Shown piece by piece: positions 1 through 64,000 of a stretch of DNA of 64,000 nucleotides; position 1 is the first letter of the stretch; each line of letters begins with the position of its first letter. The notes under the pieces are model-generated. The model was not told the origin of the DNA. It saw only the letters and a program-made list of their open reading frames with translations, and made no database searches. The translations under genes were made by a program, and so were the position numbers. The stretch lies in contig CACWKU010000001.1 of NCBI GenBank assembly GCA_902761575.1, positions 22,435 through 86,434 of the forward strand, written 5' to 3'. The stretch comes from an uncultured bacterium (GTDB taxonomy: Bacteria > Verrucomicrobiota > Kiritimatiellia > RFP12 > UBA3636).

Positions 1-2975
1 TAGGAGACGGCGTAGGACGTCGCGTTCGCCCCCTCGTCGTCGGTGCCCATCACGATCCCGGAGAGGGAGATCGTCGCCGTCGTGCCGTTCACCTCGACGG
101 CCGCGGATCCGATCGACGGATCGACGACCGTCGCCCCGCCCGCGCCGAGCTCGCGGACCTGGATGGCGTTGATGCAGGCGTTCCCGGAATACTCGATCGT
201 GAATTCTTCCGAGGCGCCGCTTGCCGTGAAGACGCCGACGAGCGAACTTCCGTATTCCCAGCCCGTTCCGCCGAACTTGACGGTCGTCGTGCCGTCCGGC
301 GCGGTGGCGGACTGCGTCGTATAAGTCTGGTTGAACGCAATGATCTGGACCAGGTACCGCTTTCCGCTCTCAAGGTTGTTCAACTGGATCTTCCGGCCTT
401 TGGGGTTCGCCCACCAGCAGTGTCCCAGCATATTCTTATAGTCGACATCGTCGATGCCGGACGGAGGAGTCGGGGTGGCGGATTGCGCCCCCGTCGTGGC
501 CTCCCATACGACGCAGTCCGCGTTGTTGATGAGGCCACTACTAGCAATGAACGCGACACCGTTGACCGTGTAGTTCCCAGCCGCGTAGGCATACTTAAGC
601 GTGCCGTCGGTTCGTATCGCGGCGCTCGTCGCGCCCAGCGCCTCGCCGGTCCAGCCCTCCTCGGCGGAACCGCCGCCACCGCCGCCCGACGTGCTGATGG
701 CGAACGAGGCGGTCTTGGACGCCGTCTTGCCCTTGTCGGTCGTGATCGTGACTTCGCAGGTGTAGGAACCGTCGGCGAGATCGGCGATCTGGAACGAGGC
801 CGAGGCGGCGGTCTGGTTCGCGAGCACCGCCACCGCGGCCCCGCCGTTCAGCGCGTAGGAGACCGCGTAGGACGTCGCGGCCGCGCCCTCGTCGTCCGTG
901 CCGAGCACGATGTCGGAGAGCGAGATCGTCGCGTTCGAGCTGACGACGCTGGCTGCCGCCGACCCGATCGACGGCGCGACGACCGGCGGCGGCGGCGTGC
1001 CGATCCGGAAGGAGACGGTCTTTTCCGCCGAGGTCTTGTTCTTGTCGGTCGTGATCGAGACCGCGCACGTATACTCGCCGTCGGCGAGGTTCGCGATGTC
1101 GAACGAAGCCGTCGCGGCGGCCTGGCCCGTGAGCGCCTGCACCGCGGCCGCGTCGCCCAGGCGATAGGAGACGGCGTAGGACGTCGCGTTCGTCCCCTCG
1201 TCGTCGGTGCCCATCACGACGCCGGCGAGCGAGATCGTCGCGGTCGAGCCGTTCGTCGAGACGGAGACGGAGCCGATCTTCGGCAGGACGACGACCGGCA
1301 CGCCGCTCTCGCCGAGGTCGCGGACCTGGATGCCGTTGATGCCGTAGTTGCCGTCGGACGTGATGGTGAACGTCTTGGTGGTCTCGGTGGCCGTGAAGGT
1401 TCCCGTCAGCGTGCCGCCGCAGGACCAGCCGTCGCCATAGACCTTGATGAAGTTCGGATCCCAGTACGACTCCTTGATCCAGACATGAGCCTTGCTGTCG
1501 CCGTTGTAGTTGCGGTAGCCGAAGATCTGGACGAGATAGCTGCGTCCGACCGTGAGGTTCTTGAGCGTCACCGCCTTGTCGCCCTGGTTCGCCCACCAGC
1601 AGCGGTCCAGGAGTTCATGGTAGGCACCGGAGACGCTGCTCGGGGCCGACGCGCCCGAGGTCTGGCTGTACGGCCAGGCGATATCGCCCGAGATGTTCGC
1701 GTTGTTGTTCCCGGCGGCCGCGAACGCAACGCCGTTGACCGTGCACGCCGCGGGCGCATACGCATACTCGAGCGTGCCGTCCGTGCGGATGGCGCTGTCG
1801 TCGGTCGGCAGCGGGCTCGCGTACCACGGCTCGGTCATCGTGAAGTCGAGCAGCGTCACGAGCTCCTTGTCGTCGGCCGTCGTGACGGTCACCTTGCAGG
1901 TATGGTCGCCGAGGGCGACGTTCGGGATCGCGAACGAAGCCCGGGTGCCCGTCTGGCCGGAAAGCGCGCGCGTCTTCGCCCCGCCGTCGAGCTCGTAGTC
2001 GATTGCGTAGGACGTGACGGCGTTCGCGTTCGCGTCCGTTCCGAGGTTGACGCCGAAGACCGTGATCGTCGCCGAGCCCGCGCCGTCCGCGTTCGGGGCG
2101 GCCTTGGCGTAGCCGACGGAAGGATCCGCCACGTGCGCCTGGCCGGCGGGAACCGAGAGATACTTGTGCATCGCGTTGGTCAGCGCAGGCTTCCAGAAAT
2201 CCGAATAGGTGAAGAATTCCGGATGGAGGCAGAGTCCCACGGCGTCGTAGCCGCCGTGGCCGCCCTCGCGGTAGCAGACCTTGTCGGGCATCGAATTCTG
2301 CTGGAGGTACTGGCTGCGGAGGTCCACCCAGAACACGCGCTTGTTGTCGACGAACTGGAGGATGTAGTCGTTGACTGCCTCGCTCATGGCCGTCACTTCG
2401 GCCGCTTCGAAGTACCTGCTGTCGAAGCTGTAGGGGAGGATCGGCATCAGGAGGATCTTCGCGTCCGGATGCTTCGTCGCCATCTCGCAGAGCATGAGCC
2501 GGATCGACTCGGCGACATCCTCGGCGCGATCGGCGTGCTCGTTGTGGTCGATGCACTTCTGGTGGCCGTTGTTGATGCCGACCATCAGCGTGAAGTACTT
2601 CGTGGTATAGCCGTCGAGCGCGCCGTTCCGGAGGCGCCACAGGAGGTTCTGGACGCGGTCGCTGCCGATGCCCATGTTGAACGCCGCGGCGTAGTTGAGG
2701 GGATCCCCGTCGAGGGCCAGGCTGGGATTGTTCCAGAAGTCGGTGATGGAGTCGCCAAACAGGACCACGTCGAAGTCCTTGCCCTGGCTGCCGCTGATGT
2801 CGGCGCTGAAGTGGTTCTTGTGGTAGTCGTCCGTGCGCTCCTTCGGCGTGCACGGCTCCGAGCTGGGGTCGGATCCCGGCACCTGGGCGCCGATCACGAT
2901 CGGATCGGCGGACGCGACAGTCCAGGCCATCGCAAGGATCGCCGCCGACAGGAAGTGGAGGAGCTTGAGTTTCAT
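1..2975 (-). CDS. Secreted multidomain SGNH/GDSL-type esterase, partial (3' end lies beyond the window start). Order: signal peptide, SGNH domain, Ig-like repeat, 'QVR' beta-sandwich module, 2 Ig-like repeats, Gly linker, second 'QVR' module, partial Ig-like repeat.
   Basis: The minus-strand frame is open from the ATG (2975-2973) to position 1. It is not in the supplied track because it has no stop in the window. Hand translation gives MKLKLLHFLSAAILAMAWTVASA (signal peptide), VVLFGDSITDFW and GINNG (SGNH blocks), ~95-aa repeats (..ATISLSGIVMGTDDEG..SYAVSY..), and modules ending INGIQVRDLGE and INAIQVRELGAGG. It is a paralog of 10964..12616 and 5249..10795. Confidence 0.85.
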   Translation of the reverse strand, partial: MKLKLLHFLSAAILAMAWTVASADPIVIGAQVPGSDPSSEPCTPKERTDDYHKNHFSADISGSQGKDFDVVLFGDSITDFWNNPSLALDGDPLNYAAAFNMGIGSDRVQNLLWRLRNGALDGYTTKYFTLMVGINNGHQKCIDHNEHADRAEDVAESIRLMLCEMATKHPDAKILLMPILPYSFDSRYFEAAEVTAMSEAVNDYILQFVDNKRVFWVDLRSQYLQQNSMPDKVCYREGGHGGYDAVGLCLHPEFFTYSDFWKPALTNAMHKYLSVPAGQAHVADPSVGYAKAAPNADGAGSATITVFGVNLGTDANANAVTSYAIDYELDGGAKTRALSGQTGTRASFAIPNVALGDHTCKVTVTTADDKELVTLLDFTMTEPWYASPLPTDDSAIRTDGTLEYAYAPAACTVNGVAFAAAGNNNANISGDIAWPYSQTSGASAPSSVSGAYHELLDRCWWANQGDKAVTLKNLTVGRSYLVQIFGYRNYNGDSKAHVWIKESYWDPNFIKVYGDGWSCGGTLTGTFTATETTKTFTITSDGNYGINGIQVRDLGESGVPVVVLPKIGSVSVSTNGSTATISLAGVVMGTDDEGTNATSYAVSYRLGDAAAVQALTGQAAATASFDIANLADGEYTCAVSITTDKNKTSAEKTVSFRIGTPPPPVVAPSIGSAAASVVSSNATISLSDIVLGTDDEGAAATSYAVSYALNGGAAVAVLANQTAASASFQIADLADGSYTCEVTITTDKGKTASKTASFAISTSGGGGGGSAEEGWTGEALGATSAAIRTDGTLKYAYAAGNYTVNGVAFIASSGLINNADCVVWEATTGAQSATPTPPSGIDDVDYKNMLGHCWWANPKGRKIQLNNLESGKRYLVQIIAFNQTYTTQSATAPDGTTTVKFGGTGWEYGSSLVGVFTASGASEEFTIEYSGNACINAIQVRELGAGGATVVDPSIGSAAVEVNGTTATISLSGIVMGTDDEGANATSYAVS

Positions 2976-3066
2976 GGTGAACCTCGTGTTTGGATGAGCT
3001 GTTGTTTTCCTTGCGTAGTGCCGGTCCGGGCTCCGAGATGGCGGAGGTGCCGTTCGACAAGGCGGA

Positions 3067-3122
3067 ATTCTAGGCGTTGCCCCGTTTCGAAGATAGGGAC
3101 ACGGAACGCGGAAACAAGTAAA
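3067..3122 (-). promoter_or_regulatory. Tripartite upstream cassette copy 1 (putative promoter of 1..2975)
   Basis: Sense strand: TTTACT (3122-3117), N18, CCCTAT (3098-3093), N20, TAGAAT (3072-3067). The ATG is 92 nt downstream. Confidence 0.55.
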
Positions 3123-3203
3123 TTTCATTCATTCGCCCGAATCCAACCCGCGGCGCGAAGCGAACGGGTTGCCTCGCGTTCGGCCCGGTCTCCGCGTTCC
3201 CTA

Positions 3204-5243
3204 TCAAACGCGTGCGAGGTCCTTCTCGCGCAGGAGGCGCCAGGCGGCGTCGCGGACGTCCGTGACGTCGTCGCGCAGCCTGCCGCAGCGGCACGGGCGG
3301 AGGCGCACGAGGTGCGTCGCGTGGCCGGGGACGGAGGCCTCGTAGACGCCCATGAAGACGCCCTCGTCCTCCTGCCGCCACACGTCGCGCACGAGCCACT
3401 TGCAGAGCAGCCCGGCCTTCTTGAGGTCGAAGGGCACCATCCGCTCGAAGCCGGACTTGTTGTAGAGGCCGGCGGCGATGGAGCCGTCGGCGAGCGGGCG
3501 CGCCCAGACCTCCCAGCCGTCGCCCTCGGCGATGCAGCCCGCGGCCTTGCCGAGCTCGTCCTGGTCGATCTCGATCACCTCGTCGTTCGTGAGGAGCGAG
3601 CGCGTGAACGGGGAGAGCTTCGTAAGATCGCAACCGATCATGAGCGGCGCCGCGAGGAGCGCCCACATCGAGACGTGCGTGTACTGCTCGTTCGGCGCGA
3701 GGCGCGACTCCTTGCCGTCGTTCCAGCAGACCGCGCCGACGCAGAGCATGTCCGGGTCGTTCCACGCGCCGGGGCCGGCGTAGAGGAAGAGGCGCTTCTG
3801 CTTCTCGATGGCGGCGGAGACCGAGGACCAGGTGTCGAAGACGTCGCCCGTCGTGCGCCAGCTCTGCCCGCCGACGCATCGCCCCCACGCGCTCACGTTC
3901 TCCATGCCGTACTGGCAGAGCGAGAGGACGATGTCCCGCTTCTGGTGGCGCAGCGCGGCGCCCATCACGAGGTAGGGGTACATCGCGCGGAGCACGTCGG
4001 AGCCGAACGCGACGTCGTCGTAGAAGCACCAGTCGTGCTTGAGGTAGTCGAAGCCCCACTCGGCGAACGTCTTCGCGTCGAGCTCCTCGTGCTGCCAGCT
4101 CCCGGCGGCGCGGCCGCAGGTGAACGGACCGGGGCTCGAGTAGATGCCGGCCTTGAGGCCCTTCGCGTGGATGTGGTCCGCGAGCGCCTTCATGTCGGGG
4201 AAGCGCCGGTTCGCGGCGATGCGGCCGTCGGCGTCGCGCAGGGGCCCGTCGAGGTCGGGGTCCTCCTTCGCGCGCTCGGGGATGTTCTGCCAGAAGTCGT
4301 CGACGTTCACGTAGGCGTAGCCGTGGTCCGCGAGGCCCGTCGCGACGAGCGCGTCCGCGGCGGTGCGGACCTTCTCGTCCGAGACGCTTCCGGCGAACGC
4401 GTTCCAGCTGCTCCAGCCCATCGCGGGCGTGAGGCAGATCGTCTCGCCGACCCGGATCGTGAACGGCTTCTCGTCGCTGCCGAGGCGGTTCGTCGCGCGG
4501 ATCGCGAGCGCGTAGTCGCCGGGCTCGTCGATGCGGCCGGAGAGGATCCGCGTGGCGGGGTCGTAGGAGAGGCCCGCGAGCTTCGGACTGTCGAGCCCGA
4601 GGCCGATCACCTCGACGCGGAGCGGCGCGGCGCCGGTCGCGGGCACGCGGAAGAGGATGGGGCGGCCGGGCCGCACGCCGTAGACGCACGGGCCGTTCAC
4701 GCGCGGCTCGGGGCGCTCCGGCGGCGTGAGGATCCCGAGCTGGCGCGACGTGCGCCGGACGTCGTTCGGGAGCACCTTGCCGTCGGCGTAGAGCAGCTTC
4801 GCCCCGCCCCAGACGGCGCCGACGCCCTTCCCCGCCCCGCCGTCCGCCGGCTCGGCGACGAGCGTGAACGTCTGGGCGCCGCTCACGTCCGCGCGCGCCT
4901 TGAGGTCGGCCGTGTCGCCCGCCGCCACGACTCCCGACCAGACTTCGCGGCCGTCGGCGAGGACCTTCAGGGCGACCGTGCCCGGCGCGCCGGCGGCGTC
5001 GATGCCGCAGGACGCCTCGAACGCGGCCGCGTCGCCGCCGACCGGGATCTCCACGGCGAACGGCACGGGCGTGCGCAGCCCGAAGAAGTGCTTCTTCGCG
5101 GGGGTCGAGAAGCGCTTCTCGATCGCCGCGCAGGCGACCTCGCAGACGCCCTCGCCGCGCACGACCCTCGTGACGTCGAACATCTCGGCGGGGACGTAGT
5201 GGACGGCGGCGGGCGCCGTTGTGTGTTTCGTGGAACGTTTCAT
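3204..5243 (-). CDS. GH27-family alpha-galactosidase with an N-terminal NPCBM-like beta-sandwich
   Basis: Track ORF 3204..6602 trimmed to the internal ATG at 5243 (MKRSTKHTT..), 5 nt after the stop of the upstream gene. The rest of the track ORF is R/G-rich nonsense in an alternate frame of 5249..10795. GH27-like motifs: TPAMGWSSWNAF, YVNVDDFWQ, FDYLKHDWCF. No obvious signal peptide. Confidence 0.9.
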   Translation of the reverse strand: MKRSTKHTTAPAAVHYVPAEMFDVTRVVRGEGVCEVACAAIEKRFSTPAKKHFFGLRTPVPFAVEIPVGGDAAAFEASCGIDAAGAPGTVALKVLADGREVWSGVVAAGDTADLKARADVSGAQTFTLVAEPADGGAGKGVGAVWGGAKLLYADGKVLPNDVRRTSRQLGILTPPERPEPRVNGPCVYGVRPGRPILFRVPATGAAPLRVEVIGLGLDSPKLAGLSYDPATRILSGRIDEPGDYALAIRATNRLGSDEKPFTIRVGETICLTPAMGWSSWNAFAGSVSDEKVRTAADALVATGLADHGYAYVNVDDFWQNIPERAKEDPDLDGPLRDADGRIAANRRFPDMKALADHIHAKGLKAGIYSSPGPFTCGRAAGSWQHEELDAKTFAEWGFDYLKHDWCFYDDVAFGSDVLRAMYPYLVMGAALRHQKRDIVLSLCQYGMENVSAWGRCVGGQSWRTTGDVFDTWSSVSAAIEKQKRLFLYAGPGAWNDPDMLCVGAVCWNDGKESRLAPNEQYTHVSMWALLAAPLMIGCDLTKLSPFTRSLLTNDEVIEIDQDELGKAAGCIAEGDGWEVWARPLADGSIAAGLYNKSGFERMVPFDLKKAGLLCKWLVRDVWRQEDEGVFMGVYEASVPGHATHLVRLRPCRCGRLRDDVTDVRDAAWRLLREKDLARV

Positions 5244-5248
5244 GGGAT

Positions 5249-8200
5249 CTAGCGCGTCAGGATCGCCCGGTAGAAATGGTGCTGGTCCGTGGCGGGCTGC
5301 CACGGGCCGGAAAGCGCGTCGGCGCCGAAGACCGTCACGGTCCCGTTGTAGGTCCCGGCGATGGCCGGAACCGTGCCCGGATCGATTCCCGCGAAGCGGA
5401 ACGCGGACTTCGCCTCGTCGAGGCCGGCCACGGCGCAGTTCAGAAGGTAGGCCGCCGAAAGCGCGTTGTCGGGGTTCCCGTCCGCGTCGAAGGACATCGC
5501 GTTCACGTCCGCGCCGCCGAACGGCACGCCGTTCGCGCGCGCCCACTTCGAGAGCCTGCGCAGCTCCGCCGTCGTGGTGCCGGCCTCCGCGAAGGCGCCG
5601 CCCGTGAGGCCGAGGTCCGCCGGCGAGGTGGCGTCCGTGATCGCCGTGTCGGGGTCCTCGGGCCAGTCCTGGAAGCCGCCGCCGCCGGCCTCGCCGAGGT
5701 CTCGGACCTGGAGGGCGGCGACGTAGCGCGCGGCGCCCGATCCGCCCATCTTGAACGTGACCACATGCGACGATGATTCCGCCGTGAACGAACCGTACAC
5801 CGTCGCGCCGGACGAGCCGTTCCCGTTCTGGATGCTGACGGAGGGCAGATCGCCGATCGTGATGTAGGCGTTTCCATACGAGTTGCGGGCCAGGATCTGC
5901 AGGAGATACGCATGGCCGGCCGTCAATCCCGAAAGCGTCAGATGGATCTCGCCCATGCCCGTATCCACGCCGAAGTCCCAGACCGTACCGAGGAGCGAGC
6001 TGCTCCCGGCGCTCACGTCCGCGCCGACGAAGGTCGGAGCAAAGGAAATGCTCGCCCCGGACAGGTTGGCGCCGGCCTGGAACGTCACGCCGCCCAGGGT
6101 CCGGTCCGTCGAGGCCCCGCGATAGGCGTAGAGAAGCGTGCCGTCCGTCCGGAGCATCGTTTCGTCCGACGCGCTCAGCGTCGCGACGGTCCAGCCCTCC
6201 ACGACGGAACCGCCGCCGCCCGACGTGTTGACGGCGAACGAGACGGACTTCGTGGCCGTCTTGCCCTTGTCGGTCGTGACCGTGACTGCGCAGGCGTAGG
6301 AGCCGTCGGCGAGGTTCTCGATGGAGAACGAGGCGGTGTCGTCGGTCTGGTTCGCGAGCGCCGCGACGGCGGTCCCGCCGTTCAGCGCGTAGGAGACGGA
6401 GTAGGACGACGCGGCCGCGCCCGCGTCGTCCGTTCCGAGCACGATGCCGGAGAGCGTGACCGTCGCGTTCGAGCCTGCAACATTGGCGGTCGCCGCGGCG
6501 ATCGACGGCGCGATGACCGGCGGCGGAGGCGTGCCGATCCGGAAGGAGACCGACTTCGCCGCCGAGGTCTTGCCCTTGTCGGTCGCGATCGTGACGACGC
6601 AAGTGTAGTCGCCGTCGGCGAGGTTCTCGATGGCGAACGACGCCGTCGCGCCGGTCTGGTTCTGCAGCGCCGTGACGGCGGTCCCGCCGTTCAGCGCGTA
6701 GGAGACGGAATAGGAAGTGGCGTCAGTCCCGGCATCGTCCGTCCCCATCACGATGCCGGAGAGAAAAAGCGACGCGGTGCTCCCGTCCGGAGTCGCGGTC
6801 ACGCTGCCGATCGACGGCTCGACGACCGTCGCCCCGCCGCCGCCGCCACCCCCGCCGCCGCCGTCGAGCTCGCGGACCTGGACGGCGTTGAACGGCATCT
6901 TGCCGCTACCGCCCTGATAGGTGATCGTCACGTCCTTCGTCGCGCCGACGGCCGTGAAGACGCCCGTGACGAGCGCGCCGTACTTCCCGCTCGCCTCGTT
7001 GTCGCCGTGGATGTGCACGGGGTCGCACCCGTTCGCGGAGACGGTCGTCGTGTTGTTCCAGTAGTTGTGCGCCAGGAACTGGACGAGGTAGATCTTCCCG
7101 CCTTCGAGATTCGAGAGCGTCAGCGTGACCGTGTGCGTGCCTGATCCGTCGCTGTCCCAGTACCAGCCGTTGCCGAGGGAGAGGCCGAGGTTGCCGCCGA
7201 CGCTTTCGTTCATGAAGTCGCCGGTGAAGCCGTCGATGTTGGGTGTGAAGGAGATCTTCGGAGGATTCTCCGAGGACTGGAGGTTCACGGACCGCTCGAA
7301 CGGGATTCCGTTGATGGTCCCGCCGTTGCAGACATAGCCGTAGACGAACGTGCCCTCCGTGCTGAATGCGGTGCCGCCCGCGTCCATGTATCCGGAGGTC
7401 CAGACATCGGAGACGGCGCTCGTGTTGACGTAGAAGACGACGGACTTCGTCTTCGCTCGCCCCTTGTCCGTCGTCATCGTGACCTCGCACGTGTGGTTGC
7501 CGTCCGCGAGGCCCTCGAGCGTGAACGAGCAGTCTTCCGACGTCTGGTCGGAGAGCGCCGTCACGGCCGCCGCGCCGTCGAGCTTGTAGGCGACGGAATA
7601 CTTCGTCGCGGGAACGGAGTTGGCGTCCGTGCCGAGGACGACGCCCGTGAGCGAGATCGTCGCGTTCGAACCGCTCGGCGCCGCGGCGAGCTCCGCGATG
7701 CGGGGATACTTCGGCCGGTTGTTCGTCGCGCGGTTCTGCGCGAACATCCAGACGAATCGGTGGTTCGGCGCGCCCGCCGTGACGTCGTCCTCCGTGGCGT
7801 AGCACGTCGTCCAGGCGTCGTGGCTGTTGTTCTCGAGCTTCTCGAAGATCACGTCCGATCCGAGCGCCCGGAGCGCCGTGACGATGCCCTCGGTCTGCTC
7901 GACGGGAATGGTCGGGTCTCCGCGGTTGTGCACGGCCAGGACCGGGACGTGCGCGATGTCGGCCGCGCAGGCGGGATCGCCGCCGCCGCAGCACGGCATC
8001 GCCGCGGCGAAGAAGTCGGGCCGGCGGCAGATCGCGTCCCAGGTCCCGTGCCCGCCCATCGAGAGGCCGGTGACGTAGATGCGGTCGGCGTCGACGTCCG
8101 CCATCGCGGCGTAGGCGTCGAGAAGGTCGAACACCGCCTGGAGCGCCGCGGACGGCTTGTCCTGGAACGTGCAGGTGGTCGAGTTCATGGAGAACTCCGC

Positions 8201-10795
8201 CCACTTGACGTCGTTCGGGCACTGGGGGACGAGAAGCTTGTAGCCGCTTGGGCCGCCCGCGCCGTCGAGGTAGCGCTGAATGTTCGACATCTCGTTGATC
8301 GTGAACGAATTGTCGACGCCGCACTGGCCGTATCCGTGAAGGAACACGACGACGGGAACCTTGCCGCCGTTCGGATCGGCCTTCGCCGCGACGCGGTAGG
8401 GGAGCTGAAGCTTGTTGGACGCGATGAAGGTCTTCTTGACGAATTCGCCGGTCAGGTCGTCGCCGCCGCCACCACCGCCGCCGCCGCCACCGCCGAGCTC
8501 GCGGAGCTGAATGGCCTTGACGAGGCATTTGCTGCCGGAGGTGGCGAACGTGACGGTCACGGTCTCCTGCGCGCCCGTCGCCTCGAACACGCGCGAAATG
8601 ACGGCGCCGCACTTGTAGTCGTTCTGCTTGGTGGCCTCGAACGGAACGAGATCGCCGGCGGAGAGCGTCGTCGAGGAATTGTTCCAGTGGTTGGCGGCGA
8701 GAATCTGGACCAGGTACTTCTTCCCGGCCGTGAGCCCCTGGAGGGTGAAGGCAAGGTCCAGCGAGGAGTCGCTCTTCTCCCACACCCAGCCGCCGTTGAA
8801 CACCGGGTTGTTCTCCGTCCAGCCCGCGCCGGCGTACGACGAGGGCGAGACCGTCGCCTGGTCCGAGCCCGGGAAGCCCGCGGAGAACGAGACGCCGTTG
8901 ACAGTGTGCCCGGTGAAGCCGCGCGCGAAGACCTGCGTGCCGTCGCTGCGGAACGCCGAGCCCGTCGCGTCCATCGGCGCGACCTTCCAGCCGACGGCGT
9001 CGGCCTGGGAATCGATCTGGAACTTGACGCGCTTCACGGCGGACATCACGACGCCGTCCGACGAAACCCAGACCGCGCAGGTGTGCCAGCCGTCGGCGAG
9101 GTCCGCGAGCTCGAACGAGGCCGAGGAGCCCGTCTCCGCCGCGGGAAGCGCCGTCTCGGCGCCCGCGTCGAGCTTGTAGGAGACCGCGAAGGACGCAGCG
9201 GCCGCGCCGCTCGCGTCCGTGCCCTTCGTCACGTTCGAAAGCGAGATCGTCGCCGACGTGCCGCTGACCTGCGCGGCGGCGGAGCCGATCGTCGGAAGCA
9301 CGACGGGCGAGGCGCCGGCCGTCGCCATCGCGCTGGCGATCGCGGGCGCGAGGATCTCCTCGTAGGCCTTCGTGGTCAGGTGCAGGAACTGGTCGGGATA
9401 GTCGCCGTTGCCCTGGAGGTACATCTCGCCGCGGTACGTCCCGTCGGCGTTCAGGAACTGGCTGCGGACGTCGACGAGGATCACGCGCTCTCCGTCCGCG
9501 AACGTCCGGATGATCTCGTTCGCCGCCTCGTTGTTGGCGTAGTGCGCGGCGCCCTTCGCGCCGTTCTGCGCGTTCGTGTAGCCGTAGGGGATGATCGGCA
9601 TCAGGAGGACCTTCGACTCGGGATGCTTCGCGAGGATGAGGTCGAGCACGGCGCGCACGCCCGCGGCGATGTCCGCGGGATCCTCGCTCGGATTCTTCCC
9701 GATCGTGTTGTTCGTGCCGATCAGCAGGTTGAAGAACTTCGTCGTGTAGCCGTCGATGCAGCCGCTCTCGAGGCGCCACAGCAGGTTCTCCACGAAGTCG
9801 CCGGTCCGGCCGAGGTTCAGGACGTTGGCGGCGAGTCCGTTCATGGACGAGGCGCTGTTCCCCTCCATCCACTTCTGAGTGAGGGAGTCGCCGAGGAGGA
9901 CGAGATCGAAGCTCCGGCCGTTTTCGCCGATGAGCTTCAGGTCGTCCTCGAACTTCCGCCAGAAGGCGTCCTGCAGATCGGCGTTGACCGCCGTCGGGAA
10001 CGTCGCGATGCGGTCGATCTCGGGACGCGCCGTCGCCACGAGGTCGGCGGGCATCGCGGAGCCGCCCGCCGCGGCGGCGACGTAGGGCGCGACCGCCTGG
10101 GCCCAGACCTCGTAGCCGGCCGCGTTCAGCGTGACGCGGTCGGCATTGAAGAGCGAGGTCTTCAGCGTGTGGTGGTCGTTCTCGAGGAAGAGGTCCGACA
10201 TGTCCACCCAGGCGCATCCCTTCTTCTGCGCGTACGCGCGAACGTCGATGTTCAGGCGGTCGTTGCGCGGACGCACGGGATCGGACTCGTCGAGCCCGCG
10301 CGGAAGCACCGCCTGCACGACGACCTTGGACGCGCCAACGCTTGCGACGAGGTCGTCGATGATTTCGCGCACGCCCAGGTACGTCTTCCCCTCCGGCTCC
10401 TCCTTCTCGGTGTAGATCGCGGCGTTGTTGCCGCCGACCATCAGGAAGACGACCTTGGGGCTGCCGAGCTCGCCGTTCCGGATGCGCCAGAGGACGTTCT
10501 CCGTGCAGTCGCCGGCGAAGCCGAGGTTGAACATTGTCCTGTCGCCGGTGAAGTAGGTCGCGAGCGCGCCCGCGCCCGTCGTCTCCCAGTCCTGCGTCAG
10601 CTCGTCGCCGAGGAAGACGATGTCCTTCCTGATGGAACTGTCGGCCACCGCCGCGACCTTCTCGGCGTGGCGCGCCGTCCACCAGGCGTCGAGCCGCGAG
10701 GCGGGGGTGTTCGCGCGGATGGACACCGCGGGTGCGTTCACAGCGGCCATCGCGAGGATCGCCGCGGACAGGAACGTGAAGGAGTGGGGTTTCAT
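5249..10795 (-). CDS. Giant secreted multi-esterase (1848 aa): 2 SGNH domains, an alpha/beta (CE1/PHB-depolymerase-like) esterase, 4 Ig-like repeats, 3 'QVR' modules, poly-Gly linkers and a conserved C-terminal tail
   Basis: Track ORF 5249..10888 trimmed to the ATG at 10795 (MKPHSFTFLSAAILAMAAVNAPA signal peptide). Motifs: IVFLGDELTQDW and LVLLGDSLTQKW/GTNN (SGNH); VVVFLHGYGQCG and GLSMGGHGTW (Ser-hydrolase elbow). Gly runs of 9-11 residues. Modules end KAIQLRELG, NAVQVRELD and ALQVRDLGE. The tail ends HHFYRAILTR. Confidence 0.9.
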   Translation of the reverse strand: MKPHSFTFLSAAILAMAAVNAPAVSIRANTPASRLDAWWTARHAEKVAAVADSSIRKDIVFLGDELTQDWETTGAGALATYFTGDRTMFNLGFAGDCTENVLWRIRNGELGSPKVVFLMVGGNNAAIYTEKEEPEGKTYLGVREIIDDLVASVGASKVVVQAVLPRGLDESDPVRPRNDRLNIDVRAYAQKKGCAWVDMSDLFLENDHHTLKTSLFNADRVTLNAAGYEVWAQAVAPYVAAAAGGSAMPADLVATARPEIDRIATFPTAVNADLQDAFWRKFEDDLKLIGENGRSFDLVLLGDSLTQKWMEGNSASSMNGLAANVLNLGRTGDFVENLLWRLESGCIDGYTTKFFNLLIGTNNTIGKNPSEDPADIAAGVRAVLDLILAKHPESKVLLMPIIPYGYTNAQNGAKGAAHYANNEAANEIIRTFADGERVILVDVRSQFLNADGTYRGEMYLQGNGDYPDQFLHLTTKAYEEILAPAIASAMATAGASPVVLPTIGSAAAQVSGTSATISLSNVTKGTDASGAAAASFAVSYKLDAGAETALPAAETGSSASFELADLADGWHTCAVWVSSDGVVMSAVKRVKFQIDSQADAVGWKVAPMDATGSAFRSDGTQVFARGFTGHTVNGVSFSAGFPGSDQATVSPSSYAGAGWTENNPVFNGGWVWEKSDSSLDLAFTLQGLTAGKKYLVQILAANHWNNSSTTLSAGDLVPFEATKQNDYKCGAVISRVFEATGAQETVTVTFATSGSKCLVKAIQLRELGGGGGGGGGGGDDLTGEFVKKTFIASNKLQLPYRVAAKADPNGGKVPVVVFLHGYGQCGVDNSFTINEMSNIQRYLDGAGGPSGYKLLVPQCPNDVKWAEFSMNSTTCTFQDKPSAALQAVFDLLDAYAAMADVDADRIYVTGLSMGGHGTWDAICRRPDFFAAAMPCCGGGDPACAADIAHVPVLAVHNRGDPTIPVEQTEGIVTALRALGSDVIFEKLENNSHDAWTTCYATEDDVTAGAPNHRFVWMFAQNRATNNRPKYPRIAELAAAPSGSNATISLTGVVLGTDANSVPATKYSVAYKLDGAAAVTALSDQTSEDCSFTLEGLADGNHTCEVTMTTDKGRAKTKSVVFYVNTSAVSDVWTSGYMDAGGTAFSTEGTFVYGYVCNGGTINGIPFERSVNLQSSENPPKISFTPNIDGFTGDFMNESVGGNLGLSLGNGWYWDSDGSGTHTVTLTLSNLEGGKIYLVQFLAHNYWNNTTTVSANGCDPVHIHGDNEASGKYGALVTGVFTAVGATKDVTITYQGGSGKMPFNAVQVRELDGGGGGGGGGGATVVEPSIGSVTATPDGSTASLFLSGIVMGTDDAGTDATSYSVSYALNGGTAVTALQNQTGATASFAIENLADGDYTCVVTIATDKGKTSAAKSVSFRIGTPPPPVIAPSIAAATANVAGSNATVTLSGIVLGTDDAGAAASSYSVSYALNGGTAVAALANQTDDTASFSIENLADGSYACAVTVTTDKGKTATKSVSFAVNTSGGGGSVVEGWTVATLSASDETMLRTDGTLLYAYRGASTDRTLGGVTFQAGANLSGASISFAPTFVGADVSAGSSSLLGTVWDFGVDTGMGEIHLTLSGLTAGHAYLLQILARNSYGNAYITIGDLPSVSIQNGNGSSGATVYGSFTAESSSHVVTFKMGGSGAARYVAALQVRDLGEAGGGGFQDWPEDPDTAITDATSPADLGLTGGAFAEAGTTTAELRRLSKWARANGVPFGGADVNAMSFDADGNPDNALSAAYLLNCAVAGLDEAKSAFRFAGIDPGTVPAIAGTYNGTVTVFGADALSGPWQPATDQHHFYRAILTR

Positions 10796-10883
10796 CGTGA
10801 GCCTCGTGCTTTGGTTGCGTGCCCTTTCCGCACGCGTGCCGAATCCGGCCACGCGATGGCGATGGCTCCGTTCGACACCGCGA

Positions 10884-10940
10884 ATCATACCGCCGCGCCC
10901 GCCCGTTCGGCTAGGTAGATTCGCGGCGGATATCAGTAAA
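10884..10940 (-). promoter_or_regulatory. Tripartite upstream cassette copy 2 (putative promoter of 5249..10795 and the GH27 gene)
   Basis: TTTACT (10940-10935), N18, ACCTAG (10916-10911), N21, TATGAT (10889-10884). Confidence 0.55.
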
Positions 10941-10963
10941 GAGACGGCTATACGCGCACTCGC

Positions 10964-12616
10964 CTAGCGCGTCAGGTCGCGGACCTGGATGGCGTTGAGG
11001 GCGTAGTTGTTGTCGGCGCAGACGGTGATCGTCTTCGTGGGCGCGGTCGCCGTGAAGGTTCCCGTGAGCACGCCGCCGCGGGCCCAGCCGTCGCCGCAGA
11101 CCTTGATGTAGTTCGTGTCCCGGAACGACTCCTTGATCCAGACGTGCGACTTCTCGTAGCCGTTGAAGTCGCGGAAGCCGACGATCTGGACGAGGTAGCG
11201 GTGGCCGGGCACGAGGTTCCGGAGCGTCACCTCCTTCTCGCCCGCGTTCGCCCACCAGCAGTGGGCCAGCAGGTCGCGGAGCCCGCCGCCCACGACGTCC
11301 GCCGGGACCTGCGAGCCGGAGGTCGGCCCGTAGGGCCAGGCGATGTTCGCGTCGTCGATGGCGCCGTTCGCGGCGGCGAAGGGAACGGAATGGGCCGTGT
11401 AGGTGCCGCTCCCGACGGCGTACGCGCAGACGAGCGTCCCGTCCGTCCGAATCGCGCCGCCGTCGGCGGAGAGCGCCTCGCCCCGCCAGTCCTCGGTCAT
11501 CGTGAAGTCGACCGAGGTCGAGAGCTCCCTGCCGTCCGCGGTCGTGACGGTCACCTTGCAGGTGTGCGCGCCGAGCGCGACGTCCGGGATCGTGAACGAG
11601 TTGCGCGTCTTCGTCTGGTTCGAGAGGACCGGCTTCCTCGGCCCGCCGTCGAGCTCGTAGGCGACCGAGTAGGACGCGACGGGAACGGCCTTCGCGTCCG
11701 TCCCGAGGAAGATGCCGCGGACCGTGATCGTCGCGGTCCCCGGGCCGTCCGCGTTCGGCGCGGCCGACGCGTAGCCGAGCGAGGGGTCCGCCACGTGGGG
11801 CCGGCCCGCGGGGATCGCGCGGTACTTCTGCATCGCGGCCGTCAGGGCGGGCTTCCAGATGGCGGGATAGGCGGAGTCGGCCGGATGCAGGCAGTGCCCC
11901 TTCGAATCGTAGACGCCGGCCTTGTAGCAGCTCTCCTTGCAGGAGGCGTCGGGGTTGAGGAACGCGCCGCGCAGGTCCACCCAGAACACGCGACTGTTGT
12001 CGACGAACCCCAGGATGATGTCGTTGACGTCCTCGTTCACGTTGCGGACGTCGAGCGCCGCGTAGTACCGGCTCTCGAACCCGTAGGGCAGGATCGGCAT
12101 CAGGAGGATCTTCGACTCGGGGTGCTTCGCCACGATCTCGCGCAGGATGAGCCGGATCGACTCGGCGACGTCCTCCGCGCGGTCGCAGGGGTCGTCGTGG
12201 TTGTCGACGTGCTTCTGGTAGCCGTTGTTCACGCCGATCATCAGCGTGAAGTACTCCGCCTGGTAGCCGTCGAGCGCGCCGTTCCGGACGCGCCAGAGCA
12301 GGTTCTGCGCGCGGTCGCTGCCGATGCCCATGTTGATCGTCCTGCCGGCATCCCCGTCGAAGCTCAGGTTCGAGTAGACCCAGAAGTCGGTGATGGAGTC
12401 GCCGAAGAGGACGGCGTCGAACGACTTGCCCTGGCTCTGGCTGCGGTCGTCTTCGAAGTGGCGAACGCCGTACTCGTCCGTGCGACGCGCCGGCGTGCAC
12501 GGCTCCGAATCCGGGTTTGAGCCCGGCACGGGGACGTCGAGCGGTCCGCCGAACGCGGCGGTCGCGGCGACCGCGAGGATCGCCGAGGAGAGGAGCGGGA
12601 GGGCGTGGAGCTTCAT
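10964..12616 (-). CDS. Secreted SGNH/GDSL esterase with one Ig-like repeat and one 'QVR' module (550 aa)
   Basis: Track ORF. Signal peptide MKLHALPLLSSAILAVAATAAFG. Motifs AVLFGDSITDFW and GVNNG. Ends ..NYALNAIQVRDLTR. Collinear with the N-terminal 550 aa of the gene at 1..2975. Confidence 0.9.
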   Translation of the reverse strand: MKLHALPLLSSAILAVAATAAFGGPLDVPVPGSNPDSEPCTPARRTDEYGVRHFEDDRSQSQGKSFDAVLFGDSITDFWVYSNLSFDGDAGRTINMGIGSDRAQNLLWRVRNGALDGYQAEYFTLMIGVNNGYQKHVDNHDDPCDRAEDVAESIRLILREIVAKHPESKILLMPILPYGFESRYYAALDVRNVNEDVNDIILGFVDNSRVFWVDLRGAFLNPDASCKESCYKAGVYDSKGHCLHPADSAYPAIWKPALTAAMQKYRAIPAGRPHVADPSLGYASAAPNADGPGTATITVRGIFLGTDAKAVPVASYSVAYELDGGPRKPVLSNQTKTRNSFTIPDVALGAHTCKVTVTTADGRELSTSVDFTMTEDWRGEALSADGGAIRTDGTLVCAYAVGSGTYTAHSVPFAAANGAIDDANIAWPYGPTSGSQVPADVVGGGLRDLLAHCWWANAGEKEVTLRNLVPGHRYLVQIVGFRDFNGYEKSHVWIKESFRDTNYIKVCGDGWARGGVLTGTFTATAPTKTITVCADNNYALNAIQVRDLTR

Positions 12617-12690
12617 CGTGTGCCTCGTGTTGCTTGGGTTGTCGCCGCCGGGTCCGCCGCGATGGCGGGGACGCCGTCCGACAAGCCGGC

Positions 12691-12747
12691 ATTCTACCCG
12701 TACCGGCCTTTCGGCGGAAAGGGAGTCGCCCGGCGATATCGGGTAAA
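12691..12747 (-). promoter_or_regulatory. Tripartite upstream cassette copy 3 (putative promoter of 10964..12616)
   Basis: TTTACC (12747-12742), N18, CCCTTT (12723-12718), N21, TAGAAT (12696-12691). Confidence 0.55.
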
Positions 12748-12803
12748 TTTCGGCCAGTCCGCCGAAGCGGGCGCGGCGCGACGCCTCGGTTCGGGCGCCC
12801 CGG

Positions 12804-14384
12804 TCAGCGGGTCAGGATCGCCTGGAAGAAGCGGTGCTCGGCCGTGGCGGGCGCCCACGCGCCGCCGAGGTCGTCCGCGCCGAGGACCGTCACGCTGCCG
12901 TTGAGGCCGGAGGCGTCGATGGACGGCACCGTCCCGGGCGTGAACTCCGTGAAGCGGAACGCGGCCTTCCTCGCGTCCAGGTCGCCGACGCCGCAGCCGA
13001 GCAGGTACGCCGTCGTGAGATCGGTGTCCGGGTTGCCCGATTCGTCGAAGGCCATCGCGTTCACGTCCGCGCCGGCGTAGCGCACGCCGTTCGCGCTCGC
13101 CCACTTCGAGAGCCTGCGCAGCTCCGCCGTCGTGGTGGCGGACTCCGCGAAGCCGCCCGCGACGAGGCCCAGGTCGATCGGCCGCATCGCGTCCGTGATC
13201 TGCGCGTCGGGATCCTCGGGCCAGTCGAGAAACGGCGGAACGGTCGGACCGCCCTCGTCGGGAAGGCCCGTCAGCGTCAGCGCGCAGAGGCGGGGGACGG
13301 TCACCGCCCTAAAGGTCATGCCGTAGACCGTCTTCTCCTTGGTCTCGCCGCCGTCCGAGACGAGGAAGACGGCGCGAGTGCCGTCACCGAGGATCGGTCC
13401 GAGCGCGATGCCCTCGTAGACGATGATCTGCTCAAGCCCCCCGCCCCGAAACTCCAGCAGGGCGCTTCCCTTCGAGACCGCCTCGTAAGCGTCCGTCTCC
13501 GTCAGCGCGGCAATCTCCGAGACTTCCGTCGCCGCGGCAAGGGCGGCTGTCGTGATCCGGTAGACGCGACAGCGCCCGAAGGTCGTGGTGCTCACCTCGC
13601 GCTCGAGGGTCAACAGCGACCCGTCCGGCAGCGCGCACAGTCCGGAGAGGCCGCACTGGGAGAACTGGGCGAGCTGCGAGATGAGGACCGACGAGCACGG
13701 GTCGCACAGGTAGGCCCATTCGCCGGCCGACTCCCAGTCAGCCTCCGCCGACTCGCGCGTGAAGCGCGTCAGGCGTACGGCGGTGCTCACGGTGCTGTTG
13801 CCGCTCGAGGAATCGCCGTCGCACGTGAGCGCCTGCTCGTTGGCCGTCCACATCGTGAGCCCATCCGGCGAAACCGTGAGCGCCTCGAGCGAAAGGTTGG
13901 ACCGTTTGTAGTTGCGCTGGACGGCGGGAACCGGGGCGGTCCGCCCCGTGGCGACGCCGTCGAGGCCGTATTCGGCGATCGTCGGGGAGGCTTCGTCGCT
14001 GATCCACAGCGCTCCGGTCTGCGGGTCGAGGGCGATCCCCTCCGCGTCGGTGAGCGTCCCGGGCGTGAACTCCGCGCCGATCGACTGGGCGGCGATGGCG
14101 CCGGAGGCGGGATTGATCGCGAACGAAACCGGATAGACCTTCGACTTGTTGTCGCCCGCGTGGTCGCGCAGCACGTAGAAGACGCCGGCTCGCCCGGACC
14201 AGGCGATGCCGCCGCATCCGTCCTTCTCGAAGGAATACTCGGCGACCTTCTCGATCGAAAGCGAGTAGTCGGAGTCCGGACCGGCGACGATCTCTCGGCT
14301 CGCGGCGTGCGCGAGGGAGGCGCCCAGGACGATGGCGAGCGCGACGGCGGGAATGGCATGCATGGCGGGACTTGGGCTGGACAT
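12804..14384 (-). CDS. Secreted phytase-like/esterase-like beta-propeller protein with a conserved C-terminal tail (526 aa)
   Basis: Track ORF. Signal peptide ..AIPAVALAIVLGASLAHAAS. Propeller-style repeats (DAEGIALDPQTGALWISDE, LEALTVSPDGLTMWTANE, LSGLCALPDGSLLTLERE) resemble the 'esterase-like activity of phytase' family as I recall it. The last ~140 aa are homologous to the tail of 5249..10795 (..TTTAELRRLSKWA.ANGV..FFQAILTR). An alternative start exists at 14363. Confidence 0.75.
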   Translation of the reverse strand: MSSPSPAMHAIPAVALAIVLGASLAHAASREIVAGPDSDYSLSIEKVAEYSFEKDGCGGIAWSGRAGVFYVLRDHAGDNKSKVYPVSFAINPASGAIAAQSIGAEFTPGTLTDAEGIALDPQTGALWISDEASPTIAEYGLDGVATGRTAPVPAVQRNYKRSNLSLEALTVSPDGLTMWTANEQALTCDGDSSSGNSTVSTAVRLTRFTRESAEADWESAGEWAYLCDPCSSVLISQLAQFSQCGLSGLCALPDGSLLTLEREVSTTTFGRCRVYRITTAALAAATEVSEIAALTETDAYEAVSKGSALLEFRGGGLEQIIVYEGIALGPILGDGTRAVFLVSDGGETKEKTVYGMTFRAVTVPRLCALTLTGLPDEGGPTVPPFLDWPEDPDAQITDAMRPIDLGLVAGGFAESATTTAELRRLSKWASANGVRYAGADVNAMAFDESGNPDTDLTTAYLLGCGVGDLDARKAAFRFTEFTPGTVPSIDASGLNGSVTVLGADDLGGAWAPATAEHRFFQAILTR

Positions 14385-14444
14385 GGCTGTCGATTCGCGG
14401 CTTCTCCGGCGCGACCGCCGGGCGGTCGCGTCGAACGGAACCCG

Positions 14445-14473
14445 ATTTTACCCAAGCTCCGGCCGCAAGGCAA
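14445..14473 (-). promoter_or_regulatory. Sigma70-like promoter for 12804..14384
   Basis: Sense strand: TTGCCT, 17 nt, TAAAAT. The -10 lies ~60 nt upstream of the ATG at 14384. Confidence 0.45.
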
Positions 14474-14494
14474 ACGCGAGCGGCGGCGGCGCTG

Positions 14495-14523
14495 TTGCCG
14501 TGCGCGGGGCGGTCTGCTAGCAT
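14495..14523 (+). promoter_or_regulatory. Sigma70-like promoter for 14533..16236, with the -10 only 9 nt from the ATG (very short or absent leader)
   Basis: TTGCCG (14495-14500), 17 nt, TAGCAT (14518-14523), preceded by TGc (extended -10). Confidence 0.45.
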
Positions 14524-14532
14524 CCCCCCGCC

Positions 14533-16236
14533 ATGAGCACGATGAAACCCTTCGATCCCGCCGTCGCGGAGCGCCAGCCGGTCTGGCCCGCCGGAGAGAT
14601 GCCCGACCGCCAGCCCCACCAGATCGCCGCGATGACCGACGAGGCGGAAGCCCCCGGCTTCGACCCCGCCGCGCACACGGAGCCCTTCCTCGACTGGTAT
14701 CCGCCGCCCGCGAACCCCATCGGAGCCTGCGCGATCCTCGTCTCCGGCGGCGCCTACCAGAACTGCTGCGACGTGGGCCTGATCAAGGAGTGGCGCGAGC
14801 GCTTCGAGGCGCTCGGCTGCCAGTGCGTGAACTTCGTCTACCGCACGCCGTGGGCGCGCGGGATGGCGATCTACAAGACCGCGTGGGAGGACGCCCGCCG
14901 CGCCGTCCGCCTCGTGCGCTCGCAGGCCGCCGCGCGCGGCTTCGACCCGGAGCGCATCGTCACGGTCTCGATGTCCGCCGGCTCGCACCTCTCGCTGCTC
15001 CTCGCGACGGCGTCGCAGACGAAGGTCTACGAGCCCGTCGACGCGCTCGACGAGATTCCCTGCCACGTGAACGCCGCCGTCGCCTTCGCGCCGGCCGGGA
15101 TGCTCTCCGACGGCCCGATGTGCCCGAACGAGCGCGACGGCGACGGCCTCGACATCGAGCTCGACCCCGCCTTCGCGTTCGACGCGAAGACGCCGCCGGT
15201 CTTCCTCTCGCACGGCGGCGCCGACGCGTACTCGACGTTCAACTCGACGCGCATCTACCGCCGCCTGCGCGCGGCGGGCGTCCCGGCCGAGCTGCACATC
15301 CATCCCGACAAGCCGCACGGCATGTTCGGCCTCGAGCGCGGCGTCGAGTTCCTGCGCCAGATCGGCTTCCTCGGCCCGCTCGGGCCCGAGGTGCCGATCC
15401 TCGAGCGGTTCGCGTCCGACGACGCGCGCGACGGCGCCGCGGAGGCCGCGCCGATCTGGCCGGAGGGGCGCATGCCCCACCCGCAGGCGGACCAGTGCGA
15501 GCCGATCCTCGAGTGGCACCTCCCGAAGAAGCGCACGACCGACGCCATCCAGATCGTCTGGAGCGGCGGCGCCTACCTCGGCAACGACCCGGACGGCTTC
15601 GAGGTCGCGCCCGCGCGGCGCTACCTGAACGGGAAGGGCATGGCCGTCGTCACGGTCCGCTACCGCACGCCGCGCCCCTCCCCTCCCCTCGCCAAGCACG
15701 TCGCGGCGTGGCAGGACGTCCAGCGCGCGGTCCGGCTCGTCCGCGCCGGCGCCGCGGCGCGCGGCCTCGACCCGGACCGCATCGGCGTGATGGGCAGCTC
15801 CGCCGGCGGGCACCTGGCGCTGCTGGCCGCGACCGGCTCGCGCCACCGCACCTACCTTCCGGTCGACGAGACCGACGCCCTACCCTGCACCGTGCAGTGG
15901 TGCGTTGCGATCTACCCGGCCTACACGATCGAGGGCACCTACGACAACGGGACACCCGACGGCTCCAACGACCCGGCGCTGCGCCTCGCCCCGGAGCTGC
16001 CGTTCGACCCCGACACGCCGCCGATCCTCTTCGTGCACGGCGACGCGGACGAACACCCCGCCACGGCATCCGTCGCGACGTGGGAGCAGCTGCGCCGCAT
16101 GGGCGTCCAGGGCGCGGTGCACACGCTCGCCAGGCGCGGCCACTGCTTCTACTTCGCCGCCGCCCCCGGCACCGGCTCCTACACCTTCCTCGACCGGGTC
16201 TGGGAGTTCCTGACGGACAAAGGCTTCAACAAGTAG
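14533..16236 (+). CDS. Tandem-duplicated alpha/beta-hydrolase (two esterase/lipase-like halves in one 567-aa protein), apparently cytoplasmic
   Basis: Track ORF with no signal peptide. The two ~280-aa halves align to each other (TAWEDARRAVRLVRSQAAARGFDPERI vs AAWQDVQRAVRLVRAGAAARGLDPDRI). Each half carries a nucleophile elbow (SMSAGSH, GSSAGGH) and an HG(G/D)AD block. Confidence 0.85.
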   Translation: MSTMKPFDPAVAERQPVWPAGEMPDRQPHQIAAMTDEAEAPGFDPAAHTEPFLDWYPPPANPIGACAILVSGGAYQNCCDVGLIKEWRERFEALGCQCVNFVYRTPWARGMAIYKTAWEDARRAVRLVRSQAAARGFDPERIVTVSMSAGSHLSLLLATASQTKVYEPVDALDEIPCHVNAAVAFAPAGMLSDGPMCPNERDGDGLDIELDPAFAFDAKTPPVFLSHGGADAYSTFNSTRIYRRLRAAGVPAELHIHPDKPHGMFGLERGVEFLRQIGFLGPLGPEVPILERFASDDARDGAAEAAPIWPEGRMPHPQADQCEPILEWHLPKKRTTDAIQIVWSGGAYLGNDPDGFEVAPARRYLNGKGMAVVTVRYRTPRPSPPLAKHVAAWQDVQRAVRLVRAGAAARGLDPDRIGVMGSSAGGHLALLAATGSRHRTYLPVDETDALPCTVQWCVAIYPAYTIEGTYDNGTPDGSNDPALRLAPELPFDPDTPPILFVHGDADEHPATASVATWEQLRRMGVQGAVHTLARRGHCFYFAAAPGTGSYTFLDRVWEFLTDKGFNK

Positions 16237-17158
16237 CCCGAAGCGGGAACCCGGCCGACTCGCGCAGGAGCGCGGTGATGCGCGCGGAGACGGCGTCCTC
16301 CGGCGCGCGGAGGCGCAGGACGCGCGCGTTGCCCGCCGGATCGGGCGCGAAGGGCGTGGAGAGGTCCGGCGCCACGCGGACGCGCCCCGGCTCGCCAAGC
16401 CCGTAGCACTCGTTCTCGCCGTGGACCGCGAGGTCGACGGTGACCGGGTCCCAGCTCGGGCGCGTCATCCCGGGGCCGCAGTAGCGCCGGAACGCCTCGG
16501 CGAGCGGATGCGCGGCGCAGTCCGGCGGCAGGCCGGAGAGGTCGGTGACCACCTTCTCGCCGCTCTCGAACCCGACGAAGACGATCGGGCCGTCCCACGC
16601 GTCGAGGAAGCGGCGCGTGGCCTCCGGGCGTTCGCGGACGTTGGTCTCCGCGTAGCCCGCGCACCGTCCGAAGCCGCCCGCCATCGCCCAGACGGCGCGC
16701 ACCTTGCGTCGGAAGAGCGCGGGGTCCTCCGCGAGGACCTCGTCGAGCGTGTTGAAGAAGCCGATCGAGATCACGTCGACGGAGCCGTCCGCCGCCTCCG
16801 CGAAGACGCGGCGGTAGAGCTCGCGCGCGGCGCACGACGTGGCGGGGTGCGCACCCCGCCACAATGCCGCGAGCGCGGCGAGATACGGGGACTCGTTGCC
16901 GCTCGGCGGAGGCGGGTCGTCCGTGACGCCGACGGGGACGTCCTGCAGGCCCCACGCGGCGAGGACCGCCTTCACCGCGGGCGCGGCGAGCGGCGTCTCG
17001 ACGTTGCACGAGACGCCGCCGATGCGGAACGCGCCGGCGTGGCGGCGCGACTCGGCGCAAAGCAGCGCGAGCGCGGCGACGTCGTCGACGTCGCCGCAGA
17101 AGTCCGTCTCGAGAACGACGGTCGCGCCCGTGCGGGCGGCGAGGGGCTCGGGCGTCAT
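16226..17158 (-). CDS. Inosine-uridine-preferring nucleoside hydrolase (IUNH)-like protein (310 aa)
   Basis: C-terminal part of track ORF 16226..19435, trimmed to the ATG at 17158. That ATG overlaps the upstream stop as ATGA. The N-terminal Asp cluster VVLETDFCGDVDDVAAL is IUNH-like. No signal peptide. Contains the 24-nt palindrome at 16839-16862. Its 3' end overlaps the convergent gene 14533..16236 by 11 nt. Confidence 0.75.
   Translation of the reverse strand: MTPEPLAARTGATVVLETDFCGDVDDVAALALLCAESRRHAGAFRIGGVSCNVETPLAAPAVKAVLAAWGLQDVPVGVTDDPPPPSGNESPYLAALAALWRGAHPATSCAARELYRRVFAEAADGSVDVISIGFFNTLDEVLAEDPALFRRKVRAVWAMAGGFGRCAGYAETNVRERPEATRRFLDAWDGPIVFVGFESGEKVVTDLSGLPPDCAAHPLAEAFRRYCGPGMTRPSWDPVTVDLAVHGENECYGLGEPGRVRVAPDLSTPFAPDPAGNARVLRLRAPEDAVSARITALLRESAGFPLRATC
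16839..16862. repeat. Perfect 24-nt palindrome GTGGCGGGGTGCGCACCCCGCCAC inside the nucleoside-hydrolase-like CDS
   Basis: Read directly from the sequence. It encodes ..LWRGAHPATS.. in the gene frame. Confidence 0.9.
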
Positions 17159-19524
17159 CGCAGAACCAGGATGGTCGGGGGGTCGCCGTAGTGTTCGAAG
17201 CACCCGACGTCGGGGCCGCCGCCGAAGTCGCGTGGCCGCTTGCCGAGGAAGTCGCGCGCGCCGGCCATCCAGTCGCAGAGAACGCCGGCATCCCTCAGCG
17301 GCGACTTCGCGCGGGGAGACCAGTCTCCCTTGTCCGGCTTCGCGAAACGGACGCCCCTTTCGTCGCAGGCCGCCGTGATCCGCGCGGACGCGCCCGACGG
17401 ATCGCGCGCGAGGACCTCCGCGACGGCGTTGGCGCTTCCGCCCTCGACGACCGTGCTCGCGATCCGGACCACGTTGGTCAGGGACGGGCAGTTGTCGACG
17501 GGGGACTCGCACCAGTAGAGGCCGGGCGCGCCCCTGTACTTCCGGCCCCAGGGCCAGCCGTCGGTCTTCGGGAGGTTGTCCCAGAACACGCAGTTGGTGA
17601 TCGCGGGGACCGACGAGTCGTTCTGGAAGTAGACGAGGCCTCCGACGTTGCGGACGAAGGTGCAGTTCGCGAGGGCGGGGAAGCTGCCCAGCTTGAACGG
17701 GCACCGGTTGTCGACGAAGAGCGTGCTGGTGATCTTGGCGACGGACGCGTCCGGCGACCGGAAGAAGGACGGCAGTTGGCTTCCGCTCGACGAGGTGTTG
17801 ATCGTCGTCGCGGTGTCCGAAACCACGCATCGGTCGAGCCGGGCGCGGCCGTAGAAGAGCCCGGCGTTCGAGGAATCGAGCACGTTGCCGGCGATCGTGC
17901 AGGCAACGAGGCGGACGGCTCCGTTCGGGCAGTCGCCGTTGTTGGAGCCGAACGTCATTCCGGCCAGCCCGCCGCCGTCCGAGCGGAGCGTCTGGTTCCG
18001 GAAGACGCAGTTCGTAACGGTCGTGTGGCTCGTCGCGGCGACGGATGTCTGCCCCCGGCTGGCGGTCCGCTCGACGTAGCAGGCGTCGAACGCCGAATTC
18101 TCGATCCAGAGCGAACCGTAGATCGCGCCGCCTGCGTTCCACATATCGGTCCAGGACGTTCCGCACCGGACGAACTCGCATCCGTCGACGATGCCGTATT
18201 CGGACCGCGCGTCGAAGTCCGTGTGCGTTTCGTCGGGGGCGTAGATCGCGCCGCCGAAGCGCGCCGTGCAGTCGACGAAATCGCAGTCGCGGATGGTCGC
18301 CGTGTTGACCGCCGCCGAACCGTCGAGCCGGATCGCGCCGCCCTTGTCCGAGCTGCCGTTCTTGAAGGTGACGCCCCGGACGGTGAAGCCGGACGCGGAC
18401 ACCCGGAGCAGGTTGGCGGACGAATCGCCGTCGAGGATCGTCTTGCCCTTGCCCTCGCGCGAGACGACCGTCAGGTTCGCCGCGGTGACGTCGATCGCCG
18501 ACGTCGCCGTGTAGATGCCGCGGTTCACGACGACCGTCGCGCCGTTGGTCGCGCCCTCGATCTCCGCCTTGAGCCGGGCGAAGTCCCCGACCGTCGCGAA
18601 GATCTCGAAGGAAACGCCCGCCGGCAGAGAGGTCTTGCCCTTGTCGCTTTCGATCGTGACCGTGCAGACGTAGTCGCCGTCGGCGAGGTTCGGGATGGCG
18701 AACTCGGCCGTCTCGCCGGTCTGGTCGCGGAGGACAGTCACCGGATCGCCGCCGTTCAGGCTGTACGAGACGGAATACTTCGTCGCGGGGTTCCCGTCCA
18801 CGTCCGTGCCCATCCCGACGTCCGCGAGCGCGATGGTCGCCGTCCGGCGGAGCGTGGAGGCGGACAGGGAGCCGATCGTCGGATGGGAGCCCGAGATGAT
18901 CTTGCGGACCTGGACCGCGTTGAAGAAGGCGGGTGCGCCCTCGTATTCGAACGTGAACGACTCGGTCCCGTTCTCGGCCGTGAACGTTCCGACGAGGGAG
19001 CCTCCGTACTGGAAGAAATAGCCTTGCGGCCGGGCGGAACACGAATGGTCCGGAGCCCAGACTTCGGTGCCGGCGGCGCCGGTGTTGGAGACGTCCGTGC
19101 AGTGGAGAATCAACTGCACGGCGTAGGTGGCTCCCGGCGTGAGCTTCTTGAGCTGAAGTTCGTGGTCGCCGACGCTCGACCACCATCCGTGCGACAGCAG
19201 GTTGGAGTAGGCGCCCGAAACACCCGGGGGAGGGACGTTCTCGTCCCCGTGCCAATGCCACTCGCCCGAAAAGCCGAAATCGGGGCATCCGGCGACGTCC
19301 TGCCGCCCGACGAACGGAACGCCGTTGACCGCGTTGGTGACGGCGGCGCCGCCGTTCGCCTGGCACCAGGCGTACGCAAGCGTTCCGTTCGTGATGATCG
19401 AATTGCCGGACTGGCTCATCGTGACCTCCTGCCACGTGACGTACGTCGCGGCGCCGGCGACGGGAACGAACAGAGATCCCGAGAGGATGGCGATCAAAAG
19501 TGTCAGAAGGGTCTTGGATTTCAT
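17155..19524 (-). CDS. Secreted right-handed beta-helix (pectate-lyase-fold) protein with an N-terminal 'QVR' module and an Ig-like repeat (789 aa)
   Basis: Track ORF 17155..20343 trimmed to the ATG at 19524 (MKSKTLLTLLIAILSGSLFVPVAGA signal peptide). The module ends FFNAVQVRKI. Parallel beta-helix style repeats are present (..VRGVTFKNG.., ..IRDCDFVDC.., ..VTNCVFRN.., ..ITNCVFWDN..). The C-terminus ..DVGCFEH.. resembles the repeat ends in 27174..33467. Confidence 0.85.
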   Translation of the reverse strand: MKSKTLLTLLIAILSGSLFVPVAGAATYVTWQEVTMSQSGNSIITNGTLAYAWCQANGGAAVTNAVNGVPFVGRQDVAGCPDFGFSGEWHWHGDENVPPPGVSGAYSNLLSHGWWSSVGDHELQLKKLTPGATYAVQLILHCTDVSNTGAAGTEVWAPDHSCSARPQGYFFQYGGSLVGTFTAENGTESFTFEYEGAPAFFNAVQVRKIISGSHPTIGSLSASTLRRTATIALADVGMGTDVDGNPATKYSVSYSLNGGDPVTVLRDQTGETAEFAIPNLADGDYVCTVTIESDKGKTSLPAGVSFEIFATVGDFARLKAEIEGATNGATVVVNRGIYTATSAIDVTAANLTVVSREGKGKTILDGDSSANLLRVSASGFTVRGVTFKNGSSDKGGAIRLDGSAAVNTATIRDCDFVDCTARFGGAIYAPDETHTDFDARSEYGIVDGCEFVRCGTSWTDMWNAGGAIYGSLWIENSAFDACYVERTASRGQTSVAATSHTTVTNCVFRNQTLRSDGGGLAGMTFGSNNGDCPNGAVRLVACTIAGNVLDSSNAGLFYGRARLDRCVVSDTATTINTSSSGSQLPSFFRSPDASVAKITSTLFVDNRCPFKLGSFPALANCTFVRNVGGLVYFQNDSSVPAITNCVFWDNLPKTDGWPWGRKYRGAPGLYWCESPVDNCPSLTNVVRIASTVVEGGSANAVAEVLARDPSGASARITAACDERGVRFAKPDKGDWSPRAKSPLRDAGVLCDWMAGARDFLGKRPRDFGGGPDVGCFEHYGDPPTILVLR

Positions 19525-19591
19525 GGTTCGCTCCCGGCTACGGGTTGCCTGGTCGGGCGAACGCGACGACGTCCCCCGCCACGAGTCCGGA

Positions 19592-19647
19592 ATCATAGTG
19601 CATCCGGCCTTGCGACGGTAGGGACGGCGCGGCCAAAAATGGGTAAA
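19592..19647 (-). promoter_or_regulatory. Tripartite upstream cassette copy 4 (putative promoter of 17155..19524 and 16226..17158)
   Basis: TTTACC (19647-19642), N18, CCCTAC (19623-19618), N20, TATGAT (19597-19592). Confidence 0.55.
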
Positions 19648-19694
19648 TACGAGGGCGGCCCGGTTGCTCGCCCAGGCGTCATTTCCGACGATGC

Positions 19695-21764
19695 CTACTT
19701 GACGATGATGATCGTGCCAAGGACCGGGCCGAACGTGTATTTCCCGTTGCCCTTCGCGGCGAAGCTCCAAAGCCCCGACCCGGGCGGCACGTCGCCCTCG
19801 AACGCCAGCCGGGGCGTGCCGTCCACGCGACTGGCCGTGAACGCCGTGACGGCGGGGTTGTGCGAATACGTCGCCAGGTTCTCCGGATCCGTGATCGTGA
19901 ACGTCGCGCCGGGCGCGAACGTGAGTCCGGCGGGGAAATCCGCGTACCGGCCCGCGAACAGGTCCGCGCACGAGGCGCGCAGGGAGTTCGTCACCGTGAC
20001 CGCGATGTTGGTGGCCCCTGCCGGGTCCGTCACGGCGCCCGCGCCCGCGAACGAGGAGAGAACGATCGAGTCGGCGCCCTCCGGGAGCCGCAGCGTCGCG
20101 CCGTACTCCACGCGCACGGACGTGTTGCTCGGCACGACGCCGTCCGTCTCGGCATGGAGCGTCCCCGACTCGACCGCTATGCCGTAAAACGTGTTGGTGG
20201 CATAGAGGAAGAGATCGTGAGTCCCGCGCTTCACCAGTTCGCCGCCCAGCCCCGCGTTGTCGGAGAGCGTGAGCGCGCATTCGTAGCGCGTAGCGCGGTT
20301 GTAGCTCTCCACATACGCCTTCGCGTTGTCGCTGTAGTCGCATCCGCGCGAGGTGACAACGACCCGCGAATGCGTCTTCGTTTCGTAGTCGTATTCGACG
20401 TAGGCGCTCGCGCCCCAGCCGGTCTCGTCCTCGAACACGATGCGCGCGGGGCCGAAATATGGCTCCGTCGTGTAGTCCCCCTCGGTCGGCAGAGCGACGG
20501 ACGCGACGCCCTTTCCCGTCGGCGCGGCAAACGAAAAAGGCATATGACTCACGGGGTTGTTTCCGGTCAATTCCGACGTGTCGATGACGAGGCCTTTCTT
20601 CCAGACGACGAAATGGCTGGGATTGCCCTTGTAGAAGTCCGCATGAGTCGGCCCAACCCCCGTCCAGTCGCTCGCCATCGTCGGCATCAGCGTTCCGCCG
20701 TCGGCGTTGACGGTAATGAGCGAAGCCGCGCCGGCAGCCCGGTGCTTGAAGAAACGCGCGGCCTTTACCGTCGCGCCGTCCTTCACGTTGAACACGTTTG
20801 TGGAAATCGTTCCGTTCCCGCCGCCAAACCGAAGCGTCTCGGTCGTAAGCAGCGTCCCCTCGCCCGACACCGTGACGTCGGAACAGCCACCGTAATCGCT
20901 AAGAAGAAAGCGCTGGGTCTGTCCGCCTTGCGTAACGCACGTGTCGTTCGTGCCGCCGGCCAGGTGGAACACGGCCGTTCCGGCGCGACTGGCGTGCACG
21001 GCGCTCTTGCTCCCGCCCTCCAGTTTGAAGAGCCCGCCCGTCTGGATAAAGCTGCCAAAACTGCCGGCGGTATGCGCGACATGGACGTTGTTGCTCACGT
21101 ACGCTTCGCCGCCCGACATGGCCCAGTGCCCTATGTCCGTGGCATTCATGCCGACTGCCGTTTCACCCTTCGCGACAAGGATGCCGCCCGTCTGGTGGAA
21201 CACGCCATAGCCGTCGTTTCCAACGCGAACCTTGTTGAGAAGCGTGTGCCCGTCGCCCATCAGAGACCGGCTTCCGCCTTTCACGATGAACCAATCGCGG
21301 AACACGCGCGATGCCGTGCTGATCATTTGCATAAGACCTTGGTCGATTTGCACACCGCACGCGAGGTCGACATTGCCGTTTAGGTACAGTACGCCCGTCC
21401 CCCTCTTGCGGAACAAGATGTCCGACGTGGTGGTCGAGCCGCGGGTCAAGGTTCCGTTGAGACGCAATTCGTTTGATCCGGCGGTTTCGATGTAGAGAGC
21501 GCCTTCCTCGATCACCACGTCGCCCGAATACTCCGTCGTCGTCGTCCGCAGCACCACCGTTCCGGCACCCCTCTTCACGACCCGCGAGAAACCGTCAATC
21601 GCCGCAACGACCGTATACTCTTCGCCGGCGTCGGCCGTCACGACGTAGTCCGTACCTTCCGCACCCTCGCTGCCGGCCCGCGCCGAGAGCGGGGCGAACA
21701 ACGTGCACGATGCGATGGTCGCCGCGAGGGTGGCGGCGGCGTTTCTCCTTGCGATGCATTTCAT
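19695..21764 (-). CDS. Secreted protein with autotransporter-associated beta-strand-type repeats, and no translocator barrel in the ORF (689 aa)
   Basis: Track ORF. Signal peptide MKCIARRNAAATLAATIASCTLFAPLSARA. Repeated G-rich beta-strand segments (..KRGAGTVVL.., ..GALYIE.., ..GGTL..). Noticeably lower GC than its neighbours. Ends ..GPVLGTIIIVK. Confidence 0.75.
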   Translation of the reverse strand: MKCIARRNAAATLAATIASCTLFAPLSARAGSEGAEGTDYVVTADAGEEYTVVAAIDGFSRVVKRGAGTVVLRTTTTEYSGDVVIEEGALYIETAGSNELRLNGTLTRGSTTTSDILFRKRGTGVLYLNGNVDLACGVQIDQGLMQMISTASRVFRDWFIVKGGSRSLMGDGHTLLNKVRVGNDGYGVFHQTGGILVAKGETAVGMNATDIGHWAMSGGEAYVSNNVHVAHTAGSFGSFIQTGGLFKLEGGSKSAVHASRAGTAVFHLAGGTNDTCVTQGGQTQRFLLSDYGGCSDVTVSGEGTLLTTETLRFGGGNGTISTNVFNVKDGATVKAARFFKHRAAGAASLITVNADGGTLMPTMASDWTGVGPTHADFYKGNPSHFVVWKKGLVIDTSELTGNNPVSHMPFSFAAPTGKGVASVALPTEGDYTTEPYFGPARIVFEDETGWGASAYVEYDYETKTHSRVVVTSRGCDYSDNAKAYVESYNRATRYECALTLSDNAGLGGELVKRGTHDLFLYATNTFYGIAVESGTLHAETDGVVPSNTSVRVEYGATLRLPEGADSIVLSSFAGAGAVTDPAGATNIAVTVTNSLRASCADLFAGRYADFPAGLTFAPGATFTITDPENLATYSHNPAVTAFTASRVDGTPRLAFEGDVPPGSGLWSFAAKGNGKYTFGPVLGTIIIVK

Positions 21765-21833
21765 GGGGAGTCTCCTGGCTGGGTCGGGTTTTCTGTCGTC
21801 CGCCGCGGACGATGCCCGCGCCGGACGCCCCCG

Positions 21834-21890
21834 ATTCTACGCCCACACGCTCGCGGAAGGATAGGTACAAGATGCGCAAAATCTGGTAAA
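21834..21890 (-). promoter_or_regulatory. Tripartite upstream cassette copy 5 (putative promoter of 19695..21764)
   Basis: TTTACC (21890-21885), N18, ACCTAT (21866-21861), N21, TAGAAT (21839-21834). Confidence 0.55.
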
Positions 21891-21947
21891 TATGAGACCA
21901 GGCCACCGCCCGCGACGAAGTCGCGTGGCGGCATTCTCGGTTCGCGG

Positions 21948-23765
21948 TCAGGTTCTTTCGACGGTAATCCGCGCGGAGAACGCGAGGCCGGCGCGGAGGG
22001 GCGCCGTCAGGTAGGCGTAGAGGAATCCCGCGATCGGGGAAAAGGCGCGGTCGCCGCGGTCGGTCTTCGCAAGTTCGAACGGCAGGTCGGATTCGACCGT
22101 GACGACCGCGTCGCCCCGCCGGATTCGGACGCGCCCGTCCGCGAGTTCGACGCGGTCGGCGGCCGTCGCGACGAGCGGAAGCACGAAGCGCGCGTCCGCC
22201 TCGCACATGCCGACGATCGAGAACGCGTTCCCGTCCACGCGCGAAACCAGTTCGTAGGCCGCGCCGCGCGTCCCGTCGCGCCCCGTCAGACGGCCGCGCG
22301 CGCGGCATTCGACGGCGCCCGCGGCGGATGTTGACTCCATCTCGGCGTCCGCGTCCCGCGCGGAGCTCGAAGAATCGTTCGCCTCGATGCGCGGCATCAT
22401 CGAAAGCACCGTCCGCTCGTGGCGGAGGTCCTGCAGGTTGCGGGCCTCGACGATCGCGTAGTCCGCCATCGTGCCGACGACGAGCGGCCCGACCGCTTCG
22501 TGCCAGACCATCGACGGACCGCCGCCGGAAACCCGGAGCCCGGTCATGCCCTGCGCGAAGGAGTCTCCGCCCGCGAACGTGACGCGCCAGGGACCGACGG
22601 CGGCGAGCGCCACGCCGATCGAGGGGAAGGACTTGAGTCCGTAGGCGCGTTCGCGCGGCAGGGGCGCATCGGCGCCCCGCTCGGGGATCGAATCGTCCAG
22701 GAGGACGTCGACGACGGACTTCGCGTGCGTGAACGAATGGTGGATGCATGCCGGCTCGCCGGCCGCCTCGTACTGCACGCCGCCCGCCAGAAGGCCGGAG
22801 GCGTTCGTGCAGCGCTCGTACAGGGCGAGGTGGAGCCCCATCGCCCTCGCGGCCCAGGGCACGCCCGACTTGGCGAGGGCGCCGAGGATCGGCAGGAGGC
22901 CGTCCGACGTGCGGCTGCCGTAGTACGTCCACTTCGCGCTCCGGCTCCCGAAGGAGTCGTCCACGCCGCCGTCGGGTAGGAGGAACTCGGCATGCACGGC
23001 CGCCGAGGCGAGGACGGCGTCCTTCATCCGCCCGTCGCCGCAGAGTTCGGCATACGCGAACAGAGACGGCAGCGACTCCTCCAGATTGTAGCCGAGGTCG
23101 ACGTACGCGTGCCCGCGCGGCGAGCGGTGCGACATCGGCGCGCCTTCGCCCGTGAAAAGTCCGTCCGGAAGGAACGACTTCATCACGCGGTCGGCCATCG
23201 ACCGGGCCAGAGCCGTCCTGCCGGCGTCGCCCAGTACGCGCCCGGCGAGCGCCATCGCCTCGCAGAAGGACGCCGGATAGTTCACGTTGGTGGACTCCAC
23301 GAACGACTCGTCGAACCGCTCGACGACGAAGTCCGTGTCCCGCTCGAAGAGCGCGCTCCAGCGCACGCGCAGGTCCCGCGGCAGCCGGTCGCCGAAACGG
23401 AGAAGCGTCTTGCCGAGGGCGATCTGCGCGAACACGGTGATGGCCCACCACTGGCTCTGGAAGTCGTTGTAGAGGCCGCCGTCCTCCCGGCGCATCGCGG
23501 CCTCCGTCCAGTCGACGGCCCGCTCCGCCGCCGCGAGGTACTTCTCGTCCCCCGTGCGCGTCCAGCGGTAGGCCAGCGGATAGGCGAGGTCGCCGACGCG
23601 CCCGTGGAGGACGCCGCACGCGGGGCACGCGATCGCGCCGTCGAGCATTGGGTCGCCCGTTCCCGCGATCTGCCGCGCGAGGAGGGCGTCGCACCACCGG
23701 GCGACGAGCCCCTCGGCGGCCTCCCGGCTCCAGGACGAAGACGTTGAAAGCGTGTTGGATTCCAT
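21948..23765 (-). CDS. Hypothetical enzyme, probably an alpha/alpha-toroid plus C-terminal beta-sandwich (polysaccharide lyase/hydrolase-like); function uncertain (605 aa)
   Basis: C-terminal part of track ORF 21948..27086, trimmed to the ATG at 23765 (MESNTLSTSSSW..), 20 nt downstream of the previous gene's stop. Sensible amino-acid composition with W/Y/F-rich helical repeats (..YLAAAERAVDWTEAAMR.., ..WWAITVFAQIALGKT..). No signal peptide seen. Confidence 0.7.
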   Translation of the reverse strand: MESNTLSTSSSWSREAAEGLVARWCDALLARQIAGTGDPMLDGAIACPACGVLHGRVGDLAYPLAYRWTRTGDEKYLAAAERAVDWTEAAMRREDGGLYNDFQSQWWAITVFAQIALGKTLLRFGDRLPRDLRVRWSALFERDTDFVVERFDESFVESTNVNYPASFCEAMALAGRVLGDAGRTALARSMADRVMKSFLPDGLFTGEGAPMSHRSPRGHAYVDLGYNLEESLPSLFAYAELCGDGRMKDAVLASAAVHAEFLLPDGGVDDSFGSRSAKWTYYGSRTSDGLLPILGALAKSGVPWAARAMGLHLALYERCTNASGLLAGGVQYEAAGEPACIHHSFTHAKSVVDVLLDDSIPERGADAPLPRERAYGLKSFPSIGVALAAVGPWRVTFAGGDSFAQGMTGLRVSGGGPSMVWHEAVGPLVVGTMADYAIVEARNLQDLRHERTVLSMMPRIEANDSSSSARDADAEMESTSAAGAVECRARGRLTGRDGTRGAAYELVSRVDGNAFSIVGMCEADARFVLPLVATAADRVELADGRVRIRRGDAVVTVESDLPFELAKTDRGDRAFSPIAGFLYAYLTAPLRAGLAFSARITVERT

Positions 23766-23785
23766 GGTTCCGATTCGTCGGGAGG

Positions 23786-26700
23786 CTACCGGAGGAACTC
23801 CTCCGCGTCGTCGCCGTAGTAGAACAGATGCGTCGAGTGGAGGGCGGCGTCGAACGAGAACACGTCCGTGTCGCGGGCGACGACGCGGCGGCCGACCAGG
23901 TCGACGACGGTCGTCCTGCGCGGCAGGCGGACGGTCTTCGCGCCCGCCGTGCGCGCATGCAGCGTGAACAGCGCGTCGTTCGCCTCGATCGGATCGTCCG
24001 AGTCGCACCAGACGTGCACGCCGGCCTTCGCGGCGAGCGACCGGATGAAGGGGATGTCGAGCTGCCACGCGCCCGAGAAGTACGACGGCGAGCCGTCGAC
24101 CGTCGAGACCGTCAGACCCGGCTTGCCGTTCGCGTAGACGCCCAGCACCTCGTCGGCCGCGACCGGGGCGAACGCCTGCGCGACCTGTGCGTCCGGCATG
24201 CCCATCCAGCGGCCGTCGCTCTCCATCTTCACGCCGGCCACGGTCGGCTCCGCGATGCGCTCGAACCCGATGCCCGTGAGGGCCTTCATGTCCGCGAGCG
24301 AATTCCCCCTGCTCCACCCGGGCGCGTAGAGCCAGAGGATCGTCGCGCCGCGCGCGCGGATCCGCTCCACCGCCTCGCGGACGGAGTCGTCGAAGGTCAG
24401 CTGGTTCAGGAAGACGTACAGCCTGTAGTCGCCGGCGTACCGGCCGAGGTCCTCCGCCAGCAGGAAGTCGACGGGCGTTCCGGAGCGCGCGAACTTCGTG
24501 TGCAGGGCGCCGAAGATCTCGCCGTTGTAGACCGCGAGCCTCTCCTCGGCGCGCTTCACGGTGCCGTCGGGGGCGTACTCCTGCGTCCAGCGGCCCGTCC
24601 GGGCGAACGGGCGCCGGTTGAGCGACGGCGTCGCCACGATCGACCGCTCGCTCGCGACGAGCGCCACCTCGGCATGGCGGCCGACCCGGCGCCCGAGGCA
24701 GAAGCGCATCGCGTCGAGCACGTCGCGTCCGACCTTCGCGCATTCGGGGGAATCGCAGTCGACGCCCGTCGCGAGCGCGTAGAAGTACGGCCAGCCGCCG
24801 CGGCACATCGTGGCGGCCGCGTCGCGCAGCAGCACCGCGGCGGTCTGCTCGGGGGTCAGGGTCTGCTTGAAGCCGTAGAAGTTCGGCCGGATCCGGTTGT
24901 GCGTGCGCGTGTCGTCCTCGTTGACGGCCAGGATGCCGGCGGCGTTCAGCGTGGCGGACGGCTTCATGTCGCCGCAGGCGTCGCCGATCCGGCGCTCGCC
25001 GTAGCTCTGGGGCGAAAGCAGGAAGTCGATCCGCCCGTCGTTCCCGTCCAGCAGCGTCTTGAGGGCGAAGTGCCCGCGCCACTGGTCGAACCCGTTCGCG
25101 TTCAGGTAGAACGTGTAGCCGTAGTAGGTCCCCACGAGCTTGGTGCGCCCGAGCGACCGCAGCACGTCCTTCGCGTGCCCGCACGCCTCCAGCGCGTCCT
25201 TCGCGATGATCCACGAGTTGTAGTCCATGTAGGCGATCGCGTTCCGATGCCGCTCCCCGTCCCAGAGGACGTCCAGGGGCGAATCGAGCGCCTGCCGCTC
25301 GGCGAGGTCGGGGACGTGCGGGTCCGCGAGCCCGGGATACCGTTCGGCGGCGAACGCCGCGAAGGCCTTCTTGTTGACGTCCGAGAAGTCGCGCACGTGG
25401 CCGGGCTTCGCGTCCCATCCCAGCCATTCCACCGTCACGCCCGAGTTCACGCGGTAGCCGATGATCCGGTTGGCGTAGGGGGACGATTCCAGGCGGCGGA
25501 TCGCCCGCTCCGTCATCTCCTTGATCTCGTCGAGCCCGAGGCGGGAGGCATAGCTCCAGCTGAAGCGGCTGGCCGGGACGATGTCCCCGGTTTCGTCGGC
25601 GGACATCTCTTGCGGGTACTTCTGCGCGAAGTCCGCCGGCGGATAGACCGAGAGGTCCCAGACGAAATACGCGTCGGGATTCGCCCGGCGGTATTTCTCG
25701 GCGATGCGGTCGAACGAGGAGAAGTCGTACGTACCGAGCCGCGGATGCCAGTCCACGCAATTGTTGTAGACCGTGACCGCGGTGAGCGGCATGTCGCTGT
25801 GGCGCGGCAGGCGGTCCGGGCGCCGCAGGTACTGGACGCCGCCCCACAGGAGCGGGAACGGCTTGTCGTCCAGATGGACCGTGGGGACGCCCGACACCGG
25901 CTTCACCTCGGCCCGGACGGGACGGTCGAATCCCGGAATCTCGGACGCCTTGCGCGCGGAGATCCGCAGGCGCCCTCCGGGCCATCCTCCCCCGTCGCAG
26001 CAGACGCCGGAGGACGAGAGCCGGATCTCGTATTCGCCCGAATGGCAGTAGAGGGGCGTCTCGAACGGAATCTCCAGCCGCCAGCGGCCGTCCGCGAGGC
26101 GGACGACGTTCGAGCTCCCCAGCGACAGCGTCTCGTCCCACCACGTGGCGTCGTTGCGGCGCAGCGCGAGGTCGGCCTCGAAGTCTCCTTCCGGCGGCGT
26201 CCCCTCGAACTCGTAGCGGAGCGTCGCCGTCTCGCCCGCCCGGACGCGCGGCGACTCGGGCCCGCCGCCGAGGAAGCGCTGCGGGCGGGCGAAGTCGCGG
26301 TAGACGAGGCGCGTGCAGCGCGGCGGCGCCGGCGGCGGGTCGGAGCAGACGACCCCCGTCCAGGCCCTTCCGTCCACGGACGACTCGAACGAGTCGTCGG
26401 TGTCGATGCGCTCCGTCGTTCCGTCGGCGTAGGCGACGAAGAGCTCCGCCAGCACGCCGCCGGGGTAGGGCCTGCGCACGCCGTACTCCATCCGGGCGTT
26501 GATCGTGTACTCCACGTCCAGCACGTTCTCCCCTTCGCGGAGCAGGGAGCGGACGTTCGCGGACGCCGGCACGCCGTCCGCCGCGCTGCGATCGTAGGCG
26601 GAGCGCATGGCGACGCTCCCGTTGAGGCTGAACGTGGCCATCGTGTCGCCGACGCCCTGGAGCCAGGCGTCCGCGGGCGCGGCCTTCAGCGCGAAGCGCC

Positions 26701-26947
26701 GGCGAAGCCGGTACTTCGGCTCGGGGTCGGCGCCGCCGGCGCGTCCTTCGGCGTCGGCGGCCGCGGAGACGAAGCGGCCCCCGAAGTACGGGCCCCGGAC
26801 GCTGCACGCCGGGTCGTTCGCGGCGTCGTAGAAGTGCGGCGTCACGTCGGGCCATTCGGGGGCGTCCAGTTTTCCCTCCCACGCCGGCCCGGCCATCGCC
26901 GCCGCCGCCGCGAAGACCGCCGCCATCGCCATTCTGTGAACGAACAT
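23786..26947 (-). CDS. Secreted putative TIM-barrel glycoside hydrolase (GH42/GH35-like organisation) with an N-terminal galactose-binding-like sandwich (1053 aa)
   Basis: Track ORF 23786..27076 trimmed to the ATG at 26947 (MFVHRMAMAAVFAAAAAMAGPA signal peptide). Segments are typical of GH-A-type barrels plus a GH42-like trimerisation/GATase-like domain (..YRLYVFLNQLTFDDSVREAVERIRARGATILWLYAPGW..). Family assignment is unverified. Confidence 0.75.
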   Translation of the reverse strand: MFVHRMAMAAVFAAAAAMAGPAWEGKLDAPEWPDVTPHFYDAANDPACSVRGPYFGGRFVSAAADAEGRAGGADPEPKYRLRRRFALKAAPADAWLQGVGDTMATFSLNGSVAMRSAYDRSAADGVPASANVRSLLREGENVLDVEYTINARMEYGVRRPYPGGVLAELFVAYADGTTERIDTDDSFESSVDGRAWTGVVCSDPPPAPPRCTRLVYRDFARPQRFLGGGPESPRVRAGETATLRYEFEGTPPEGDFEADLALRRNDATWWDETLSLGSSNVVRLADGRWRLEIPFETPLYCHSGEYEIRLSSSGVCCDGGGWPGGRLRISARKASEIPGFDRPVRAEVKPVSGVPTVHLDDKPFPLLWGGVQYLRRPDRLPRHSDMPLTAVTVYNNCVDWHPRLGTYDFSSFDRIAEKYRRANPDAYFVWDLSVYPPADFAQKYPQEMSADETGDIVPASRFSWSYASRLGLDEIKEMTERAIRRLESSPYANRIIGYRVNSGVTVEWLGWDAKPGHVRDFSDVNKKAFAAFAAERYPGLADPHVPDLAERQALDSPLDVLWDGERHRNAIAYMDYNSWIIAKDALEACGHAKDVLRSLGRTKLVGTYYGYTFYLNANGFDQWRGHFALKTLLDGNDGRIDFLLSPQSYGERRIGDACGDMKPSATLNAAGILAVNEDDTRTHNRIRPNFYGFKQTLTPEQTAAVLLRDAAATMCRGGWPYFYALATGVDCDSPECAKVGRDVLDAMRFCLGRRVGRHAEVALVASERSIVATPSLNRRPFARTGRWTQEYAPDGTVKRAEERLAVYNGEIFGALHTKFARSGTPVDFLLAEDLGRYAGDYRLYVFLNQLTFDDSVREAVERIRARGATILWLYAPGWSRGNSLADMKALTGIGFERIAEPTVAGVKMESDGRWMGMPDAQVAQAFAPVAADEVLGVYANGKPGLTVSTVDGSPSYFSGAWQLDIPFIRSLAAKAGVHVWCDSDDPIEANDALFTLHARTAGAKTVRLPRRTTVVDLVGRRVVARDTDVFSFDAALHSTHLFYYGDDAEEFLR

Positions 26948-27035
26948 GACTTGACTTCTCCTTCTCGCCGCCGTTCGGGCGTCGCACGGACGGTCTCGCG
27001 GAACGGTCGCCCCCGCCCGCGCGCCACGAACCAGA

Positions 27036-27091
27036 ATGATAGAGGATTCCGGACGGCGGGACAAGGGATGAATCACGCAGATTCAAGTAAA
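27036..27091 (-). promoter_or_regulatory. Tripartite upstream cassette copy 6 (putative promoter of 23786..26947 and 21948..23765)
   Basis: TTTACT (27091-27086), N18, CCCTTG (27067-27062), N20, TATCAT (27041-27036). Confidence 0.55.
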
Positions 27092-27105
27092 ACCGCGAGA
27101 CATCT

Positions 27106-27142
27106 CCCTCGCGTGTCGTGGTGGCACCCCGCCACGCGAGGG
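27106..27142 (-). terminator. Hairpin after the stop of the giant gene; its loop carries a degenerate half of the palindrome
   Basis: CCCTCGCGTG-N17-CACGCGAGGG (10-bp stem). The loop and right arm contain GCACCCCGCCAC (27125-27136). It lies between the stop at 27174 and cassette copy 6. Confidence 0.4.
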
Positions 27143-27173
27143 AGGCGCGCGGCTCGCTTCGTCGGTCGCGCGG

Positions 27174-30100
27174 CTATTCCGGCATGCGCACCCAGACCCG
27201 GAAGAAGCGGCTGTCGGCGTTCGGCGCGGTCCAGACCTCGTTCGTGAGGAAGGGCTTGCCCTCTATGGTGTAGACGCGCTTGGCGCCGAGGTCCGGATGC
27301 CAGGAGATCTCCGGCTCGTCGCCGGGCACGAGGATGTCCGCGAGGAAGCGCGAGAGCGCATCGAGCGGGTTCAGGCCCGCGACGAACTCCTCCCAGAGCG
27401 TGTCGCCCTTGCCCGACGGCAGCGGCTTCAGCGCCTCGTAGCCGCTGGTCGACCCGATGCCGTGGAAGTCGATCCACGCCTCCCATTCGCCCTTCGTCGC
27501 CTCCGGAATCCACTGCACGCAGTCGAGGAAGCCGCGGTCTTCGCCGTCGGCCATTCCGGAGTCCTTCGCGTAGGTCCAGCGCAGCGTGTGCGCCCCCTCC
27601 CCCTCGACGGCGAACGACGCCCGCTCCCACTTCGTCCGCCCGTCGAGACGCGCCTTCTCGACGCCGTCGACGAGAAACGCAAGGTGGTCCCAGTCGCGAT
27701 AGCCGCTGTCGTCGCGCTCGCACGAGGCGCGCCAGCGGAAATCGATCTGTCCCGGTCCTTCGACCGTCGTCTCGATCCAGCTTTCGCCGTTGTCGCCGGG
27801 CGACGCGGAGGTCGCGCGGTGGACGCCGTCCGCCGAGTCCTCGGTCGCCTCGGGAACCCACGGATCGTCGTCCCCGGTCGTGAAGGCGAGCTGCGGCATG
27901 TTGACCGCCGTCGCGAGCCCGAGCGTCGAGCCGAGCGCCGGAACGCCCGCCCCCGAACGGCCCGCGAGGTTCTCCGAGACAACGAAGTAGTAGTAGGTCT
28001 TCCCGGGCTCGACCGTCACGTCGGTCCACGAAAGGCCCTCCGTCGTCCCGAGCTCCTCCGCCGCCGCGAGGTCGGGCGACGTCCCGCGGCAGACGCGGTA
28101 GGAGTCCGCCGTCTCCACGGCGTCCCACGAGAGCGCGATGCCCGCGCCTTCCTGCGCCGCCGCGAGGCCGTCCGGCGCCTGCGCCACGTAGACATGGACG
28201 ATCGTCGCGGTCGCGACCTCGCTCGCCCAATCGCCGCGCACCACGGCGATCGCCTTCACCGTCGTCGTCTCAAGGATCGAAAACTTGACGGAAGTCGCGC
28301 TGTTCGTCGCCGGGTCGGAACCGTCCACCGTGTGGTAGATCTTCGCGTCCGGATCGGTGCACGTGAGCATCACCGACTGCGAGTTCTTGTTCGCGAACTG
28401 CGTTCCGTCCGGCGGATCGATGACGGGCGTCGCCGGTACGCCGTATTCGTAGCAGCCCATGTCCACCGCCGCGTGCGCGACGCGCGGATTGCCGGCGAGG
28501 TCCGTCTTCCCCGCCGCCCACGACGTGTCGCCCGCGTCGACGCACGGCGCCACCGCGCGCACGCGGTAGTCGCCGTTCGCCGCGTCGAAGAAGAGGTCCG
28601 CCGCCGACGCGACGATATTGCTAGTCCCGACGGTTTCCGTGTCGAGGCAGGAATAGTCGACGTTGCACGTCGCGGCATGGACTTCGGTTCCGACCGGTAC
28701 ATTCTCGACGAAATTGCCGACAATGACGCAGTTTGTCGCGACGCATTTTCCGATGGCGCATGCCCCCAGACTAATGGCGTTCGTATTCGCGGCAACGGTG
28801 CAGTTCGCAAGCGAACATTTGTAGGCGGCACTGGGTGCACAACCGCTGTGATCGTCGTTCCAGACGACATTGCCGGCAATCAGGCAGTTCTCCATGTCGG
28901 CTTCGTACGCCGCGCCCCATTTCCGGCTGACATTACCGGTCAAAATGCAGTTCTTCAATGTCGCAGTCAGAACGGCCGACCCCCCACCCGAACAGTATCC
29001 ATTACGGAACATGAATCCTTCCATTGTCACGAGCCCGCGGAGGGTTTCGTAGTAATAGGCGCTCGGATCCGTCGGCTGATACGCCGCCATCTGGATACAG
29101 CGCCGGAGCCCTTGACCGTCGATGATCGTCGTCGCGGGACCGTTTGCGCTTCGAATGCGCAGGTGTGCGCTTTTCCAGTTCACGATGGAACTGGAAGCCT
29201 GCGCATCGCCCGTATAGACGCCGTCCGCCACGACGATTTCGTCGCCGTCCGCCGCCCAGTCGATGGCATTCTGGATGGTCGCCTTCGCCGTTTCCCAGGA
29301 GAGGCCGTCGTTCGCATCGTCGCCCGTCGCCTGCGCGACGTATTGCGTCGCCGCCGCGTAGTGGGTGGCCCATTCGTAGCAACCCATGTCGGTCCCGACG
29401 CCGATCCACCGCGAGTGGCCATCGAGGTCGGTTCCAAGCTTGGCCTCGGTTGTCAGTCCGCCCGCGTCGATGCACGGCGAGCCCGCCGTGAGCCGGTAGT
29501 CGCCGTTCGCCGCGTCGACGAAGAGCGGATCGGCGTCGATGTTGCCCGAGCCGGAGACGGCCGAACCGAAGCAGGAATAGGTCGCGGTGGAATTGTAGAT
29601 ATCGTTTGCGGCTCCGCTCGTGTAGGCGTTTCCGTAGACGATGCAGGATTCGAGCGTGCAGAAGTCGCAACCGCCGCCGCCGGGCTTGCTGGAAGAACCG
29701 TAGACGGCCCGGTTGTCCACAATCGTGCACCGGACCGCATCGCAGCTGCCAAGTCCGCCGCCCGTCGTGGCGGCGACGATGTTGTTCGCCAGATTGTCCG
29801 CAATCAAGCAATCTTCCAGCCGGGAATTCATGGCGCCGCCCCCGCCGGCGGACGAAACGTTGTTGGAAACGATGCATCGAAAGGCAATGCTGCATTGAAG
29901 TCCCCCGCCGTAGCCGCGGAACGAAGGGTCGTCGTCTTTCCCGGCGTAGTTCCCCGTCACGATGCACGCTTCCAGAATTCCGCCGCGAACGCCGGCTCCG
30001 TGGTCGTTCCGGCCGTTCCGCAACGTAAAGCCGACAAGCGTCGTTTTCACGGCATCGGTCCTTTCGGCACCTAGCGTCGCGCAGCGGTTCGTGCCGCCGC

Positions 30101-33100
30101 CGTCGACGATGGTCTTCTCCGCGCCTTCGACGCTGCGGATGACGATGTCCTTGTTCCTTGCGACGAACGGTTCGTAGACGCCGTTCGTGACGAGGACCGT
30201 GTTGCCCGCGACGGTGCGGTCCGCCGCGTTCTGGATCGTCCGCAGCGCGTCGTCCCACGAACGCCCCGTGTTCTCGTCATCGCCGCGTTCCGCGTCGACG
30301 TACCAGACCGTTTCCGCGGGTTCCGGATCTTCGCAGACAAGACGGAAGCCGACGTCGCTGTATTTGGTAGAAGCGCCGTCTTGGATGCGAAAGGCCGAAC
30401 GGCAACGATTGGCCGCGAACTTCCATCCGCCGCCGCGCCTCGAACGATGCGTTCCGGAACCGGCCCCCGCGGGATTGACCGCGGGTCCGCCGTCCAATTC
30501 GGCATACCAGTCGAGGCACCATTCGTAAACGTTGCCGTGCATGTCGAAAAGGCCCCATCGGTTCGGAAGATAGGACCCGACCGCTGCATGGTGGTCGTTC
30601 CCCCGGTTGTCGACGTATCGTCCGAGTTCCGCCAGATTGGCGCTGTAGCCCTCCGCTGATTCCAGATTCTTTCCAGAGTTCAAGGAGGATTCTGTCCCCG
30701 CGCGGCAGGCATATTCCCACTGCGCTTCGGTCGGGAGGTCGAAGCCGTCCAGGCCCGTCTTCGCGCGGAGGACGCCGAGGAAGCTCGAAGCGTCCACGGC
30801 GCTGCTCGCCGGGAAGTTCGTTCCCGCGTCGTCGCCGCGGATCATGTCGTAGGAAACCGTCTCGATCGGGTGGGTTCCTCCGAGATTCTGCGCCACGTTC
30901 GTTCCCATCACGAGTTCCCATTGCTTCTGCGTCACCTCGAAAACGCCGGCGTAGAAGCCGCGCGAGAGCGTGACGCGGTGGAGCGTCTCGTTGTCCTGAC
31001 GGCCTAGCTCGTCCTCCGGGCTGCCCATCCAGAACGAGCCCTCCGGCACATTGCGGAGGACGAGTTTCGTCGTCTTGTATTCCTCGGTCCAGCCGCCCGC
31101 GGGAACGTCGGAGAGGTAGGAGACCGGATAGGAGGTCGCGTTCGTTCCACCCGAGAGGTCGACGACGAGGAAGCGGGTCTCGTCGACCGGATCGATGCCG
31201 AACGGATAGACGAACGTGCCCTCGTAGTTGTTCTTGCCGGTCACGCGGACGCCCGCCGTGCCGACGTCCACGTTGTCGACGTATTCGACGTCGTAGTTCT
31301 CCGCGCCGAGGATGTCCGGCCAGCCGTCGCGGATGTGGACCTCGGGCGTCTTCGGCGTTCCGTCCCACACCTGGTCCGGAACGACGCACATCATCGAGGG
31401 GTCGATCCGCTTCTTCCGGACGGTGAGCGTCGCGGCGTTCGTGACGGCGGGATAGCCCGGCGCCGTCGCGACGACCCAGACCGGATGCTCGCCCGCGTCC
31501 GTGAACGACGGCGCCTCCGCCGTGAACGGGCCTTCCGCGGAAAGACCGTAGAGAATCGTCGCCTCCGCGCCGGGGAAGTCCGCCGTCACGGAGAGCGCGT
31601 TCGGGCCGCCGTTGTAGACGACATCCGTCCCCTCGACCTTGAGCCACGACTCCGGTCCCGCCTCGTAGGCGCCGATGTCCACGTGCGCGCCCTGCACGCG
31701 CGCGTTGCCCCAGAGGTCGGAGTCGCTCACCGCGTTCGCGTCGCTTCCCGCGTCGATGCAGGGCGACGAACCGAGCAGGCGGAAGTCGCCGGCAGCCTCG
31801 TCCGCGAACTTCGGGAACGCGACGATGTTCCCTTCGCCCTCCTTCAGCGACGTGAGGCAGCAGTGGTCGAGCGTGCACGCCGCCACGTCCGCTGCGATGC
31901 CGCCCACCGTGTTCCCCGTCACGATGCAGTTGTAGACCTTGCAGTCGTAGAGCCCTCCGGCGGGAGCCCCGGCAACGGCCTCGTTCCCGATGACCGTGCA
32001 GTTATAGAGGTCGCACTGGTAGGCACCTCCCGCGGCGGCGGTTCCGTCGGACGACAAAGACGCGTTTCCGAGAATCAGGCAGTTTACGAGTTTACAGCCG
32101 CCCGCGCCGCCGACCGTTTTCTCCGCATTCAGGCATTTCGTGGTCGTGCAATCCTGGATGACGCAGTTTTCCACGATACCGTGCGAAACTCCTCCTAGGT
32201 TCGTGAACAAGCCGTTTGTAATCGTAAAACCGACGAGCGTCGCAACGCGATCCGCCGTCCTTCCGTCGAGAGAAGCCGAAAGTTTTGCGCAACGGTATTT
32301 GCCTTCTCCGTCGAGAATCGTCTTTTCCGGTCCGTTCACACTTTTGATCAGGAGCTTGCCGCTGGTAGCATGGCAGTCGAGAACCATGTTTCCCGAGACC
32401 CTTTTGTATGTTCCGTCGTTCACGAGAACCGTGTCCCCGTCGATCGCCTCGTCCACCGTGGATTGGATGGACTTCTTCGCCGCGCTCCAGGAGAGACCGT
32501 CGTTCGAGTCGTTTCCGGAGGCGGCGTCCACGTGCCACGTCACGGGTTCACGGTATTCGTAGCAGCCGGCGTCCACGATTCCGTTCACGATGCGCCGACT
32601 TCCGCGAAGATCGTAATTCGTCGGAACCAATTCGTTCGTACCCGCGTCGACGCACGGCGATTCCGGGCGGAGACGGTAGACGCCGGCCGCGGCGTCGACG
32701 AACGGCGATTCGGAAAGGACGCCGTTGTTCGAGCCAGGAAGAACAACTTCGGCAAACGAGTTTGTGGCGGAAAAACTGGAGGAAACAAGCGATGCGGATC
32801 CTGTTTCGTTGCCGAACACGACGCAGTTGGCCAGGACGGAATCCGAAAACACGGCGCCAGATCCGTCAAAACCGCCATTGTTCGAAAACGTGCAATTGAA
32901 AGCGGTCGAATTCCGGACGAGGCATTGCAAAGCCCTGTTTCCGACGACCAGGCAATTGTCCATTCGGACTGTGTGGAGGACGACTTTGGAGTTCAAAGAC
33001 GTTCCCTTCACAATGCACTTCCTCAGTTTGGTCCAAGCTACTCCTCCGGTGTCTTGATGCAATCCGTTCTGCAACGTGAATCCGTCGAAAAGCAGGCAAT

Positions 33101-33467
33101 GGTCCATCCAGTCATTTTGATGGGCCGTGTTCGTTCCCTTGGCGACGCGGCGCTGACCATCGGCGTCGATGATCGTGACGAGAGGGCCGTCCGTGCTGCG
33201 GACCGTAGCAGAACGCCCATTGGAATTATAGACGGCACCAACGGAGTCCGCCGTCTCCTTGTAGGTTCCCGGGCCGACGAGGATCAAGTCGCCGTCGGAG
33301 CAGGAAGTCACCGCCTTTTGGATCGTTTTGAAGGGCTTTGCGGAAGTGCCTTCGTTCGAGTCGGAACCCGAAGAGGCGGAAACGTACCAGTTCTTCGCGA
33401 ACCCGGAGGGCGCGAAACCGGCGAGAAGAAGAAGGAACGAGACTGCGGGGAGGCGCGAGCGGAGCAT
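27174..33467 (-). CDS. Giant secreted protein (2097 aa): several parallel beta-helix units, an embedded FGE-sulfatase (SUMF1-type) domain, a chitobiase-C-like domain, an FN3-like domain, and a C-terminal 'FFR' tail
   Basis: Track ORF. Signal peptide MLRSRLPAVSFLLLLAGFAPSGFA. Beta-helix units each end ..SPC(I/V)DAG..D(A/I/M)G(C/A)YE(Y/A/W). FGE-sulfatase motifs: HRVTLSRGFYAGVFEVTQKQW, WEYACRAG, DMHGNVYEWCLDWY, RGGGW. The tail is ..WEEFVAGLNPLDALSRF..RFFRVWVRMPE. The 5' third (about 32000-33400) is visibly less GC-rich. Confidence 0.9.
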   Translation of the reverse strand: MLRSRLPAVSFLLLLAGFAPSGFAKNWYVSASSGSDSNEGTSAKPFKTIQKAVTSCSDGDLILVGPGTYKETADSVGAVYNSNGRSATVRSTDGPLVTIIDADGQRRVAKGTNTAHQNDWMDHCLLFDGFTLQNGLHQDTGGVAWTKLRKCIVKGTSLNSKVVLHTVRMDNCLVVGNRALQCLVRNSTAFNCTFSNNGGFDGSGAVFSDSVLANCVVFGNETGSASLVSSSFSATNSFAEVVLPGSNNGVLSESPFVDAAAGVYRLRPESPCVDAGTNELVPTNYDLRGSRRIVNGIVDAGCYEYREPVTWHVDAASGNDSNDGLSWSAAKKSIQSTVDEAIDGDTVLVNDGTYKRVSGNMVLDCHATSGKLLIKSVNGPEKTILDGEGKYRCAKLSASLDGRTADRVATLVGFTITNGLFTNLGGVSHGIVENCVIQDCTTTKCLNAEKTVGGAGGCKLVNCLILGNASLSSDGTAAAGGAYQCDLYNCTVIGNEAVAGAPAGGLYDCKVYNCIVTGNTVGGIAADVAACTLDHCCLTSLKEGEGNIVAFPKFADEAAGDFRLLGSSPCIDAGSDANAVSDSDLWGNARVQGAHVDIGAYEAGPESWLKVEGTDVVYNGGPNALSVTADFPGAEATILYGLSAEGPFTAEAPSFTDAGEHPVWVVATAPGYPAVTNAATLTVRKKRIDPSMMCVVPDQVWDGTPKTPEVHIRDGWPDILGAENYDVEYVDNVDVGTAGVRVTGKNNYEGTFVYPFGIDPVDETRFLVVDLSGGTNATSYPVSYLSDVPAGGWTEEYKTTKLVLRNVPEGSFWMGSPEDELGRQDNETLHRVTLSRGFYAGVFEVTQKQWELVMGTNVAQNLGGTHPIETVSYDMIRGDDAGTNFPASSAVDASSFLGVLRAKTGLDGFDLPTEAQWEYACRAGTESSLNSGKNLESAEGYSANLAELGRYVDNRGNDHHAAVGSYLPNRWGLFDMHGNVYEWCLDWYAELDGGPAVNPAGAGSGTHRSRRGGGWKFAANRCRSAFRIQDGASTKYSDVGFRLVCEDPEPAETVWYVDAERGDDENTGRSWDDALRTIQNAADRTVAGNTVLVTNGVYEPFVARNKDIVIRSVEGAEKTIVDGGGTNRCATLGAERTDAVKTTLVGFTLRNGRNDHGAGVRGGILEACIVTGNYAGKDDDPSFRGYGGGLQCSIAFRCIVSNNVSSAGGGGAMNSRLEDCLIADNLANNIVAATTGGGLGSCDAVRCTIVDNRAVYGSSSKPGGGGCDFCTLESCIVYGNAYTSGAANDIYNSTATYSCFGSAVSGSGNIDADPLFVDAANGDYRLTAGSPCIDAGGLTTEAKLGTDLDGHSRWIGVGTDMGCYEWATHYAAATQYVAQATGDDANDGLSWETAKATIQNAIDWAADGDEIVVADGVYTGDAQASSSIVNWKSAHLRIRSANGPATTIIDGQGLRRCIQMAAYQPTDPSAYYYETLRGLVTMEGFMFRNGYCSGGGSAVLTATLKNCILTGNVSRKWGAAYEADMENCLIAGNVVWNDDHSGCAPSAAYKCSLANCTVAANTNAISLGACAIGKCVATNCVIVGNFVENVPVGTEVHAATCNVDYSCLDTETVGTSNIVASAADLFFDAANGDYRVRAVAPCVDAGDTSWAAGKTDLAGNPRVAHAAVDMGCYEYGVPATPVIDPPDGTQFANKNSQSVMLTCTDPDAKIYHTVDGSDPATNSATSVKFSILETTTVKAIAVVRGDWASEVATATIVHVYVAQAPDGLAAAQEGAGIALSWDAVETADSYRVCRGTSPDLAAAEELGTTEGLSWTDVTVEPGKTYYYFVVSENLAGRSGAGVPALGSTLGLATAVNMPQLAFTTGDDDPWVPEATEDSADGVHRATSASPGDNGESWIETTVEGPGQIDFRWRASCERDDSGYRDWDHLAFLVDGVEKARLDGRTKWERASFAVEGEGAHTLRWTYAKDSGMADGEDRGFLDCVQWIPEATKGEWEAWIDFHGIGSTSGYEALKPLPSGKGDTLWEEFVAGLNPLDALSRFLADILVPGDEPEISWHPDLGAKRVYTIEGKPFLTNEVWTAPNADSRFFRVWVRMPE

Positions 33468-33603
33468 GGCGGAATCCTTGCCCCGGGGTGTAGAGCCGAA
33501 GGCGGGTTCGGGGCGAAAGAGCCTACCTTCGGTGTCTGCCGTCCGTATGAAACGGCAGGTGCCGAGGCGGGGATGTTTGCCCCGTCACGGCGCGACGGGG
33601 CGT

Positions 33604-33632
33604 AGGATACCAGAACCGCCCCATGAATACAA
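33604..33632 (-). promoter_or_regulatory. Sigma70-like promoter for the giant gene 27174..33467
   Basis: Sense strand: TTGTAT (33632-33627), 17 nt, TATCCT (33609-33604). Predicts a ~130-nt structured leader. Confidence 0.35.
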
Positions 33633-33681
33633 GCGCAGTTTGCGGCAAAGCGGGCGCGCGCGAAGGTCCTGGCGGAGCCCG

Positions 33682-33990
33682 CTAGTCCGCGAGCCATTCA
33701 TGGGCCGGGACGACGCGGATGGCTCGGCCGTCCTCGCGGGCGAAGTCGCGCTGCCTCAGCGTGACGATCGTCCCTTCGCGCAGGCCGAACTGCCGCAGGG
33801 CGCCGAGAATCCCGGCCAGTTCGCGCTCGCGGTTCTCGGACACAAGCTCGTAGCAGACCTGCTCCGCGGAGAACGCGCCGGAGGCGTCGGCGAAGACGAA
33901 GTCGCACTCGGAGGCGTCGTCCGCCCAGTAGAAGCGCCGCGCGCTCCGGCGGCGGATCCGCGCCCAGGCGCAACGGAGACGACCATTATT
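33682..33990 (-). pseudogene. Remnant (C-terminal ~100 codons) of a DUF4143-type AAA+ ATPase gene
   Basis: Frame open from the TAA at 33993-33991 to the TAG at 33684-33682, with no Met. Hand translation: ..RRFYWADDASECDFVFADASG..QVCYELVSENRERELAGILGALRQFGLREGTIVTLRQRDFAREDGRAIRVVPAHEWLAD*. This matches the usual C-terminal style of AAA_14/DUF4143 proteins (YWR..E(V/C)DFV .. I.V(I/V)P...WL). It is preceded by an AT-rich patch at 33985-34040. Track ORF 33698..33973 is a different, nonsense frame. Confidence 0.55.
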
Positions 33991-34096
33991 TTACCACGAT
34001 TGCAATATTTTTTTTCTATTGTTGAAATATCTGCCGCGCGTCCAGTTGCTTTCCGAATCAAGGGCGAATCGGACGCGAAGGGCGCGAGGGCGCGTC

Positions 34097-34121
34097 GTGG
34101 CGGGGTGCGACACCCCGCCAC
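34097..34121 (-). terminator. GC palindrome hairpin 8 nt after the stop of the GH36-like gene (REP-like element copy; possible terminator or mRNA stabiliser)
   Basis: GTGGCGGGGTG-cga-CACCCCGCCAC (11-bp stem). No U tract follows. Confidence 0.4.
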
Positions 34122-34128
34122 GGCATCC

Positions 34129-35724
34129 TCAACGAGGCGCGATCTTGACCCAGACGAAGTCGAGCTTGTCGCGGACGGCGACCGTGAGGACGCCGCCTTC
34201 GATCCGCGCTTCGCCGCGACCGCCGATGACGGTCGGCTCCAGGCCGTCCGAGGGCAGGTAGTCGGCGAGGGGCAGGGAGAACTCCTCGCGCGCGTCCAGC
34301 TCGCGGAAGAGAAGCGCCGTTCCCGCCGTTCCGTCGCGGGACGCCGACACGAAGCCCGTCCAGGAGAGGCCGTCCGGCGCGCTCCCGACGGGATGGACGT
34401 AGCCCTCGTGGATCGCGTCGCGCTCCCGCTTCCATCGGGCGATGAGGGGCTTCCACGCCTCGACCGTCTCCCGCGAGAGGTTCTGGATCTCGAACCATCC
34501 GAGCGGCGAGGAGTACATCGCGATCGCGAAGATCGCGTCGCGCGGCCAGCGCAGGGGCGCGAGCGAGTCGCCATCGGGATACAGTTCCGGCTGGCGCTCG
34601 GGGTTCAGGACCTCCATCCGCAGACGCACGGGATCGACGGCGTGCGCGAGGCCCCAGAGGTTCCGCAGCGTGCGGTGCGGCCACCAGAGGCGGCCGTCGC
34701 CCTCGCGGACGTAGCGGTTTTCCACGAAAACGGGGCCGATGCGCGGGAACGCGAAGTAGCCGGGGCGCCGCCCCGCCGTGACGTCGAGGTCGACGGTGAT
34801 GCGGCCGCCCGACCCGTCCATCAGCCGGTCCATCAGCATCCCCTGGCGCGCGAATGCGAGAGGGGTCGGCGTGTCCATCGAGTCGAACTTGAAGTAGTCG
34901 ATGCCGAAAGAGCGGTGGAGGGACAGGAGGAAGTCGGCGTCCCGCCGCCAGTTCGCCGCCTCGTCGGAGGAGTCCGGCCCGAACCACAGCCCGAACTTCA
35001 GGCCCTTCGCGCGCGCCTCCGCGATGAGCGGCGCGAGCCCGCCCGGGAACCGGACGGGGTCGACGTCCCAGAACCCCGCCTCCTCCCACCAGGAGCCCCA
35101 GCGCCCCTTTTCGCCCCTCGCGACGCGGACGGAATTGGCCGTGTAGCCCTTCTCCCAGCCGTCGTCGATCTGGATCACGTCCACGCCGAGCTCGGCCCCC
35201 GCCGCGATCTCGCCCCGCAGGAAGCGCTCGTTGACGCAGGCGTCCTGGTGCCCGTCGCCCCAGGTGTTGGAGAGGAAGAGCCCGTCGCGCCCCGCGACGT
35301 ACGGGCGGAACGACCGGTGGAAGTCCGTGGCCGCGCGGACGCGCCCCGCCCTCCCGCCGCGATAGCCGACGCGGAAGCACCGGTAGGGACTGGAAAGGAT
35401 GCGCAGCATCTGCCGCCCGGGATCCACGTGCCAGTCGGGCGAATCGTCCGCCCGCGCGTGCGGCAGCGGCGCCTGGCGGAAGAAGGCGACGCCCTCCCCG
35501 CCGAGCGAATCCTCGAGGAAGAGCGCCGGTCCGGCAACGTCGAACGGCCTCTCGCAGCGGGAAAGCAGGCGCTCCTTCTCGAAGTAGAGGTCATCGTGCC
35601 GGTCCGTGTCGTCCACCAGCTGGACCTCGACCAGCCGCGGATGCTCCCACGTGTAGCGGAACTCGCCGCCCTCCTCCGCTCCGTACGGAAGCGCACGGAC
35701 CTCGGGCACGACGGAATCGGGCAT
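34129..35724 (-). CDS. GH36-like alpha-galactosidase/melibiase-family enzyme (531 aa), no signal peptide
   Basis: Track ORF. Motifs VIQIDDGWE and IDYFKFDSMD (GH36-type K-x-D), plus GLKFGLWFGP. Its start lies 13 nt after the stop of 35738..36388. Confidence 0.85.
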   Translation of the reverse strand: MPDSVVPEVRALPYGAEEGGEFRYTWEHPRLVEVQLVDDTDRHDDLYFEKERLLSRCERPFDVAGPALFLEDSLGGEGVAFFRQAPLPHARADDSPDWHVDPGRQMLRILSSPYRCFRVGYRGGRAGRVRAATDFHRSFRPYVAGRDGLFLSNTWGDGHQDACVNERFLRGEIAAGAELGVDVIQIDDGWEKGYTANSVRVARGEKGRWGSWWEEAGFWDVDPVRFPGGLAPLIAEARAKGLKFGLWFGPDSSDEAANWRRDADFLLSLHRSFGIDYFKFDSMDTPTPLAFARQGMLMDRLMDGSGGRITVDLDVTAGRRPGYFAFPRIGPVFVENRYVREGDGRLWWPHRTLRNLWGLAHAVDPVRLRMEVLNPERQPELYPDGDSLAPLRWPRDAIFAIAMYSSPLGWFEIQNLSRETVEAWKPLIARWKRERDAIHEGYVHPVGSAPDGLSWTGFVSASRDGTAGTALLFRELDAREEFSLPLADYLPSDGLEPTVIGGRGEARIEGGVLTVAVRDKLDFVWVKIAPR

Positions 35725-35737
35725 GGAAGGAAGGCCC

Positions 35738-36388
35738 TTACTTGACGGTAATGACCGCCGGCTTCCCCGCCGGTTCGTCCGACGGAAGCTCGCGCACCTG
35801 GATGGCGTTGATCAAAGCCTGGCCGCTGTACGAGATCGTGAACTCCTCCGTCGTGGCTTCGGCGGTGAACTGGCAGATCAGCGAACCGCCGTATTCCCAT
35901 CCGGTTCCGGCGAACTTGGCAACCGTCGTTCGGTCCGGCGCGGTCGCCGACTGCGTCGTGTAGTCGTTGCGGAAGGCGACCATCTGGACCAGATACCGCT
36001 TCCCGGATTCCAGATTCTTCAACGCGATCGGCCGGTCCTTGCCGTTTGCCCACCAGCCATTCGACAGCAGATCCTTGTAATCGCCCGACTCGGTGTCGGA
36101 GGGAGGCGACGAAACGGCGTTGCCGGCTCCGCCCGAGGCTTCCCAGACGACGCAGTCCGCCGTATTGACGATTTTGTCGCCGACACCGGCGAACGAAACG
36201 CCGTTGACCGTGTAGTTTCCGCGGGCGTAGGCGTACTTGAGCGTTCCGTCCGTGCGGATCGACGTGCTGCTCGCCGTCAGTGGCGTAGCAGACCACGTGA
36301 CGTCCGTTGCCGCCCCGGCGGGGGCGGCGACGAGCGCGGCGGCGGCCGCGAGGGCGAGGGCGGCGGTTTTCCTGACGATGCGATTCAT
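35738..36388 (-). CDS. Free-standing secreted 'QVR' module protein (216 aa)
   Basis: C-terminal part of track ORF 35738..40231, trimmed to the ATG at 36388 (MNRIVRKTAALALAAAAALVAAPAGA signal peptide). The whole mature protein is one copy of the recurrent module (..SSTSIRTDGTLKYAYARGNYTVNGVSF..GKRYLVQMVAF..LINAIQVRELPS). Confidence 0.85.
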   Translation of the reverse strand: MNRIVRKTAALALAAAAALVAAPAGAATDVTWSATPLTASSTSIRTDGTLKYAYARGNYTVNGVSFAGVGDKIVNTADCVVWEASGGAGNAVSSPPSDTESGDYKDLLSNGWWANGKDRPIALKNLESGKRYLVQMVAFRNDYTTQSATAPDRTTVAKFAGTGWEYGGSLICQFTAEATTEEFTISYSGQALINAIQVRELPSDEPAGKPAVITVK

Positions 36389-36476
36389 GGGACGTCTCCT
36401 TGTCCGGGACGGGGTTGTCGTCGGCCGGTTCTCCCGGCCGCCTCCGACGGAGGCCGTGGCGGTGCCGACGTCCCGT

Positions 36477-36533
36477 ATCATACCCCCGCGCCCCAGCGGG
36501 CGAGTAGGTTCAAATCGGGCAAAAACGGGTAAA
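36477..36533 (-). promoter_or_regulatory. Tripartite upstream cassette copy 7 (putative promoter of 35738..36388 and the GH36-like gene)
   Basis: TTTACC (36533-36528), N18, ACCTAC (36509-36504), N21, TATGAT (36482-36477). Confidence 0.55.
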
Positions 36534-36549
36534 GCGCCCAGCCCTTCGC

Positions 36550-36573
36550 GTGGCGGGGTGCGGACCCCGCCAC
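36550..36573 (-). terminator. GC palindrome hairpin 24 nt after the stop of 36598..39927, immediately upstream of cassette copy 7
   Basis: GTGGCGGGGT-gcgg-ACCCCGCCAC (10-bp stem). No U tract follows. Confidence 0.4.
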
Positions 36574-36597
36574 GGCGGCGAACGCCACAAGGGGCGG

Positions 36598-39500
36598 CTA
36601 CTTGATCCGGTAGACGTGCCGGCTGAAGCCGTCGAAGGCGTCGGAGAAGACGCCGCCCTTCGCCTGGAGGGTGCGGTTCTCGTAGAGGACCTCGACCGTG
36701 GTGTCCTGCGGGACGTCGTCCGGGAGGCGGAACGAGACCCGGGCGTTCGGGTGCGGGTTGACGTTGGCCGTGTAGATGCGGCGCTCGCTCCCGTGCCGGC
36801 GCGTGAGGCAGCGGATGTAGTTCTCGGTCTCGCTCGCGATGGCGCCGCCGCAGAGCTCGTCGGAGCAGAGGAAGTCGACGTTGTCCAGCAGCTCGCGGTT
36901 GATGTCCACGAGCGCGTCGTAGCAGCAGCGCGAGGTGGGCATGTTGACGAACCAGGAGAGGCCCGTCGCGCCGGCGGCGACACAGCCCCAGCACTGCGCG
37001 ACCTGCTCCTTGTAGGTCGGGATCCGCGGATGGAGCGAGTTCTCGCTCTCCATGAAGTACCAGCACGGCTTGCCGGGCGCGATGGAGCGCAGGACGTCGA
37101 CCTTCGAGACGACCATGTCGAGCGTGGTGCCGTCGACGGTCAGGTAGTAGTCGACCATCAGGATGTCGGTCGGGAGCCCCGCGAAGCGCCCGGAGATGCC
37201 GAGCCAGCAGTTGTTCATCTGCACGGGGTTGTAGGGGAAGAGGGCCTTCGTCCGCTTCATGAACGCCTTGCAGTCGTCGGCGTTGCGGTACTCGGGCTCG
37301 TCGAGGACGAGCCAGTTGATCACGTTCGGGCTGTCGAGCATGCCGTACATCTTCCGGCGCGACCAGTCGGTGACGGAGTTGTCCTCCCAGCGCCGGATCT
37401 CGCCCACGTCGTCGAGGGTCTGGCCCTCGCCGGTCCAGATCGTGAACTTCATGCCTTTCTGTGCCGCGTACGCGAGCGTCTTGCGGTTCATCTCGATGTC
37501 GCGGACGTTGAGGTTGTTCTGCAGGTTCAGGTACTTGAACCCGGCGTCGGCGAGGATGTCGACCGGACGCGAGGTGCCGTCGTCCATCGGCCCGTTCTCG
37601 CGGCCGATGAGGCACGGCGAGCTCATGAACACCTTCTCGCCGTCGTGGACGAGCGTGCGGGACCACTGGTTGATCTGCGTCGCGCCCTTCTTGAAGGGCA
37701 GCTTGCGGACCTCGGCCTTCCACTCGCGGCCGAGCGCGCGGACCGTGACGGCGTTGGTGCCGCAGGGCATCCCGGAGATGTCGATCGAGACCTGCTCGAA
37801 GCCGCCCTTGCCGTCCCACGCGCGGAAGTCGGCGGTCCTCTCCTCCATGTAGAAGTCGTAGTGGCCGAGGAGGAGCCCCTCGGGCGGGAGCGGATAGCCG
37901 CAGAGCGCGTTCTCGGCGGGCGTGAGCGGCGCCGTGCGCTCGGGCTTCGCGTGCGGGGTCGGCTTGCCGAGCGCGAAGTTCTCCGCGTCGCCGGACTTCG
38001 GCTTGTACTCCGTCGCGTAGGTCTTCGCGGGGTCGAAGCCGCCGGCCGGCGGGTCGACCATCTCGAGCTGCAGGTCGTCGAGCCAGATCGAGGCCTCGGT
38101 CGTGCGGTCGCGAAGGCCGGGGACGTCGAACCAGACGGGGCTGAAGATGCCGGGCGCGGGCAGGTTGGTCGTCGTGACCTCGTAGCGCGTCCATTCGGTC
38201 GTGAGGTCCACGATCCGGGCGTTGTCGGAGAGCTTCGCCTTGAACTGGACGCCGGGCTCGGACGCCTTCGCCCAGAAGGAGAGGACCGCGCTGCGGCCCT
38301 TCTGCGTGGGCGTGTTCCAGGCGAAGAAGTCGAAGCTGCGGACGAACGGCCCGATGCGCAGCCGGAGCGACTGCTTCCCGGAGTGCCTCTCGGCCGTGTC
38401 GACCATGAAGCACTTGAGGTACTTCTCCTTGTAGTCCTCGATCGAGACCTTCGACATCTCGCAGGAATTGCGGTTGCAGTAGTGCAGCGGCACGCCGTCG
38501 CCGTCGAACTCGAAGCCGGAGTTCGAGATCAGGTTCGGGCTGTCCTCGCCCTTGAGCGCGTAGATCGTGACGCGGCGCACCTCGAAGGGGCACTTGAAGT
38601 TCTCGATGCCGAGCGGGGCCCAGTGCGCGACGCCGTCGAAGCCGACGGTCTTCCTCGGCGTGGGCGCCGTGTAGTAGTTGCCCAGGACGCCGTTGAGGAA
38701 GAAGGCGTAGCCCATCATCGTCTCGCCGATCTTGCGACGCTCGAAGCGGACCGTGACCGGCTCGCCCTCCTTGAAGTTGGCGATCCAGGGGTAGGCGCTG
38801 CGCGTCGGCTGGTCGGCCACCGGCTGGTAGAGGGTCACCCCGTAGCCGTCGCTGCGGACGCCGAACGTGCCGTAGTCGCCGGTCATGACCGCCCAGTGGT
38901 AGTCGCCGTCCTTCGGGTCCTTGATCTCGCTCCACGCGGGGTAGACCGCGATCTCGGCCTCGGCCGCGAACTCGTCCGGCAGCTCGCCCTTCCACTGGAT
39001 GCCGTCGCCGGTGCCGCCGCTCGGGATGCGCACCGCGCCGTCCTTCACCTCGATGTCCTTCTGCGCGTGCCCGCGGAAGCTCCAGCGCTCGGCGAAGACC
39101 TTGGGCTCGGAGAAGTCGTCCTCGAAGATCGGGACCGAGAAGTCGGAGACCGGCCCGCCCGGCGCGCGGGCGGCCCCGGCGGCGTTCGCGGGCTCCTTCT
39201 TCTCGTAGCGCGGCCCCGCCTCGAGCGGCACGTCCGTCGCGCTTGCGTAGAACTTCCCCGTGACCTCCTCGTAGAGGCCGGCGACGCCGCCCTTCACGAC
39301 CGGGACGAAGCGCGCGAGCGGCTTTCCGTCCCGGTAGAACTCCGCCCCGTAGAGCGCGAGGTCGTAGCAGGCGTAGGACTTCACCGACCCGTCGTCGCAG
39401 GTCATCCCGAAGAACGAGACCGGGACCTTGCCGGCCGCGGTGCGCTCGCCCTCGAGCTTCATGTCGAAGCTGCCCCAGGTGACGTGCCGGCCGTCGTAGA

Positions 39501-39927
39501 CGATCGACACGCGGGTTCCGATGGCGGAGTCGTTCACCTCCTGGAGGCCGCAGTGGATCCACTTCTCGCGGCTCTTGCGGCCCAGGCTCGCGAACGTCTG
39601 GTAGGCCTGCGCCTCGTGCCCGCCGAGCGCGAGCTGGAAGAGGTCGCGGAAGCCCTCCGCGTCCTGCGCGTCCTCCTGGCCGAAGAAGACCGTCGTGTTC
39701 TTCGCGTGGTCGAACTTCCCGCCGAAGATCTGGTTGAACGGGCCGTCGAACCGGACGTCCATCCGGAACGTCGTCCCGGGCTGCGGCACGAGGTCGGTCT
39801 TCACGCAGCTGCCGTGCGTGGACTTGACGTATTCGACGCGGTAGTCGAAGTCCGCGGCGGCGGCGGACACGGCGGCGGCGGCGAGGCAGGCCGCGACGGC
39901 GCGGGCGTTTCGTTCGATGGCGTTCAT
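36598..39927 (-). CDS. Large secreted multidomain putative glycoside hydrolase (1109 aa): two LamG/DUF1080-like sandwiches, a CBM4/9-like domain and a TIM-barrel-like catalytic region. Paralog of 43645..46467.
   Basis: Track ORF. Signal peptide ..AVAACLAAAAVSAAAA. Shared blocks with the paralog include SNSGFEFDGDGVPLHYCNR, HSGKQSLRL, IWLDDLQLE, GMPCGTNAVTVRA, LVLDEPE, PYNPVQMNN, and the C-terminus EVLYENRTL..HVYRIK. The family is not recognised by me. Confidence 0.85.
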   Translation of the reverse strand: MNAIERNARAVAACLAAAAVSAAAADFDYRVEYVKSTHGSCVKTDLVPQPGTTFRMDVRFDGPFNQIFGGKFDHAKNTTVFFGQEDAQDAEGFRDLFQLALGGHEAQAYQTFASLGRKSREKWIHCGLQEVNDSAIGTRVSIVYDGRHVTWGSFDMKLEGERTAAGKVPVSFFGMTCDDGSVKSYACYDLALYGAEFYRDGKPLARFVPVVKGGVAGLYEEVTGKFYASATDVPLEAGPRYEKKEPANAAGAARAPGGPVSDFSVPIFEDDFSEPKVFAERWSFRGHAQKDIEVKDGAVRIPSGGTGDGIQWKGELPDEFAAEAEIAVYPAWSEIKDPKDGDYHWAVMTGDYGTFGVRSDGYGVTLYQPVADQPTRSAYPWIANFKEGEPVTVRFERRKIGETMMGYAFFLNGVLGNYYTAPTPRKTVGFDGVAHWAPLGIENFKCPFEVRRVTIYALKGEDSPNLISNSGFEFDGDGVPLHYCNRNSCEMSKVSIEDYKEKYLKCFMVDTAERHSGKQSLRLRIGPFVRSFDFFAWNTPTQKGRSAVLSFWAKASEPGVQFKAKLSDNARIVDLTTEWTRYEVTTTNLPAPGIFSPVWFDVPGLRDRTTEASIWLDDLQLEMVDPPAGGFDPAKTYATEYKPKSGDAENFALGKPTPHAKPERTAPLTPAENALCGYPLPPEGLLLGHYDFYMEERTADFRAWDGKGGFEQVSIDISGMPCGTNAVTVRALGREWKAEVRKLPFKKGATQINQWSRTLVHDGEKVFMSSPCLIGRENGPMDDGTSRPVDILADAGFKYLNLQNNLNVRDIEMNRKTLAYAAQKGMKFTIWTGEGQTLDDVGEIRRWEDNSVTDWSRRKMYGMLDSPNVINWLVLDEPEYRNADDCKAFMKRTKALFPYNPVQMNNCWLGISGRFAGLPTDILMVDYYLTVDGTTLDMVVSKVDVLRSIAPGKPCWYFMESENSLHPRIPTYKEQVAQCWGCVAAGATGLSWFVNMPTSRCCYDALVDINRELLDNVDFLCSDELCGGAIASETENYIRCLTRRHGSERRIYTANVNPHPNARVSFRLPDDVPQDTTVEVLYENRTLQAKGGVFSDAFDGFSRHVYRIK

Positions 39928-39966
39928 GGTCGTTTTCCCCTGGATGGTTCCGGTCGGACTTGCGGG

Positions 39967-41121
39967 CTAGAGCCCGAGCTCCTTCGCCTGCTTGGAGGCG
40001 ACGCGCTCGGATTCGGCGGCGGCCTTCACGCGGTCGATCTGGAGGCCGAAGTCGCCGCTCTCCGCGTGGTCGCGGTCGGCGATCGGCTCGTCGCCGAAGC
40101 TCGTCGCCATGATCGAGAAGATGCGCGCGAAGTTGCCGTCGCAGGAGCTGAAGTGCGTGTCGTTCTCGTTGAGGCGGTTGGTGAGCACCACCTCGACGGC
40201 GTCGAGGCCCGGGTCGATCAGGAGGAAGCACCCCGTGGCGCCGGCGTGGCCGACGGCCTCCATCGTGTTCACCTCGCCGAAGTACTGGCCGAAGCCGACG
40301 TAGCCGGACTTGATGAAGAACGCCGGCGTGCGGTTGAACTCGGGCCTGAGGCAGCGGCGGAAGAGCGCGTCGGCACCCTGCGGCGTGAGGATGCCGGCCT
40401 TGCGCGTGCGGCGGATGTCGAGCAGGTGCCGGCCGAACTTCACGAGGTCCGGCGCGGTGATGTGAAGCCCCGACTGCCCCTGGTGCGCGGCGAAGGCGGA
40501 GTGCTCCATGCCGAGCGGGCGGAAGATGCGGTCGCGCGCGAGGTCGGCGACGTCCGCGGCGCCGGTGACCTTCTCGCAGATCTCGGCGAGGATGTCGTAG
40601 CCCTGCGACATGTAGCGGAACTTCTCGTTCACCTCGAAGTCCTGGTACATCGTGGCGTAGAACTCGTCGTGGCGCTTCTCATCCACGGCCTTCGCGACGT
40701 GCCCGGTGCGGTTGCGCCAGCCCGAGGTGTGCGTCATCAGGTTGATGATCGGCACGTTCTCGCCGGGGAACTCCGGAATGTACTTCCTCACGTAGTCGTT
40801 GAGGGAGAGCTTGCCCTCCTCCGAGAGCTGCATCAGCAGCGTCGCGGTGAAGACCTTGGTGATCGAGGCGACGTGGAGGGGCGTGTTCTCGTCGAACCCC
40901 TCCCAGCCCTTCTGCGCGACGAACCGGTAGCGCGTCTCGCCGTGCTGCTCGTAGACGCAGCTCATGCACTTGAGGGCGCCGCCCTCGAACTCGCTGGCGA
41001 GGAACGCGTCCACGCGGGACTTGGCGTCGGCGCCGTCCGCCGCGAACAGCGATCCGGCGAGCAGGGAGGTCGTTCCGACCGCGATGGCGCGGACGGCGTG
41101 GTTCCGAACGATGCGTTTCAT
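39967..41121 (-). CDS. Secreted serine hydrolase of the beta-lactamase/transpeptidase-like (class C/esterase) family (384 aa)
   Basis: Track ORF. Signal peptide ..AIAVGTTSLLAGSLFA. S-x-x-K motif in LHVASITKVFTATLLMQL. Lies 39 nt upstream of 36598..39927, so they are a likely operon. Confidence 0.9.
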   Translation of the reverse strand: MKRIVRNHAVRAIAVGTTSLLAGSLFAADGADAKSRVDAFLASEFEGGALKCMSCVYEQHGETRYRFVAQKGWEGFDENTPLHVASITKVFTATLLMQLSEEGKLSLNDYVRKYIPEFPGENVPIINLMTHTSGWRNRTGHVAKAVDEKRHDEFYATMYQDFEVNEKFRYMSQGYDILAEICEKVTGAADVADLARDRIFRPLGMEHSAFAAHQGQSGLHITAPDLVKFGRHLLDIRRTRKAGILTPQGADALFRRCLRPEFNRTPAFFIKSGYVGFGQYFGEVNTMEAVGHAGATGCFLLIDPGLDAVEVVLTNRLNENDTHFSSCDGNFARIFSIMATSFGDEPIADRDHAESGDFGLQIDRVKAAAESERVASKQAKELGL

Positions 41122-41203
41122 GGGAGGGCTCCGGACGATGGGGATGTCGTTCCTTCGGCGCGCCGCCCCCCCCGGGGGACGGCACCCGCGCCGAACGCCG
41201 CCG

Positions 41204-41260
41204 AGTATACCCCACGGACCGCTCGCGAAGAAAGGGCGAAATCGGGCAAAGACGGGTAAA
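41204..41260 (-). promoter_or_regulatory. Tripartite upstream cassette copy 8 (putative promoter of 39967..41121 and 36598..39927)
   Basis: TTTACC (41260-41255), N18, CCCTTT (41236-41231), N21, TATACT (41209-41204). Confidence 0.55.
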
Positions 41261-41316
41261 TCAATGTCACCCCCGTCTTTTCCCGTTCCTCGCCGGTCGG
41301 GCAGTGGAGGCGCGGG

Positions 41317-43515
41317 CTACTCTTCCGCGAAATCGATCTTCCAGCGGAAGAAGAGCCGGGGCGGGCTGCCGCCGGCGGCGGGCTTCCAGGTGCCGTCGCC
41401 GCCGTCGTACGCCATCGGAACCAGATTCTCGTCGGACCAGTCCGCAAGGTCTTCGGTGGCTTGCACCGTCAACGCCGCCCCCTCGGTGTTCACCGGCTCC
41501 GGAATCGTGACGGACGGATTGCCGTCCTCATCGAAGCCGATGTCGAGCAGCGGCTCGGTTAGGTCTGCGGGGCCGATCGAGGGGTCGATGTCGAAGACAT
41601 ACCGCACGCCGGCCGGGATTCCGTTCACCATATCTTCCGGTTTCGGCATGTCTTCCGGTTTCGGTTCGTCGGTAATGCCAACGTCATTCAGCCAGAGCTC
41701 GTACGCGCTGAAGAACGTCCGCAGGTACGGATACGTCTCTTCGTCGATCTTCCAGACGTCGACGAAGTCGAGGGCTGTGAAGGACTCTTTCCGCTGCATC
41801 TCCTCGTCGCCGAGCGGCGTGATGCCGGCGTAGTCGTCGGAGCCGCTACTCGTGCCGGCGGCCTTCAGGCCGTTCTCGGTGTCTTCATAGTAGGAACCCG
41901 TGACGAGACCGGAACTGGCCAGGCCGACGAACGCGCCGCGATAGTGCCCACCATCGCTCGAGACGTAGCTGTAGCACCAGGAGGTGTCGATTCGGGCCGC
42001 CTTCGACACGCCGCCCGCGAAGCCGCCGACATTGTCGCCACCATTGCCGCCGTAGCCGTCGCTGCTATCCACTGACGATTGGGCGCTGGAGTCCGCGATG
42101 AAGCCGCCGCCGTGGTTGCCGACGAAGCCGCCCGTGTACGACTTGCCGGACTCGTTCGCCACATAACTTTCCACGCAGCAGCGGAGAATGACGGGCGCGT
42201 CTGCGGTGTAGCCGACGAAACCGCCGGCGTTGACGCTGTTTGTATTCCAGACTTCTCCGACGAACCAGCAGCCGTCCACTAGCGACTTGGAGTCGATCTT
42301 GCCCGCGAGACCGCCGACGCCGACGTCCTCCAATCCGGAGTCGGCCGGACCGCCGGTGACATAACCCTCCTCCACTTGCACGCCGCTCACGCGGCCGCCG
42401 TTGATCTTGCCGAAGAGTCCCGCATACTTGTCCGTGGTGTCGATGTAGAAGTTGCTGATCTTGTGGTTCTGTCCGTAGAACTCGCCTTTGAACGGGGTTC
42501 TGTAGTTGCCGATGGGCTCGATGGTCTCGCCGTCGAAGTCGATGTCCGCCGTCAGCACATAGCTGCCCGAGAGGTTGTTCGTGACGGCGAGCAGTTCCTC
42601 GGGAGTCGAAATCGGAATCATCGCGCTGGACTTGGCGCGTTTCGGCGCTTCCGGCCACTTGGCGGAGCGTGCCTTTATGTCCGCCTGCGTGAGCCTGCCG
42701 CCCGTGATGGCCGGGTCGTTCCCGCAGAACGGACGCGGCCCGTTGGCGTAGGCCGAAACCGCGCAGTTGACATTCGTTCCTCTCACGTGGTGGCCGATGA
42801 ACGACCCAATGTCGCCGCCCGTGCCCCACACGGCGCCGGAGCACCAGCAGTCGCTGATCGTCGCATCGTCGTGGGCGAGCCGCCCGACGAAGCCGCCGTA
42901 GTAGCTGGCGGCGGAGCGCACGTCGCCGCGCGCCACGCAGTTGGAGATCACGGCTGGCGCATAAACGTAGCCGATGAATCCGCCCGCCATGCCGGAACCG
43001 CTGACGAAGCCGTCCGCACGGCAGTCGACGATTCGATTGGTCGCGCTGCCGCCGGCGCAGGCCCCGACCAGACCTCCGGCGTAGGAGTTGGTCGCCGCGA
43101 TCTCGACCGTCGCGATGCAGTTGCTGATGACCGTTCCGCCCGTGATGCATCCGACGAGACCGCCGACGTACTGCTTGCCCGCGACCGTTCCCGAGACGGA
43201 AACACGCTTGATCGTCGCATTGCTCGCGCAGCCGAAGAGCCCGCGATAGTCGCTGCCCGACAGGCTGTTCGTGCAGAAGAGGTTGCGGATGGCGCGGTCG
43301 TTGCCGTTGAACGTGCCGGTGAACGGCGCCGAATCGGTGCCGATGGGCGTCCAGTCCGCCCCGCCGAGGTCGATGTCCGAGCCAAGCTCGTAGGAGCCGG
43401 CGAGGTTCTCCGCGATCGCCGCGAACCCCTCGCGGGTGGTGACGAGCGTGGGCTCGGCGACCGCGTGCGCTGCCGCGAAGGCGAAGAGCAGGGGAAGAAG
43501 GGGACGGTGCTTCAT
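41317..43515 (-). CDS. Secreted GLUG-motif repeat protein with a C-terminal 'FFR'-type tail (732 aa)
   Basis: Track ORF. Signal peptide MKHRPLLPLLFAFAAAHAVA. Many GLUG-style repeats are present (..YVGGLVGC.., ..YAGGLVGA.., ..MAGGFIGY.., ..YGGFVGR.., ..NAGGFVGY.., ..YTGGFVGN..). The tail ends ..PPRLFFRWKIDFAEE. Confidence 0.85.
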   Translation of the reverse strand: MKHRPLLPLLFAFAAAHAVAEPTLVTTREGFAAIAENLAGSYELGSDIDLGGADWTPIGTDSAPFTGTFNGNDRAIRNLFCTNSLSGSDYRGLFGCASNATIKRVSVSGTVAGKQYVGGLVGCITGGTVISNCIATVEIAATNSYAGGLVGACAGGSATNRIVDCRADGFVSGSGMAGGFIGYVYAPAVISNCVARGDVRSAASYYGGFVGRLAHDDATISDCWCSGAVWGTGGDIGSFIGHHVRGTNVNCAVSAYANGPRPFCGNDPAITGGRLTQADIKARSAKWPEAPKRAKSSAMIPISTPEELLAVTNNLSGSYVLTADIDFDGETIEPIGNYRTPFKGEFYGQNHKISNFYIDTTDKYAGLFGKINGGRVSGVQVEEGYVTGGPADSGLEDVGVGGLAGKIDSKSLVDGCWFVGEVWNTNSVNAGGFVGYTADAPVILRCCVESYVANESGKSYTGGFVGNHGGGFIADSSAQSSVDSSDGYGGNGGDNVGGFAGGVSKAARIDTSWCYSYVSSDGGHYRGAFVGLASSGLVTGSYYEDTENGLKAAGTSSGSDDYAGITPLGDEEMQRKESFTALDFVDVWKIDEETYPYLRTFFSAYELWLNDVGITDEPKPEDMPKPEDMVNGIPAGVRYVFDIDPSIGPADLTEPLLDIGFDEDGNPSVTIPEPVNTEGAALTVQATEDLADWSDENLVPMAYDGGDGTWKPAAGGSPPRLFFRWKIDFAEE

Positions 43516-43533
43516 GGCGGGGAACGGCGCCGC

Positions 43534-43562
43534 ATTCTACCAGATTCCCGCGTGCGCGCAAA
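43534..43562 (-). promoter_or_regulatory. Sigma70-like promoter for the GLUG gene 41317..43515
   Basis: Sense strand: TTTGCG (43562-43557), 17 nt, TAGAAT (43539-43534). The -10 is 18 nt from the ATG. Confidence 0.4.
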
Positions 43563-43644
43563 CGCCCCCGCCTCCCGGCGGCACGGGGACCGGAATGGAG
43601 CCCGCACGCGGCCGCCGAGGAGGCGATGCCCGGCCCGGCGCGCG

Positions 43645-46467
43645 CTATGGCGCCGGATGGATGCGGTAGAGGTGGCGGTAGTGCCCGGGATAGAAGTCGG
43701 CGAAGGAGCCGTCCGCGAGCGGGAGGGTGCGGTTCTCGTAGAGGACCTCGACGGTGCCGGCGCGCGGGGCGTCGGGCGGGAGCGTGAAGGTCACGGCCTC
43801 GAGCGGGTCGGCGTCGATGTTGCACGAGAAGATATACCAGTCGTCGCCGCACTTCGAGGTGCGGTGGCGGAGGAGGTCCGGCCCGACAGAGGCGCGCGCG
43901 GGCTCGCAGACCTCCTCGCTCAGGATCTTGTCCTTGAGCTCCTGTGCCTCGCGGTTGAAGTCGACCATCGCGCGCCAGTTCGCCTCGGAGCCGACCATGT
44001 TCACGAACCACGTGACGCCGGAGCAGCCGGCGCAGATCGCGCCCCAGCACTGCGCGGTCTGCTCGGCGTAGGAGGGCTGCTTGTAGTGGATCGAGTTCAT
44101 CCCCGCGAGGAAGAACCAGCACGGGACGCCCTCGCGCGCCTTGAGCATCTCGTCGACGTTGCGCAGGATCTGGTCGACGGTGCCGAACTCGGCGGCGGTG
44201 AGATAGGCGTCGAGCATGAAGACGTCGGTCCGCAGGTCGGCGAACCGGCTCGGGAAGCCGAACGTCGTGTTGTTCATCTGCACCGGCGTGTAGGGATAGT
44301 GCCTCTTCTCCTCGATCATGAAGTCGCGCACCTCGTCGCTCGGGCGGGAGAGCTCGGGCTCGTCGGTCGCGACGCGGCTCACGATGTTGTCGAAGTCCTT
44401 CAGCCGCTCGCGCGTCTCGGCGCGCGTCTCGGTGGCGCCGTCGCGGTCGCCCGTCCAGAGGATGAAGTCCATCCCGATCTTCCGCCCGTACTCGAGCATC
44501 GCGATCGTCCGGTCGGTGCCCGCCTTGTCGGAGAAGGTGCAGACGTGCGCGTAGCGGAAGCCGCGCGCCTTCATCGCGTCGAGCATCGCGAAGCGGCCGT
44601 CCTCGCGGGGCGGGTTCTCGCGGACGACGAGGCAGTTGGCCGCCATCAGGACCTTCTCCCCTCCCCTCTCGAGGCAGCGCGCGAAGCGGTTGATCTGCGT
44701 GGCGCCCCTCCAGTACGGGAGCTTCACGACCTCGACGGGCCAGTCGCGGCCGTGCGCGCGGACCGTGACGGCGTTCGTGCCGCAGGGCATGCCGCGGATG
44801 TCGAGCGCGACCTCCTCGAGGCGGCCCTCCTCGTCCCAGATGCGCCAGCGCGCCTCGGGCTCGCGCATGTAGAAGTCGAGGCGGCCGAGGACGACCGGCT
44901 CCGGCGCGGCCTTCTTCGCGGCGGCGGCGCGCGCCCACTTCGCGTGGACCTCGGGCGGCAGGTCGAGCGAGGCCCAGAAGGCGTCGTCGCGGAAGTCGCC
45001 GTTCTTGGAGTAGGAGGTCCCGGGGCACTGCGGGTTCTCCCCGTGGCGGTCGTTGCGGCCGAGGTTGAAGAGCCAGTGCGCGTCCATGCCGCGCTCCGCG
45101 AGGTCCGCGAAGGGGACGGTGACGAGGTACTCGACCGCGCCGCCCGCGTCGCGCGCCTGCACGGTCCAGGAGCCGTCCCAGGTCTTGTCCTCGCCGTAGG
45201 CGTCGGCGCGGCAGCCGTTCGGCGCGCAGAAGAGGTGGTAGTTCTTCTTCTCCTCCGTCGGGCGCAGCAGCACCTCCACGGAGTCGCGGATGCAGATCTC
45301 GGTCGCGTCCTTGAAGTAGGGCGCGTGGCCGATCTCCGCGGGATCCTCGCCGAAGTTGCGGAAGCCGATGTAGAGGCGGTCGTCGTCGCACGCGAGGAAG
45401 GCCTGCGTGCGCTGGACCGGCTCCTCGCGCTTCACGTAGAACCGGCCGGCGTCGGCCGCGTGAGCCTCCCACGAGGAAAGATCGACGGTGGGCCGCACGC
45501 CCGCGGGGAGCTTTTTCACCCGAACGGTCGGCGGGCGCTCCGCCTTCTCCTGCCGCCCGAAGCGCGTGGCGTCGAGGTCGCTCGGACGCCACTGCGTCGC
45601 CGCGTCGCCGAACTCGAGCTGGAGGTCGTCGAGCCAGATGCAGCCGTCGTAGCGCGACGGATTTCGCACCTCGAACTGGACGGGGCTGAAGAGGCCTGGC
45701 GCCGGCATGTTCGTCGTCGCGAGCTCGTAGCGGGCCCACTCGGTCGAGAGCGCGAACGTGCGCCGCTCGGGGCCGAGCGACACGGTGATCTCCATCCCGG
45801 GCCTCTCCGCCTTCATCCAGCCCGAGAACACCCCGTGGGCACCCTTGCGCGTCGCCGTGCGCCACGGGTAGAACGACACGTTCGCGCAGTACGGCCGCAC
45901 CGCGAGGCGGAACGACTGCCTGCCCGAGTGCTTCTCCGCGGTGTCCACCGCGAAGCCCTTCGTCCACTCCTCGTACTCCGCGCCGCCGTAGTGGCGCCAG
46001 TCGAACGCGCCGCGGTTGCAGAAATAGGGCGGGACGCCGTCCTCGTCGAACTCGAAGCCGGAGTTCACGATGAGGTTCGGCGAGGCGTCGGCGTCCTCCG
46101 GGAGCGAGACCACGACGTCGTCGATCAGGCGCGGGGCCGCGCCCCGCGCCTCGAAGACGACGGCCGGGCTCTTCGCCCGCTCGCGCTCCTCGCGGCGAGG
46201 CGCGCGCTCCTCGCCCTCGACCCACTCCAGGACGTATTTCTCGGGCACGGCGCCGCGCCACGTCGCCTTCGCGCCGGGCGAGACGACGAGCCGGCCGCCC
46301 TCGCTGCGGATCTCGCCGTCCGCGCGCCAGTGCTCGGCGAGCGTCTGGCTCGTGGCGAAGTCGTCGGAGAAGACGGAGATCCCGGCCGCCGGAGCGGACG
46401 GCGCGGCCGCGGCCGCGAGCAGGACGAGGGCCGCCGGGAGGCGGGCGTTCCGGAAAGTCGCTTTCAT
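43645..46467 (-). CDS. Large secreted putative glycoside hydrolase (940 aa), paralog of 36598..39927 lacking the first N-terminal sandwich
   Basis: Track ORF. Signal peptide MKATFRNARLPAALVLLAAAAAPSAPAAG. Shares VNSGFEFDEDGVPPYFCNR, HSGRQSFRL, IWLDDLQLE, GMPCGTNAVTVRA, VATDEPE, PYTPVQMNN and EVLYENRTL with its paralog. Confidence 0.85.
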   Translation of the reverse strand: MKATFRNARLPAALVLLAAAAAPSAPAAGISVFSDDFATSQTLAEHWRADGEIRSEGGRLVVSPGAKATWRGAVPEKYVLEWVEGEERAPRREERERAKSPAVVFEARGAAPRLIDDVVVSLPEDADASPNLIVNSGFEFDEDGVPPYFCNRGAFDWRHYGGAEYEEWTKGFAVDTAEKHSGRQSFRLAVRPYCANVSFYPWRTATRKGAHGVFSGWMKAERPGMEITVSLGPERRTFALSTEWARYELATTNMPAPGLFSPVQFEVRNPSRYDGCIWLDDLQLEFGDAATQWRPSDLDATRFGRQEKAERPPTVRVKKLPAGVRPTVDLSSWEAHAADAGRFYVKREEPVQRTQAFLACDDDRLYIGFRNFGEDPAEIGHAPYFKDATEICIRDSVEVLLRPTEEKKNYHLFCAPNGCRADAYGEDKTWDGSWTVQARDAGGAVEYLVTVPFADLAERGMDAHWLFNLGRNDRHGENPQCPGTSYSKNGDFRDDAFWASLDLPPEVHAKWARAAAAKKAAPEPVVLGRLDFYMREPEARWRIWDEEGRLEEVALDIRGMPCGTNAVTVRAHGRDWPVEVVKLPYWRGATQINRFARCLERGGEKVLMAANCLVVRENPPREDGRFAMLDAMKARGFRYAHVCTFSDKAGTDRTIAMLEYGRKIGMDFILWTGDRDGATETRAETRERLKDFDNIVSRVATDEPELSRPSDEVRDFMIEEKRHYPYTPVQMNNTTFGFPSRFADLRTDVFMLDAYLTAAEFGTVDQILRNVDEMLKAREGVPCWFFLAGMNSIHYKQPSYAEQTAQCWGAICAGCSGVTWFVNMVGSEANWRAMVDFNREAQELKDKILSEEVCEPARASVGPDLLRHRTSKCGDDWYIFSCNIDADPLEAVTFTLPPDAPRAGTVEVLYENRTLPLADGSFADFYPGHYRHLYRIHPAP

Positions 46468-46497
46468 CGGGTGCGTTCCATCGGTTGTCTGCGGAAC

Positions 46498-46554
46498 ATC
46501 CTACCACACCGTCCCGAGGGGCGGCTAGGTACGCCGGGGCCTGAAAGCGGTAAA
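46498..46554 (-). promoter_or_regulatory. Tripartite upstream cassette copy 9 (putative promoter of 43645..46467)
   Basis: TTTACC (46554-46549), N18, ACCTAG (46530-46525), N21, TAGGAT (46503-46498). Confidence 0.55.
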
Positions 46555-46566
46555 ACCCCGCCGGCG

Positions 46567-47484
46567 TCAGACGACGAACGCCTTCTCCCAGCGGCGCGCG
46601 GTGTGGTCGCGGAAGAAGACGCCGTAGGACGCGCCGCCGTACCACTCGACGACCGCCGAGCGGATCGCGTTGCCGCGGCGGTTCTCGAGCGAGGCGACGT
46701 CGAACTGCGTGACCGCGGAGCCGTCGATCCCGGAGATCTGGCGCAGGCAGTCCTTGCCGCCCCACTGGAAGTCTCCGACGTGGCAGTGGCCGTAGAAGTG
46801 CGCGACGACGTTCTCCGGCAGCGGCAGCAGCGTCCCCATCAGGTCCGAGGCGCGGTTGCCGCCCGGGAAGGCGTAGTGGCTCATCGTGAAGACGGGCTTG
46901 CCGAGCGCGGCGATCGCCGCTCGCGCCCGCTCCGCGGCTCCGGGGTCGGGGTAGTCGATCCGGTTCTCGCCGTCGGTCGCGCCGCCGTGGACGCAGAACC
47001 ACGAGCCGTCCGGCGCGGCGTGGTCGGAGAAGATCGCGAGCGCCAGGTCGCCGAAGTCCGCGACGAGCAGCCAGTCGCGGACGGAGGGCGTCGTGTGCCA
47101 CTGCGTCTCCCGCAGGACGCGCTCCCGCATCGGGATCGTGACGCGCCCGCTTCCGCGGCCGCCGCCCCACCGGTGGTAGTCGAACTCGTGGTTGCCCATC
47201 GCGTACCAGACCGGCGCGTCGACCCGCGCGAGGGCCTCGACCTGCATGTCGGCCATCTCGCGCAGGTGCGCCGGATCGGTCCCCTCGGTCGTGTCGCCGA
47301 GGTAGCACACGGCGTCCACGGGAAGGCGCAGCGAGAGGAAGTCCTCCACGCCCGCGTGCATGCAGCGGCGGGCGTTCGCCGGATCGCGCTGCTGCAGGTC
47401 GGAGATGACCCAGAGGCGCCGGCGCGCGGGACGGAGCAGGCCCGCGCGGAAGTCCGCGGGCGGCGTGGCGGGGTGCGCGCTCAT
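46567..47484 (-). CDS. Calcineurin-like metallophosphoesterase (305 aa)
   Basis: C-terminal part of track ORF 46567..47955, trimmed to the ATG at 47484, which overlaps the upstream stop as ATGA. Motifs: ISDLQ, YLGDTTEG, MGNHEF, GHCHVGD. Confidence 0.8.
   Translation of the reverse strand: MSAHPATPPADFRAGLLRPARRRLWVISDLQQRDPANARRCMHAGVEDFLSLRLPVDAVCYLGDTTEGTDPAHLREMADMQVEALARVDAPVWYAMGNHEFDYHRWGGGRGSGRVTIPMRERVLRETQWHTTPSVRDWLLVADFGDLALAIFSDHAAPDGSWFCVHGGATDGENRIDYPDPGAAERARAAIAALGKPVFTMSHYAFPGGNRASDLMGTLLPLPENVVAHFYGHCHVGDFQWGGKDCLRQISGIDGSAVTQFDVASLENRRGNAIRSAVVEWYGGASYGVFFRDHTARRWEKAFVV
47465..47476. repeat. Half-copy of the palindrome (GTGGCGGGGTGC) at the 5' end of the metallophosphoesterase CDS
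   Basis: The sense strand reads ATG AGC GCG CAC CCC GCC ACG (MSAHPAT), echoing the GAHPAT peptide of the full intragenic copy. Confidence 0.6.
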
Positions 47485-48212
47485 TTCGACTTCCTCCGGT
47501 AGAGCGCGGCCGGACGGTGCCCCGCGCCGCCGCGCACGCCGCCCGCCGGCTCGACGAACGGTCGGATCTTGCGGCGGAAGTTCGCGGGGTCGTCGGCCGA
47601 GAGCCCGAACGCCAGGAAGACCTCGCGCAGCTCGGCGAGCGTGAAGGTCCGTGGCACGAACGCGAAGGCCAGGTCGCGCGCGGCGTCCGGCCCGCGCAGC
47701 CGCGCGAGCGCGCCGGCGAGGATCTCGTCGTGGTCGAAGGCGAGCCGGCGCCCCGGCTCCGCGAGCTCGCGCCATTCGGCGGCCGCGGCGTCGTCGCCGC
47801 CGCGCACGCCCTCGGCGCCCGCCGTGACGATGCACAGATACGGGCAGGAGAGGATCCACCCGCGCGGGTCGCGCCCGGGCTTGCTCCGCGGCGCGAGCGG
47901 AACGAGCGCGCTCGCCTCGAGGCCCGTCTCCTCGCGCAGCTCGCGCCGCGCGCACTCCTCCAGCGACTCGCCGGGCTGGAGGAACCCGCCCGGCAGCGCC
48001 CAGCGCCCCTTGAAGGGATGCCCGCCGCGCCTCACGAGCAGGATCGCGGCGCGGCGGCGCTCCGGCGCGCGCCAGTTGCCCGTCGGCTCGCAGCGCAGCG
48101 TGAGCGCGACGATGTCCGCCGCGACCGACGGCCGCGGGTACTTCTCGAGACTGTAGTGGGCGAGGAAGCTCGCCTCGTCGTCCAACGCGGATGGCTTGTC
48201 GTTCTTCTTCAT
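47481..48212 (-). CDS. Nudix hydrolase fused to a C-terminal winged-helix-like domain (NrtR-like ADP-ribose-responsive regulator/ADPR pyrophosphatase candidate, 243 aa)
   Basis: Track ORF. A perfect Nudix box is present (GGFLQPGESLEECARRELREETGL), followed by a ~90-aa C-terminal extension. Lies directly downstream of the pncA-like gene. The NrtR assignment is inferred from architecture and context. Confidence 0.8.
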   Translation of the reverse strand: MKKNDKPSALDDEASFLAHYSLEKYPRPSVAADIVALTLRCEPTGNWRAPERRRAAILLVRRGGHPFKGRWALPGGFLQPGESLEECARRELREETGLEASALVPLAPRSKPGRDPRGWILSCPYLCIVTAGAEGVRGGDDAAAAEWRELAEPGRRLAFDHDEILAGALARLRGPDAARDLAFAFVPRTFTLAELREVFLAFGLSADDPANFRRKIRPFVEPAGGVRGGAGHRPAALYRRKSK

Positions 48213-48228
48213 CGGCGCAGGGCCTCCG

Positions 48229-48756
48229 CTAGACGATGTCGCACTGGATCGAGCCGAGGACCGCCAGCGCGTGGACCTTCAGCTCCGGCGTCACGTCCGC
48301 CGTGGCGTCCGCGTGGACGACGATCGTCGCGTCCGGGAACCGCGCGCGCAGGATCGCCGCGTTGGAGAGGACGCAGATCGACGTGCATACGCCGCAGAGG
48401 TGCAGCTCCGCCGGCTCGTCGCCGATCCGCGCCGCGAGCGCGTCCGCGAGCGCGAAGCTGCCGAACGTGGGCTTGTCCACGACGATCGCGCCCGGCGCCT
48501 CCGCGAAGGACCGCAGCGCCGGCGCGATCTGCCAGCCGTCCGTCCCCTCGAGGCAGTGCGGGACCGGGAGCTTGCGCCCCTCGAGCGTGGAGGTGTAGTT
48601 TTCGTGGTGCGTGTCGCGCGTGAACGCGACGGCGTCCCACCCGCCCTGCGCGAGCAGCGCGCGGACGGGCTCCGCCGACGCCGCGCATTCGGCGTTCCCG
48701 AGGCTTCCCGTGAGGAAGTCGTTCTGCATGTCGATGACGACGAGGATCTTTTTCAT
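48229..48756 (-). CDS. pncA: Nicotinamidase/isochorismatase-family cysteine hydrolase (175 aa)
   Basis: Track ORF 48229..48822 trimmed to the ATG at 48756 (MKKILVVIDMQNDF..). D/K/C triad context: VIDMQNDF, VDKPTFGSF, LHLCGVCTSICVL. The metal-site style TRDTHHENY..PHC..GTDG resembles Gram-positive-type PncA as I recall it. Confidence 0.7.
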   Translation of the reverse strand: MKKILVVIDMQNDFLTGSLGNAECAASAEPVRALLAQGGWDAVAFTRDTHHENYTSTLEGRKLPVPHCLEGTDGWQIAPALRSFAEAPGAIVVDKPTFGSFALADALAARIGDEPAELHLCGVCTSICVLSNAAILRARFPDATIVVHADATADVTPELKVHALAVLGSIQCDIV

Positions 48757-48810
48757 GGGTTGAAGGGGCTGTCCTTTCGTGGTTCGGGGTGGTTTGTGTT
48801 CAACGCGTAC

Positions 48811-48835
48811 TGATACTATCAAAAATGAATTATCA
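48811..48835. promoter_or_regulatory. Inverted repeat TGATA-N15-TATCA spanning the spacer and -10 of the pncA-operon promoter (candidate operator, for example for the Nudix-wHTH protein)
   Basis: Plus strand: TGATActatcaaaaatgaatTATCA. Its position overlaps the predicted RNA polymerase contact region. Confidence 0.35.
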
Positions 48836-48841
48836 GGTCAA
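48813..48841 (-). promoter_or_regulatory. Sigma70-like promoter of the pncA / Nudix-regulator / metallophosphoesterase operon
   Basis: Sense strand: TTGACC (48841-48836), 17 nt, TAGTAT (48818-48813). Confidence 0.55.
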
Positions 48842-48943
48842 GCAAGAAATTGTACCATCCGCTCCGTGCCCTCCCCGTGCCCCTCGCTCGCCCCGCGCCG
48901 GGTCGGCGGTGGTCGTAGCTCGCATCGCTCGGTCCCGAAAACC

Positions 48944-49027
48944 AACAAACTCCCGAGTGTTTATTCAACAAACTCCCGAACGATTCTTCAACAAACTCCC
49001 GGACGAAATTTCAACAAACTCCCGAAC
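48944..49027 (+). repeat. Four direct repeats of CAACAAACTCCCGR (iteron/operator-like), period 22-23 bp, ending 3 nt before the -35 of the ATPase promoter
   Basis: Repeat starts at 48944, 48966, 48989 and 49012. The 14-nt core is identical except for R. The spacers are AT-rich and not conserved. Confidence 0.8.
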
Positions 49028-49030
49028 AAC

Positions 49031-49059
49031 TTGACATTTCCTTAGATTTCTCATAGAAT
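49031..49059 (+). promoter_or_regulatory. Near-consensus sigma70 promoter of the DUF4143 ATPase gene; the -10 ends 8 nt before the ATG (leaderless-type)
   Basis: TTGACA (49031-49036), 17 nt, TAGAAT (49054-49059), ATG at 49068. Confidence 0.6.
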
Positions 49060-49067
49060 TCGCCACC

Positions 49068-50348
49068 ATGAAACGGTACGCGAAGAGAGTGGCGGATAGT
49101 TTGCTCGCCCGAAAGCTCCAAGGGCTAGGCGCCGTTCTCGTCCAAGGGGCCAAATGGTGCGGCAAGACAACGACCTGCGAACAGGTCGCCAAGAGCGTTC
49201 TGTACATGGGCGACCCGAAGAAGCGCAAGGAGAATCTGGAGATGGCGTCGATCGACGTCACATCGCTTCTGGAGGGTGCGAAGCCAAGGCTCATCGACGA
49301 ATGGCAGGTCGCACCCGTGTTTTGGGACGCGATCCGCCACGCGGTGGACCACGCCGACGGTCCGGGGCAGTTCATCCTGACCGGCAGCGTGGTTCCCCCG
49401 AAGACCGAGGAGAAGACCCATAGCGGGACGGGGCGGATCGCCCGTCTCACCATGCGCCCGATGACGCTCTGGGAAAGCGGTGAGTCGAGCGGAACGATCT
49501 CCCTCGCCGAACTGTTTTCGGGAACGGCCCCGGATAGCGCCCGCGCCATGGGGCGCGAACTGGAGGAGATCGCGTTCCTCGCCTGCCGGGGCGGATGGCC
49601 CCAGGCGGTCCTTCGGAAGGGCGACGTCGCCCTCGACCTCGCCTTCGACTACGTGGACTCGGTCGCGGACGAGGACATCTCGCGCGTGGACGATGTGAGG
49701 CGCGACCCCGCGCGCGCCCGACGCCTTCTGCGCTCCTACGCGCGGCTCCAGGGCTCTCAGGCGAACCTCAAGGCCATCAAGCTTGACATGGCGGGCGGCG
49801 GGATCGACGCCCCGGACGAGGACACCGTCGCCTCCTACCGCGGCGCCCTCGAAAAGCTCTTCGTCGTGGAAGACGTGCCGGCCTGGTGTCCGAACCTTCG
49901 GTGCCGGACCCCTATCCGCACGAGCGGCACGCGCTGCTTCGTCGACCCGTCCATCGCTGCGGCGTCCCTCGGTCTCGGCCCGGGCGGCCTGATGTCCGAC
50001 CTGACGACGTTCGGCTTTTTCTTCGAAACGCTGGCCGTCCGCGACCTTCGCGTCTACGCAGAAGCCCTGTCCGGGAGCGTCGCCCACTACCGTGACGCCT
50101 CCGGGCTCGAATGCGACGCCGTCATCCATCTCCGCAATGGCGCCTACGGTCTCGTCGAGGTCAAGCTCGGCGGCGACCGACTCGTTGCCGAAGGCGTGGA
50201 AACCCTCCTGGCCTTCTCAGGCAAGATCGACACCGACGCAATGAAGGCGCCGGCGTTCCGTATGGTCCTTACGGCCGTCGGCGACTATGCCTACCGTCGT
50301 CCGGCCGATGGCGTCTACGTCTGTCCCCTCTCCGCTCTCTGTCCCTGA
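49068..50348 (+). CDS. AAA+ ATPase of the AAA_14/DUF4143 type (426 aa)
   Basis: Track ORF. Walker A GAKWCGKTT. The C-terminal ..HYRDASGLECDAVIHLRNGAYGLVEVKLGG.. is typical of DUF4143 proteins. Preceded by a low-GC region with a near-consensus promoter and four direct repeats. Confidence 0.85.
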   Translation: MKRYAKRVADSLLARKLQGLGAVLVQGAKWCGKTTTCEQVAKSVLYMGDPKKRKENLEMASIDVTSLLEGAKPRLIDEWQVAPVFWDAIRHAVDHADGPGQFILTGSVVPPKTEEKTHSGTGRIARLTMRPMTLWESGESSGTISLAELFSGTAPDSARAMGRELEEIAFLACRGGWPQAVLRKGDVALDLAFDYVDSVADEDISRVDDVRRDPARARRLLRSYARLQGSQANLKAIKLDMAGGGIDAPDEDTVASYRGALEKLFVVEDVPAWCPNLRCRTPIRTSGTRCFVDPSIAAASLGLGPGGLMSDLTTFGFFFETLAVRDLRVYAEALSGSVAHYRDASGLECDAVIHLRNGAYGLVEVKLGGDRLVAEGVETLLAFSGKIDTDAMKAPAFRMVLTAVGDYAYRRPADGVYVCPLSALCP

Positions 50349-50362
50349 TCCTAGCTCCGCGC

Positions 50363-50389
50363 CCGCCCCGTCGCTTCGCGCCGGGGCGG
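50363..50389. terminator. Hairpin between the convergent ATPase and SBP-permease genes
   Basis: CCGCCCCG-N11-CGGGGCGG (8-bp GC stem). No clear U tract. Confidence 0.3.
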
Positions 50390-50409
50390 AGACGGTCGGA
50401 CGCGGCGCG

Positions 50410-53025
50410 CTAGTTCTTCGCGGGCGTGCCGGCGCCGGCGCCGGCCTTGAACTCCATCCTGCTCAGGCGCTGGAGCTGAAGGACGGTGAAGCCGATCAGC
50501 ATGGAGCCGAGCACCCAGGCCATCGCCGTGGCGGGACCGAAGCGCAGGTAGCCGAACGCCTCCCAGAAGATGTGCAGCCCGACGACCTCCGTCGCGCCGT
50601 ACGGCGTGTAGGGGCCGCCGCCCGTCATCGCGAGCACGAACTCGCCGCCGCTCTTCATCGCGCCGATCGCGGCGCCGACGAAGTTGATCAGGATCAGCGA
50701 CCGGATGCCCGGCAGCGCCACGTGGCGGATCTTGCCGAAGAGGCCCGAGCCCTCGAGCTCGGCCGCCTCGTAGAGGTCGTCCGGGACGGTCTTGAGGGCC
50801 GCGAGGTACACGAGGCAGCCCGGCCCCATGCCGGCCCAGATCGTCGGCAGGAGGCACAGCAGGAGCGCCGCCTTCGGCTCGGAGAGCCAGGCCTTCGCGA
50901 GGTCCGGATAGGAGGTGCCGAACACGTAGTTCACGGCGTGGACGCAGCCGTTGATCATCTGGTTGAGGGCGCCGTAGGGACCGTAGAAGCCCTTCCAGAG
51001 GAAGATCACGACAACGCCCGAGAGCACGGCGGGGAGGTAGTAGATCGTGCGGTAGAGGATCTTGCCGCGCGGCACCTCGGAGAGGAGCAGGGCGAGGACG
51101 ATCGGCGCGACGAACCCGAGCCCGAGGTAGAGCGCGGCGTATTCCGCGGAGACGAGCATCGCGTGCCAGAACTCGCCGCTGAAGAGGACGTTGGCGAAGT
51201 TGTCGAGCCCGACCCACTGCGAGTAGCCGCGGACGTTGTAGTCCTGGAACGCCATCGCCGTGCCGCGCGCGAGCGGCCAGTAGGACCAGACCGCGAGCGA
51301 GAGCAGCGCGGGGAGCAGCAGCAGGTAGGCGGCGCCGCGCCCGGAGTCGTTGCGGCGCGAGCCGCCCGCCGGGTCGCGCGGGACCGCGGCGGCGAAGGTG
51401 CGCATCACGCGGCGGAAGACGAAGAAGAACGCGAGCGCCATGCCGACGACGACGACCGCCGCGACGCGGCGGCGGAAGCGCATCTTCTCCGGCGGCACGC
51501 GCCCGATCATCTTCTCGTCGGCGAGCGCGACGCGCTCGCGCAGGATCGCGCCGATGCGCTCGCGCGCGGCGGGGACGTCGCCGCGGCGGATGGCGTCGCG
51601 CACGGCGCCGTCGTTGCGCGCCTGGTCGATGGCGCGGGACATGTAGGTGTAGACGAGCTGGCAGTTGCGGCCGTAGGGCTCGGGGACGCCGTTCTCGCGC
51701 GCGACGGCGGCGGCCTCGTCCCAGCCCTCGGGGCAGGCGAAGGCCTCCGGGTCGAAGCCCGCCTCGCGCAGCGCGGAGGGCGGGACGAAGCGGCCGAGGC
51801 CGTTCTCGACGTAGGTGCGCGTCCGGATCTTGCGCGCCTCGCGCCCGCCCATGAACCACGCCCACTCCCACGCGAGCTCCGGCACGCGCGGGTCGCGGTC
51901 GCCGCTGCCGGCGTAGACGCCGAGCATGCCGCAGTTGTACTCGCTGCCGCGGCGGCCGGACGGGCCGCGGGGCACCGGGCCGAAGCCGATCAGGTTCGGG
52001 TCGATCTGCTGGAAGGTGTCCTGGTCGAGGTAGGAGAACCACATCGCGGAGCGCTGGCCGGGCGTGAAGGCCTCGCCCGTGTCGACGCACGTCGGGAGCG
52101 TGCCGCAGGCGTTGGTGAAGGGCTCCAGGTAGAGGCGGCAGACGAACGCGTAGGCGTCCGCCGCCTCGGGCGAGTCGAACGCGCAGCGCCAGGCGCCGTC
52201 CGCGTCGCGCTTCACGGCTCGGCCGCCCCACGAGTAGAGGAACGAGAGCGTGCTCCAGCCCGTCTCGCCGGTCGGGAGCGAGAGGCCCCAGGTCTTGTCC
52301 GCCGGGTTCGTGACGCGGCGCGCCCAGTCGAGGAGCTCGTCCGCCGTCTCCGGCACGCGGTCCGGGAGCCCCGCCTCCGAGAAGACGTCGCGCCGGTAGA
52401 AGAGCGCCATCACGAGCTGCTTGTGCGGGACGGCGAAGGTGTGGAAGTGCTCCGCGCACGGCTCGCGGCCCCATTCGCGCAGGTAGGGGCAGTCCTCGCC
52501 CCACGGGCACTCGCGGCGGATGACGTCCCACAGCACGGGCGGGAGGCGGTCGCGCAGCTCCTCCTCGAAGCGCGGGCCGGTCCGGAGCAGGTCGAGATAC
52601 TCCGGGTTGGGGAGCCGGTGCGCCTCGCGCGTCGCCTCCGGCGAGAGGCCGTCCTCCCGCTCGAGCCAGGCGTCGAGCGGCATCAGGAAGCGGTTGCGGA
52701 CGTAGGTGTCGGACTGGCGGAAGTTCACGTACATCGCGTCCGGCGCGACGTCGCCCGCAATCTGCATGAGCGGGGTCGTGTCCATCGCGCGACCGCCGGG
52801 CAGGACGAGCCCGCCGGAGGACTCGAGCCGCGCCTCGGGGTGCAGCGCGCGGAAGGCGTCCGCGACGCGGACGGAGCATTCGCCCTCGACGCCCTGCGGC
52901 TCGCCGCTGGGGACGCCCCACGAGCGCACGACGGGCGGGCCGTCCTCCGCCGCCGCGAACGCGGCGCACGCGAGGAGGACGGCGATCGCCGGCAGGCGAC
53001 GGAAGGGACGGATCGTTGCGTTCAT
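50410..53025 (-). CDS. Fusion of a sugar-type ABC extracellular solute-binding protein and a MalF-like ABC permease in one 871-aa polypeptide
   Basis: Track ORF 50410..53115 trimmed to the ATG at 53025 (MNATIRPFRRLPAIAVLLACAAFAAA signal peptide). The N-terminal ~530 aa are SBP-like. A TM segment follows (RVAAVVVVGMALAFFFVF), then a permease core with an EAA loop (DLYEAAELEGSGLFGKIRHVALPGIR). Confidence 0.85.
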   Translation of the reverse strand: MNATIRPFRRLPAIAVLLACAAFAAAEDGPPVVRSWGVPSGEPQGVEGECSVRVADAFRALHPEARLESSGGLVLPGGRAMDTTPLMQIAGDVAPDAMYVNFRQSDTYVRNRFLMPLDAWLEREDGLSPEATREAHRLPNPEYLDLLRTGPRFEEELRDRLPPVLWDVIRRECPWGEDCPYLREWGREPCAEHFHTFAVPHKQLVMALFYRRDVFSEAGLPDRVPETADELLDWARRVTNPADKTWGLSLPTGETGWSTLSFLYSWGGRAVKRDADGAWRCAFDSPEAADAYAFVCRLYLEPFTNACGTLPTCVDTGEAFTPGQRSAMWFSYLDQDTFQQIDPNLIGFGPVPRGPSGRRGSEYNCGMLGVYAGSGDRDPRVPELAWEWAWFMGGREARKIRTRTYVENGLGRFVPPSALREAGFDPEAFACPEGWDEAAAVARENGVPEPYGRNCQLVYTYMSRAIDQARNDGAVRDAIRRGDVPAARERIGAILRERVALADEKMIGRVPPEKMRFRRRVAAVVVVGMALAFFFVFRRVMRTFAAAVPRDPAGGSRRNDSGRGAAYLLLLPALLSLAVWSYWPLARGTAMAFQDYNVRGYSQWVGLDNFANVLFSGEFWHAMLVSAEYAALYLGLGFVAPIVLALLLSEVPRGKILYRTIYYLPAVLSGVVVIFLWKGFYGPYGALNQMINGCVHAVNYVFGTSYPDLAKAWLSEPKAALLLCLLPTIWAGMGPGCLVYLAALKTVPDDLYEAAELEGSGLFGKIRHVALPGIRSLILINFVGAAIGAMKSGGEFVLAMTGGGPYTPYGATEVVGLHIFWEAFGYLRFGPATAMAWVLGSMLIGFTVLQLQRLSRMEFKAGAGAGTPAKN

Positions 53026-53105
53026 CGAAAGGGGTTCCAAGGGTTGTGTCGCGGTCCCGCGGCCGGCCCGGATCCGATCGCCCCGACCCGCCGAAGACGG
53101 AACCG

Positions 53106-53161
53106 ATGCTATCACCTCGCGCGCGTTGCGGGTAGGGACGGACCGCCCAAAAAGCGGTAAA
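53106..53161 (-). promoter_or_regulatory. Tripartite upstream cassette copy 10 (putative promoter of the SBP-permease fusion gene)
   Basis: TTTACC (53161-53156), N18, CCCTAC (53137-53132), N20, TAGCAT (53111-53106). Confidence 0.55.
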
Positions 53162-53231
53162 TCCGAGCAATGCCCGCCATTCTACCACAACTCCCCCGTC
53201 CCGCGCCAACCCGCCCCTGCGGCGGCGTGGC

Positions 53232-54626
53232 TCAGGCGAAGTGCGAGAGCGGCGCCTTGCCGATGGCGCGGACGTGGAACCCGAGCTCGAAGAGCTCGCG
53301 GCGGTCGAGGCAGTTGCGGCCGTCGAAGACGAAGGCCGGCTTGCGCATCCTCGCGAAGATCCGCGCCCAGTCGAGCTCCGGGAACTGGCGCCAGTCCGTG
53401 AGGACCGCGACGGCGTCCGCGCCCTCGACGGCCGTGTAGGGATCCTCCTCGAACGAGACGAGGTCGCCGTGGCGCGCGAGCTCCTTCCGCGCGTTCGGGA
53501 GCGCGTAGGGGTCGCACACGACGAGCTGCGCGCGCTCCTCGGCGAGCAGGTCCGCGACGACCTTCGCGGGCGTCTCGCGCGTGTCGGACGTGTCCGCCTT
53601 GAACGCGTAGCCGAGGATCGCGATGCGCTTGCCCGCGACGGTGTTGAACATCGCGTGGACCATCTCGGCGACGAAGCGCGTCTCCTGGTGCTCGTTCATC
53701 TCGACGACGGAGTTCCAGTAGGCCGCGGCCTCCGTCAGGCCCCGCTGCTCGCAGAGGTAGACGAGGTTGAGGATGTCCTTCTTGAAGCACGAGCCGCCGA
53801 AGCCCACGCCGGCGCGGAGGAACTTCGGCCCGATGCGCGAGTCGCGGCCGATGGCGCGCGCGACCTCGTCGACGTCGGCGCCCGTCTTCTCGCACAGCTC
53901 CGTGAGCGCGTTCACGCTCGAGATGCGCTGGGCGAGGAAGGCGTTGGCGGCGAGCTTCGAGAGCTCGGAGGACCAGACGTTGGTGGTGAGGATGCGGTCG
54001 CGCGGCACCCACTCGGCGTAGATGTCGACGACCGCCTCGCGCGCGGCGGCGCCGGTCGGGGTCTCGTCGGAGCCGACGAGCACGCGGTCGGGCTTCTCGA
54101 GGTCGGCGATCGCGGTGCCCTCGGCGAGGAACTCGGGGTTGGAGAGCACCTCGAAGCGGTGCGCGCCGCCGGACTCGAGCACGCGCTTCATCGCCGTCGC
54201 GGTGCGGACGGGGAGCGTGCTCTTCTCGACCACGATCAGGTCGTGCGTCGCGCACTCGCGGATCTCGTGCGCGGTCTTCTCCCAGTACTGCAGGTCGGCC
54301 GCGCGCCCGGCGCCCTGGCCGAAGGTCTTGGTGGGCGTGTTGACCGCGACGAACACGACGTCCGCCTCCGCGATCGCGGCGGGGATGTCGGTCGAGAAGA
54401 AGAGGTTGCGCCCGAGCGTCTCCGCGACGACCTCCTTGAGGCCGGGCTCGTAGAACGGGAGCGCGTCGGACTGCCACGCGGCGATGCGCTTCGCGTCGAT
54501 GTCGACGACCGTGACCTTGCGGTCCGGGCACTTTTTGGCGATCATCGCCATCGTGGGGCCGCCGACGTAGCCGGCGCCGATGCACAGGATGTTCGTGAGC
54601 TTTTTCGGGGTCTTGACGGTCTTCAT
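53232..54626 (-). CDS. ugd: UDP-glucose 6-dehydrogenase (464 aa)
   Basis: C-terminal part of track ORF 53232..55364, trimmed to the ATG at 54626 (MKTVKTPKKLTNILCIGAGYVGGPT, Rossmann fold). Catalytic-Cys block GFGGSCFKKD. Overall similarity to long (eukaryote-like) UGDH. Confidence 0.95.
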   Translation of the reverse strand: MKTVKTPKKLTNILCIGAGYVGGPTMAMIAKKCPDRKVTVVDIDAKRIAAWQSDALPFYEPGLKEVVAETLGRNLFFSTDIPAAIAEADVVFVAVNTPTKTFGQGAGRAADLQYWEKTAHEIRECATHDLIVVEKSTLPVRTATAMKRVLESGGAHRFEVLSNPEFLAEGTAIADLEKPDRVLVGSDETPTGAAAREAVVDIYAEWVPRDRILTTNVWSSELSKLAANAFLAQRISSVNALTELCEKTGADVDEVARAIGRDSRIGPKFLRAGVGFGGSCFKKDILNLVYLCEQRGLTEAAAYWNSVVEMNEHQETRFVAEMVHAMFNTVAGKRIAILGYAFKADTSDTRETPAKVVADLLAEERAQLVVCDPYALPNARKELARHGDLVSFEEDPYTAVEGADAVAVLTDWRQFPELDWARIFARMRKPAFVFDGRNCLDRRELFELGFHVRAIGKAPLSHFA

Positions 54627-54706
54627 GGTCTGGATGGTCTGGATGGTCGGGATGGTCGGGATGGTCAGAGGGTCAGAGGGTCGGGATGGTCCTGATGGTC
54701 GGGAGG
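54627..54706 (-). repeat. Tandem 8-9-nt GACCATCS-type repeats filling the whole fcl-ugd intergenic region and abutting the ugd ATG
   Basis: Sense strand: TGA cctcc CGACCATCA GGACCATCC CGACCCTCT GACCCTCT GACCATCC CGACCATCC CGACCATCC AGACCATCC AGACC ATG. Confidence 0.9.
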
Positions 54707-55648
54707 TCACCGCTCCACGCGCATCGGGTTCTCGAGGAAGTCCCTGTAGGCGAGCTTGAGGCCGTCCTCGAGGGAGGTCTTCGGCCTCCAGCCGAGGGCG
54801 ATGGAGCGGGAGAGGTCGAGCAGCTTGCGCGGCGTGCCGTTCGGGCGGGTGCGGTCCCAGCGGATCTCGCCCTCGTAGCCGACGGTGCGCGCGACGAGCT
54901 CGGAGAGCGCCTTGATCGTGATCTCGCGCCCGGAGCCGGCGTTGATCGGGTCGTCGCCGTGGTAGCGCTCCATCACGAGGAGGCAGAGGTCGGCCAGGTC
55001 GTCCACGTAGAGGAACTCGCGAAGCGGCGAGCCGTCGCCCCAGCAGGTCACGAAGGGCGCCTTCGCCTCCTTCGCCTCGTGGAAGCGGCGGATCAGCGCG
55101 GGCAGGACGTGGCTGTGCTCCGGGTGGTAGTTGTCGTTCGGGCCGTAGAGGTTCGTCGGCATCACGGAGACGTAGTCCGCGCCGTGCTGGCGGTTGAGGT
55201 AGGCGCAGTACTTGAGGCCCGCGATCTTCGCGAGCGCGTAGCCCTCGTTCGTCGGCTCGAGCGCGCTCGTGAGCAGGCAGGACTCCGGCATCGGCTGCGG
55301 CGCGAACTTCGGGTAGATGCACGACGAACCGAGGAAGAGGAGCTTCCGGCAGCCGTTCCTCCACGCGGCGTGGATCGCGTTCATCTCCAGCATCGCGTTG
55401 TCGTAGAGGAAGTCCGCCGGCGCGGCGGCGTTCGCCGCGATGCCGCCGACCTTCGACGCGGCGAGGAAGACGTAGTCCGGCCTCTCCTCCGCGAAGAAGG
55501 CGTCCGTGGCGCGCTGGTCGCGCAGGTCGAGCTCCGCGTGCGAGCGGACGACGATGTTCTCGAAGCCGCGGCGCTTCAGCGCGCGGATGATGGCGGAGCC
55601 GACCATCCCGCGATGGCCTGCGACGTAGATCTTGGCGTTTGGTTCCAT
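54707..55648 (-). CDS. fcl: GDP-L-fucose synthase (GDP-4-keto-6-deoxymannose 3,5-epimerase/4-reductase, 313 aa)
   Basis: Track ORF. Motifs [30 protein letters not shown] (Y-x-x-x-K), [11 protein letters not shown]. Confidence 0.95.
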
Positions 55649-55688
55649 GGTCTGGATGGTCCGATGGTCCGGATGGTCCGATGGTCAG
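55649..55688 (-). repeat. Tandem GACCATCS repeats abutting the fcl ATG
   Basis: Sense strand: CT GACCATCG GACCATCCG GACCATCG GACCATCCA GACC ATG (a 17-nt unit, twice). Confidence 0.9.
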
Positions 55689-55824
55689 AAGTGGCGCGCG
55701 GCATCATGAATTCGACATGGCGCGTTGCGATGGGCGCGGAGTCTAGCAGAGGGGTCGGCGGGAACGGAAGGGACGGAGTTGACCGTTTCTAGCACGATTT
55801 TGACTTGCTTTCCGGGCGGGCCGA

Positions 55825-55833
55825 TGATAGCAT
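55825..55833 (+). promoter_or_regulatory. Extended -10 element (TGaTAGCAT) 6 nt upstream of the AraC-regulator ATG (leaderless-type)
   Basis: TGATAGCAT at 55825-55833. TTGACT at 55800-55805 is 22 nt upstream of TAGCAT (17 nt from an alternative GATGAT). Confidence 0.3.
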
Positions 55834-55839
55834 GGACCC

Positions 55840-56691
55840 ATGAAACGTGCGCAGAACGAGGAGTCCGCCCCCCGGCGGCGGCTCTGCACACCGGACGGTT
55901 TTGCACGGTCGTCTCTCCTCCACGTGCAGGAGATCGGCGAGCTTGCTCCGTCACGTCCGATGACGAGCCGGCGCGCGGGATTCCCGTCGCTTCTCTTCCT
56001 GCTCGCCGAGTGGGGCGAAGGCGTGGTCCGCGAGGGCGCCGAGGAGCGTCCGCTGCGCGCCGGGGAGTGCGCGCTGCTGGACTGCCGCCGCGGGTGCGGA
56101 CACGCGACGGGCGAGCCGCCGTGGCGGCTCAAGTGGATCCACTTCGACGGACCCGGCGCGGCGGCGTTCGGCGAGAGATGGCGTGAGCGCGCCGGCGGAC
56201 CGGTCCTGCGCGCGACGTCGCCGGAGCGCTACCGGCGCGCGTGGGAGGAGGTCTGGGCCGCGGTCTCGTCGGAGGACGACCCGATCCGCGACCTCCGCGC
56301 GAACGAGGGGCTCGCCTCGCTCTGCACGCTGCTGATGCAGGACGCTCTCGGGACGGAGCCCGACCGGCGCGCGGAGCGCCTCGCGGCGGTGCGCTCCTGG
56401 ATCGATGCGCACTGCGCGGAGGAGGTCGCGCTCGACCGTCTCGCGGCGGTGGCGCACCTCAACAAGTACACGCTCGTGCGCGAGTTCCGCGCGCGGTACG
56501 GCGTGCCGCCGATGCGCGCCCTGGCGCAGGCTCGCGTCTCGAGGGCCAAGCGCCTGCTCCGCTTCACGGACGACACCGTCGAGACGATCGGCGCGGCGGT
56601 CGGAGTCCCCGACCCGAACTACTTCGCGCGCCTCTTCCGCCGCGTCGAGGGCCTCTCGCCGCGCGCCTTCCGCGAACGCTGGCGGGAATGA
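55840..56691 (+). CDS. AraC-family transcriptional regulator (283 aa)
   Basis: Track ORF. N-terminal cupin-like sensor. C-terminal double HTH (..LNKYTLVREFRARYGVPPMRALAQARVSRAKRLL..IGAAVGVPDPNYFARLFRRVEGLSPRAFR). Confidence 0.85.
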   Translation: MKRAQNEESAPRRRLCTPDGFARSSLLHVQEIGELAPSRPMTSRRAGFPSLLFLLAEWGEGVVREGAEERPLRAGECALLDCRRGCGHATGEPPWRLKWIHFDGPGAAAFGERWRERAGGPVLRATSPERYRRAWEEVWAAVSSEDDPIRDLRANEGLASLCTLLMQDALGTEPDRRAERLAAVRSWIDAHCAEEVALDRLAAVAHLNKYTLVREFRARYGVPPMRALAQARVSRAKRLLRFTDDTVETIGAAVGVPDPNYFARLFRRVEGLSPRAFRERWRE

Positions 56692-56713
56692 CGCCCGCCC
56701 TTCCCCTGGTAGA

Positions 56714-57556
56714 ATGACGGACTTAGTTCCCAGACTCTCCTTCTCGACCCTCGGCTGCCCCGGATGGGACGCTTCGCGCATCGTCGAGACCGCCGTCGCC
56801 TCCGGCTACGGCGCCATCGACTTCCGAGGCTATCTCGACGACGTCGAGCTTCCCGAAAGCCCTGCCTTCCGCTCCGGCGCGCTCCGGGAGCTCGCCGCGC
56901 GCGTCCGCGACGCAGGTCTCGCGGTCTCGTGCCTCGGCAGCGGCGCGAAGATGACTGCCCCCGACGCCGCCGCCCGCGCGCGAGAGCTCGACACGATGCG
57001 CCGCTACGCCGACCTGTGCGCACCGCTCGGGTGCCGGCAGGTCCGCATCTTCGGCGGAGCGGCGGAGGAGATCGCGGACCCCGTCCAGAACGCGGCCGAA
57101 ACGCTCGTCGCGGCATCGGAGATCGCGCGGAACGCGGGGATCGAGTTCGCCGTCGAGACCCACGACTCCTGGACCGATACGGGGAAGCTGCGCGCGGCGT
57201 TCGACGCCGCGGGCCGTCCGGACGGCATCACGCTGCTCTGGGACGTCCACCATCCGTGGGCGGCGAAGGGCGAAGCGCCGGAGGTCTCGGCGCGGAATCT
57301 CGCGCCGTTCATCGGCAACACGCACTGGAAGGACTCCCGCCCGATGCCCGGCGGAAAGCGTCGGCTCTGCCTGCCGGGCGAGGGAGACGCGCCCCTGGGC
57401 TCGATCCTCGAAGCGCTCTCCTCCACCGGATACGACGGCTGGCTCACGTTCGAATGGGAGAAGCGCTGGCACCCCGAGATCGAGGAGCCCGAAGTCGCAA
57501 TCCCCGCGTTCGCGCGCTTCATGCGAGGCCTCTTCGCAAAGGCACTCGAGCCGTAG
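56714..57556 (+). CDS. Xylose-isomerase-like TIM-barrel protein (sugar phosphate isomerase/epimerase family, 280 aa)
   Basis: C-terminal part of track ORF 56405..57556, trimmed to the ATG at 56714 (MTDLVPRLSFSTLGCPGW..). This is the only in-frame start after the araC stop, 22 nt upstream. The family style ..IDFRG.., ..VRIFGG.., ..FAVETHD.., ..LTFEWE.. is present. Confidence 0.85.
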   Translation: MTDLVPRLSFSTLGCPGWDASRIVETAVASGYGAIDFRGYLDDVELPESPAFRSGALRELAARVRDAGLAVSCLGSGAKMTAPDAAARARELDTMRRYADLCAPLGCRQVRIFGGAAEEIADPVQNAAETLVAASEIARNAGIEFAVETHDSWTDTGKLRAAFDAAGRPDGITLLWDVHHPWAAKGEAPEVSARNLAPFIGNTHWKDSRPMPGGKRRLCLPGEGDAPLGSILEALSSTGYDGWLTFEWEKRWHPEIEEPEVAIPAFARFMRGLFAKALEP

Positions 57557-57573
57557 GGGCGCGCCGGAGTCCG

Positions 57574-59790
57574 TCAGCGAACGTCGATCCGCGCGGAGGC
57601 GCGGAGGGAGGCGGAGAGCTCGAATTCGCCCGCCTCGAAGCGGCGGGTGCCGTCGGGCTGCATCGCGGCGAGATCCTTGCGCGAGAGCGACAGCTTCACC
57701 GTCTTCGTCTCGCCCGGCTTCAGCGAGACCTTCTCGAATCCGACGACGCGCCGCACCGGCTGGGTGCTCGTGCTCTCGAGGTCCGAGAGATACCAGATCA
57801 CGGTCTCCGCGCCGGCGCGCCTGCCGGCGTTCCTCACCGTCACGGACGCCTCGACGCGCCCGCCGCGGCGCACGGCGGCCTTCGCCTTCCCGTATTCGAA
57901 CGTCGTGTAGGAGAGGCCGTAGCCGAACGGCAGCCACGGGTCGTTCTCGTGCGGACAGTCGAGGTAGTCGAAGAGGTTCTCGCGGCTGCGCGGCTGGGCG
58001 TTGTAGAACACCGGGATCTGCCCGACGGCGCGCGGGAAGGTCATCGCGAGGCGGCCGGAGGGGTTCGCGGCGCCGGTGACGAGCTCCCACGCGGCCTGGG
58101 CGGCGCGCGAGCCGCCCTGCCAGAGGTAGAGGATCGCGTCGAGCTTCGCGGCGGTCTCGGAAAACGCGAGCGGACGTCCCGCGGCGACGAGGCCGACGAG
58201 CGGCCGGCCGGTCTCCGCGAGGGCGTCGACGAGCGCCTCCTGCGCGGGCGAGAGGCGGATGTCGCGGCGCGACTTGTATTCGCCCGAGAGCCAGCCCGGC
58301 TCGCCGAGCGCGACGACGACGACGTCCGCGGCGCGCGCGGCGCGGACCGCCTTCGCGATCGCGGCGCGGTCCGGCGGCAGGCCCGGATCGAGGATCGAGC
58401 CCTCGACGAAGTCGACCGTACGCAGCCGCGGCGCGCCCTCGGGCGGCAGCGCGCAGCCCGGCGCGTAGTCGATCCTCGCGTTCGGGAAGAAGCGCGCGGC
58501 CTCGTCCCGGAGCGACGGCGTCTCCTCGTGGTTCTTCGCGCACATCGCCGCCCACGTGCCGACGAGCGCGGGGCAGTCGTCCGCCGCCGGGCCGACGAGC
58601 GCGAGGCGCTTCACCTTCCTCGGATCGAGCGGGAGCAGCCCCCCCTCGTTCTTGAGCAGGACGGCGCAGCCGCGCGCGCACTCGGCCGCGAGGTCGAGGT
58701 CGGCGGGCAGGCGGCAGGTCCTCTCGCGCGGGAGCTCGGGGACGTAGGGATGCTCGAAGAGGCCGCACTCGAACTTGACGCGCAGCACGCGCTCCACGGC
58801 GCGGTCGAGCACGTGCATCGGAAGGCGGCCGGCCTTGACGAGGGCCGGGATGTTGCGGAAGACGTCGTCCGACATGTCCATGTCGTTGCCGGCCGTGAGC
58901 GCGGCGAGCGTCTGGACGGCCGGGTCGGAGCTGTAATGCTGGATGCGCAGCTGCGAGACGGCGCCCCAGTCGGAGACGACGAAGCCGTCGAAGCCCCATT
59001 CGCCGCGGAGGATGTCCGTCAGCGTCTCCCGGTTCGCGACGGCGGGCGTGCCGTCGATGCAGTTGAAGGAGCTCATGAGCGTCCGCGCGCCGGCGCGCAC
59101 GCCCGCCTCGAACGGCGGCAGATACCACTCGCGCAGCGCCCGCGCCGAGATCTCCGTGTAGGAGTAGTCGCGCCCGCCCTCGCTCGCGCTGTAGCCGACG
59201 AAGTGCTTGAGGCAGGCGACGACGCGGCCCGGCTTCCGCAGGTCCGCGCGGCGGCGCCCCTGGTAGCCGCGGACGGCGGCCGCGGCGAAGACGCCGTTCG
59301 TGAACGGGTCCTCGCCGTAGCCCTCGACGTTGCGGCCCCAGCGCGGATCGTGCCCGACCTCGACCATCGGGGAGAAGGTCCAGTCGACGCCGCCGTCCGT
59401 CCAGCACTCGCGCGCCGCGACTCGGCACGCCCTCTCCGTGAGCGACGGGTCGAACGAGCAGGACTGCGCGAGCGGGACGGGGAAGCCCGTGCGCCAGCCG
59501 TGGATGACGTCGTAGCCCCAGAGGATCGGGATGCCGAGGCGCGTCCCCTCGACGGCCATGCGCTGGAACGCGTTGCGCGCGGCGGCGCCGCCGGTGAAGG
59601 AGAGGACGGAGCCGATCGTCGGGTCGAACGGATGGTCGGGCCCGACGTTGTTCGGATTGGTGTCGCGGCCGATCGGGTTCTGGATCAGCTGCGCGGCCTT
59701 CTCCTCGAGCGTCATGCGGCGGAGCAGGTCGCGCACGCGCGCCTCGGCGGGCTTCTTCGGATCCTTGTACGGGGGGAGTTTCGTTTTCAT
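57574..59790 (-). CDS. bglX: GH3 beta-glucosidase/beta-hexosidase (BglX-like, 738 aa)
   Basis: C-terminal part of track ORF 57574..61119, trimmed to the ATG at 59790 (MKTKLPPYKDPKKPAEARVRDLLRRMTLEEKAAQL). Motifs GYDVIHG, KHFVGY, GFVVSDWGA (nucleophile Asp context). Its start overlaps the upstream stop as ATGA. The symbol is a family-level guess. Confidence 0.9.
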   Translation of the reverse strand: MKTKLPPYKDPKKPAEARVRDLLRRMTLEEKAAQLIQNPIGRDTNPNNVGPDHPFDPTIGSVLSFTGGAAARNAFQRMAVEGTRLGIPILWGYDVIHGWRTGFPVPLAQSCSFDPSLTERACRVAARECWTDGGVDWTFSPMVEVGHDPRWGRNVEGYGEDPFTNGVFAAAAVRGYQGRRRADLRKPGRVVACLKHFVGYSASEGGRDYSYTEISARALREWYLPPFEAGVRAGARTLMSSFNCIDGTPAVANRETLTDILRGEWGFDGFVVSDWGAVSQLRIQHYSSDPAVQTLAALTAGNDMDMSDDVFRNIPALVKAGRLPMHVLDRAVERVLRVKFECGLFEHPYVPELPRERTCRLPADLDLAAECARGCAVLLKNEGGLLPLDPRKVKRLALVGPAADDCPALVGTWAAMCAKNHEETPSLRDEAARFFPNARIDYAPGCALPPEGAPRLRTVDFVEGSILDPGLPPDRAAIAKAVRAARAADVVVVALGEPGWLSGEYKSRRDIRLSPAQEALVDALAETGRPLVGLVAAGRPLAFSETAAKLDAILYLWQGGSRAAQAAWELVTGAANPSGRLAMTFPRAVGQIPVFYNAQPRSRENLFDYLDCPHENDPWLPFGYGLSYTTFEYGKAKAAVRRGGRVEASVTVRNAGRRAGAETVIWYLSDLESTSTQPVRRVVGFEKVSLKPGETKTVKLSLSRKDLAAMQPDGTRRFEAGEFELSASLRASARIDVR

Positions 59791-61496
59791 GGTGTGGTGT
59801 ACCGGGAACTTGATGAGCGGGAAGCGGAAACATCCGGCGTGGCGCCGTCGGCGCGGAGGCGCAGGGCGAGCCCGCCCTCCGGGGGCTCCTCGACGATCGC
59901 CTCGACGCGACCGAGCCCGGCCGCGGCGTGGAAGGCGAGGACGGCCGCGTCGAGAATCCCGGAGACCTCGGGGTCGAGGCGCAGCCCGAACTTCGCCGCA
60001 AAGCCCGCGAGCGCGTTCGCCGTGCGGACCTGCGCCGCGAGGCGCGGCATGTCCGCGCGCAGCGCGAGGAGCGCGGCGGGGTGCGCACCCCGCCACGCCG
60101 CCACGACCTGGCCGACGGTCTCGCCGCTCCCCTCCCCCGCCCCGCCGGTCAGCGCGTTCCACGCGCCCCGGCCGAGGCCGAGGTCGAGCCGACCCGCGGT
60201 AGCGTCCTCGGAGACGAACGCGCAGTCCGCCTCCGGCGTCTGGCCGAGCAGCTCGAACTTCTTCGCGCGGACGAGCCGCGTGGCGGGGTCCGGCGCCGAG
60301 TCGCGAAGGCGCAGGTCCACGTCCGCCTTGAGCGCCTCGAACCACGGCGGCCACCACTGCGCGAGCGGCGCCGCGGGATCGGCGGGAAGCGAAAGCGCGA
60401 GCGACGGCACCTCGAGGATCGCCAGGTGCGTCGCGTTCGGACGGTCCGCCGCCCACGCGACCGCCGTGCCTTCGCCGAAGGGCGGCAGGCCCGAGTCGGC
60501 CGGGATCCACCCCTTCGCGACCGGCGCGGCGACGAGGAGGAACGCCGCGTCCGCCGGCGCACGCGCCGCGGCGCCCGCGAGGGGCGCGGCGGCGCCGAGC
60601 GACGGGTCGGGGAGGCTGGACCGTATCCCGGAGCCGACCATGGCGTCGAGCTCGATGCCCGGGCGCCTGAACGACGCGAGGTCGAGCGTGAAGGGATTGC
60701 AGTCGAACGCGTAGGGACCGAGGTCGTAGGGCTGCACCCAGATGCGGTGGCGCTTGCGGATCTCGCGCCAGGGCTCCGGTTCGCGGTCGGCCTGGACCGG
60801 GCCGCCTGCCTTGAAGCATCCGGCGAGACGCTGCCAGGAGTCCGTCTTCCCCGCGACGCGCGCCGCGAGCTCGGCTACGCGGTCCGGGTCCTGCGCGAGG
60901 ACGGCGACGAGGACGCCGTCGACGATATCGAGGCCGAGGACGATGCCATTGTCGCGCAGCTCGCGGGCGTGCGGGAACTCCATGTAGCGCGTGCCCTTCG
61001 CGGTGGTGCGCAGCGGCCCGAGGCCGGGCACCCACCTGATGCGCCAGAGCAGCTCCAGCGCGCGCGCCTTCCAGCCGACGTAGCTCGCGCCCGCGAGGTA
61101 GCCGCCGAGCCCGGCGCATTCGCCCTCCTCCGGGACGACGCCGACGACCGAGTTCTCGCCCGTGAGCCAGAAGAGCGTCCAGAAGACGCCGGCGTTGTCG
61201 TCGATCGCGTCCTCCGGATCGCCGCCGAGCGCGCGCAGCGCGTACTGGAACGACGGGTTGCGCAGGAGTGCGCGGTCCTCCATCGCGAGGTTGCGCACGT
61301 AGGCCGCGGCGGCGGTCCGCTCCGGCAGCGCATAGAAGAGCTCCGCCCGGTCCATCGGATACCAGAAGAACCAGAGCGCGACGGCGGCGATCGCGCAGCG
61401 ACGCAGCGCCTTGCGGCGCCGCCGCGCCCAGGCGCGCGGCCCCGTGGCGGGGTCCGCCCCCGCGGCGAGAAATTCGTCGTCGTCCATGTCGCCCAT
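59787..61496 (-). CDS. Hypothetical membrane-anchored protein (569 aa), translationally coupled to the GH3 gene
   Basis: Track ORF. N-terminal R-rich segment, then a TM helix (CAIAAVALWFFWY). Balanced composition with many W/F/Y, and no family recognised. Carries a near-perfect copy of the 24-nt palindrome (60073-60096, WRGAHPA). The alternative start ATG at 61487 may be the real (leaderless) start. Confidence 0.6.
   Translation of the reverse strand: MGDMDDDEFLAAGADPATGPRAWARRRRKALRRCAIAAVALWFFWYPMDRAELFYALPERTAAAAYVRNLAMEDRALLRNPSFQYALRALGGDPEDAIDDNAGVFWTLFWLTGENSVVGVVPEEGECAGLGGYLAGASYVGWKARALELLWRIRWVPGLGPLRTTAKGTRYMEFPHARELRDNGIVLGLDIVDGVLVAVLAQDPDRVAELAARVAGKTDSWQRLAGCFKAGGPVQADREPEPWREIRKRHRIWVQPYDLGPYAFDCNPFTLDLASFRRPGIELDAMVGSGIRSSLPDPSLGAAAPLAGAAARAPADAAFLLVAAPVAKGWIPADSGLPPFGEGTAVAWAADRPNATHLAILEVPSLALSLPADPAAPLAQWWPPWFEALKADVDLRLRDSAPDPATRLVRAKKFELLGQTPEADCAFVSEDATAGRLDLGLGRGAWNALTGGAGEGSGETVGQVVAAWRGAHPAALLALRADMPRLAAQVRTANALAGFAAKFGLRLDPEVSGILDAAVLAFHAAAGLGRVEAIVEEPPEGGLALRLRADGATPDVSASRSSSSRYTTP
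60073..60096. repeat. Near-perfect (23/24) copy of the same palindrome inside hypothetical CDS 59787..61496
   Basis: GCGGCGGGGTGCGCACCCCGCCAC. It encodes ..AWRGAHPAAL.. in the same relative frame as the copy at 16839. Confidence 0.9.
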
Positions 61497-61528
61497 TCTA
61501 GCAGAACGGGCGCCGGACTTCCACCCGC

Positions 61529-61557
61529 TTGCGTTTGCATGCCCTTTTCGCTAGTAT
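61529..61557 (+). promoter_or_regulatory. Sigma70-like promoter for rdgB(-galE-cdd)
   Basis: TTGCGT (61529-61534), 17 nt, TAGTAT (61552-61557). The ATG is 30 nt downstream. Confidence 0.45.
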
Positions 61558-61587
61558 TCCGGCCCCGCACGCCACCCCCGCCCCTCC

Positions 61588-62205
61588 ATGCGCCTCGTCC
61601 TCGCCTCCCGCAACTCCAACAAGCTCGTCGAGCTCCGCGCCCTCTGCGGCCTGCCGGCGGACTTCCTCGTCTCCGCCGCCGAATGCCCCGGCGCGCCCGA
61701 CCCCGAGGAGGATGCCGACACGTTCGTCGGCAACGCGCTCATCAAGGCGCGCGCGCTGCGCGACTTCTCGGGCGAGTGGGCGCTCGCCGACGACTCCGGG
61801 CTCGAGGTCGACGCCCTCGGCGGCGCGCCCGGCGTCCATTCCGCGCGCTACGCCGGCGTCCACGGCGAGGACGGCGCGAACAACGCGCTCCTCCTGCGCA
61901 ACCTCGACGCGCTCGGCCCGAAGGCCCCGCGCACATGCCACTTCTCCTGCGCGCTCGCCCTCGTCGCGCCCGACGGCCGCGAGTTCGTCGCGCTCGGCCA
62001 GTGCCCCGGCACGCTCCTGCGCGAGGGCCGCGGCACCAACGGCTTCGGCTACGACCCCCTCTTCCTCCCCGACGGCCGGGACAAGACCTTCGCCGAGCTT
62101 CCGCGCGAGGTGAAGTGCACCTTCTCCCACCGCGCCCGCGCCGCCGAACGCATGCGCCCCCTCCTCCGCTCCCTCTTCCCGACCCTCCCCCCTCCCCAAC
62201 CATAG
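61588..62205 (+). CDS. rdgB: Non-canonical purine NTP pyrophosphatase (RdgB/HAM1 family, 205 aa)
   Basis: Track ORF. Motifs LASRNSNKLVE, ADDSGLEVDALGGAPGVHSARY, GFGYDPLF, FSHRARA. Confidence 0.9.
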   Translation: MRLVLASRNSNKLVELRALCGLPADFLVSAAECPGAPDPEEDADTFVGNALIKARALRDFSGEWALADDSGLEVDALGGAPGVHSARYAGVHGEDGANNALLLRNLDALGPKAPRTCHFSCALALVAPDGREFVALGQCPGTLLREGRGTNGFGYDPLFLPDGRDKTFAELPREVKCTFSHRARAAERMRPLLRSLFPTLPPPQP

Positions 62206-62242
62206 ACCATCGGACCATCCCGACCATCGGACCATCCCGACC
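62206..62242 (+). repeat. Tandem GACCATCS repeats filling the rdgB-galE intergenic region and abutting the galE ATG
   Basis: TAG ACCATCG GACCATCCC GACCATCG GACCATCCC GACC ATG (a 17-nt unit, twice). Confidence 0.9.
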
Positions 62243-63265
62243 ATGCACATCCTCGTCACCGGCGGCGCCGGCTACATCGGCAGCCACACCTGCGTCGCGG
62301 CCTATGCCGCGGGCCATACGATCACGATCCTCGACAACCTGTCGAACAGCTCGCCCGAGTCCCTGAACCGCGTCGAGAAGATCAGCGGGAGGCGCCCGCG
62401 CCTCGTCGTGGGCGACATCGGCGACCGCTCCGTCGTCCGCTCCGTCCTCGACTCGGAGAAGTTCGACGCCGTCATCCACTTCGCCGGCTACAAGGCCGTC
62501 GGCGAGTCCGTCGCGAAGCCCTGGGAGTACTACCAGAACAACGTCGCGGGGACGCTCGTCCTCCTGGACGAGCTCCGGAGGCACGGGGTGCGCAACTTCA
62601 TCTTCTCCTCCTCGGCGACGGTCTACGGCAACCCCGACCCGAAGGACCTCCCGCTGAAGGAGACCGCGCCCCTTTCCGCCCTCAACCCCTACGGCGCGAC
62701 GAAGCTCTGGCTCGAGGAGATCATGCGCGCGATGGCCGCCGCCGATCCGGCGTGGCACTTCCTGCTGCTGCGCTACTTCAATCCCGTCGGCGCGCACGAG
62801 AGCGGCCTCATGGGCGAGGATCCCGCCGGCATCCCGAACAACCTGATGCCCTACATCACGCAGGTGGCGGTCGGCCGCCTGAAGGAGCTCACGATCTTCG
62901 GGAACGACTACCCGACGCCCGACGGCACCGGCGTCCGCGACTACATCCACGTGTGCGACCTGGCGGAGGGGCACGTCGCCGCGCTCGCAAAGGTCGCGGA
63001 CCTCCCCGGCTGCACCGCGATCAACCTCGGCTCCGGCTCGGGCGTATCCGTCGCGCAGCTCGTCGCCTCGTTCGAGAAGGCGATCGGCCGCCCGCTCCCG
63101 CACCGGTTCGGCCCGCGCCGCCCCGGCGACGCCGCGGCCTGCTACGCGGACGCCTCGAAGGCGCTGCAGCTCCTCGGCTGGAAGACGAAGCGCAACTCCG
63201 ACGACATGTGCCGCGACGCCTGGAACTGGCAGTCGAAGAACCCCAACGGCTACAAGAATGCGTAG
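62243..63265 (+). CDS. galE: UDP-glucose 4-epimerase (340 aa)
   Basis: Track ORF. Motifs MHILVTGGAGYIGSHT, SSSATVYG, NPYGATKLWLE (Y-x-x-x-K), RYFNPVGAH. Confidence 0.95.
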   Translation: MHILVTGGAGYIGSHTCVAAYAAGHTITILDNLSNSSPESLNRVEKISGRRPRLVVGDIGDRSVVRSVLDSEKFDAVIHFAGYKAVGESVAKPWEYYQNNVAGTLVLLDELRRHGVRNFIFSSSATVYGNPDPKDLPLKETAPLSALNPYGATKLWLEEIMRAMAAADPAWHFLLLRYFNPVGAHESGLMGEDPAGIPNNLMPYITQVAVGRLKELTIFGNDYPTPDGTGVRDYIHVCDLAEGHVAALAKVADLPGCTAINLGSGSGVSVAQLVASFEKAIGRPLPHRFGPRRPGDAAACYADASKALQLLGWKTKRNSDDMCRDAWNWQSKNPNGYKNA

Positions 63266-63770
63266 GCCCGCCGCCCGCTCCCGCGCAATCGGCGGCCGCG
63301 CTTCGCCCCGCCCTTCCGGAGACCGCCCGTCGGAGTTCCGTTCCGCGGGCGGGCATACTTGCCCGCCGGTCGACTGGCCCGCGCTCGTCGCCGCGGCGCG
63401 CGCCGCGGCCGCGCGCTCGTACTCGCCGTACTCGCGCTACGCCGTCGGCGCGGCGCTCCTCGCGGAGGACGGCCGCGTCTTCGCCGGCTGCAACGTCGAG
63501 AACGCCTCCTACGGCCTCACGAACTGCGCCGAGCGCACCGCGCTCTTCAAGGCCGTCTCCGAGGGCGCGCGGCGCTTCCGCGCGCTCGCCATCGCGGGCG
63601 GGACGGCGCGCTCCCCCGCCCTGCCCTGCGGCGCGTGCCGGCAGGTCCTCGCGGAATTCTGCGCGCCGTCGACGCCGGTCGCCGTCGCGCCGCTGCGCCG
63701 CGGCGCGCCCGTCGTCCGCGCCCTCGGCGACTACCTTCCCTTCTCGTTCGGCCTCGACGGGGCGCGCTAG
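63258..63770 (+). CDS. cdd: Cytidine deaminase; start uncertain (R/P-rich ~38-aa N-terminal extension if the ATG at 63258 is used)
   Basis: Track ORF. Core motifs SPYSRYAVGAALL, NCAERTALF (C-A-E zinc site), LPCGACRQVL. The only in-frame ATG overlaps the galE 3' end by 8 nt. I saw no in-frame GTG or TTG in the checked stretch just upstream of the conserved core (about 63330-63377). Confidence 0.8.
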   Translation: MRRPAARSRAIGGRASPRPSGDRPSEFRSAGGHTCPPVDWPALVAAARAAAARSYSPYSRYAVGAALLAEDGRVFAGCNVENASYGLTNCAERTALFKAVSEGARRFRALAIAGGTARSPALPCGACRQVLAEFCAPSTPVAVAPLRRGAPVVRALGDYLPFSFGLDGAR

Positions 63771-64000
63771 AAGAGCCCGCCCTTCTCGGTGGCGAGGGAG
63801 TCGTCCCAGAAGCGGGGCGGCTTGTCGCCGCCCGCGATGGCGGAGATCGGCTTGGTGGTGATCTGCTTGCCGCGCGCGCGCACGCCTTTCACCGCAACCT
63901 CCTGCGAGGGGTCGAACTTCTTCTGCAGGATGCGCTGGCCCTTCGCCGGACGGAACTTGATCCAGATCGTCGGCGGCGTCCCCTCCTCCAGGAGCCGGAT
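63767..64000 (-). CDS. 3'-terminal fragment of a CDS whose 5' part lies beyond the window end; function unknown (possibly the C-terminus of a type IIA topoisomerase A-subunit-like protein, low confidence)
   Basis: The minus-strand frame is open from the window edge to the TAG (63769-63767). It is not in the track. Hand translation: IRLLEEGTPPTIWIKFRPAKGQRILQKKFDPSQEVAVKGVRARGKQITTKPISAIAGGDKPPRFWDDSLATEKGGLF*. Its stop overlaps the cdd stop (CTAG). Confidence 0.5.
   Translation of the reverse strand: MRLLEEGTPPTIWIKFRPAKGQRILQKKFDPSQEVAVKGVRARGKQITTKPISAIAGGDKPPRFWDDSLATEKGGLF

Follow-up and report, generated by a model that had tools for sequence, protein, structure and literature searches.

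A probable new family of carbohydrate-binding-type jelly-roll modules in five proteins secreted by a gut Kiritimatiellae bacterium

Results and Discussion

A gut Kiritimatiellae bacterium encodes eight copies of a ~175-aa module, named here QVR, distributed over five secreted proteins. QVR is an extracellular domain, joined by Ig-like spacers and poly-Gly runs to carbohydrate esterases and beta-helix enzymes. Given its CBM-like fold and its enzyme partners, it probably founds an undescribed family of non-catalytic, CBM-type beta-jelly-roll modules, novelty being taken relative to Pfam 2025, NCBIfam 20 and PDB sequences only. The case for carbohydrate binding is circumstantial, as it is built on the predicted fold and the partners. 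In agreement with the CAZy criterion that such modules lie within or appended to carbohydrate-active enzymes, QVR shares polypeptides in the window (the whole 64 kb of DNA analysed) with GDSL/SGNH and alpha/beta-hydrolase esterases and with a beta-helix, and elsewhere in the family with GH29, GH16, GHL6, sulfatase and pectate-lyase-like domains. This shuffling among different enzymes bears out the CBM-like behaviour which a first-pass annotation of the same DNA had read from the sequence.

Module Copies and Host Proteins

A phmmer search of the window, translated in six frames, with the mature free-standing protein as query detected eight domains (independent E-values 2e-7 to 6.5e-126, the latter a self-match), and an HMM built from these copies recovered the same eight and zero extra across the entire 64 kb (hmmsearch). 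The count is precisely the eight copies in five proteins of the first-pass annotation, whose coordinates deviate from the HMM limits by at most ~20 nt and whose signature reappears in our eight-module alignment (A1) as W.., IRTDGTL.YAY, TVNGV.F, GWW, L.L.NL..G..YLVQ, G.L.G.FTA and NAIQVR[DE]L, together with 16 invariant columns. Pairwise identity among the modules is 22–61%, so the copies are old and diverged and not a recent repeat. Every gene concerned is located on the minus strand, and all five translations start with a typical Sec signal peptide, consistent with the secretion proposed earlier.

The first gene (1..2975) is cut by the window start and encodes a signal peptide, a GDSL/SGNH esterase (2283-2762; Pfam Lipase_GDSL_2, 1.5e-12), Ig, QVR, Ig, Ig, poly-Gly, QVR and Ig, with Ig-like repeats at 3-128, 690-983, 996-1292 and 1833-2132. 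Its first module (1302..1841; hmmsearch 6e-74) shares 58% identity with the module of gene 10964-12616, while the second (135..665; 7e-72) is the nearest relative of the free-standing copy (61% identity). The second gene (5249..10795) encodes an 1848-aa protein arranged as signal peptide, two GDSL domains (10106-10615 and 9353-9901; Lipase_GDSL_2, 6e-32), Ig, QVR (8483..9004; 2e-57), poly-Gly, an alpha/beta-hydrolase esterase (7808-8380; Pfam DLH, 5e-7; NCBIfam PHB-depolymerase-type esterase, 6e-12), Ig, QVR (6854..7417), poly-Gly, Ig, Ig, QVR (5684..6208; 2e-51) and a 141-aa C-terminal domain (5252-5674), which is also present in gene 12804-14384. The 550-aa product of 10964..12616 consists of a signal peptide, a GDSL esterase (11867-12409; Lipase_GDSL_2, 3e-15), one Ig repeat (11492-11794) and QVR (10970..11503; 2e-68), directly followed by the stop. 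In the 789-aa protein of 17155..19524 the order is signal peptide, QVR (18889..19449; 2e-67), Ig (18595-18888) and a right-handed beta-helix (~18570 to 17860 and beyond; Pfam Beta_helix, 6e-5; NCBIfam beta_helix_1/NosD), with the tail PTILVLR. Finally, in the 216-aa product of the free-standing gene (35738..36388) the signal peptide (aa 1-26) is followed by a single QVR module (35777..36310, by phmmer and HMM limits), 15 aa of linker and a tail, AVITVK, at the C-terminus. The Ig-like repeats, previously estimated at ~95 aa, amount to 10 copies of 97–101 aa with weak Big_13, PKD and Ig_J matches, and the poly-Gly linkers are runs of 4–11 Gly immediately after modules.

Fold and Relation to Known Families

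The beta-sandwich expected by the first-pass annotation is what structure prediction returned: the AF2 models of the free-standing protein (pLDDT 89.9, ~15 strands) and of the independently modelled module 6854..7417 (pLDDT 91.6) are both all-beta, with pTM values of 0.86–0.89. Together with its occurrence as a separate gene and its shuffling between architectures, the models characterize QVR as a contiguous domain predicted to fold autonomously. Foldseek matched the module model to CBM6/CBM35-type or toxin receptor-binding domains, and the nearest structures are distant (identity ≤18%, TM-score relative to query ≤0.48). A beta-sandwich domain of Bacteroides GH2 beta-glucuronidases (PDB 6d50/5uj6 of B. 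uniformis GUS-2, 6ed1 of B. dorei, 8dhl of T. forsythia) is a structural neighbor, but with an identity of only 8–10% and no sequence-profile relationship. The aligned part of the 837-residue GH2 chain would be the accessory C-terminal domain, as other GH2 structures are missing from the match lists; we take this domain to be malectin/CBM57-like. Malectin and malectin-like proteins (CBM57; Xenopus malectin 2k46, FERONIA ectodomain 6a5e) are also neighbors at 7–12% identity, and the nearest systems further include the type-B/C jelly-roll CBMs, namely CBM22, CBM4/9, CBM61, CBM6/35, CBM77 and PL9 pectate-lyase CBMs (8x8h, 8wc1). Compared to these CBMs, QVR is 30–50 residues larger, has its own invariant set (Y106, Q109, Q171, R173) and gives no profile match. 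SGNH esterases with a fused beta-sandwich are known from B. subtilis YxiM (2o14), CE2 esterases (2waa) and C. jejuni Ape1 with CBM35 (8gld/8gkd). In those the sandwich packs directly on the catalytic domain, whereas QVR is set apart by ~100-aa Ig-like repeats and poly-Gly and also occurs as a separate gene.

Sequence databases gave a similar picture. As the first-pass annotation had stated, the module belongs to no named Pfam family: no Pfam or NCBIfam model covers it in the five window proteins, and a profile search of all PDB sequences produced chance fn3 fragments only. Forty small family members (the eight window modules and 32 others) were scanned against Pfam at E ≤ 1. None of them matched Malectin (PF11721) or Malectin_like (PF12819), and four gave weak matches to GH101_dom-5. 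CBM_4_9/CBM22 (PF02018) was hit by three members, none of them a window copy, with a best whole-protein E-value of 0.0012, which falls short of membership. These hints, along with the fact that the structural neighbors are precisely such families, speak for QVR being a diverged branch of a CBM family already in CAZy (e.g., CBM57/malectin-like, CBM22 or CBM61), in which case the function would be as proposed and the family not new; we regard this as unlikely. A 25-residue local match to fn3 (PF00041), 'L.NL.PG..Y.V.V', was found in 21/40 members. It spans profile positions ~47-75 only, with no full-length alignment of ~85 residues above the gathering score; the aligned part amounts to only about one quarter of the fn3 model. 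QVR is also twice as large as an fn3 domain and is modelled as a jelly roll, whereas fn3 is a 7-strand Ig-like sandwich. A strand-loop-strand 'tyrosine corner' (Y106, L100, G103) common to both probably accounts for the match. A literature search returned nothing usable on a Kiritimatiellae CBM, the accessory domain of B. uniformis GUS-2 or a Kiritimatiellae sorting signal.

Conserved Residues and Candidate Site

Across 372 modules, G22, A27, F40, L100, G103, Y106, Q109, G141, F148, A150, Q171 and R173 are near-invariant. That the module is itself catalytic, for example as a jelly-roll glycoside hydrolase or lyase, could be proposed from the jelly-roll folds of GH16, GH11 and several polysaccharide lyase families, and from the invariant Tyr, Gln and Arg, which are found in some lyase active sites. 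However, not a single Asp or Glu reaches ≥60% conservation among the 372 modules, which speaks against an active site of the glycosidase or lyase type; we hold catalysis to be most improbable. The N-terminal Trp6 is conserved at 80%, and apart from it no family-wide conserved surface aromatic typical of CBM sites was found.

Mean-field DCA on the same 372 modules was read from neighboring ladders only, because the couplings of invariant columns are themselves uninformative. The ladders 105-112|142-149, 105-112|166-175 and 23-29|169-175 place Gln109, Gln171 and Arg173 on two adjacent antiparallel strands, all on the sheet face that points away from the hydrophobic core. We propose these three residues (mature numbering; precursor 135, 197 and 199) as the candidate functional site, while the conserved Gln/Gln/Arg may instead be buried and linked in a structural network of hydrogen bonds. 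By covariation, residues 11-18, Tyr78 and Trp138 seem to cover part of this face. An invariant Arg in modules lying beside pectate-lyase-like, sulfatase and acetyl-esterase partners would fit an anionic or heavily decorated glycan ligand.

As a CBM-type module, QVR would bind polysaccharide and keep the attached catalytic domains on their substrate, and several copies per protein would confer avidity. In this locus the free-standing copy could then capture glycans without enzymatic activity of its own, a role comparable to that of the surface glycan-binding proteins (SGBPs) of Bacteroidota. SGBPs (e.g., BtSGBP-B, 7kwb) are lipoproteins of Sus-like systems, whereas the free-standing QVR protein has a cleavable-type signal peptide that lacks a lipobox Cys, its C-terminal tail is unrelated, and SusC/D are absent from its neighborhood.

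Wider Family and C-terminal Tail

The family comprises 2,203 cluster representatives at E ≤ 1e-3, with one to ~20 module copies per protein; one protein, of 5227 aa, was too long to be aligned. Nearly all genome loci recovered belong to gut Kiritimatiellae. The genome scan was queried with the four closest modules and catches only copies with exact IRTDGTL / NAIQVR motifs, hence the family is under-sampled. Among 66 representatives scanned for partner domains, GDSL esterase was found in 12, Beta_helix in eight, alpha-L-fucosidase (GH29) in four, GH16, GHL6 and Pect-lyase_RHGA_epim in two each and sulfatase in one, in addition to Ig/fn3 spacers. Free-standing homologues (n = 81, most of 200–225 aa, range 118–350) keep their size and architecture, lie in CAZyme-rich loci and, wherever named, are 'hypothetical'. 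Many family members are non-enzymatic surface proteins in which tandem modules accompany PATR, CotH or LTD domains, as would be anticipated if QVR were a cell-surface adhesion or structural beta-sandwich for a protein or glycan of the host, a neighboring cell or its own envelope, and had no part in enzyme targeting. Yet the module is repeatedly fused to diverse carbohydrate-active catalytic domains, and the Ig-like repeats and poly-Gly linkers already serve as spacers; we therefore consider an adhesive or structural role rather unlikely.

Rumen and hindgut communities commonly contain Kiritimatiellae, of which almost none have been cultured from there. With an unannotated module in 2,203 representatives and at up to ~20 copies per protein, much of their secreted proteome is left unexplained. 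Definition of the CBM family and of its ligand would provide annotation for thousands of 'hypothetical' proteins, a pointer to the glycan attacked by the esterase, beta-helix and alpha-galactosidase loci, and a new binding reagent; for CAZyme annotation the assignment as such is incremental and brings no conceptual surprise. Cultured marine relatives are described in PMC6388578 as specialists in the breakdown of complex sulfated polysaccharides.

Many family members carry a short C-terminal tail of hydrophobic residues with Lys or Arg at its end: at least four hydrophobic residues out of six followed by a terminal Lys/Arg are present in 55/147 representatives and 46/81 free-standing homologues. 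With 5–7 residues the hydrophobic stretch could not span a membrane as a helix, and in the five window proteins no NCBIfam *-CTERM or sortase-signal model for known sorting signals (PEP-CTERM, LPXTG, T9SS CTD) matched at E ≤ 1. The tail may be an unrecognised sorting signal. Its frequency could also indicate that the tail, carried by many proteins in these genomes, is the ligand and QVR a protein-protein assembly unit (cohesin-like or by donor-strand complementation) of multi-enzyme surface complexes; proteins with 10–20 modules resemble scaffoldins and cohesins are likewise jelly rolls, but the module did not qualify as a cohesin-type jelly roll with a dockerin partner, and we find such an assembly role very unlikely. 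A more speculative proposal, to which we assign a low probability, is that QVR and the tail ([G/P], 5–6 hydrophobic residues, terminal K/R) constitute a Kiritimatiellae-specific system for surface glycan capture and enzyme display, where the tail would act as sorting/anchoring signal or donated strand, the modules as glycan-binding heads and the free-standing protein as the minimal unit. If true, the PVC superphylum (Planctomycetes-Verrucomicrobia-Chlamydiae) would possess a functional equivalent of Sus-like surface glycan-binding proteins or cellulosomal scaffolds.

Neighboring Genes

Alpha-galactosidases had been counted among the module's partners. Two such genes are indeed present, both on the minus strand and with no visible signal peptide; they are neighbors of module genes and not fusions to the module. 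The GH36-like gene (34129..35724; Pfam Melibiase, 4e-7; PDB GH36 alpha-galactosidases, 4e-4) lies 13 nt downstream of the free-standing gene. The other (3204..5243) encodes a GH27 alpha-galactosidase with an N-terminal NPCBM (Melibiase_2, 6.5e-51; Melibiase_C, 8e-15; NPCBM, 1e-12), starts 5 nt downstream of gene 5249-10795 and was missing from the earlier list of partners. The first-pass annotation called the pairing of the free-standing and GH36-like genes odd. We rejected a functional oddity, as the pairing is not conserved in the relatives L001, L004 and L006: in L001 and L006 a GDSL-esterase gene lies downstream, and in L004 the free-standing protein is 82% identical while the GH36-like gene is down to an 89-aa remnant. 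Co-transcription of a secreted binding protein with a cytoplasmic oligosaccharide-trimming glycosidase is also an ordinary operon layout. The conserved neighbor is the upstream gene (36598..39927, minus strand), which encodes a 1109-aa secreted protein with no assigned function and zero matches in Pfam or PDB, and is syntenic in all three relatives at 78–99% identity. Three ORFs without Pfam match (3070-4689, 16179-17291 and 21595-23958) were discarded as genes, since codon-position GC places the real genes in other frames, namely those of ~21948-23765 (no assignment), ~16226-17160 (IU_nuc_hydro-like) and the GH27 gene at 3204-5243.

Module Copies and Their Proteins

The QVR module is an autonomous, secreted jelly-roll of about 175 aa that recurs, through shuffling, in carbohydrate esterases, beta-helix enzymes and glycosidases and likewise in non-catalytic surface proteins, and a function of the carbohydrate-binding module (CBM) type is rather probable for it. 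A phmmer search of the six-frame translation of the window with the mature free-standing protein led to eight domains (independent E-values from 2e-7 to 6.5e-126, the latter being the self-match). An HMM built from these copies re-found the same eight (2e-51 to 6e-74) and no ninth in the 64 kb, which upholds the count of eight copies in five secreted proteins made in the first-pass annotation; the motif string proposed there is the consensus of our alignment of the eight, which has 16 invariant columns. The QVR-bearing genes are all on the minus strand, the only one on which the coordinates first assigned to them translate cleanly, and the G+C content of the window is 65-73%. As read from the translations, the N-termini of all five proteins have the parts of a signal peptide: an n-region that is basic, then a hydrophobic core, then a site of the Ala-X-Ala type.

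Two copies (135-665 and 1302-1841) belong to the gene ending at 2975, which is cut by the window start and has the order signal peptide, GDSL esterase, Ig, QVR, Ig, Ig, poly-Gly, QVR, Ig and onward. Three copies (8483-9004, 6854-7417 and 5684-6208) are carried by gene 5249-10795, which reads signal peptide, GDSL, GDSL, Ig, QVR, poly-Gly and an alpha/beta-hydrolase esterase of the DLH / PHB-depolymerase type, followed by Ig, QVR, poly-Gly, Ig, Ig, QVR and a 141-aa C-terminal domain. Gene 10964-12616 (signal peptide, GDSL, Ig, QVR) has its copy at 10970-11503, gene 17155-19524 (signal peptide, QVR, Ig, right-handed beta-helix) at 18889-19449, and the free-standing gene 35738-36388 at 35777-36310. 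The Ig-like spacers and poly-Gly linkers described earlier were recovered as ten repeats of 97-101 aa flanking the modules, with weak Big_13, PKD and Ig_J matches, and as runs of 4-11 glycines directly after several modules. The esterase and beta-helix fusions were likewise borne out, while the alpha-galactosidases, also listed as partners, are encoded by neighbouring genes and not fused. Pairwise identity among the copies is 22-61%; the free-standing copy is nearest to the C-terminal copy of the gene ending at 2975 (61%), and the first copy of that gene to the one in gene 10964-12616 (58%). The copies thus stem from old duplications and domain shuffling and not from a recent repeat.

Family Searches and Predicted Fold

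The five window proteins gave no match to the module in Pfam-A (2025) or NCBIfam 20 at E ≤ 1, in line with the earlier remark that it was not recognisable as a named Pfam family. When 40 small family members were scanned singly at the same threshold, 21 showed a local fn3 match of 25 residues ("L.NL.PG..Y.V.V"), and stray weak matches were seen to CBM_4_9 (3/40) and to GH101 domain 5 (4/40). A 33-sequence profile run against every PDB chain sequence retrieved only the same fn3 fragment (E ≥ 0.09), and the database name on QVR proteins or their clusters is "hypothetical protein" in every case.

The beta-sandwich predicted for the module was recovered in all-beta AlphaFold2 models of two divergent copies. 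The free-standing module, modelled from a 33-sequence alignment, is folded into some 15 strands with a single short helix (pLDDT 89.9, pTM 0.86), and an independent model of the copy at 6854-7417, which is 29% identical, has the same strand order (pLDDT 91.6, pTM 0.89). The structural-neighbour comparison, with paired scores, was led by the Bacteroides GH2 beta-glucuronidase 6d50 (11.4, 10.8) and its Bacteroides dorei counterpart 6ed1 (9.8, 9.9), followed by the FERONIA malectin-like ectodomain (9.2, 9.4), B. subtilis YxiM (8.9, 9.9), the receptor-binding domain of Iota-toxin Ib / CDTb (8.7-8.9, 8.4), the PL9 pectate-lyase CBM (8.4, 8.1), CBM22 (7.5, 9.0), CBM61 (7.5, 8.6) and malectin (7.4, 7.5). 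Dozens of CBM4, 6, 35, 27, 29 and 77 structures ranked beneath them. Identities across the comparison were 4-18%. The predicted fold is thus the jelly roll used by type-B/C CBMs and by malectin. Foldseek and the structural-neighbour comparison of the models found no close relative among solved structures, Foldseek yielding no E-value better than 1.3e-4 and no query-based TM-score above 0.48. A divergent member of an existing CBM family, to which the CBM-like neighbours and the few CBM_4_9 matches could point, is improbable. The module is probably a new family relative to Pfam, NCBIfam and PDB only, and probably one of a very familiar module kind, not surprising in principle; it merits an entry in Pfam or CAZy.

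Conserved Residues and a Candidate Site

Over 372 module instances, G22, A27, F40, L100, G103, Y106, Q109, G141, F148, A150, Q171 and R173 (numbered on the mature free-standing protein; Q109, Q171 and R173 are 135, 197 and 199 of the precursor) are near-invariant, at 91-99% each. No Asp, Glu or His reaches 60% conservation in this set, which argues against a hydrolase or lyase active site; conserved catalytic-type residues are lacking, and a catalytic role for the module is extremely improbable. L100, G103 and Y106 are part of the strand-loop-strand motif that resembles fn3 and probably form a structural element of the tyrosine-corner type. Mean-field DCA on the 372 sequences revealed antiparallel ladders pairing 105-112 with 142-149, 105-112 with 166-175 and 23-29 with 169-175. 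Their parity assigns Y106, V108, I170, V172, Y26, Y28 and F148 to the core face, and groups Q109, Q171, R173 and A27 on the reverse of this sheet; part of that reverse face, near V111, appears to be covered by residues 11-18, Y78 and W138. With this placement and partial cover, the Gln-Gln-Arg cluster would either line the bottom of a cleft or pocket, the arrangement in CBM22/CBM4-type modules, or make up a polar network buried in the protein.

As a CBM-type module, QVR would bind glycan and tether the attached catalytic domains to it, multiple copies would add avidity, and the free-standing copy would act as a glycan-capture protein. The invariant Arg, taken with partners of the pectate-lyase-like, sulfatase and acetyl-esterase kinds, makes a polysaccharide that is anionic or heavily decorated a reasonable first, if weak, guess for the ligand.

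Distribution and Partner Domains

When 1.84 billion cluster representatives were searched exhaustively with a profile, 2,203 proteins passed E ≤ 1e-3, and the number fell to 656 at 1e-10 and to 129 at 1e-30. A motif-seeded scan of one genome per species gave 34 loci, almost all in Kiritimatiellae MAGs of rumen, goat, human and termite guts, along with a few bins labelled Verrucomicrobia or Lentisphaerae and one Bacteroidales; the window itself belongs to a 92-kb contig of a Kiritimatiellae MAG, and its close relatives come from the Stewart rumen assemblies. Among 66 representatives scanned, the partners were GDSL esterase (12), Beta_helix (8), alpha-L-fucosidase (4), GH16, GHL6 and rhamnogalacturonase/pectate-lyase-like domains (2 each) and sulfatase (1), as well as CHB_HEX_C_1, CotH, LTD, Laminin_G_3, PATR and many Ig/fn3 spacers. 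Catalytic domains are absent from a sizeable subset, whose members carry 3-4 tandem QVR modules and then a repeat region of about 250 aa. Such proteins would suit an adhesin or structural domain, a reading that we consider unlikely, though conceivable, next to so many enzyme fusions. Copies per protein range from 1 to about 20, the upper end being the 5,227-aa cluster representative P0082 with 19-20 modules; a cohesin-like assembly module, which high copy numbers might recall, is very improbable. A second giant, P0085 (4429 aa), combines 10 QVR modules with LTD, CotH, CHB_HEX_C_1 and Cthe_2159, and the layout of both is scaffold-like.

The surrounding locus in the window also codes for a phytase-like esterase, a BD-FAE esterase, a 2097-aa beta-helix/FGE-sulfatase-domain protein and several large secreted proteins for which there was no match. 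The 2097-aa secreted protein (27174-33467, minus strand) is an unusual fusion of Pel9A-like / chondroitinase-B-like beta-helix segments, an FGE-sulfatase (formylglycine-generating-enzyme-like) domain, DUF5123 and CHB_HEX_C_1. ORF 50410-53115 (minus strand) matches SBP_bac_1 (extracellular solute-binding protein) and BPD_transp_1 (ABC permease), and is either a binding-protein/permease fusion or two genes joined by the ORF call.

The Free-Standing Gene and Its Neighbours

The free-standing protein has 81 homologues (33-92% identity), most of 200-225 aa (range 118-350), which shows that selection maintains the stand-alone form. In three relatives with long contigs (loci L001, L004 and L006) the gene is invariably surrounded by beta-helix, GDSL, GH2, GH20 and Melibiase-domain genes, and is preceded each time by a gene for a secreted protein of about 1,100 aa, 78-99% identical to the product of window gene 36598-39927 (minus strand). 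The latter, a 1109-aa signal-peptide protein in the same syntenic upstream position, matches neither a Pfam model nor a PDB sequence and is a candidate for a functional partner of the free-standing protein. Its conservation is stronger than that of the QVR protein itself.

Downstream, the GH36-like gene (34129-35724, minus strand; Melibiase 4e-7, GH36 structures 4e-4) starts 13 nt after the free-standing gene. The first-pass annotation had singled this out as an odd pairing, a view that does not survive comparison: the downstream gene is a GDSL-esterase in L001 and L006, and L004, the closest relative with a long contig (free-standing protein 82% identical), has kept no more than the initial 89 codons of the GH36-like gene (86.5% identical) at 6696-6977, in an ORF that lies 13 nt past the free-standing homologue and is followed by an AAA_14/DUF4143 gene. 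The GH36-like gene was truncated or replaced in that strain, and with a neighbour that varies in this way the pairing is not conserved. A GH27 alpha-galactosidase gene with an N-terminal NPCBM (3204-5243, minus strand; Melibiase_2 6.5e-51) starts 5 nt past the stop of the three-module esterase gene 5249-10795, the second instance in which a clan GH-D enzyme comes directly after a secreted QVR protein. No signal peptide is visible in the GH36-like or the GH27 translation. Secreted binders or enzymes together with cytoplasmic glycosidases that trim oligosaccharides are an ordinary layout of sugar-utilisation operons; its occurrence twice in the window, with GH27 and GH36, is a weak hint that the substrates are alpha-galactosylated.

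C-Terminal Tails and Domains

Many of the secreted proteins end in Gly/Pro, 5-6 hydrophobic residues and Lys/Arg at the very C-terminus. Within the window, such tails are AVITVK (35741-35760), TILVLR (17158-17180) and TIIIVK (19698-19720), each at the stop codon; GLFIVFR, GMQIFIR, GFIFICK and PAVITVK illustrate the pattern, with family proteins between P0099 and P0226 among the carriers. A simple rule for the tail applies to 55/147 family representatives and 46/81 free-standing homologues. The tail has too few residues to form a membrane helix and fits no sorting-signal model in NCBIfam; it may be an unrecognised Kiritimatiellae sorting or anchoring signal. If it is a new sorting signal, module and tail might conceivably define a Kiritimatiellae-specific surface glycan-capture system, which we regard as a long shot.

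The C-terminal domain of about 141 aa (5252-5674 and 12807-13290, minus strand) is common to the 1848-aa esterase protein and the phytase-like protein 12804-14384 (61% identical, E-value 2e-61). It has no Pfam match, ends in HHFYRAILTR or HRFFQAILTR, a type of ending also present in P0091 and P0173, and may be a second kind of C-terminal targeting domain. Finally, a 689-aa signal-peptide protein (19695-21764, minus strand) combines a match to PATR (autotransporter passenger-type) repeats with a hydrophobic-Lys tail of the kind just described, and its gene adjoins the QVR beta-helix gene.

Follow-up and report, generated by a model that had tools for sequence, protein, structure and literature searches.

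The window, a 64,000-nucleotide stretch of a contig from an uncultured Kiritimatiellia bacterium, carries at its left end two long esterase genes separated by one other gene. Both long genes lie on the minus strand, as given by GC3 frame analysis and by gene calls on a 99.9%-identical contig.

3-2975, minus strand: g1, predicted multidomain SGNH esterase, presumably secreted; continues past the left window edge, its C terminus lying outside
3204-5243: g2, between g1 and g3
5249-10795, minus strand: g3, predicted multidomain esterase of 1,848 amino acids; the same 1,848-amino-acid gene call was obtained on L001 and L002

The GC3 of the reading frames was 0.89 for g1 and 0.93 for g3. Pfam Lipase_GDSL_2 scores were above the cutoff of 32.9 bits for g1 (48.8), g3 (111.9, two domains), and g4 (57.5), and the translations contained the GDS blocks "FGDSIT" and "LGDELT/LGDSLT." On these sequence matches, g1 and g3 are predicted to be SGNH/GDSL hydrolases. 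g3 also matched DLH (29.9 bits). Within the window, g1 has the order SGNH-Ig-X-Ig-Ig-X-Ig(partial); the full protein is ∼2,143 residues as read from a 96.5%-identical relative, L007 (SGNH-Ig-X-[Ig-Ig]-X-[Ig-Ig]-X-Ig-X-Ig-X-Ig-Cterm), and 2,130 residues in the gene call on L001. The order in g3 is SGNH-SGNH-Ig-X-ABH(DLH-like)-Ig-X-Ig-Ig-X-Cterm, and the catalytic domains therefore differ, as had been claimed in the initial annotation of this DNA: one SGNH domain in g1, two SGNH domains and a DLH-like alpha/beta-hydrolase in g3. g4 (10974-12696) is a paralogue of the N-terminal half of g1 (SGNH-Ig-X1, 1315-3072), with 73.6% identity and a dS of 1.5. Together, g1, g3, g4, g6, and g9 form a cluster of presumably secreted carbohydrate-esterase genes with a common repeated [X-Ig(-Ig)] scaffold, set in a rumen Kiritimatiellae polysaccharide-degradation locus. 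No tRNA genes were found in the window. The modules relevant to the comparison of g1 and g3 are as follows.

3-128, minus strand: partial Ig1d, first Ig of g1 block B (Ig HMM E 1.6e-14); remainder of block B outside the window
141-662, minus strand: g1 X2, CBM-like
663-686, minus strand: poly-Gly linker STSGGGGGGS joining Ig1c to X2 of g1 (from the translation)
687-983, minus strand: Ig1c, second Ig of g1 block A (Ig HMM E 9.9e-44)
about 984-995, minus strand: Pro hinge ..GTPPPPVVAPS.. between Ig1b and Ig1c
993-1292, minus strand: Ig1b, first Ig of g1 Ig-Ig block A (Ig HMM E 1.6e-42)
1308-1835, minus strand: g1 X1
5690-6202, minus strand: g3 X3, CBM-like
6221-6517, minus strand: Ig3d, second Ig of the g3 Ig-Ig block (from module maps and nearest neighbors)
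6527-6826, minus strand: Ig3c, first Ig of the g3 Ig-Ig block (Ig HMM E 1e-43)
6860-7411, minus strand: g3 X2, adjoining the shared block on its N-terminal side

When the window was searched against itself with BLASTN, 581-1306 and 6117-6840 formed a 731-column alignment with 79.3% identity (E 7e-180). This bears out the claim that an Ig-Ig-Gly block is shared at the DNA level between two esterase genes, as well as the estimate, made by eye, of about three identical positions in four. The identical strings that had been quoted were recovered (CCGATCCGGAAGGAGAC at 1000 and 6534; GCCGTTCAGCGCGTAGGAGAC at 843, 6377, and 6686), and the translations contained the motif ..SFRIGTPPPPV(V/I)APSI.. and the poly-Gly run. 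All long exact matches shared a constant offset of 5534, the longest being 25 nt. Maximum likelihood placed change points at 1124/6658 and 630/6170, delimiting a core of ∼490 bp with 85% identity.

630-1124, minus strand: shared core in g1: Ig1b (C-terminal half), Pro hinge, Ig1c, Gly linker, and the ∼15 initial codons of X2
6170-6658, minus strand: shared core in g3: Ig3c (C-terminal half), hinge, Ig3d, Gly linker, and the beginning of X3

Mismatches amounted to 14.7% in the core, 35% upstream (in gene orientation), and 55% downstream. The upstream boundary fell inside the first Ig: the N-terminal parts of Ig1b and Ig3c were 68% identical in nucleotides with 18/33 identical codons, and the C-terminal parts 86% with 28/32. 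Ig1c and Ig3d were 84.5% identical in nucleotides and 71% in amino acids, with an identical-codon fraction of 0.914. The flanking modules shared only ∼31% protein identity (g1 X2 and g3 X3, ∼31%; g3 X2 and g1 X1, 32%), and g1 X2 and g3 X3 were unrelated at the DNA level. A further match proposed between the first 170 nt of the window and 6700-6890 was recovered in part: 1-244 aligned with 6699-6975, but at 68% only, and the best match of the window start lay in the same gene (1-186 with 1165-1353, 82.5%).

In the core, 104 of 116 conserved residues were encoded by identical codons, where codon usage predicts 68.6 (P < 5e-5). The 5′ part of the block had 16/30 identical codons against 15.9 expected, a significant difference from the core (Fisher P = 2.6e-5), and the X flanks were at or below expectation. 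Saturated synonymous sites, which would have reduced the similarity to the protein level, were thus found in the 5′ third of the block (∼1135-1306) and not in the core. The ML dS of the core was about 0.45 (dN, 0.146), compared with 0.17 for the orthologue in a 96%-identical relative, 0.57 for block B against block A of L007 (86% nucleotide identity), and 1.0 to 1.9 or unresolvable values for every other paralogous pair in the window (1.07 for the C-terminal domains of g3 and g5, 1.76 for g1 X2 and g9, and 1.03 for Ig1b and Ig1c); these values come from segments of 99 to 164 codons at a GC3 of ∼0.93 and are noisy, NG86 and ML estimates differing 2- to 3-fold. The ML dS values for the X flanks (18 to 31) were meaningless and YN00 failed for most pairs, and X-flank pairs were therefore treated as saturated.

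Raised identity that is bounded and extends to synonymous sites is the mark left by module exchange or gene conversion. The codon excess in the core, in a bounded tract between diverged flanks, therefore argues for the exchange of a segment between genes of the g1 and g3 types. The same similarity might have arisen with no exchange, if the Ig-Ig block had been inherited vertically and preserved by purifying selection and GC3 codon bias beside faster-evolving X flanks. Codon bias alone does yield a fraction of 0.55 to 0.77 identical codons at conserved residues, even in distant Ig pairs, and the 5′ third of the block matches this baseline exactly. The core is far above it, however, and its dS is the lowest of any paralogous pair in the window. 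Moreover, faster evolution of the flanks does not account for the pattern, because between orthologues it is the Ig-Ig block, and not the X modules, that is less well conserved. In addition, two g3 orthologues have no Ig3d. Vertical inheritance is thus largely refuted and was considered very unlikely.

An artefact of short-read assembly, collapsed or chimeric across the repeats, was also considered. The database proteins P0005 and P0023, from other assemblies, lose frame in the repeat region, the former within the second Ig-Ig block and the latter at the hinge. In the window, the copies differ at 15 to 21% of positions with no exact run above 25 nt. The g3 module order was reproduced in L001 and L002 (99.8 to 99.9% identical) and in L015 (92%), and that of g1 in L007, from a different study, including the second Ig-Ig block. 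As these assemblies, from different samples and studies, agree, a chimeric assembly is unlikely, and an artefact was judged extremely improbable. The assembly hazard of which the initial annotation had warned looks low, the two out-of-frame proteins notwithstanding. The contig of P0023, L018, was examined as a possible g1/g3 mis-join of window-like sequence, and this was ruled out since its downstream part is just 77% identical to the window g3; it is a coherent alternative architecture with a frameshift.

The Pfam family Big_13 (PF19077) matched g3 with 48.4 bits against a cutoff of 27, in two stretches that included residues 1461 to 1524 (Ig3d); g1 scored 22.2, below the cutoff. The g1 and g3 domains are clearly homologous (71% amino acid identity between Ig1c and Ig3d). 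An AlphaFold2 model of Ig3d (pLDDT, 97.4) showed a seven-stranded, Ig-like beta-sandwich, and its top Foldseek matches were FnIII and PKD domains (TM, 0.60 to 0.68). As modeled, Ig3d belongs to the general Ig-like/FnIII class.

The history of the repeats was examined in trees of 99 codons built by neighbor joining only. Ig3d of g3 clustered with its RUG13889 orthologue in 200/200 bootstraps and with the g1 copy of its own genome in 0/200; the corresponding identities were 92.9% (W.g3.Ig4, the window Ig3d, with RUG13889.g3.Ig4) and 84.5% (with W.g1.Ig3). Orthologues of the g1 and g3 Igs in another MAG likewise grouped by gene and not by genome. Concerted evolution, toward which the initial annotation had leaned, is not supported by this phylogeny. 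Ongoing or recent conversion between g1 and g3, homogenizing the block in this genome, would account for the patchy beta-type Igs (W.g3.Ig4 and L7.g1.Ig5 are 89% identical in the N-terminal part and 76% in the C-terminal part) and for third-position distances between paralogues that are no larger than those between Ig3d orthologues. It was nevertheless judged most unlikely: the core differs at 15% of positions, the same paralogous pair inside RUG13889 is equally diverged (84.2%), and in both genomes the g1 and g3 copies are never closer than orthologues. The cassette exchange had also been described as recent. The exchange of a segment is upheld by the bounded tract and the codon excess, but its recency is not, given a dS of ∼0.45, exact runs of no more than 25 nt, and orthologues that group by gene. 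At third codon positions, which alone do not separate orthologue from within-genome paralogue, Ig3d had 13 differences from its RUG13889 orthologue and 12 to 16 from g1-type copies; with such equal distances, the event is possibly as young as the RUG13889 split.

Tract and flanks gave discordant trees. The g3 Ig3d clade was nested in a clade otherwise consisting of g1-type Igs only, with moderate support (74.5% bootstrap; 37.5% for a narrower clade), while Ig3c, X2, and ABH followed the g3 orthologues; the Ig3c orthologues of L008, RUG13889, and RUG673 formed one clade at 99.5%. By module maps, the g3 orthologue of RUG13889 has Ig3d, and those of L008 and RUG673 lack it. The alignment of L008 to g3 has a gap at residues 1455 to 1555, and identity falls from 97 to 100% to ∼85% at about residues 1405 to 1411 of g3, where similarity to g1 begins. 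Judged from these sequences, transfer from a g1-type gene to g3, providing the second Ig of g3, appears the most likely direction, donor and direction being weakly resolved. The single Ig of L008.g3 carries a beta-type 3-nt deletion, which is compatible with an alternative history in which an ancestral Ig-Ig pair collapsed in L008; examined as a simple Ig3c/Ig3d deletion hybrid, this Ig has a C-terminal part about equally distant (82 to 86%) from several Igs.

Recombination has occurred repeatedly at Ig, hinge, and linker boundaries across related genomes. Orthologues of g1 carry one, two, or three Ig-Ig blocks in different MAGs, and those of g3 one or two Igs, with sharp breakpoints at the X1/Ig junction, the X-end motif, the Pro hinge, and the Gly linker; module number and order thus vary, with breakpoints at module boundaries, as in domain shuffling. 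L018 follows the window at 96.9% identity as far as the Pro hinge (window ∼974) and then continues as a g3-like Ig-X-Cterm, and further fusion variants were present among database relatives (P0028, P0030, and P0032). X and Ig(-Ig) alternate with unusual regularity, up to five X and eight Ig modules occurring in one protein.

Such mosaics bear on another route for the tract into g3 (or g1), namely homologous recombination in which the partner was a diverged allele imported from a different Kiritimatiellae lineage. Both genes are mosaic, with segments whose closest relatives lie in different MAGs: the first 4.2 kb of the window g3 resemble L008 (95 to 100%) and its C-terminal domain resembles RUG13889, and L018 departs from the window only once the hinge is passed. 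Somewhere, however, a module must still have been transferred originally from a g1-type to a g3-type gene, because Ig3d nests among g1-type Igs; import would alter the place of the event and not its nature. This route was regarded as unlikely, although the data do not distinguish it from exchange between paralogues within one genome.

The X modules were themselves exchanged. The fold of the X module is a beta-jelly-roll resembling known CBMs (CBM/malectin-like). A Pfam search with it returned no match at E ≤ 0.1, glycan binding being putative, and a PDB sequence search returned only a local FnIII-like motif, "L.NL.PG.YLV." The closest copy of g1 X2 in the window was the stand-alone X gene g9 (148-632 with 35787-36274, 71.9%; 64% amino acid identity). 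g3 X3 was 90% identical in amino acids to RUG673.g1.X3 and 38% to its positional orthologue in RUG13889.g3. The window and RUG13889 g3 sequences are identical through Ig3d, the Gly linker, and "SVVEGWTVA," diverge in X3, and become identical once more from "QVRDLGEAGGGG," and X3 thus behaves as a cassette. Such replacement of an X cassette was seen between alleles with 93 to 100% identical flanks. X modules are not intrinsically fast evolving, since X1 of g1 retains 90 to 93% amino acid identity across species whose adjacent Ig-Ig block is 71 to 77% identical in nucleotides. The X module is a candidate new CBM family. It is conceivable, although doubtful, that these ∼175-residue modules form an undescribed CBM family swapped among esterase genes and strains as specificity cassettes, with Ig-spacer, hinge, and Gly-linker DNA and the X ends as portable homology arms; the Ig-Ig block would then be the constant framework of a selected, combinatorial diversification of substrate targeting and not an incidental duplicate.

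The DNA similarity of g1 and g3 is probably explained by recombination between Ig-coding repeats that moved a segment of ∼490 bp between g1-type and g3-type genes, as part of module shuffling throughout the family. The block is coding DNA for two tandem Ig-like spacers of ∼99 residues (FnIII/PKD type, Big_13-like) with a Pro hinge and then a Gly linker, embedded in a repeated scaffold of a CBM-like X module and Ig(-Ig). Unequal or illegitimate homologous recombination, or gene conversion, would have moved DNA that starts midway in the first Ig, spans the hinge and second Ig, and ends in the first codons of the next X module, most likely from a g1-type gene to g3, which would so have gained its second Ig. 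The event is old, roughly of the age of the RUG13889-lineage split, the copies then diverging independently with many amino acid changes. The same process recurs through the family, with Ig, hinge, and Gly-linker DNA and conserved X ends supplying the junctions; it changes Ig number, replaces X modules, and swaps whole gene halves to give a combinatorial set of esterases, which might differ in substrate targeting or reach.

Domain shuffling is the accepted origin of multimodular CAZyme architectures. As in those and in cellulosomal enzymes, catalytic domains, carbohydrate-binding modules (here the CBM/malectin-like X), and beta-sandwich spacers are joined by Pro- or Gly-rich linkers; the multidomain xylanase-esterases of Caldicellulosiruptor are an example (PMC7151638). 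Unlike these, g1 and g3 have X modules without a Pfam family, a very regular X-Ig(-Ig) alternation, and direct cassette replacement. Literature searches on rumen Kiritimatiellae esterases and on the shuffling of CBM domains found no work specific to this esterase family. Among surface proteins, LigA and LigB of Leptospira have an essentially identical common part that is N-terminal, built of Big_2 adhesin domains of a pathogen. Like g1 and g3, LigA, LigB, and LigC are encoded by paralogous genes with common tandem Ig-like repeats at the DNA level and recombination mosaics, and ligA, ligB, and ligC are among the genes reviewed for recombination-derived mosaicism (PMC10534446). The g1/g3 tract differs in being internal, ∼490 bp long, and short of near-identity (79% overall, 85% in the core, longest exact run 25 nt), and in encoding Big_13-like spacers of carbohydrate esterases in a gut commensal. 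The repeats of the Gram-positive proteins Rib/alpha-C, SasG/Aap, and Esp are near-identical in DNA and vary on epidemiological timescales. There too the number of tandem Ig-like repeats varies, with unequal recombination the likely cause, but the g1/g3 repeats are 74 to 88% identical and the events are old. The X3 and X1 replacements, with their sharp junctions, also recall phage tail fiber and tailspike cassettes, in which a variable binding module lies between conserved homology arms; tail fibers are neither bacterial-chromosomal nor enzymatic, and the analogy is one of mechanism only.

The locus is a clear if rather ordinary example of domain shuffling, and nothing is overturned by it, since shuffling in CAZymes and mosaic Ig-repeat surface proteins were already established. 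Gene calls in this esterase family are prone to frameshifts and fusions in assemblies, and orthology-based annotation of the genes is misleading because segments of one gene have different closest relatives. Kiritimatiellae are abundant and poorly characterized rumen polysaccharide degraders, and the locus gives a nucleotide-level view of the way in which their large, presumably secreted esterases are put together and re-assorted, with spacer-domain DNA as the junction and CBM-like modules swapped between flanks that stay 93 to 100% identical.

Across the window, GC content ranged from 64 to 75%, and coding frames were picked out by a GC3 of ~0.9. Five minus-strand genes lie within the first 14 kb:

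3..2975, minus strand: g1, a multidomain SGNH esterase gene whose C-terminus lies beyond the window's left edge
3204..5243, minus strand: g2, a GH27-type alpha-galactosidase with an NPCBM domain
5249..10795, minus strand: g3, a multidomain SGNH esterase gene (1848 aa)
10964..12616, minus strand: g4
12807..14384, minus strand: g5, phytase-like

Elsewhere in the window lie genes for further esterases (BD-FAE), for a second melibiase, and for a beta-helix protein, along with other large proteins that look secreted; the region is therefore a polysaccharide-degradation locus. Two of its large genes (36601-39966 and 43648-46500, minus strand; ~1100 and ~950 aa) are paralogous in several segments at 65 to 72% nucleotide identity, and a Pfam search of both gave no match. 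The window was 99.9% identical to a rumen metagenome scaffold from ENA (L001, STEW19), and related MAGs came from cattle and goat gut, labeled Kiritimatiellae, Verrucomicrobia, or Lentisphaerae. STEW19 rumen samples with this population are SAMEA5383797 and SAMEA5383791. In another related contig (L003, ERZ914821), the distance from g4 to the next gene is 293 nt (11654-11945, against window ~10740) rather than 169 nt, and identity to the window goes from 98.1% to 100% at ~10685-10739. Three unrelated genes carry 4 to 8 tandem copies of an 8- to 9-nt unit (GACCATCNN, containing GGA) directly 5' of the ATG on the coding strand, possibly as a leader or for translational control; the pattern ACCATCN{2,4}ACCATC had 10 matches in the window against 0 expected. 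The arrays are as follows:

54627-54700, minus strand: tandem 8- to 9-nt units
55653-55690, minus strand: tandem 8- to 9-nt units
62205-62242, plus strand: tandem 8- to 9-nt units

With HMMs made from repeats of the window itself, the Ig domain was detected 10 times and a CBM-like ~175-residue module (X) 8 times in the window, all on the minus strand and alternating with catalytic domains. The order is SGNH-Ig-X-Ig-Ig-X-Ig... in g1, as far as the window reaches, and SGNH-SGNH-Ig-X-ABH-Ig-X-Ig-Ig-X-Cterm in g3, where ABH is an alpha/beta-hydrolase domain. The predicted fold of one Ig repeat was a seven-strand sandwich (pLDDT 97.4) resembling FnIII and PKD domains (TM ~0.65); g3 passed the Pfam Big_13 threshold, with g1 just under it. 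The complete g1 (~2143 aa) was visible in a relative 96.5% identical (L007), which places a second Ig-Ig block just past the window edge, the partial Ig at 3-128 being its start. The C-terminal domain of g3, ~142 aa (..FQDWPEDPD..HHFYRAILTR), is common to g5 (5252-5677 and 12807-13235, minus strand; 78% nucleotide identity) and gave no match in a Pfam search. Relatives carry two other alternatives, a g1 type and a "..CFYQIVVK" type, and a role in sorting or anchoring is possible for all of them. In the MAG RUG673 (L017), the open frame of the g3 orthologue (6785-13912) extends into a phytase-like domain (..X-X-PHY), which suggests either a g3-g5 fusion or same-frame read-through in stop-to-stop ORF calling.

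The initial annotation had described an Ig-Ig-Gly-linker block shared by g1 and g3 at the DNA level. Self-BLASTN of the window bore this out, aligning 581-1306 with 6117-6840 at 79.3% identity over 731 columns (E 7e-180). The two strings it had quoted occur in both copies at a constant offset of 5534, and translation gave the two Ig-like repeats and linker as described. The match proposed between the first 170 nt and 6700-6890 was weaker than claimed: 1-244 aligned with 6699-6975 at only 68%, and the best partner of 1-186 was intragenic (1165-1353, 82.5%). Short-read collapse of the block is unlikely, because the copies diverge by 15 to 21% and exact runs are all at most 25 nt, the length of the longest. 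The assembly hazard raised earlier is likewise low, g3 being reproduced in L001 and L002 from different samples and at 92% identity in the MAG RUG13889, and g1 in L007 from a different study. Two database proteins (P0005 and P0023) go out of frame within the repeat region, and gene calls there therefore need care.

Identical codons made up 55 to 77% of conserved residues even for distantly related Ig pairs (GC3 ~0.93), and expected counts were computed from the codon usage of g1 and g3 themselves. The block's 5' part (g1 aa 611-664) had identical codons at 16/30 conserved residues, with 15.9 expected, and its similarity is confined to the protein level. For the core (g1 aa 665-830), the count was 104/116, against 68.6 expected (P<5e-5; core versus 5' part, Fisher P=2.6e-5). 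Saturation of synonymous sites, which the initial annotation had named as grounds for refutation, was thus seen in roughly a third of the block, but clearly not in this 490-bp core. A two-breakpoint likelihood scan bounded the core at 630-1124 and 6170-6658 (489 nt), with a mismatch rate of 14.7% inside that rises to 35% upstream and 55% downstream; the X modules flanking the block share ~31% protein identity. Maximum-likelihood dS in the core was 0.45 and dN 0.146; no other pair of paralogues in the window (g1 N-half/g4, the g3/g5 C-terminal domains, g1 X2/g9, and Igs within each gene) had a dS below 1. Differential constraint fails to account for the pattern: between species, X1 of g1 is 90 to 93% identical in amino acids, the adjoining Ig-Ig block only 71 to 77% in nucleotides.

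In module maps, Ig3d, the second Ig of the g3 block, was present in g3 of the window lineage and RUG13889, whereas the L008 and RUG673 orthologues carry only one Ig in place of Ig3c-Ig3d. The window's g3 is 95 to 100% identical to that of L008 over 4.2 kb and then ~85% from aa ~1405-1411, a drop that coincides exactly with the onset of g1 similarity. In a neighbor-joining tree of 64 Ig repeats, Ig3d paired with its RUG13889 orthologue (100% bootstrap), nested in a clade otherwise of g1-type Igs only (74.5%); the within-genome pair Ig1c+Ig3d, the second Igs of the two blocks, was recovered in 0/200 bootstraps. Together, these results point to recombination of a g1-type segment into g3, a direction that is moderately supported, and argue that conversion between the genes is not ongoing. 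Exchange as first proposed is thus upheld by the unsaturated core, but the label "recent" does not suit a core dS of 0.45, nor concerted evolution the missing Ig1c+Ig3d pair.

Dating is rough. The core dS compares with 0.17 for the window and L007 orthologues. At third positions, Ig3d has 13 differences from its RUG13889 orthologue and 12 to 16 from g1-type copies, equal distances by which the exchange would be about as old as the split from the RUG13889 lineage; at first and second positions the differences are 8 versus 26 to 30. Amino acid change after the exchange was considerable (dN/dS ~0.3 to 0.8, varying with method; orthologues, ~0.07 to 0.2). The two Ig-Ig blocks of g1 are 86% identical (dS 0.57) and would be of similar age.

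Sliding-window comparisons with relatives showed both g1 and g3 to be mosaics whose segments differ in closest relative, with sharp breakpoints at module borders. For g1, the change falls at the X1/Ig junction against RUG673 and at the X-module end "..NAVQVRDLGE" against RUG13889. The window's g3 and that of RUG13889 are identical across Ig3d and the Gly linker as far as "SVVEGWTVA"; X3 is then 38% identical in amino acids, and identity resumes from "QVRDLGEAGGGG". X1 shows the same replacement pattern. Whole X modules (window 5690-6202 and 8489-8998) are swapped between these alleles with flanks 93 to 100% identical, the junctions being the conserved "GW" start and "QVR(D/E)LG" end. X3 itself is 90% identical in amino acids to an X module within the RUG673 g1 orthologue. 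A further contig (L018, ERZ4902999) is 96.9% identical to window 974-4428, from g2 through the N-terminal portion of g1 to the Pro hinge (~974), beyond which it runs into a g3-like Ig-X-Cterm tail (77%); the gene's upstream context also differs there, and several genes look frameshifted. Database hits, at least 42 in number, include a g4-like+g3 fusion (P0028), an Ig-X+ABH fusion (P0032), and an SGNH-Ig-X-Ig-X protein with a g3-type C-terminal domain (P0030), and g1 orthologues have one, two, or three Ig-Ig blocks.

The closest analogues of the g1/g3 block are the Leptospira LigA/B/C mosaic Ig-repeat surface proteins (PMC10534446), from which it differs in degree of identity and context, and multimodular CAZymes with CBMs and FnIII/Ig spacers (for example, PMC7151638). 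Compared with typical CAZymes, X-Ig alternation is unusually regular here, the X module matches no Pfam family, and the replacement of cassettes between near-identical flanks can be observed directly. The DNA of Igs, hinges, and linkers, like the conserved ends of the X modules, probably acts as a set of recombination junctions throughout the esterase family. Given the mosaic segments, module-border breakpoints, fusions, and varying Ig-Ig number among relatives, the block shared by g1 and g3 is thus best seen as one product of recombination that affects the whole family.

Follow-up and report, generated by a model that had tools for sequence, protein, structure and literature searches.

Gene content of the cluster and its ten upstream cassettes

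The window analysed here is a stretch of 64,000 nucleotides from a contig of 69% GC, which belongs to an uncultured rumen member of the Kiritimatiellae; with extensions of 13.8 kb on the right-hand and 4.2 kb on the left-hand side, the contig comes to about 82 kb. Genes were defined by codon-position GC frame analysis and start-codon mapping, domains were assigned with Pfam, and N-termini were inspected. Grouping into operons was inferred from gaps of at most 40 nt without a promoter. Between positions 3 and 53025 of the minus strand we predicted ten transcription units comprising about 16 genes, each unit preceded by a copy of a three-block element (a cassette), and the product of the first gene has a signal-peptide-like N-terminus in every unit.

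All cassettes and units described here lie on the minus strand; the bit scores refer to the weight matrix introduced below. Cassette 1 (TTTACT-N18-CCCTAT-N20-TAGAAT, 3067-3122, 43.2 bits) is located upstream of G1 (3-2975), which is cut by the window edge and in the full contig encodes an SGNH/GDSL esterase of 2130 aa. Cassette 2 (TTTACT-N18-ACCTAG-N21-TATGAT, 10884-10940, 31.9 bits) precedes the G3-G2 unit (3204-10795), which encodes a double-SGNH esterase of 1848 aa and an alpha-galactosidase with an NPCBM domain, and cassette 3 (TTTACC-N18-CCCTTT-N21-TAGAAT, 12691-12747, 37.0 bits) precedes a further SGNH esterase gene, G4 (10964-12616). The leaders of these three SGNH paralogs are similar. 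Cassette 4 (TTTACC-N18-CCCTAC-N20-TATGAT, 19592-19647, 41.7 bits) lies upstream of G8-G7 (16226-19524; a beta-helix protein and a nucleoside-hydrolase-like protein), cassette 5 (TTTACC-N18-ACCTAT-N21-TAGAAT, 21834-21890, 46.4 bits) upstream of G9 (19695-21764), whose product matches the PATR repeat of Pfam only weakly and below threshold, and cassette 6 (TTTACT-N18-CCCTTG-N20-TATCAT, 27036-27091, 37.3 bits) upstream of G11-G10 (21948-26947), where the 1053-aa product of G11 has no Pfam match. Cassette 7 (TTTACC-N18-ACCTAC-N21-TATGAT, 36477-36533, 44.4 bits) is followed by G15-G14 (34129-36388), encoding a secreted protein of 216 aa and a melibiase-like protein, and cassette 8 (TTTACC-N18-CCCTTT-N21-TATACT, 41204-41260, 42.4 bits) by G17-G16 (36598-41121), encoding a beta-lactamase-family esterase and a protein of 1109 aa. 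Cassette 9 (TTTACC-N18-ACCTAG-N21-TAGGAT, 46498-46554, 35.6 bits) is separated by a short leader of 30 nt from G19 (43645-46467), whose 940-aa product has no Pfam match, and cassette 10 (TTTACC-N18-CCCTAC-N20-TAGCAT, 53106-53161, 43.0 bits) precedes G24 (50410-53025), which encodes a solute-binding protein fused to an ABC permease. A gene for an AraC-family regulator (Pfam HTH_18, HTH_AraC and AraC_binding) is located on the plus strand at 55840-56691. The whole window contains no match to a structured RNA in Rfam at the gathering score, and the folding energies of the leaders were not lower than those of shuffled sequences.

The ten cassettes had been proposed in a sequence-only reading of this DNA, and every one of them was found on the minus strand at the span given above. 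The comparison with shuffled sequence and the weight-matrix scan that the same reading had suggested both set these sites apart from their background. The pattern TTTACY-N18-MCCTW matched the window 10 times against 0.04 matches expected from 100 dinucleotide-preserving shuffles, and when extended by N21-22 and TANNAT it still matched 9 times against 0.00; the window has 13 TTTACY hexamers, 10 of them in cassettes. With a 37-nt weight matrix built from the ten cassette sites, these scored 32-46 bits, and no further site of at least 12 bits was present in the window or in the right-hand extension of the contig. A looser matrix scan (at least 14 bits) of the left-hand locus, including the 4.2-kb extension, returned no additional copy. 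The absence of matches beyond the ten sites indicates that there are no weak or cryptic copies of the cassette. The proposed extension of the distal block to aTTTACynnwTTTnG holds, with an invariant G at position 14, and the spacers are unrelated among the ten copies, so that these are not simple duplications, as had been argued.

Promoter architecture and conservation of the blocks

All ten cassettes fall within the intergenic 5.7% of the window and point in the direction of the next gene, with the -10 hexamer 30-91 nt ahead of its ATG. In each of the 17 distinct promoter families collected, 50 or 51 nt separate TTTAC from the start of the -10 element. A -10 element of the form TAnnnT is present at the fixed place in all cassettes; the narrower form TAnnAT, which had been claimed for all ten, holds for nine but not for the cassette at 41204-41260, where TATACT occurs and which for this reason was missed by the TANNAT pattern. 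The -35 position had been described as weak, and indeed TTG at the right distance from the -10 element was found only upstream of G11, the other nine cassettes being without it. The plain promoters reported for other genes were equally evident: TTGnnn-N16-18-TAnnnT was present in all eight non-cassette promoters checked (those of the phytase-like gene, the tandem esterase, the giant gene, the GLUG gene, the pncA operon, the DUF4143 gene, the AraC-family gene and rdgB). The -10 element of the cassettes is of the same type as that of these plain promoters.

A modular order of stop codon, hairpin, cassette and leader had also been suggested. It describes about half of the copies: clear, stable hairpins (-26 to -45 kcal/mol) lie between the preceding stop codon and the cassette upstream of G11, G15, G9, G1 and G4, but by folding they are weak or absent at G3, G19, G17 and G8. 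This order is a terminator followed by a promoter and nothing more.

Orthologous promoters in related genomes were retrieved solely through the sequence downstream of them. In these promoters TTTAC, T11, G14 and CCT were unchanged at the same offsets, while the flanking bases varied freely. In a pairwise comparison of collected sites, differences amounted to 0-1% at the conserved block positions versus 24-60% at adjacent ones, with the low value for TTTAC forced by the way in which those sites were collected. Both blocks of cassette 2 are kept in the ortholog from locus L028, and in the ortholog of cassette 3 from the same locus positions 7-22 mostly differ, with TTTACC and CTCCCTTT retained. 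Across the nine orthologous promoters of cassette 5, TTTAC, the T-tract with its G, and CCTA are kept, and positions 6-10 and 15-23 vary. The blocks of cassette 9 are retained in an L153 ortholog of 78% identity, and orthologs were also found for cassette 4 (L079, L149 and L159) and cassette 7 (L088, L130, L159, L181 and L191). That the blocks stay fixed while the spacers diverge indicates that the blocks are under selection. Promoter families were seen to travel with their genes between relatives.

The cassette is restricted to a particular gene set. In the matrix scan of the contig none was found before the flanking housekeeping, GH3, AraC or nucleotide-sugar genes. With the strict pattern, six of six high-GC matches in the genome collection were homologous to the window, as were 11 of 13 in the metagenome collection by alignment; the remaining two (L156 and L185) carry cassettes near-identical to ones in related loci. 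In these two collection-wide scans, whose pattern recovers only about 40% of known copies and which covered metagenome-assembled genomes that are incomplete, genuine copies occurred only beside homologues of the cluster's gene families, and the regulon thus looks confined to the cluster rather than genome-wide. The proposal of a dedicated regulon signature is supported by the conservation of the blocks, the replacement of the -35 element, the absence of the cassette from flanking housekeeping genes and its restriction in the scans.

Sister-lineage operators and the putative activator

Homologous clusters in sister lineages, at 60-63% GC, contain no cassette. A palindrome, TACCCA-N2-TGGGTA, is present in L122 and L189 and in a degenerate form in L188, and another, CCCTAC-N4-GTAGGG, in L126; the sister palindromes lie one base upstream of a canonical TTG -35 element, with the centre near -43.5 or -44.5. 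The promoter type is lineage-specific, each lineage showing only its own: the window has no match to TACCCA-N2-TGGGTA and only two chance matches, with two mismatches each, to CCCTAC-N4-GTAGGG. Like the cassette, the sister operators (L122/L189, L126 and L188) control families of G15-like proteins, SGNH esterases, beta-helix proteins and beta-lactamase-like esterases, are located just upstream of the core promoter, and have the bases TACCC and CCCTA(C). They differ in that they combine inverted repeats with a canonical -35 element and a linked two-component system, whereas the window has direct repeats and neither a -35 element nor a linked system.

In the sister lineages a HisKA_3 kinase and a GerE-type response regulator are encoded beside or inside the clusters (in L126 the kinase alone is visible). 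The response regulator belongs to the NarL/VraR family (E = 1e-28 to NarL), and its alignment with NarL pairs IKAHLK with VKVHVK, with lysines at both of the NarL positions that contact bases. The HisKA_3 kinase family has more than 1900 full-length relatives. Kinases with HisKA_3 domains have been reported next to glycan clusters in Kiritimatiellota (PMC10880615). No two-component system or other obvious cognate regulator was found in or next to the cluster on the 82-kb contig, and neither a HisKA_3/GerE pair nor an obvious regulator was seen in the related high-GC loci that were read.

NarL binds TACCCCT-AA-AGGGGTA and also single heptamers outside the 7-2-7 arrangement, and activates from near -40 to -49 (PMC4549865). 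When the heptamer consensus TACYYMT was slid along the cassette, the two best fits coincided with the two blocks (6.0 of 7 at position 3 and 5.4 of 7 at position 24, with 2.3 expected), in a comparison that was made post hoc and with a degenerate consensus. The inverted partner AKRRGTA never reached a mean of 4 of 7 at any offset, and the cassette is thus not a NarL 7-2-7 site. Its self-similarity peaks at shifts of 10 bp (4.7 of 9) and 21 bp (3.6 of 7), and the distal and proximal blocks have only the 4-base core T(A/C)CC in common. Helical repeats of 10 and 21 bp fit binding of the OmpR/PhoB type or of the AraC type equally well.

We consider it probable that the housekeeping sigma factor uses the cassette as a promoter of little strength by itself, and that a single dedicated DNA-binding activator turns it on; in this model we infer where transcription starts, which sigma factor is used, that the control is positive and not negative, and which regulator is involved. 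In such a promoter the TTG of the -35 element would give way to the proximal block T(A/C)CCTAY (about -39 to -33), and the distal block, (T)TTACCnnT with a T-tract ending in G, would lie at about -62 to -49. The two blocks, offset by exactly 21 bp or two turns of the helix, may repeat in the same orientation a heptamer that resembles the NarL site TACYYMT, so that protomers of one activator would line up along one side of the DNA between about -62 and -33. The protomer nearest the core promoter would overlap the -35 position and recruit RNA polymerase much as a class II activator does. This would induce the ten units jointly, presumably upon a signal derived from a glycan, and with them the genes for secreted esterases, glycosidases, beta-helix proteins, other secreted proteins and the transporter. 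The likeliest regulator would be a NarL/FixJ response regulator with a GerE-type helix-turn-helix, encoded outside the cluster here and possibly drawn from the greatly expanded HisKA_3 two-component family of the Kiritimatiellae.

The same gene set stands under three kinds of palindrome in the sister lineages and under a non-palindromic composite here, which raises the possibility of a regulator swap. It is conceivable, if rather unlikely, that this lineage has exchanged its regulator and that all three blocks are now read by a kind of activator not recognised so far, or by a sigma-like factor. If true, the swap would amount to a wholesale rewiring of the regulon and not to the drift of one operator.

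The AraC-family protein encoded at 55840-56691 is a doubtful candidate for the activator. Two of its monomers could bind a strong distal half-site (TTTACC and TTTTG, in two adjacent major grooves) and a weaker proximal one, 21 bp downstream and overlapping the -35 position, in an arrangement like that of araI1-I2. The cassette is asymmetric, has a self-match peak at 21 bp and lacks a -35 element, which is typical of AraC/XylS class II promoters; moreover, the gene is retained in close relatives, its distance from cassette 10 is 2.7 kb, and its product has a ligand-binding domain of the cupin type. However, the adjoining units (its own, with a sugar-phosphate-isomerase-like gene, the GH3 operon and the nucleotide-sugar genes) have no cassette, no AraC gene was found in the 17-21 kb around the cassettes in the high-GC relatives L125, L130, L132 and L191, and the two half-sites have nothing beyond the T(A/C)CC core in common.

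Two explanations that dispense with such an activator appear improbable to us, and an activator is the more likely of the three. According to one of them there is no dedicated regulator: the distal block would be an UP element for the alpha C-terminal domain, CCCTA a tolerated -35 element, and the whole a strong constitutive module. Distal UP subsites sit around -62 to -49, where the distal block is located, and that block is T-rich in a genome of 69% GC. Yet C5 and G14 are invariant, positions 15-23 between the blocks vary and are rich in GC, and an A-tract is absent, a pattern that points to base-specific recognition; the housekeeping promoters of the contig are without the cassette, and the same gene families in the sister lineages carry palindromes of the type bound by dimeric factors, beside a two-component system. 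The other, in our judgement equally improbable, invokes an alternative sigma factor that would read TTTACY-N18-CCCTA as a tandem -35/-10 pair, or CCCTA as a -35 element paired with TAnnAT. The 18-nt gap between TTTACY and MCCTW is within the spacer range of the sigma-70 family, Planctomycetes-Verrucomicrobia-Chlamydiae bacteria have many ECF sigma factors, and in L191 one ECF-like gene lies about 5 kb from a cassette. That gene, however, has a plain TTGACA-N17-TATAAT promoter without a cassette, neither a -35 with GGAAC/AAC nor a CGTC-type -10, which in ECF promoters are 16-17 nt apart, occurs at the conserved alignment positions, and independent tandem promoters would need no rigid offset of 20 or 21 nt to TAnnAT. 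The -10 element, of the same type as in plain promoters, and the canonical -35 elements with palindromes in the sister lineages also argue against a separate sigma factor.

We regard as very improbable a repressor operator whose blocks occlude the -35 region until an inducer is present. Many glycan-utilisation loci are under repressor control and the proximal block does overlap the -35 position, but repressed promoters normally keep a good -35 and -10 whereas the former is missing in nine of the ten cassettes, and the conserved region reaches about -62, far upstream of what blocking of the polymerase would need. Common descent alone, with promoter and gene duplicated together and blocks without common function, would suit the SGNH paralogs with their similar leaders and the movement of promoter families with genes, but it is hardly credible for ten copies with unrelated inter-block sequence upstream of unrelated gene families, the blocks of which stay fixed in orthologs while adjacent bases turn over.

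Significance and comparison with known systems

We know of no account of how the uncultured rumen Kiritimatiellae control their very large sets of glycan-degrading enzymes. The cassette most likely marks a cluster-specific regulon under one dedicated activator, and such a signature shows which genes work jointly on a single substrate (here acetyl-esterases, alpha-galactosidases, beta-helix proteins, several unannotated families and a transporter) and provides a starting point from which the regulator and its signal could be sought. With the sister operators added, it forms a natural series in which to study the change of promoter architecture in a regulon of constant membership. This is an ordinary kind of bacterial gene control, and no new principle of transcription is revealed.

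Among known promoter elements, UP elements (A/T tracts at -40 to -60, recognised without invariant, base-specific positions) resemble the cassette in its T-rich DNA at about -62 to -49, whereas the cassette has an invariant C and G, a variable GC-rich interior and a restriction to one regulon. At AraC/XylS class II promoters (araI1-I2; the XylS site at Pm) two direct repeats of about 17 bp lie 21 bp apart, the proximal one being weaker and overlapping the -35 position, and the cassette is likewise asymmetric and may have two such units, given its self-match peak at 21 bp; in contrast to araI2, its proximal unit lies closer to the -10 element and only a 4-base core is common to the units. The PhoB pho box and the tandem OmpR sites replace a missing -35 element and make the promoter dependent on the activator, and their direct repeats in helical phase, with a period of 10-11 bp, may have a counterpart in the 10-bp self-match peak of the cassette. 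The cassette is, however, unrelated to CTGTCAT and resembles no known box, its blocks are 21 bp apart around a T-tract instead of forming adjacent 11-bp repeats, and no gene of the OmpR/PhoB family was seen near any of the clusters. The NarL/NarP promoters of E. coli (7-2-7 sites at about -40 to -49 at napF and yeaR; heptamers only at narG) differ from the window, which has direct repeats 21 bp apart with the proximal one replacing the -35 element, no 7-2-7 arrangement, a lineage without a cluster-linked two-component system, and a presumed signal that would be a glycan and not nitrate. Nevertheless, both cassette blocks fit TACYYMT, NarL also uses non-palindromic heptamers, and the half-site TACCCA of the sister operators resembles that of the engineered NarL site TACCCCT-AA-AGGGGTA (PMC4549865).

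The promoter cassettes and their locus

In the window (69% GC), the pattern TTTACY-N18-MCCTW occurred ten times between 3067 and 53161, compared with 0.04 occurrences expected from shuffles, and nine matches remained against 0.00 expected when a -10 was also required. The claim of a sequence-only reading that the ten-copy motif is non-random therefore stands, while the TAnnAT hexamer that it assigned to every copy was found in nine, the tenth having TATACT. All ten cassettes lie on the minus strand and in intergenic DNA, which makes up 5.7% of the window, and their -10 hexamers are located 30-91 nt upstream of the next ATG, in the same orientation as that gene. A 37-nt matrix built from the sites scored them at 32-46 bits, and neither the window nor the contig's right-hand extension held any other match of at least 12 bits; scanning the left-hand locus at 14 bits revealed no additional cassette. 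Given this gap between the sites and the background, the motif is all-or-none. The alignment can be summarized as aTTTACC..TTTTtGcccG.t..GTCCCTaTCc, followed by the -10, and the distance from TTTAC to the start of the -10 is 50 or 51 nt in each of the 17 distinct promoter families drawn from this genome and its relatives.

The contrast with 'plain' promoters drawn in the same reading proved correct and sharper than first claimed. The arrangement TTGnnn-N16-18-TAnnnT was present in all eight non-cassette promoters examined (those of the phytase-like gene, the tandem esterase, the giant gene, the GLUG gene, the pncA operon and the DUF4143, AraC and rdgB genes), but in only one cassette, upstream of G11 (G numbers denote genes of the window). 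At the -35 position the cassettes read T(A/T)nC, which is the 3' end of the CCCTA block.

The window belongs to an 82 kb scaffold from a rumen metagenome (STEW19-1 SAMEA5383797 scaffold_422), and its close relatives at 77-97% DNA identity are the metagenome-assembled genomes RGIG1497, SRR873595_bin.42 and RUG13889, which carry the labels Kiritimatiellae, 'Verrucomicrobia' or 'uncultured bacterium'; one protein homologue is assigned to Kiritimatiellae at NCBI. Gene calls relied on codon-position GC and on the context of start codons, with annotation by Pfam. The glycan cluster, from 1 to about 53,200, encodes secreted SGNH/GDSL esterases, alpha-galactosidases and beta-helix proteins, together with a protein with a weak PATR-repeat match, a beta-lactamase-family esterase and an SBP-ABC permease fusion; several of its large proteins had no Pfam match at all. 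It is bordered on one side by an isopropylmalate-dehydrogenase-like gene and on the other by nucleotide-sugar genes, followed by an AraC-family gene, a GH3 operon, and topoisomerase, valS and NAD-synthase genes.

Several other features of the locus were recorded. The fusion gene G24 (50410-53025, minus strand) has the unusual arrangement of an SBP_bac_1 periplasmic solute-binding domain and a BPD_transp_1 ABC permease domain in one 871-aa protein. The secreted proteins of G2/G3, G4, G5, G12, G15 and G18 end in similar C-terminal tails (e.g. 5249-5300, 10964-11010, 12804-12850), such as ...FYRAILTR, ...FFQAILTR, ...NAIQVRDLTR and ...FFRVWVRMPE, suggesting a shared C-terminal domain or sorting signal, for which there was no Pfam match. 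A DUF4143/AAA_14 ATPase gene (49068-50348, plus strand; 7050-8255 in the related locus L130) recurs in or beside cassette-bearing clusters in two gene arrangements. In the AT-rich gap between the pncA-NrtR-phosphoesterase operon and this gene, nearly four direct 23-bp repeats (CAACAAACTCCCGAACGATTATT, 48943-49027), which resemble iterons or a multi-site operator, stop just short of the TTGACA -35 of the ATPase gene. Tandem 8-9 nt repeats, GACCATCC/GGACCATC, reach the start codons of a UDP-glucose dehydrogenase and two NAD-dependent epimerases (54609-54708, minus strand, about 11 copies; 55647-55686, minus strand, 4 copies; 62205-62244, plus strand, 4-5 copies) and look like a second, separate leader signature common to the three nucleotide-sugar genes. 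Finally, L078 and L110, two contigs of SRR873595_bin.42, match the window (16989-21194 and 33969-39906) at 77% and 97% identity, which points to inter-lineage recombination within the cluster or to a chimeric bin.

A stop-hairpin-cassette design had also been proposed. A stable hairpin between the preceding stop codon and the cassette was clear for five copies (G1, G4, G9, G11 and G15), where it is an ordinary terminator-like structure, and was weak or absent for G3, G8, G17 and G19. Most leaders open with a stem-loop, and their last part, ahead of the ribosome-binding site, is CA-rich and unstructured; in eight of the ten cassette leaders (e.g. 21765-21827, 36389-36470, 12617-12684) the stem-loop stands at the predicted 5' end and is followed by CA-rich gACAACCC. 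Since non-cassette leaders resemble these, the layout appears to be common to the organism's mRNAs in general. The leaders fold no more stably than shuffled sequences (z from -2.0 to +1.6), so we claim no RNA element for them, and no Rfam family matched.

Conservation and distribution of the cassette

Orthologous promoters were retrieved with the sequence downstream of the -10 as the sole query, so that the motif could not bias their choice. In every promoter retrieved in this way, TTTAC and CCT were found at unchanged offsets. Nine orthologs of the G9 promoter all keep TTTAC, the T-tract with its terminal G, and CCTA, whereas positions 6-10 and 15-23 (counted from TTTAC) vary freely. The G4 ortholog from RUG13889 is 99% identical from the -35 region onward, yet most of positions 7-22 differ, and despite this divergence TTTACC and CTCCCTTT are kept. 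Within families, pairwise difference was 0-1% at T11, G14 and CCT, compared with 24-60% at adjacent positions; the 0% at TTTAC in this comparison is an ascertainment effect, for which retrieval by downstream sequence provides the unbiased check.

For wider scans of 185,579 species-representative genomes and a metagenome collection we used a strict pattern, TTTACC-N3-TTTTG...CCTW...TANNAT, which catches four of the ten window copies. Chance matches in AT-rich genomes dominated the output (108 of 114 matches in genomes and 41 of 54 in metagenomes), hence only the high-GC matches were informative. All six of these in the genome collection and 11 of the 13 in the metagenomes align to the window; the cassettes at the two remaining metagenome matches are near-identical to some found in related loci. 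Cassettes also precede the same gene families in more distant high-GC relatives whose clusters are rearranged (L125, L130-L133 and L191/L192; 65-70% GC), while on the window's own contig the matrix scan found none before housekeeping, GH3, AraC or nucleotide-sugar genes. These results support the earlier interpretation of the cassettes as a regulon signature; we read them as a lineage-specific, cluster-confined set of predicted activator-type promoters. Numerous further copies in related genomes should have produced some strict matches away from this gene set. As no such match occurred, we infer a small regulon confined to it, within the limits of a strict pattern and of incomplete genomes.

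Palindromic operators in sister lineages

Homologues of the small secreted protein of G15, at 66-68% identity, are found in genomes of 60-63% GC (L122/L123, L189 and L126/L127), in clusters that hold the G15-like protein, SGNH esterases, beta-helix proteins, a beta-lactamase-like esterase and ulvan-lyase-like genes. No cassette was present in the promoter regions of these clusters. Their operons have a palindrome that stops one base before a canonical TTG -35, followed by 17-18 nt and a TATAAT-like hexamer, which centres the palindrome near -43.5 or -44.5 when the -10 is taken as -12 to -7. Each lineage shows only its own type: TACCCA-N2-TGGGTA in L122 and L189 (four copies each), CCCTAC-N4-GTAGGG in L126 (five copies) and TACCCG-TT-TGGCTA in L188, a further lineage. 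In the window the TACCCA type has no match, and the CCCTAC type has just two, each with 2 mismatches and attributable to chance.

Genes for a HisKA_3 histidine kinase and a GerE-type response regulator adjoin the cluster directly or lie within it in L122, L189 and L188, and in L126 the kinase is visible at the locus edge. The response regulator is a member of the NarL/VraR/DesR family (E = 1e-28 against E. coli NarL), and its IKAHLK aligns with VKVHVK of NarL, with lysines at both of the positions that contact bases in NarL-DNA structures. The kinase (3108-4880 in L122; homologues P0082-P0201) has an N-terminal sensor of about 330 aa. Its full-length relatives number more than 1900, with identities of 42-100%, and both of those that carry source names are labelled Kiritimatiellia, which suggests a large paralog expansion, possibly with one kinase per glycan cluster. 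A cultured representative of the phylum is reported to have HisKA_3-domain kinases adjoining genes for glycan degradation (PMC10880615). The binding sites of NarL include inverted heptamers, for example TACCCCT-AA-AGGGGTA, and also heptamers that are single or not in the 7-2-7 arrangement; at napF and yeaR, NarL activates transcription from positions of about -40 to -49 (PMC4549865). From the placement of the palindromes, the linked kinase and regulator, and the kinship with NarL and its binding sites, we infer with good support that in the sister lineages a linked NarL-type two-component system acts from a class-II-like position.

Candidate regulators of the cassette

When the heptamer TACYYMT was slid along the 17 promoter families, the best fits were at position 3 (6.0/7) and position 24 (5.4/7), compared with an expected 2.3; these are exactly the two cassette blocks, in the same orientation and 21 bp apart. 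The inverted partner heptamer fitted nowhere along the cassette, which thus has no 7-2-7 site, and a 7-2-7 reading of the distal block (TACCCAT-TT-TTGGCCG) was dropped, its right-hand heptamer barely beating chance (1-4 of 7). With a start assumed about 7 nt past the -10, the distal heptamer would span roughly -60 to -54 and be followed by the T-tract (about -53 to -49). The proximal heptamer, from about -39 to -33, would cover the -35 position, where the proximal protomer of an activator could substitute for the -35 contact. This geometry is probably that of an activator-dependent promoter.

By analogy, a NarL/FixJ-type regulator is the leading candidate for the activator, although its identification is tentative. 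On this contig and in the other high-GC loci read, the cluster has no linked gene of this type, both ends of the contig contained housekeeping genes only, and the kinase and response regulator of the sister lineages, used as queries in a translated search, gave no match in any high-GC locus examined. The kinase P0103 (65% identity) is a candidate ortholog for the window lineage, picked out by its amino-acid composition, which served as a proxy for GC content. The cassette is most similar to itself at shifts of 10 and 21 bp, placing the units on one helix face, and this periodicity is fitted equally well by an OmpR/PhoB- or AraC-type protein. An AraC-family protein encoded near the cluster would be a rival candidate, its gene being 2.7 kb away, but this is weakened by the lack of a cassette in all units around that gene. 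An ECF-like sigma gene that lies near a cassette in L191 has a plain TTGACA-N17-TATAAT promoter itself and was therefore discarded as the driver.

The NarL/FixJ-type candidate would thus differ from NarL in its arrangement on DNA: the cassette blocks fit the NarL heptamer, but as a same-orientation pair instead of a 7-2-7 site. Sets of activator-type promoters are of a kind already known; what is new is this motif and its geometry, and the use of other operators for the same genes in sister lineages.
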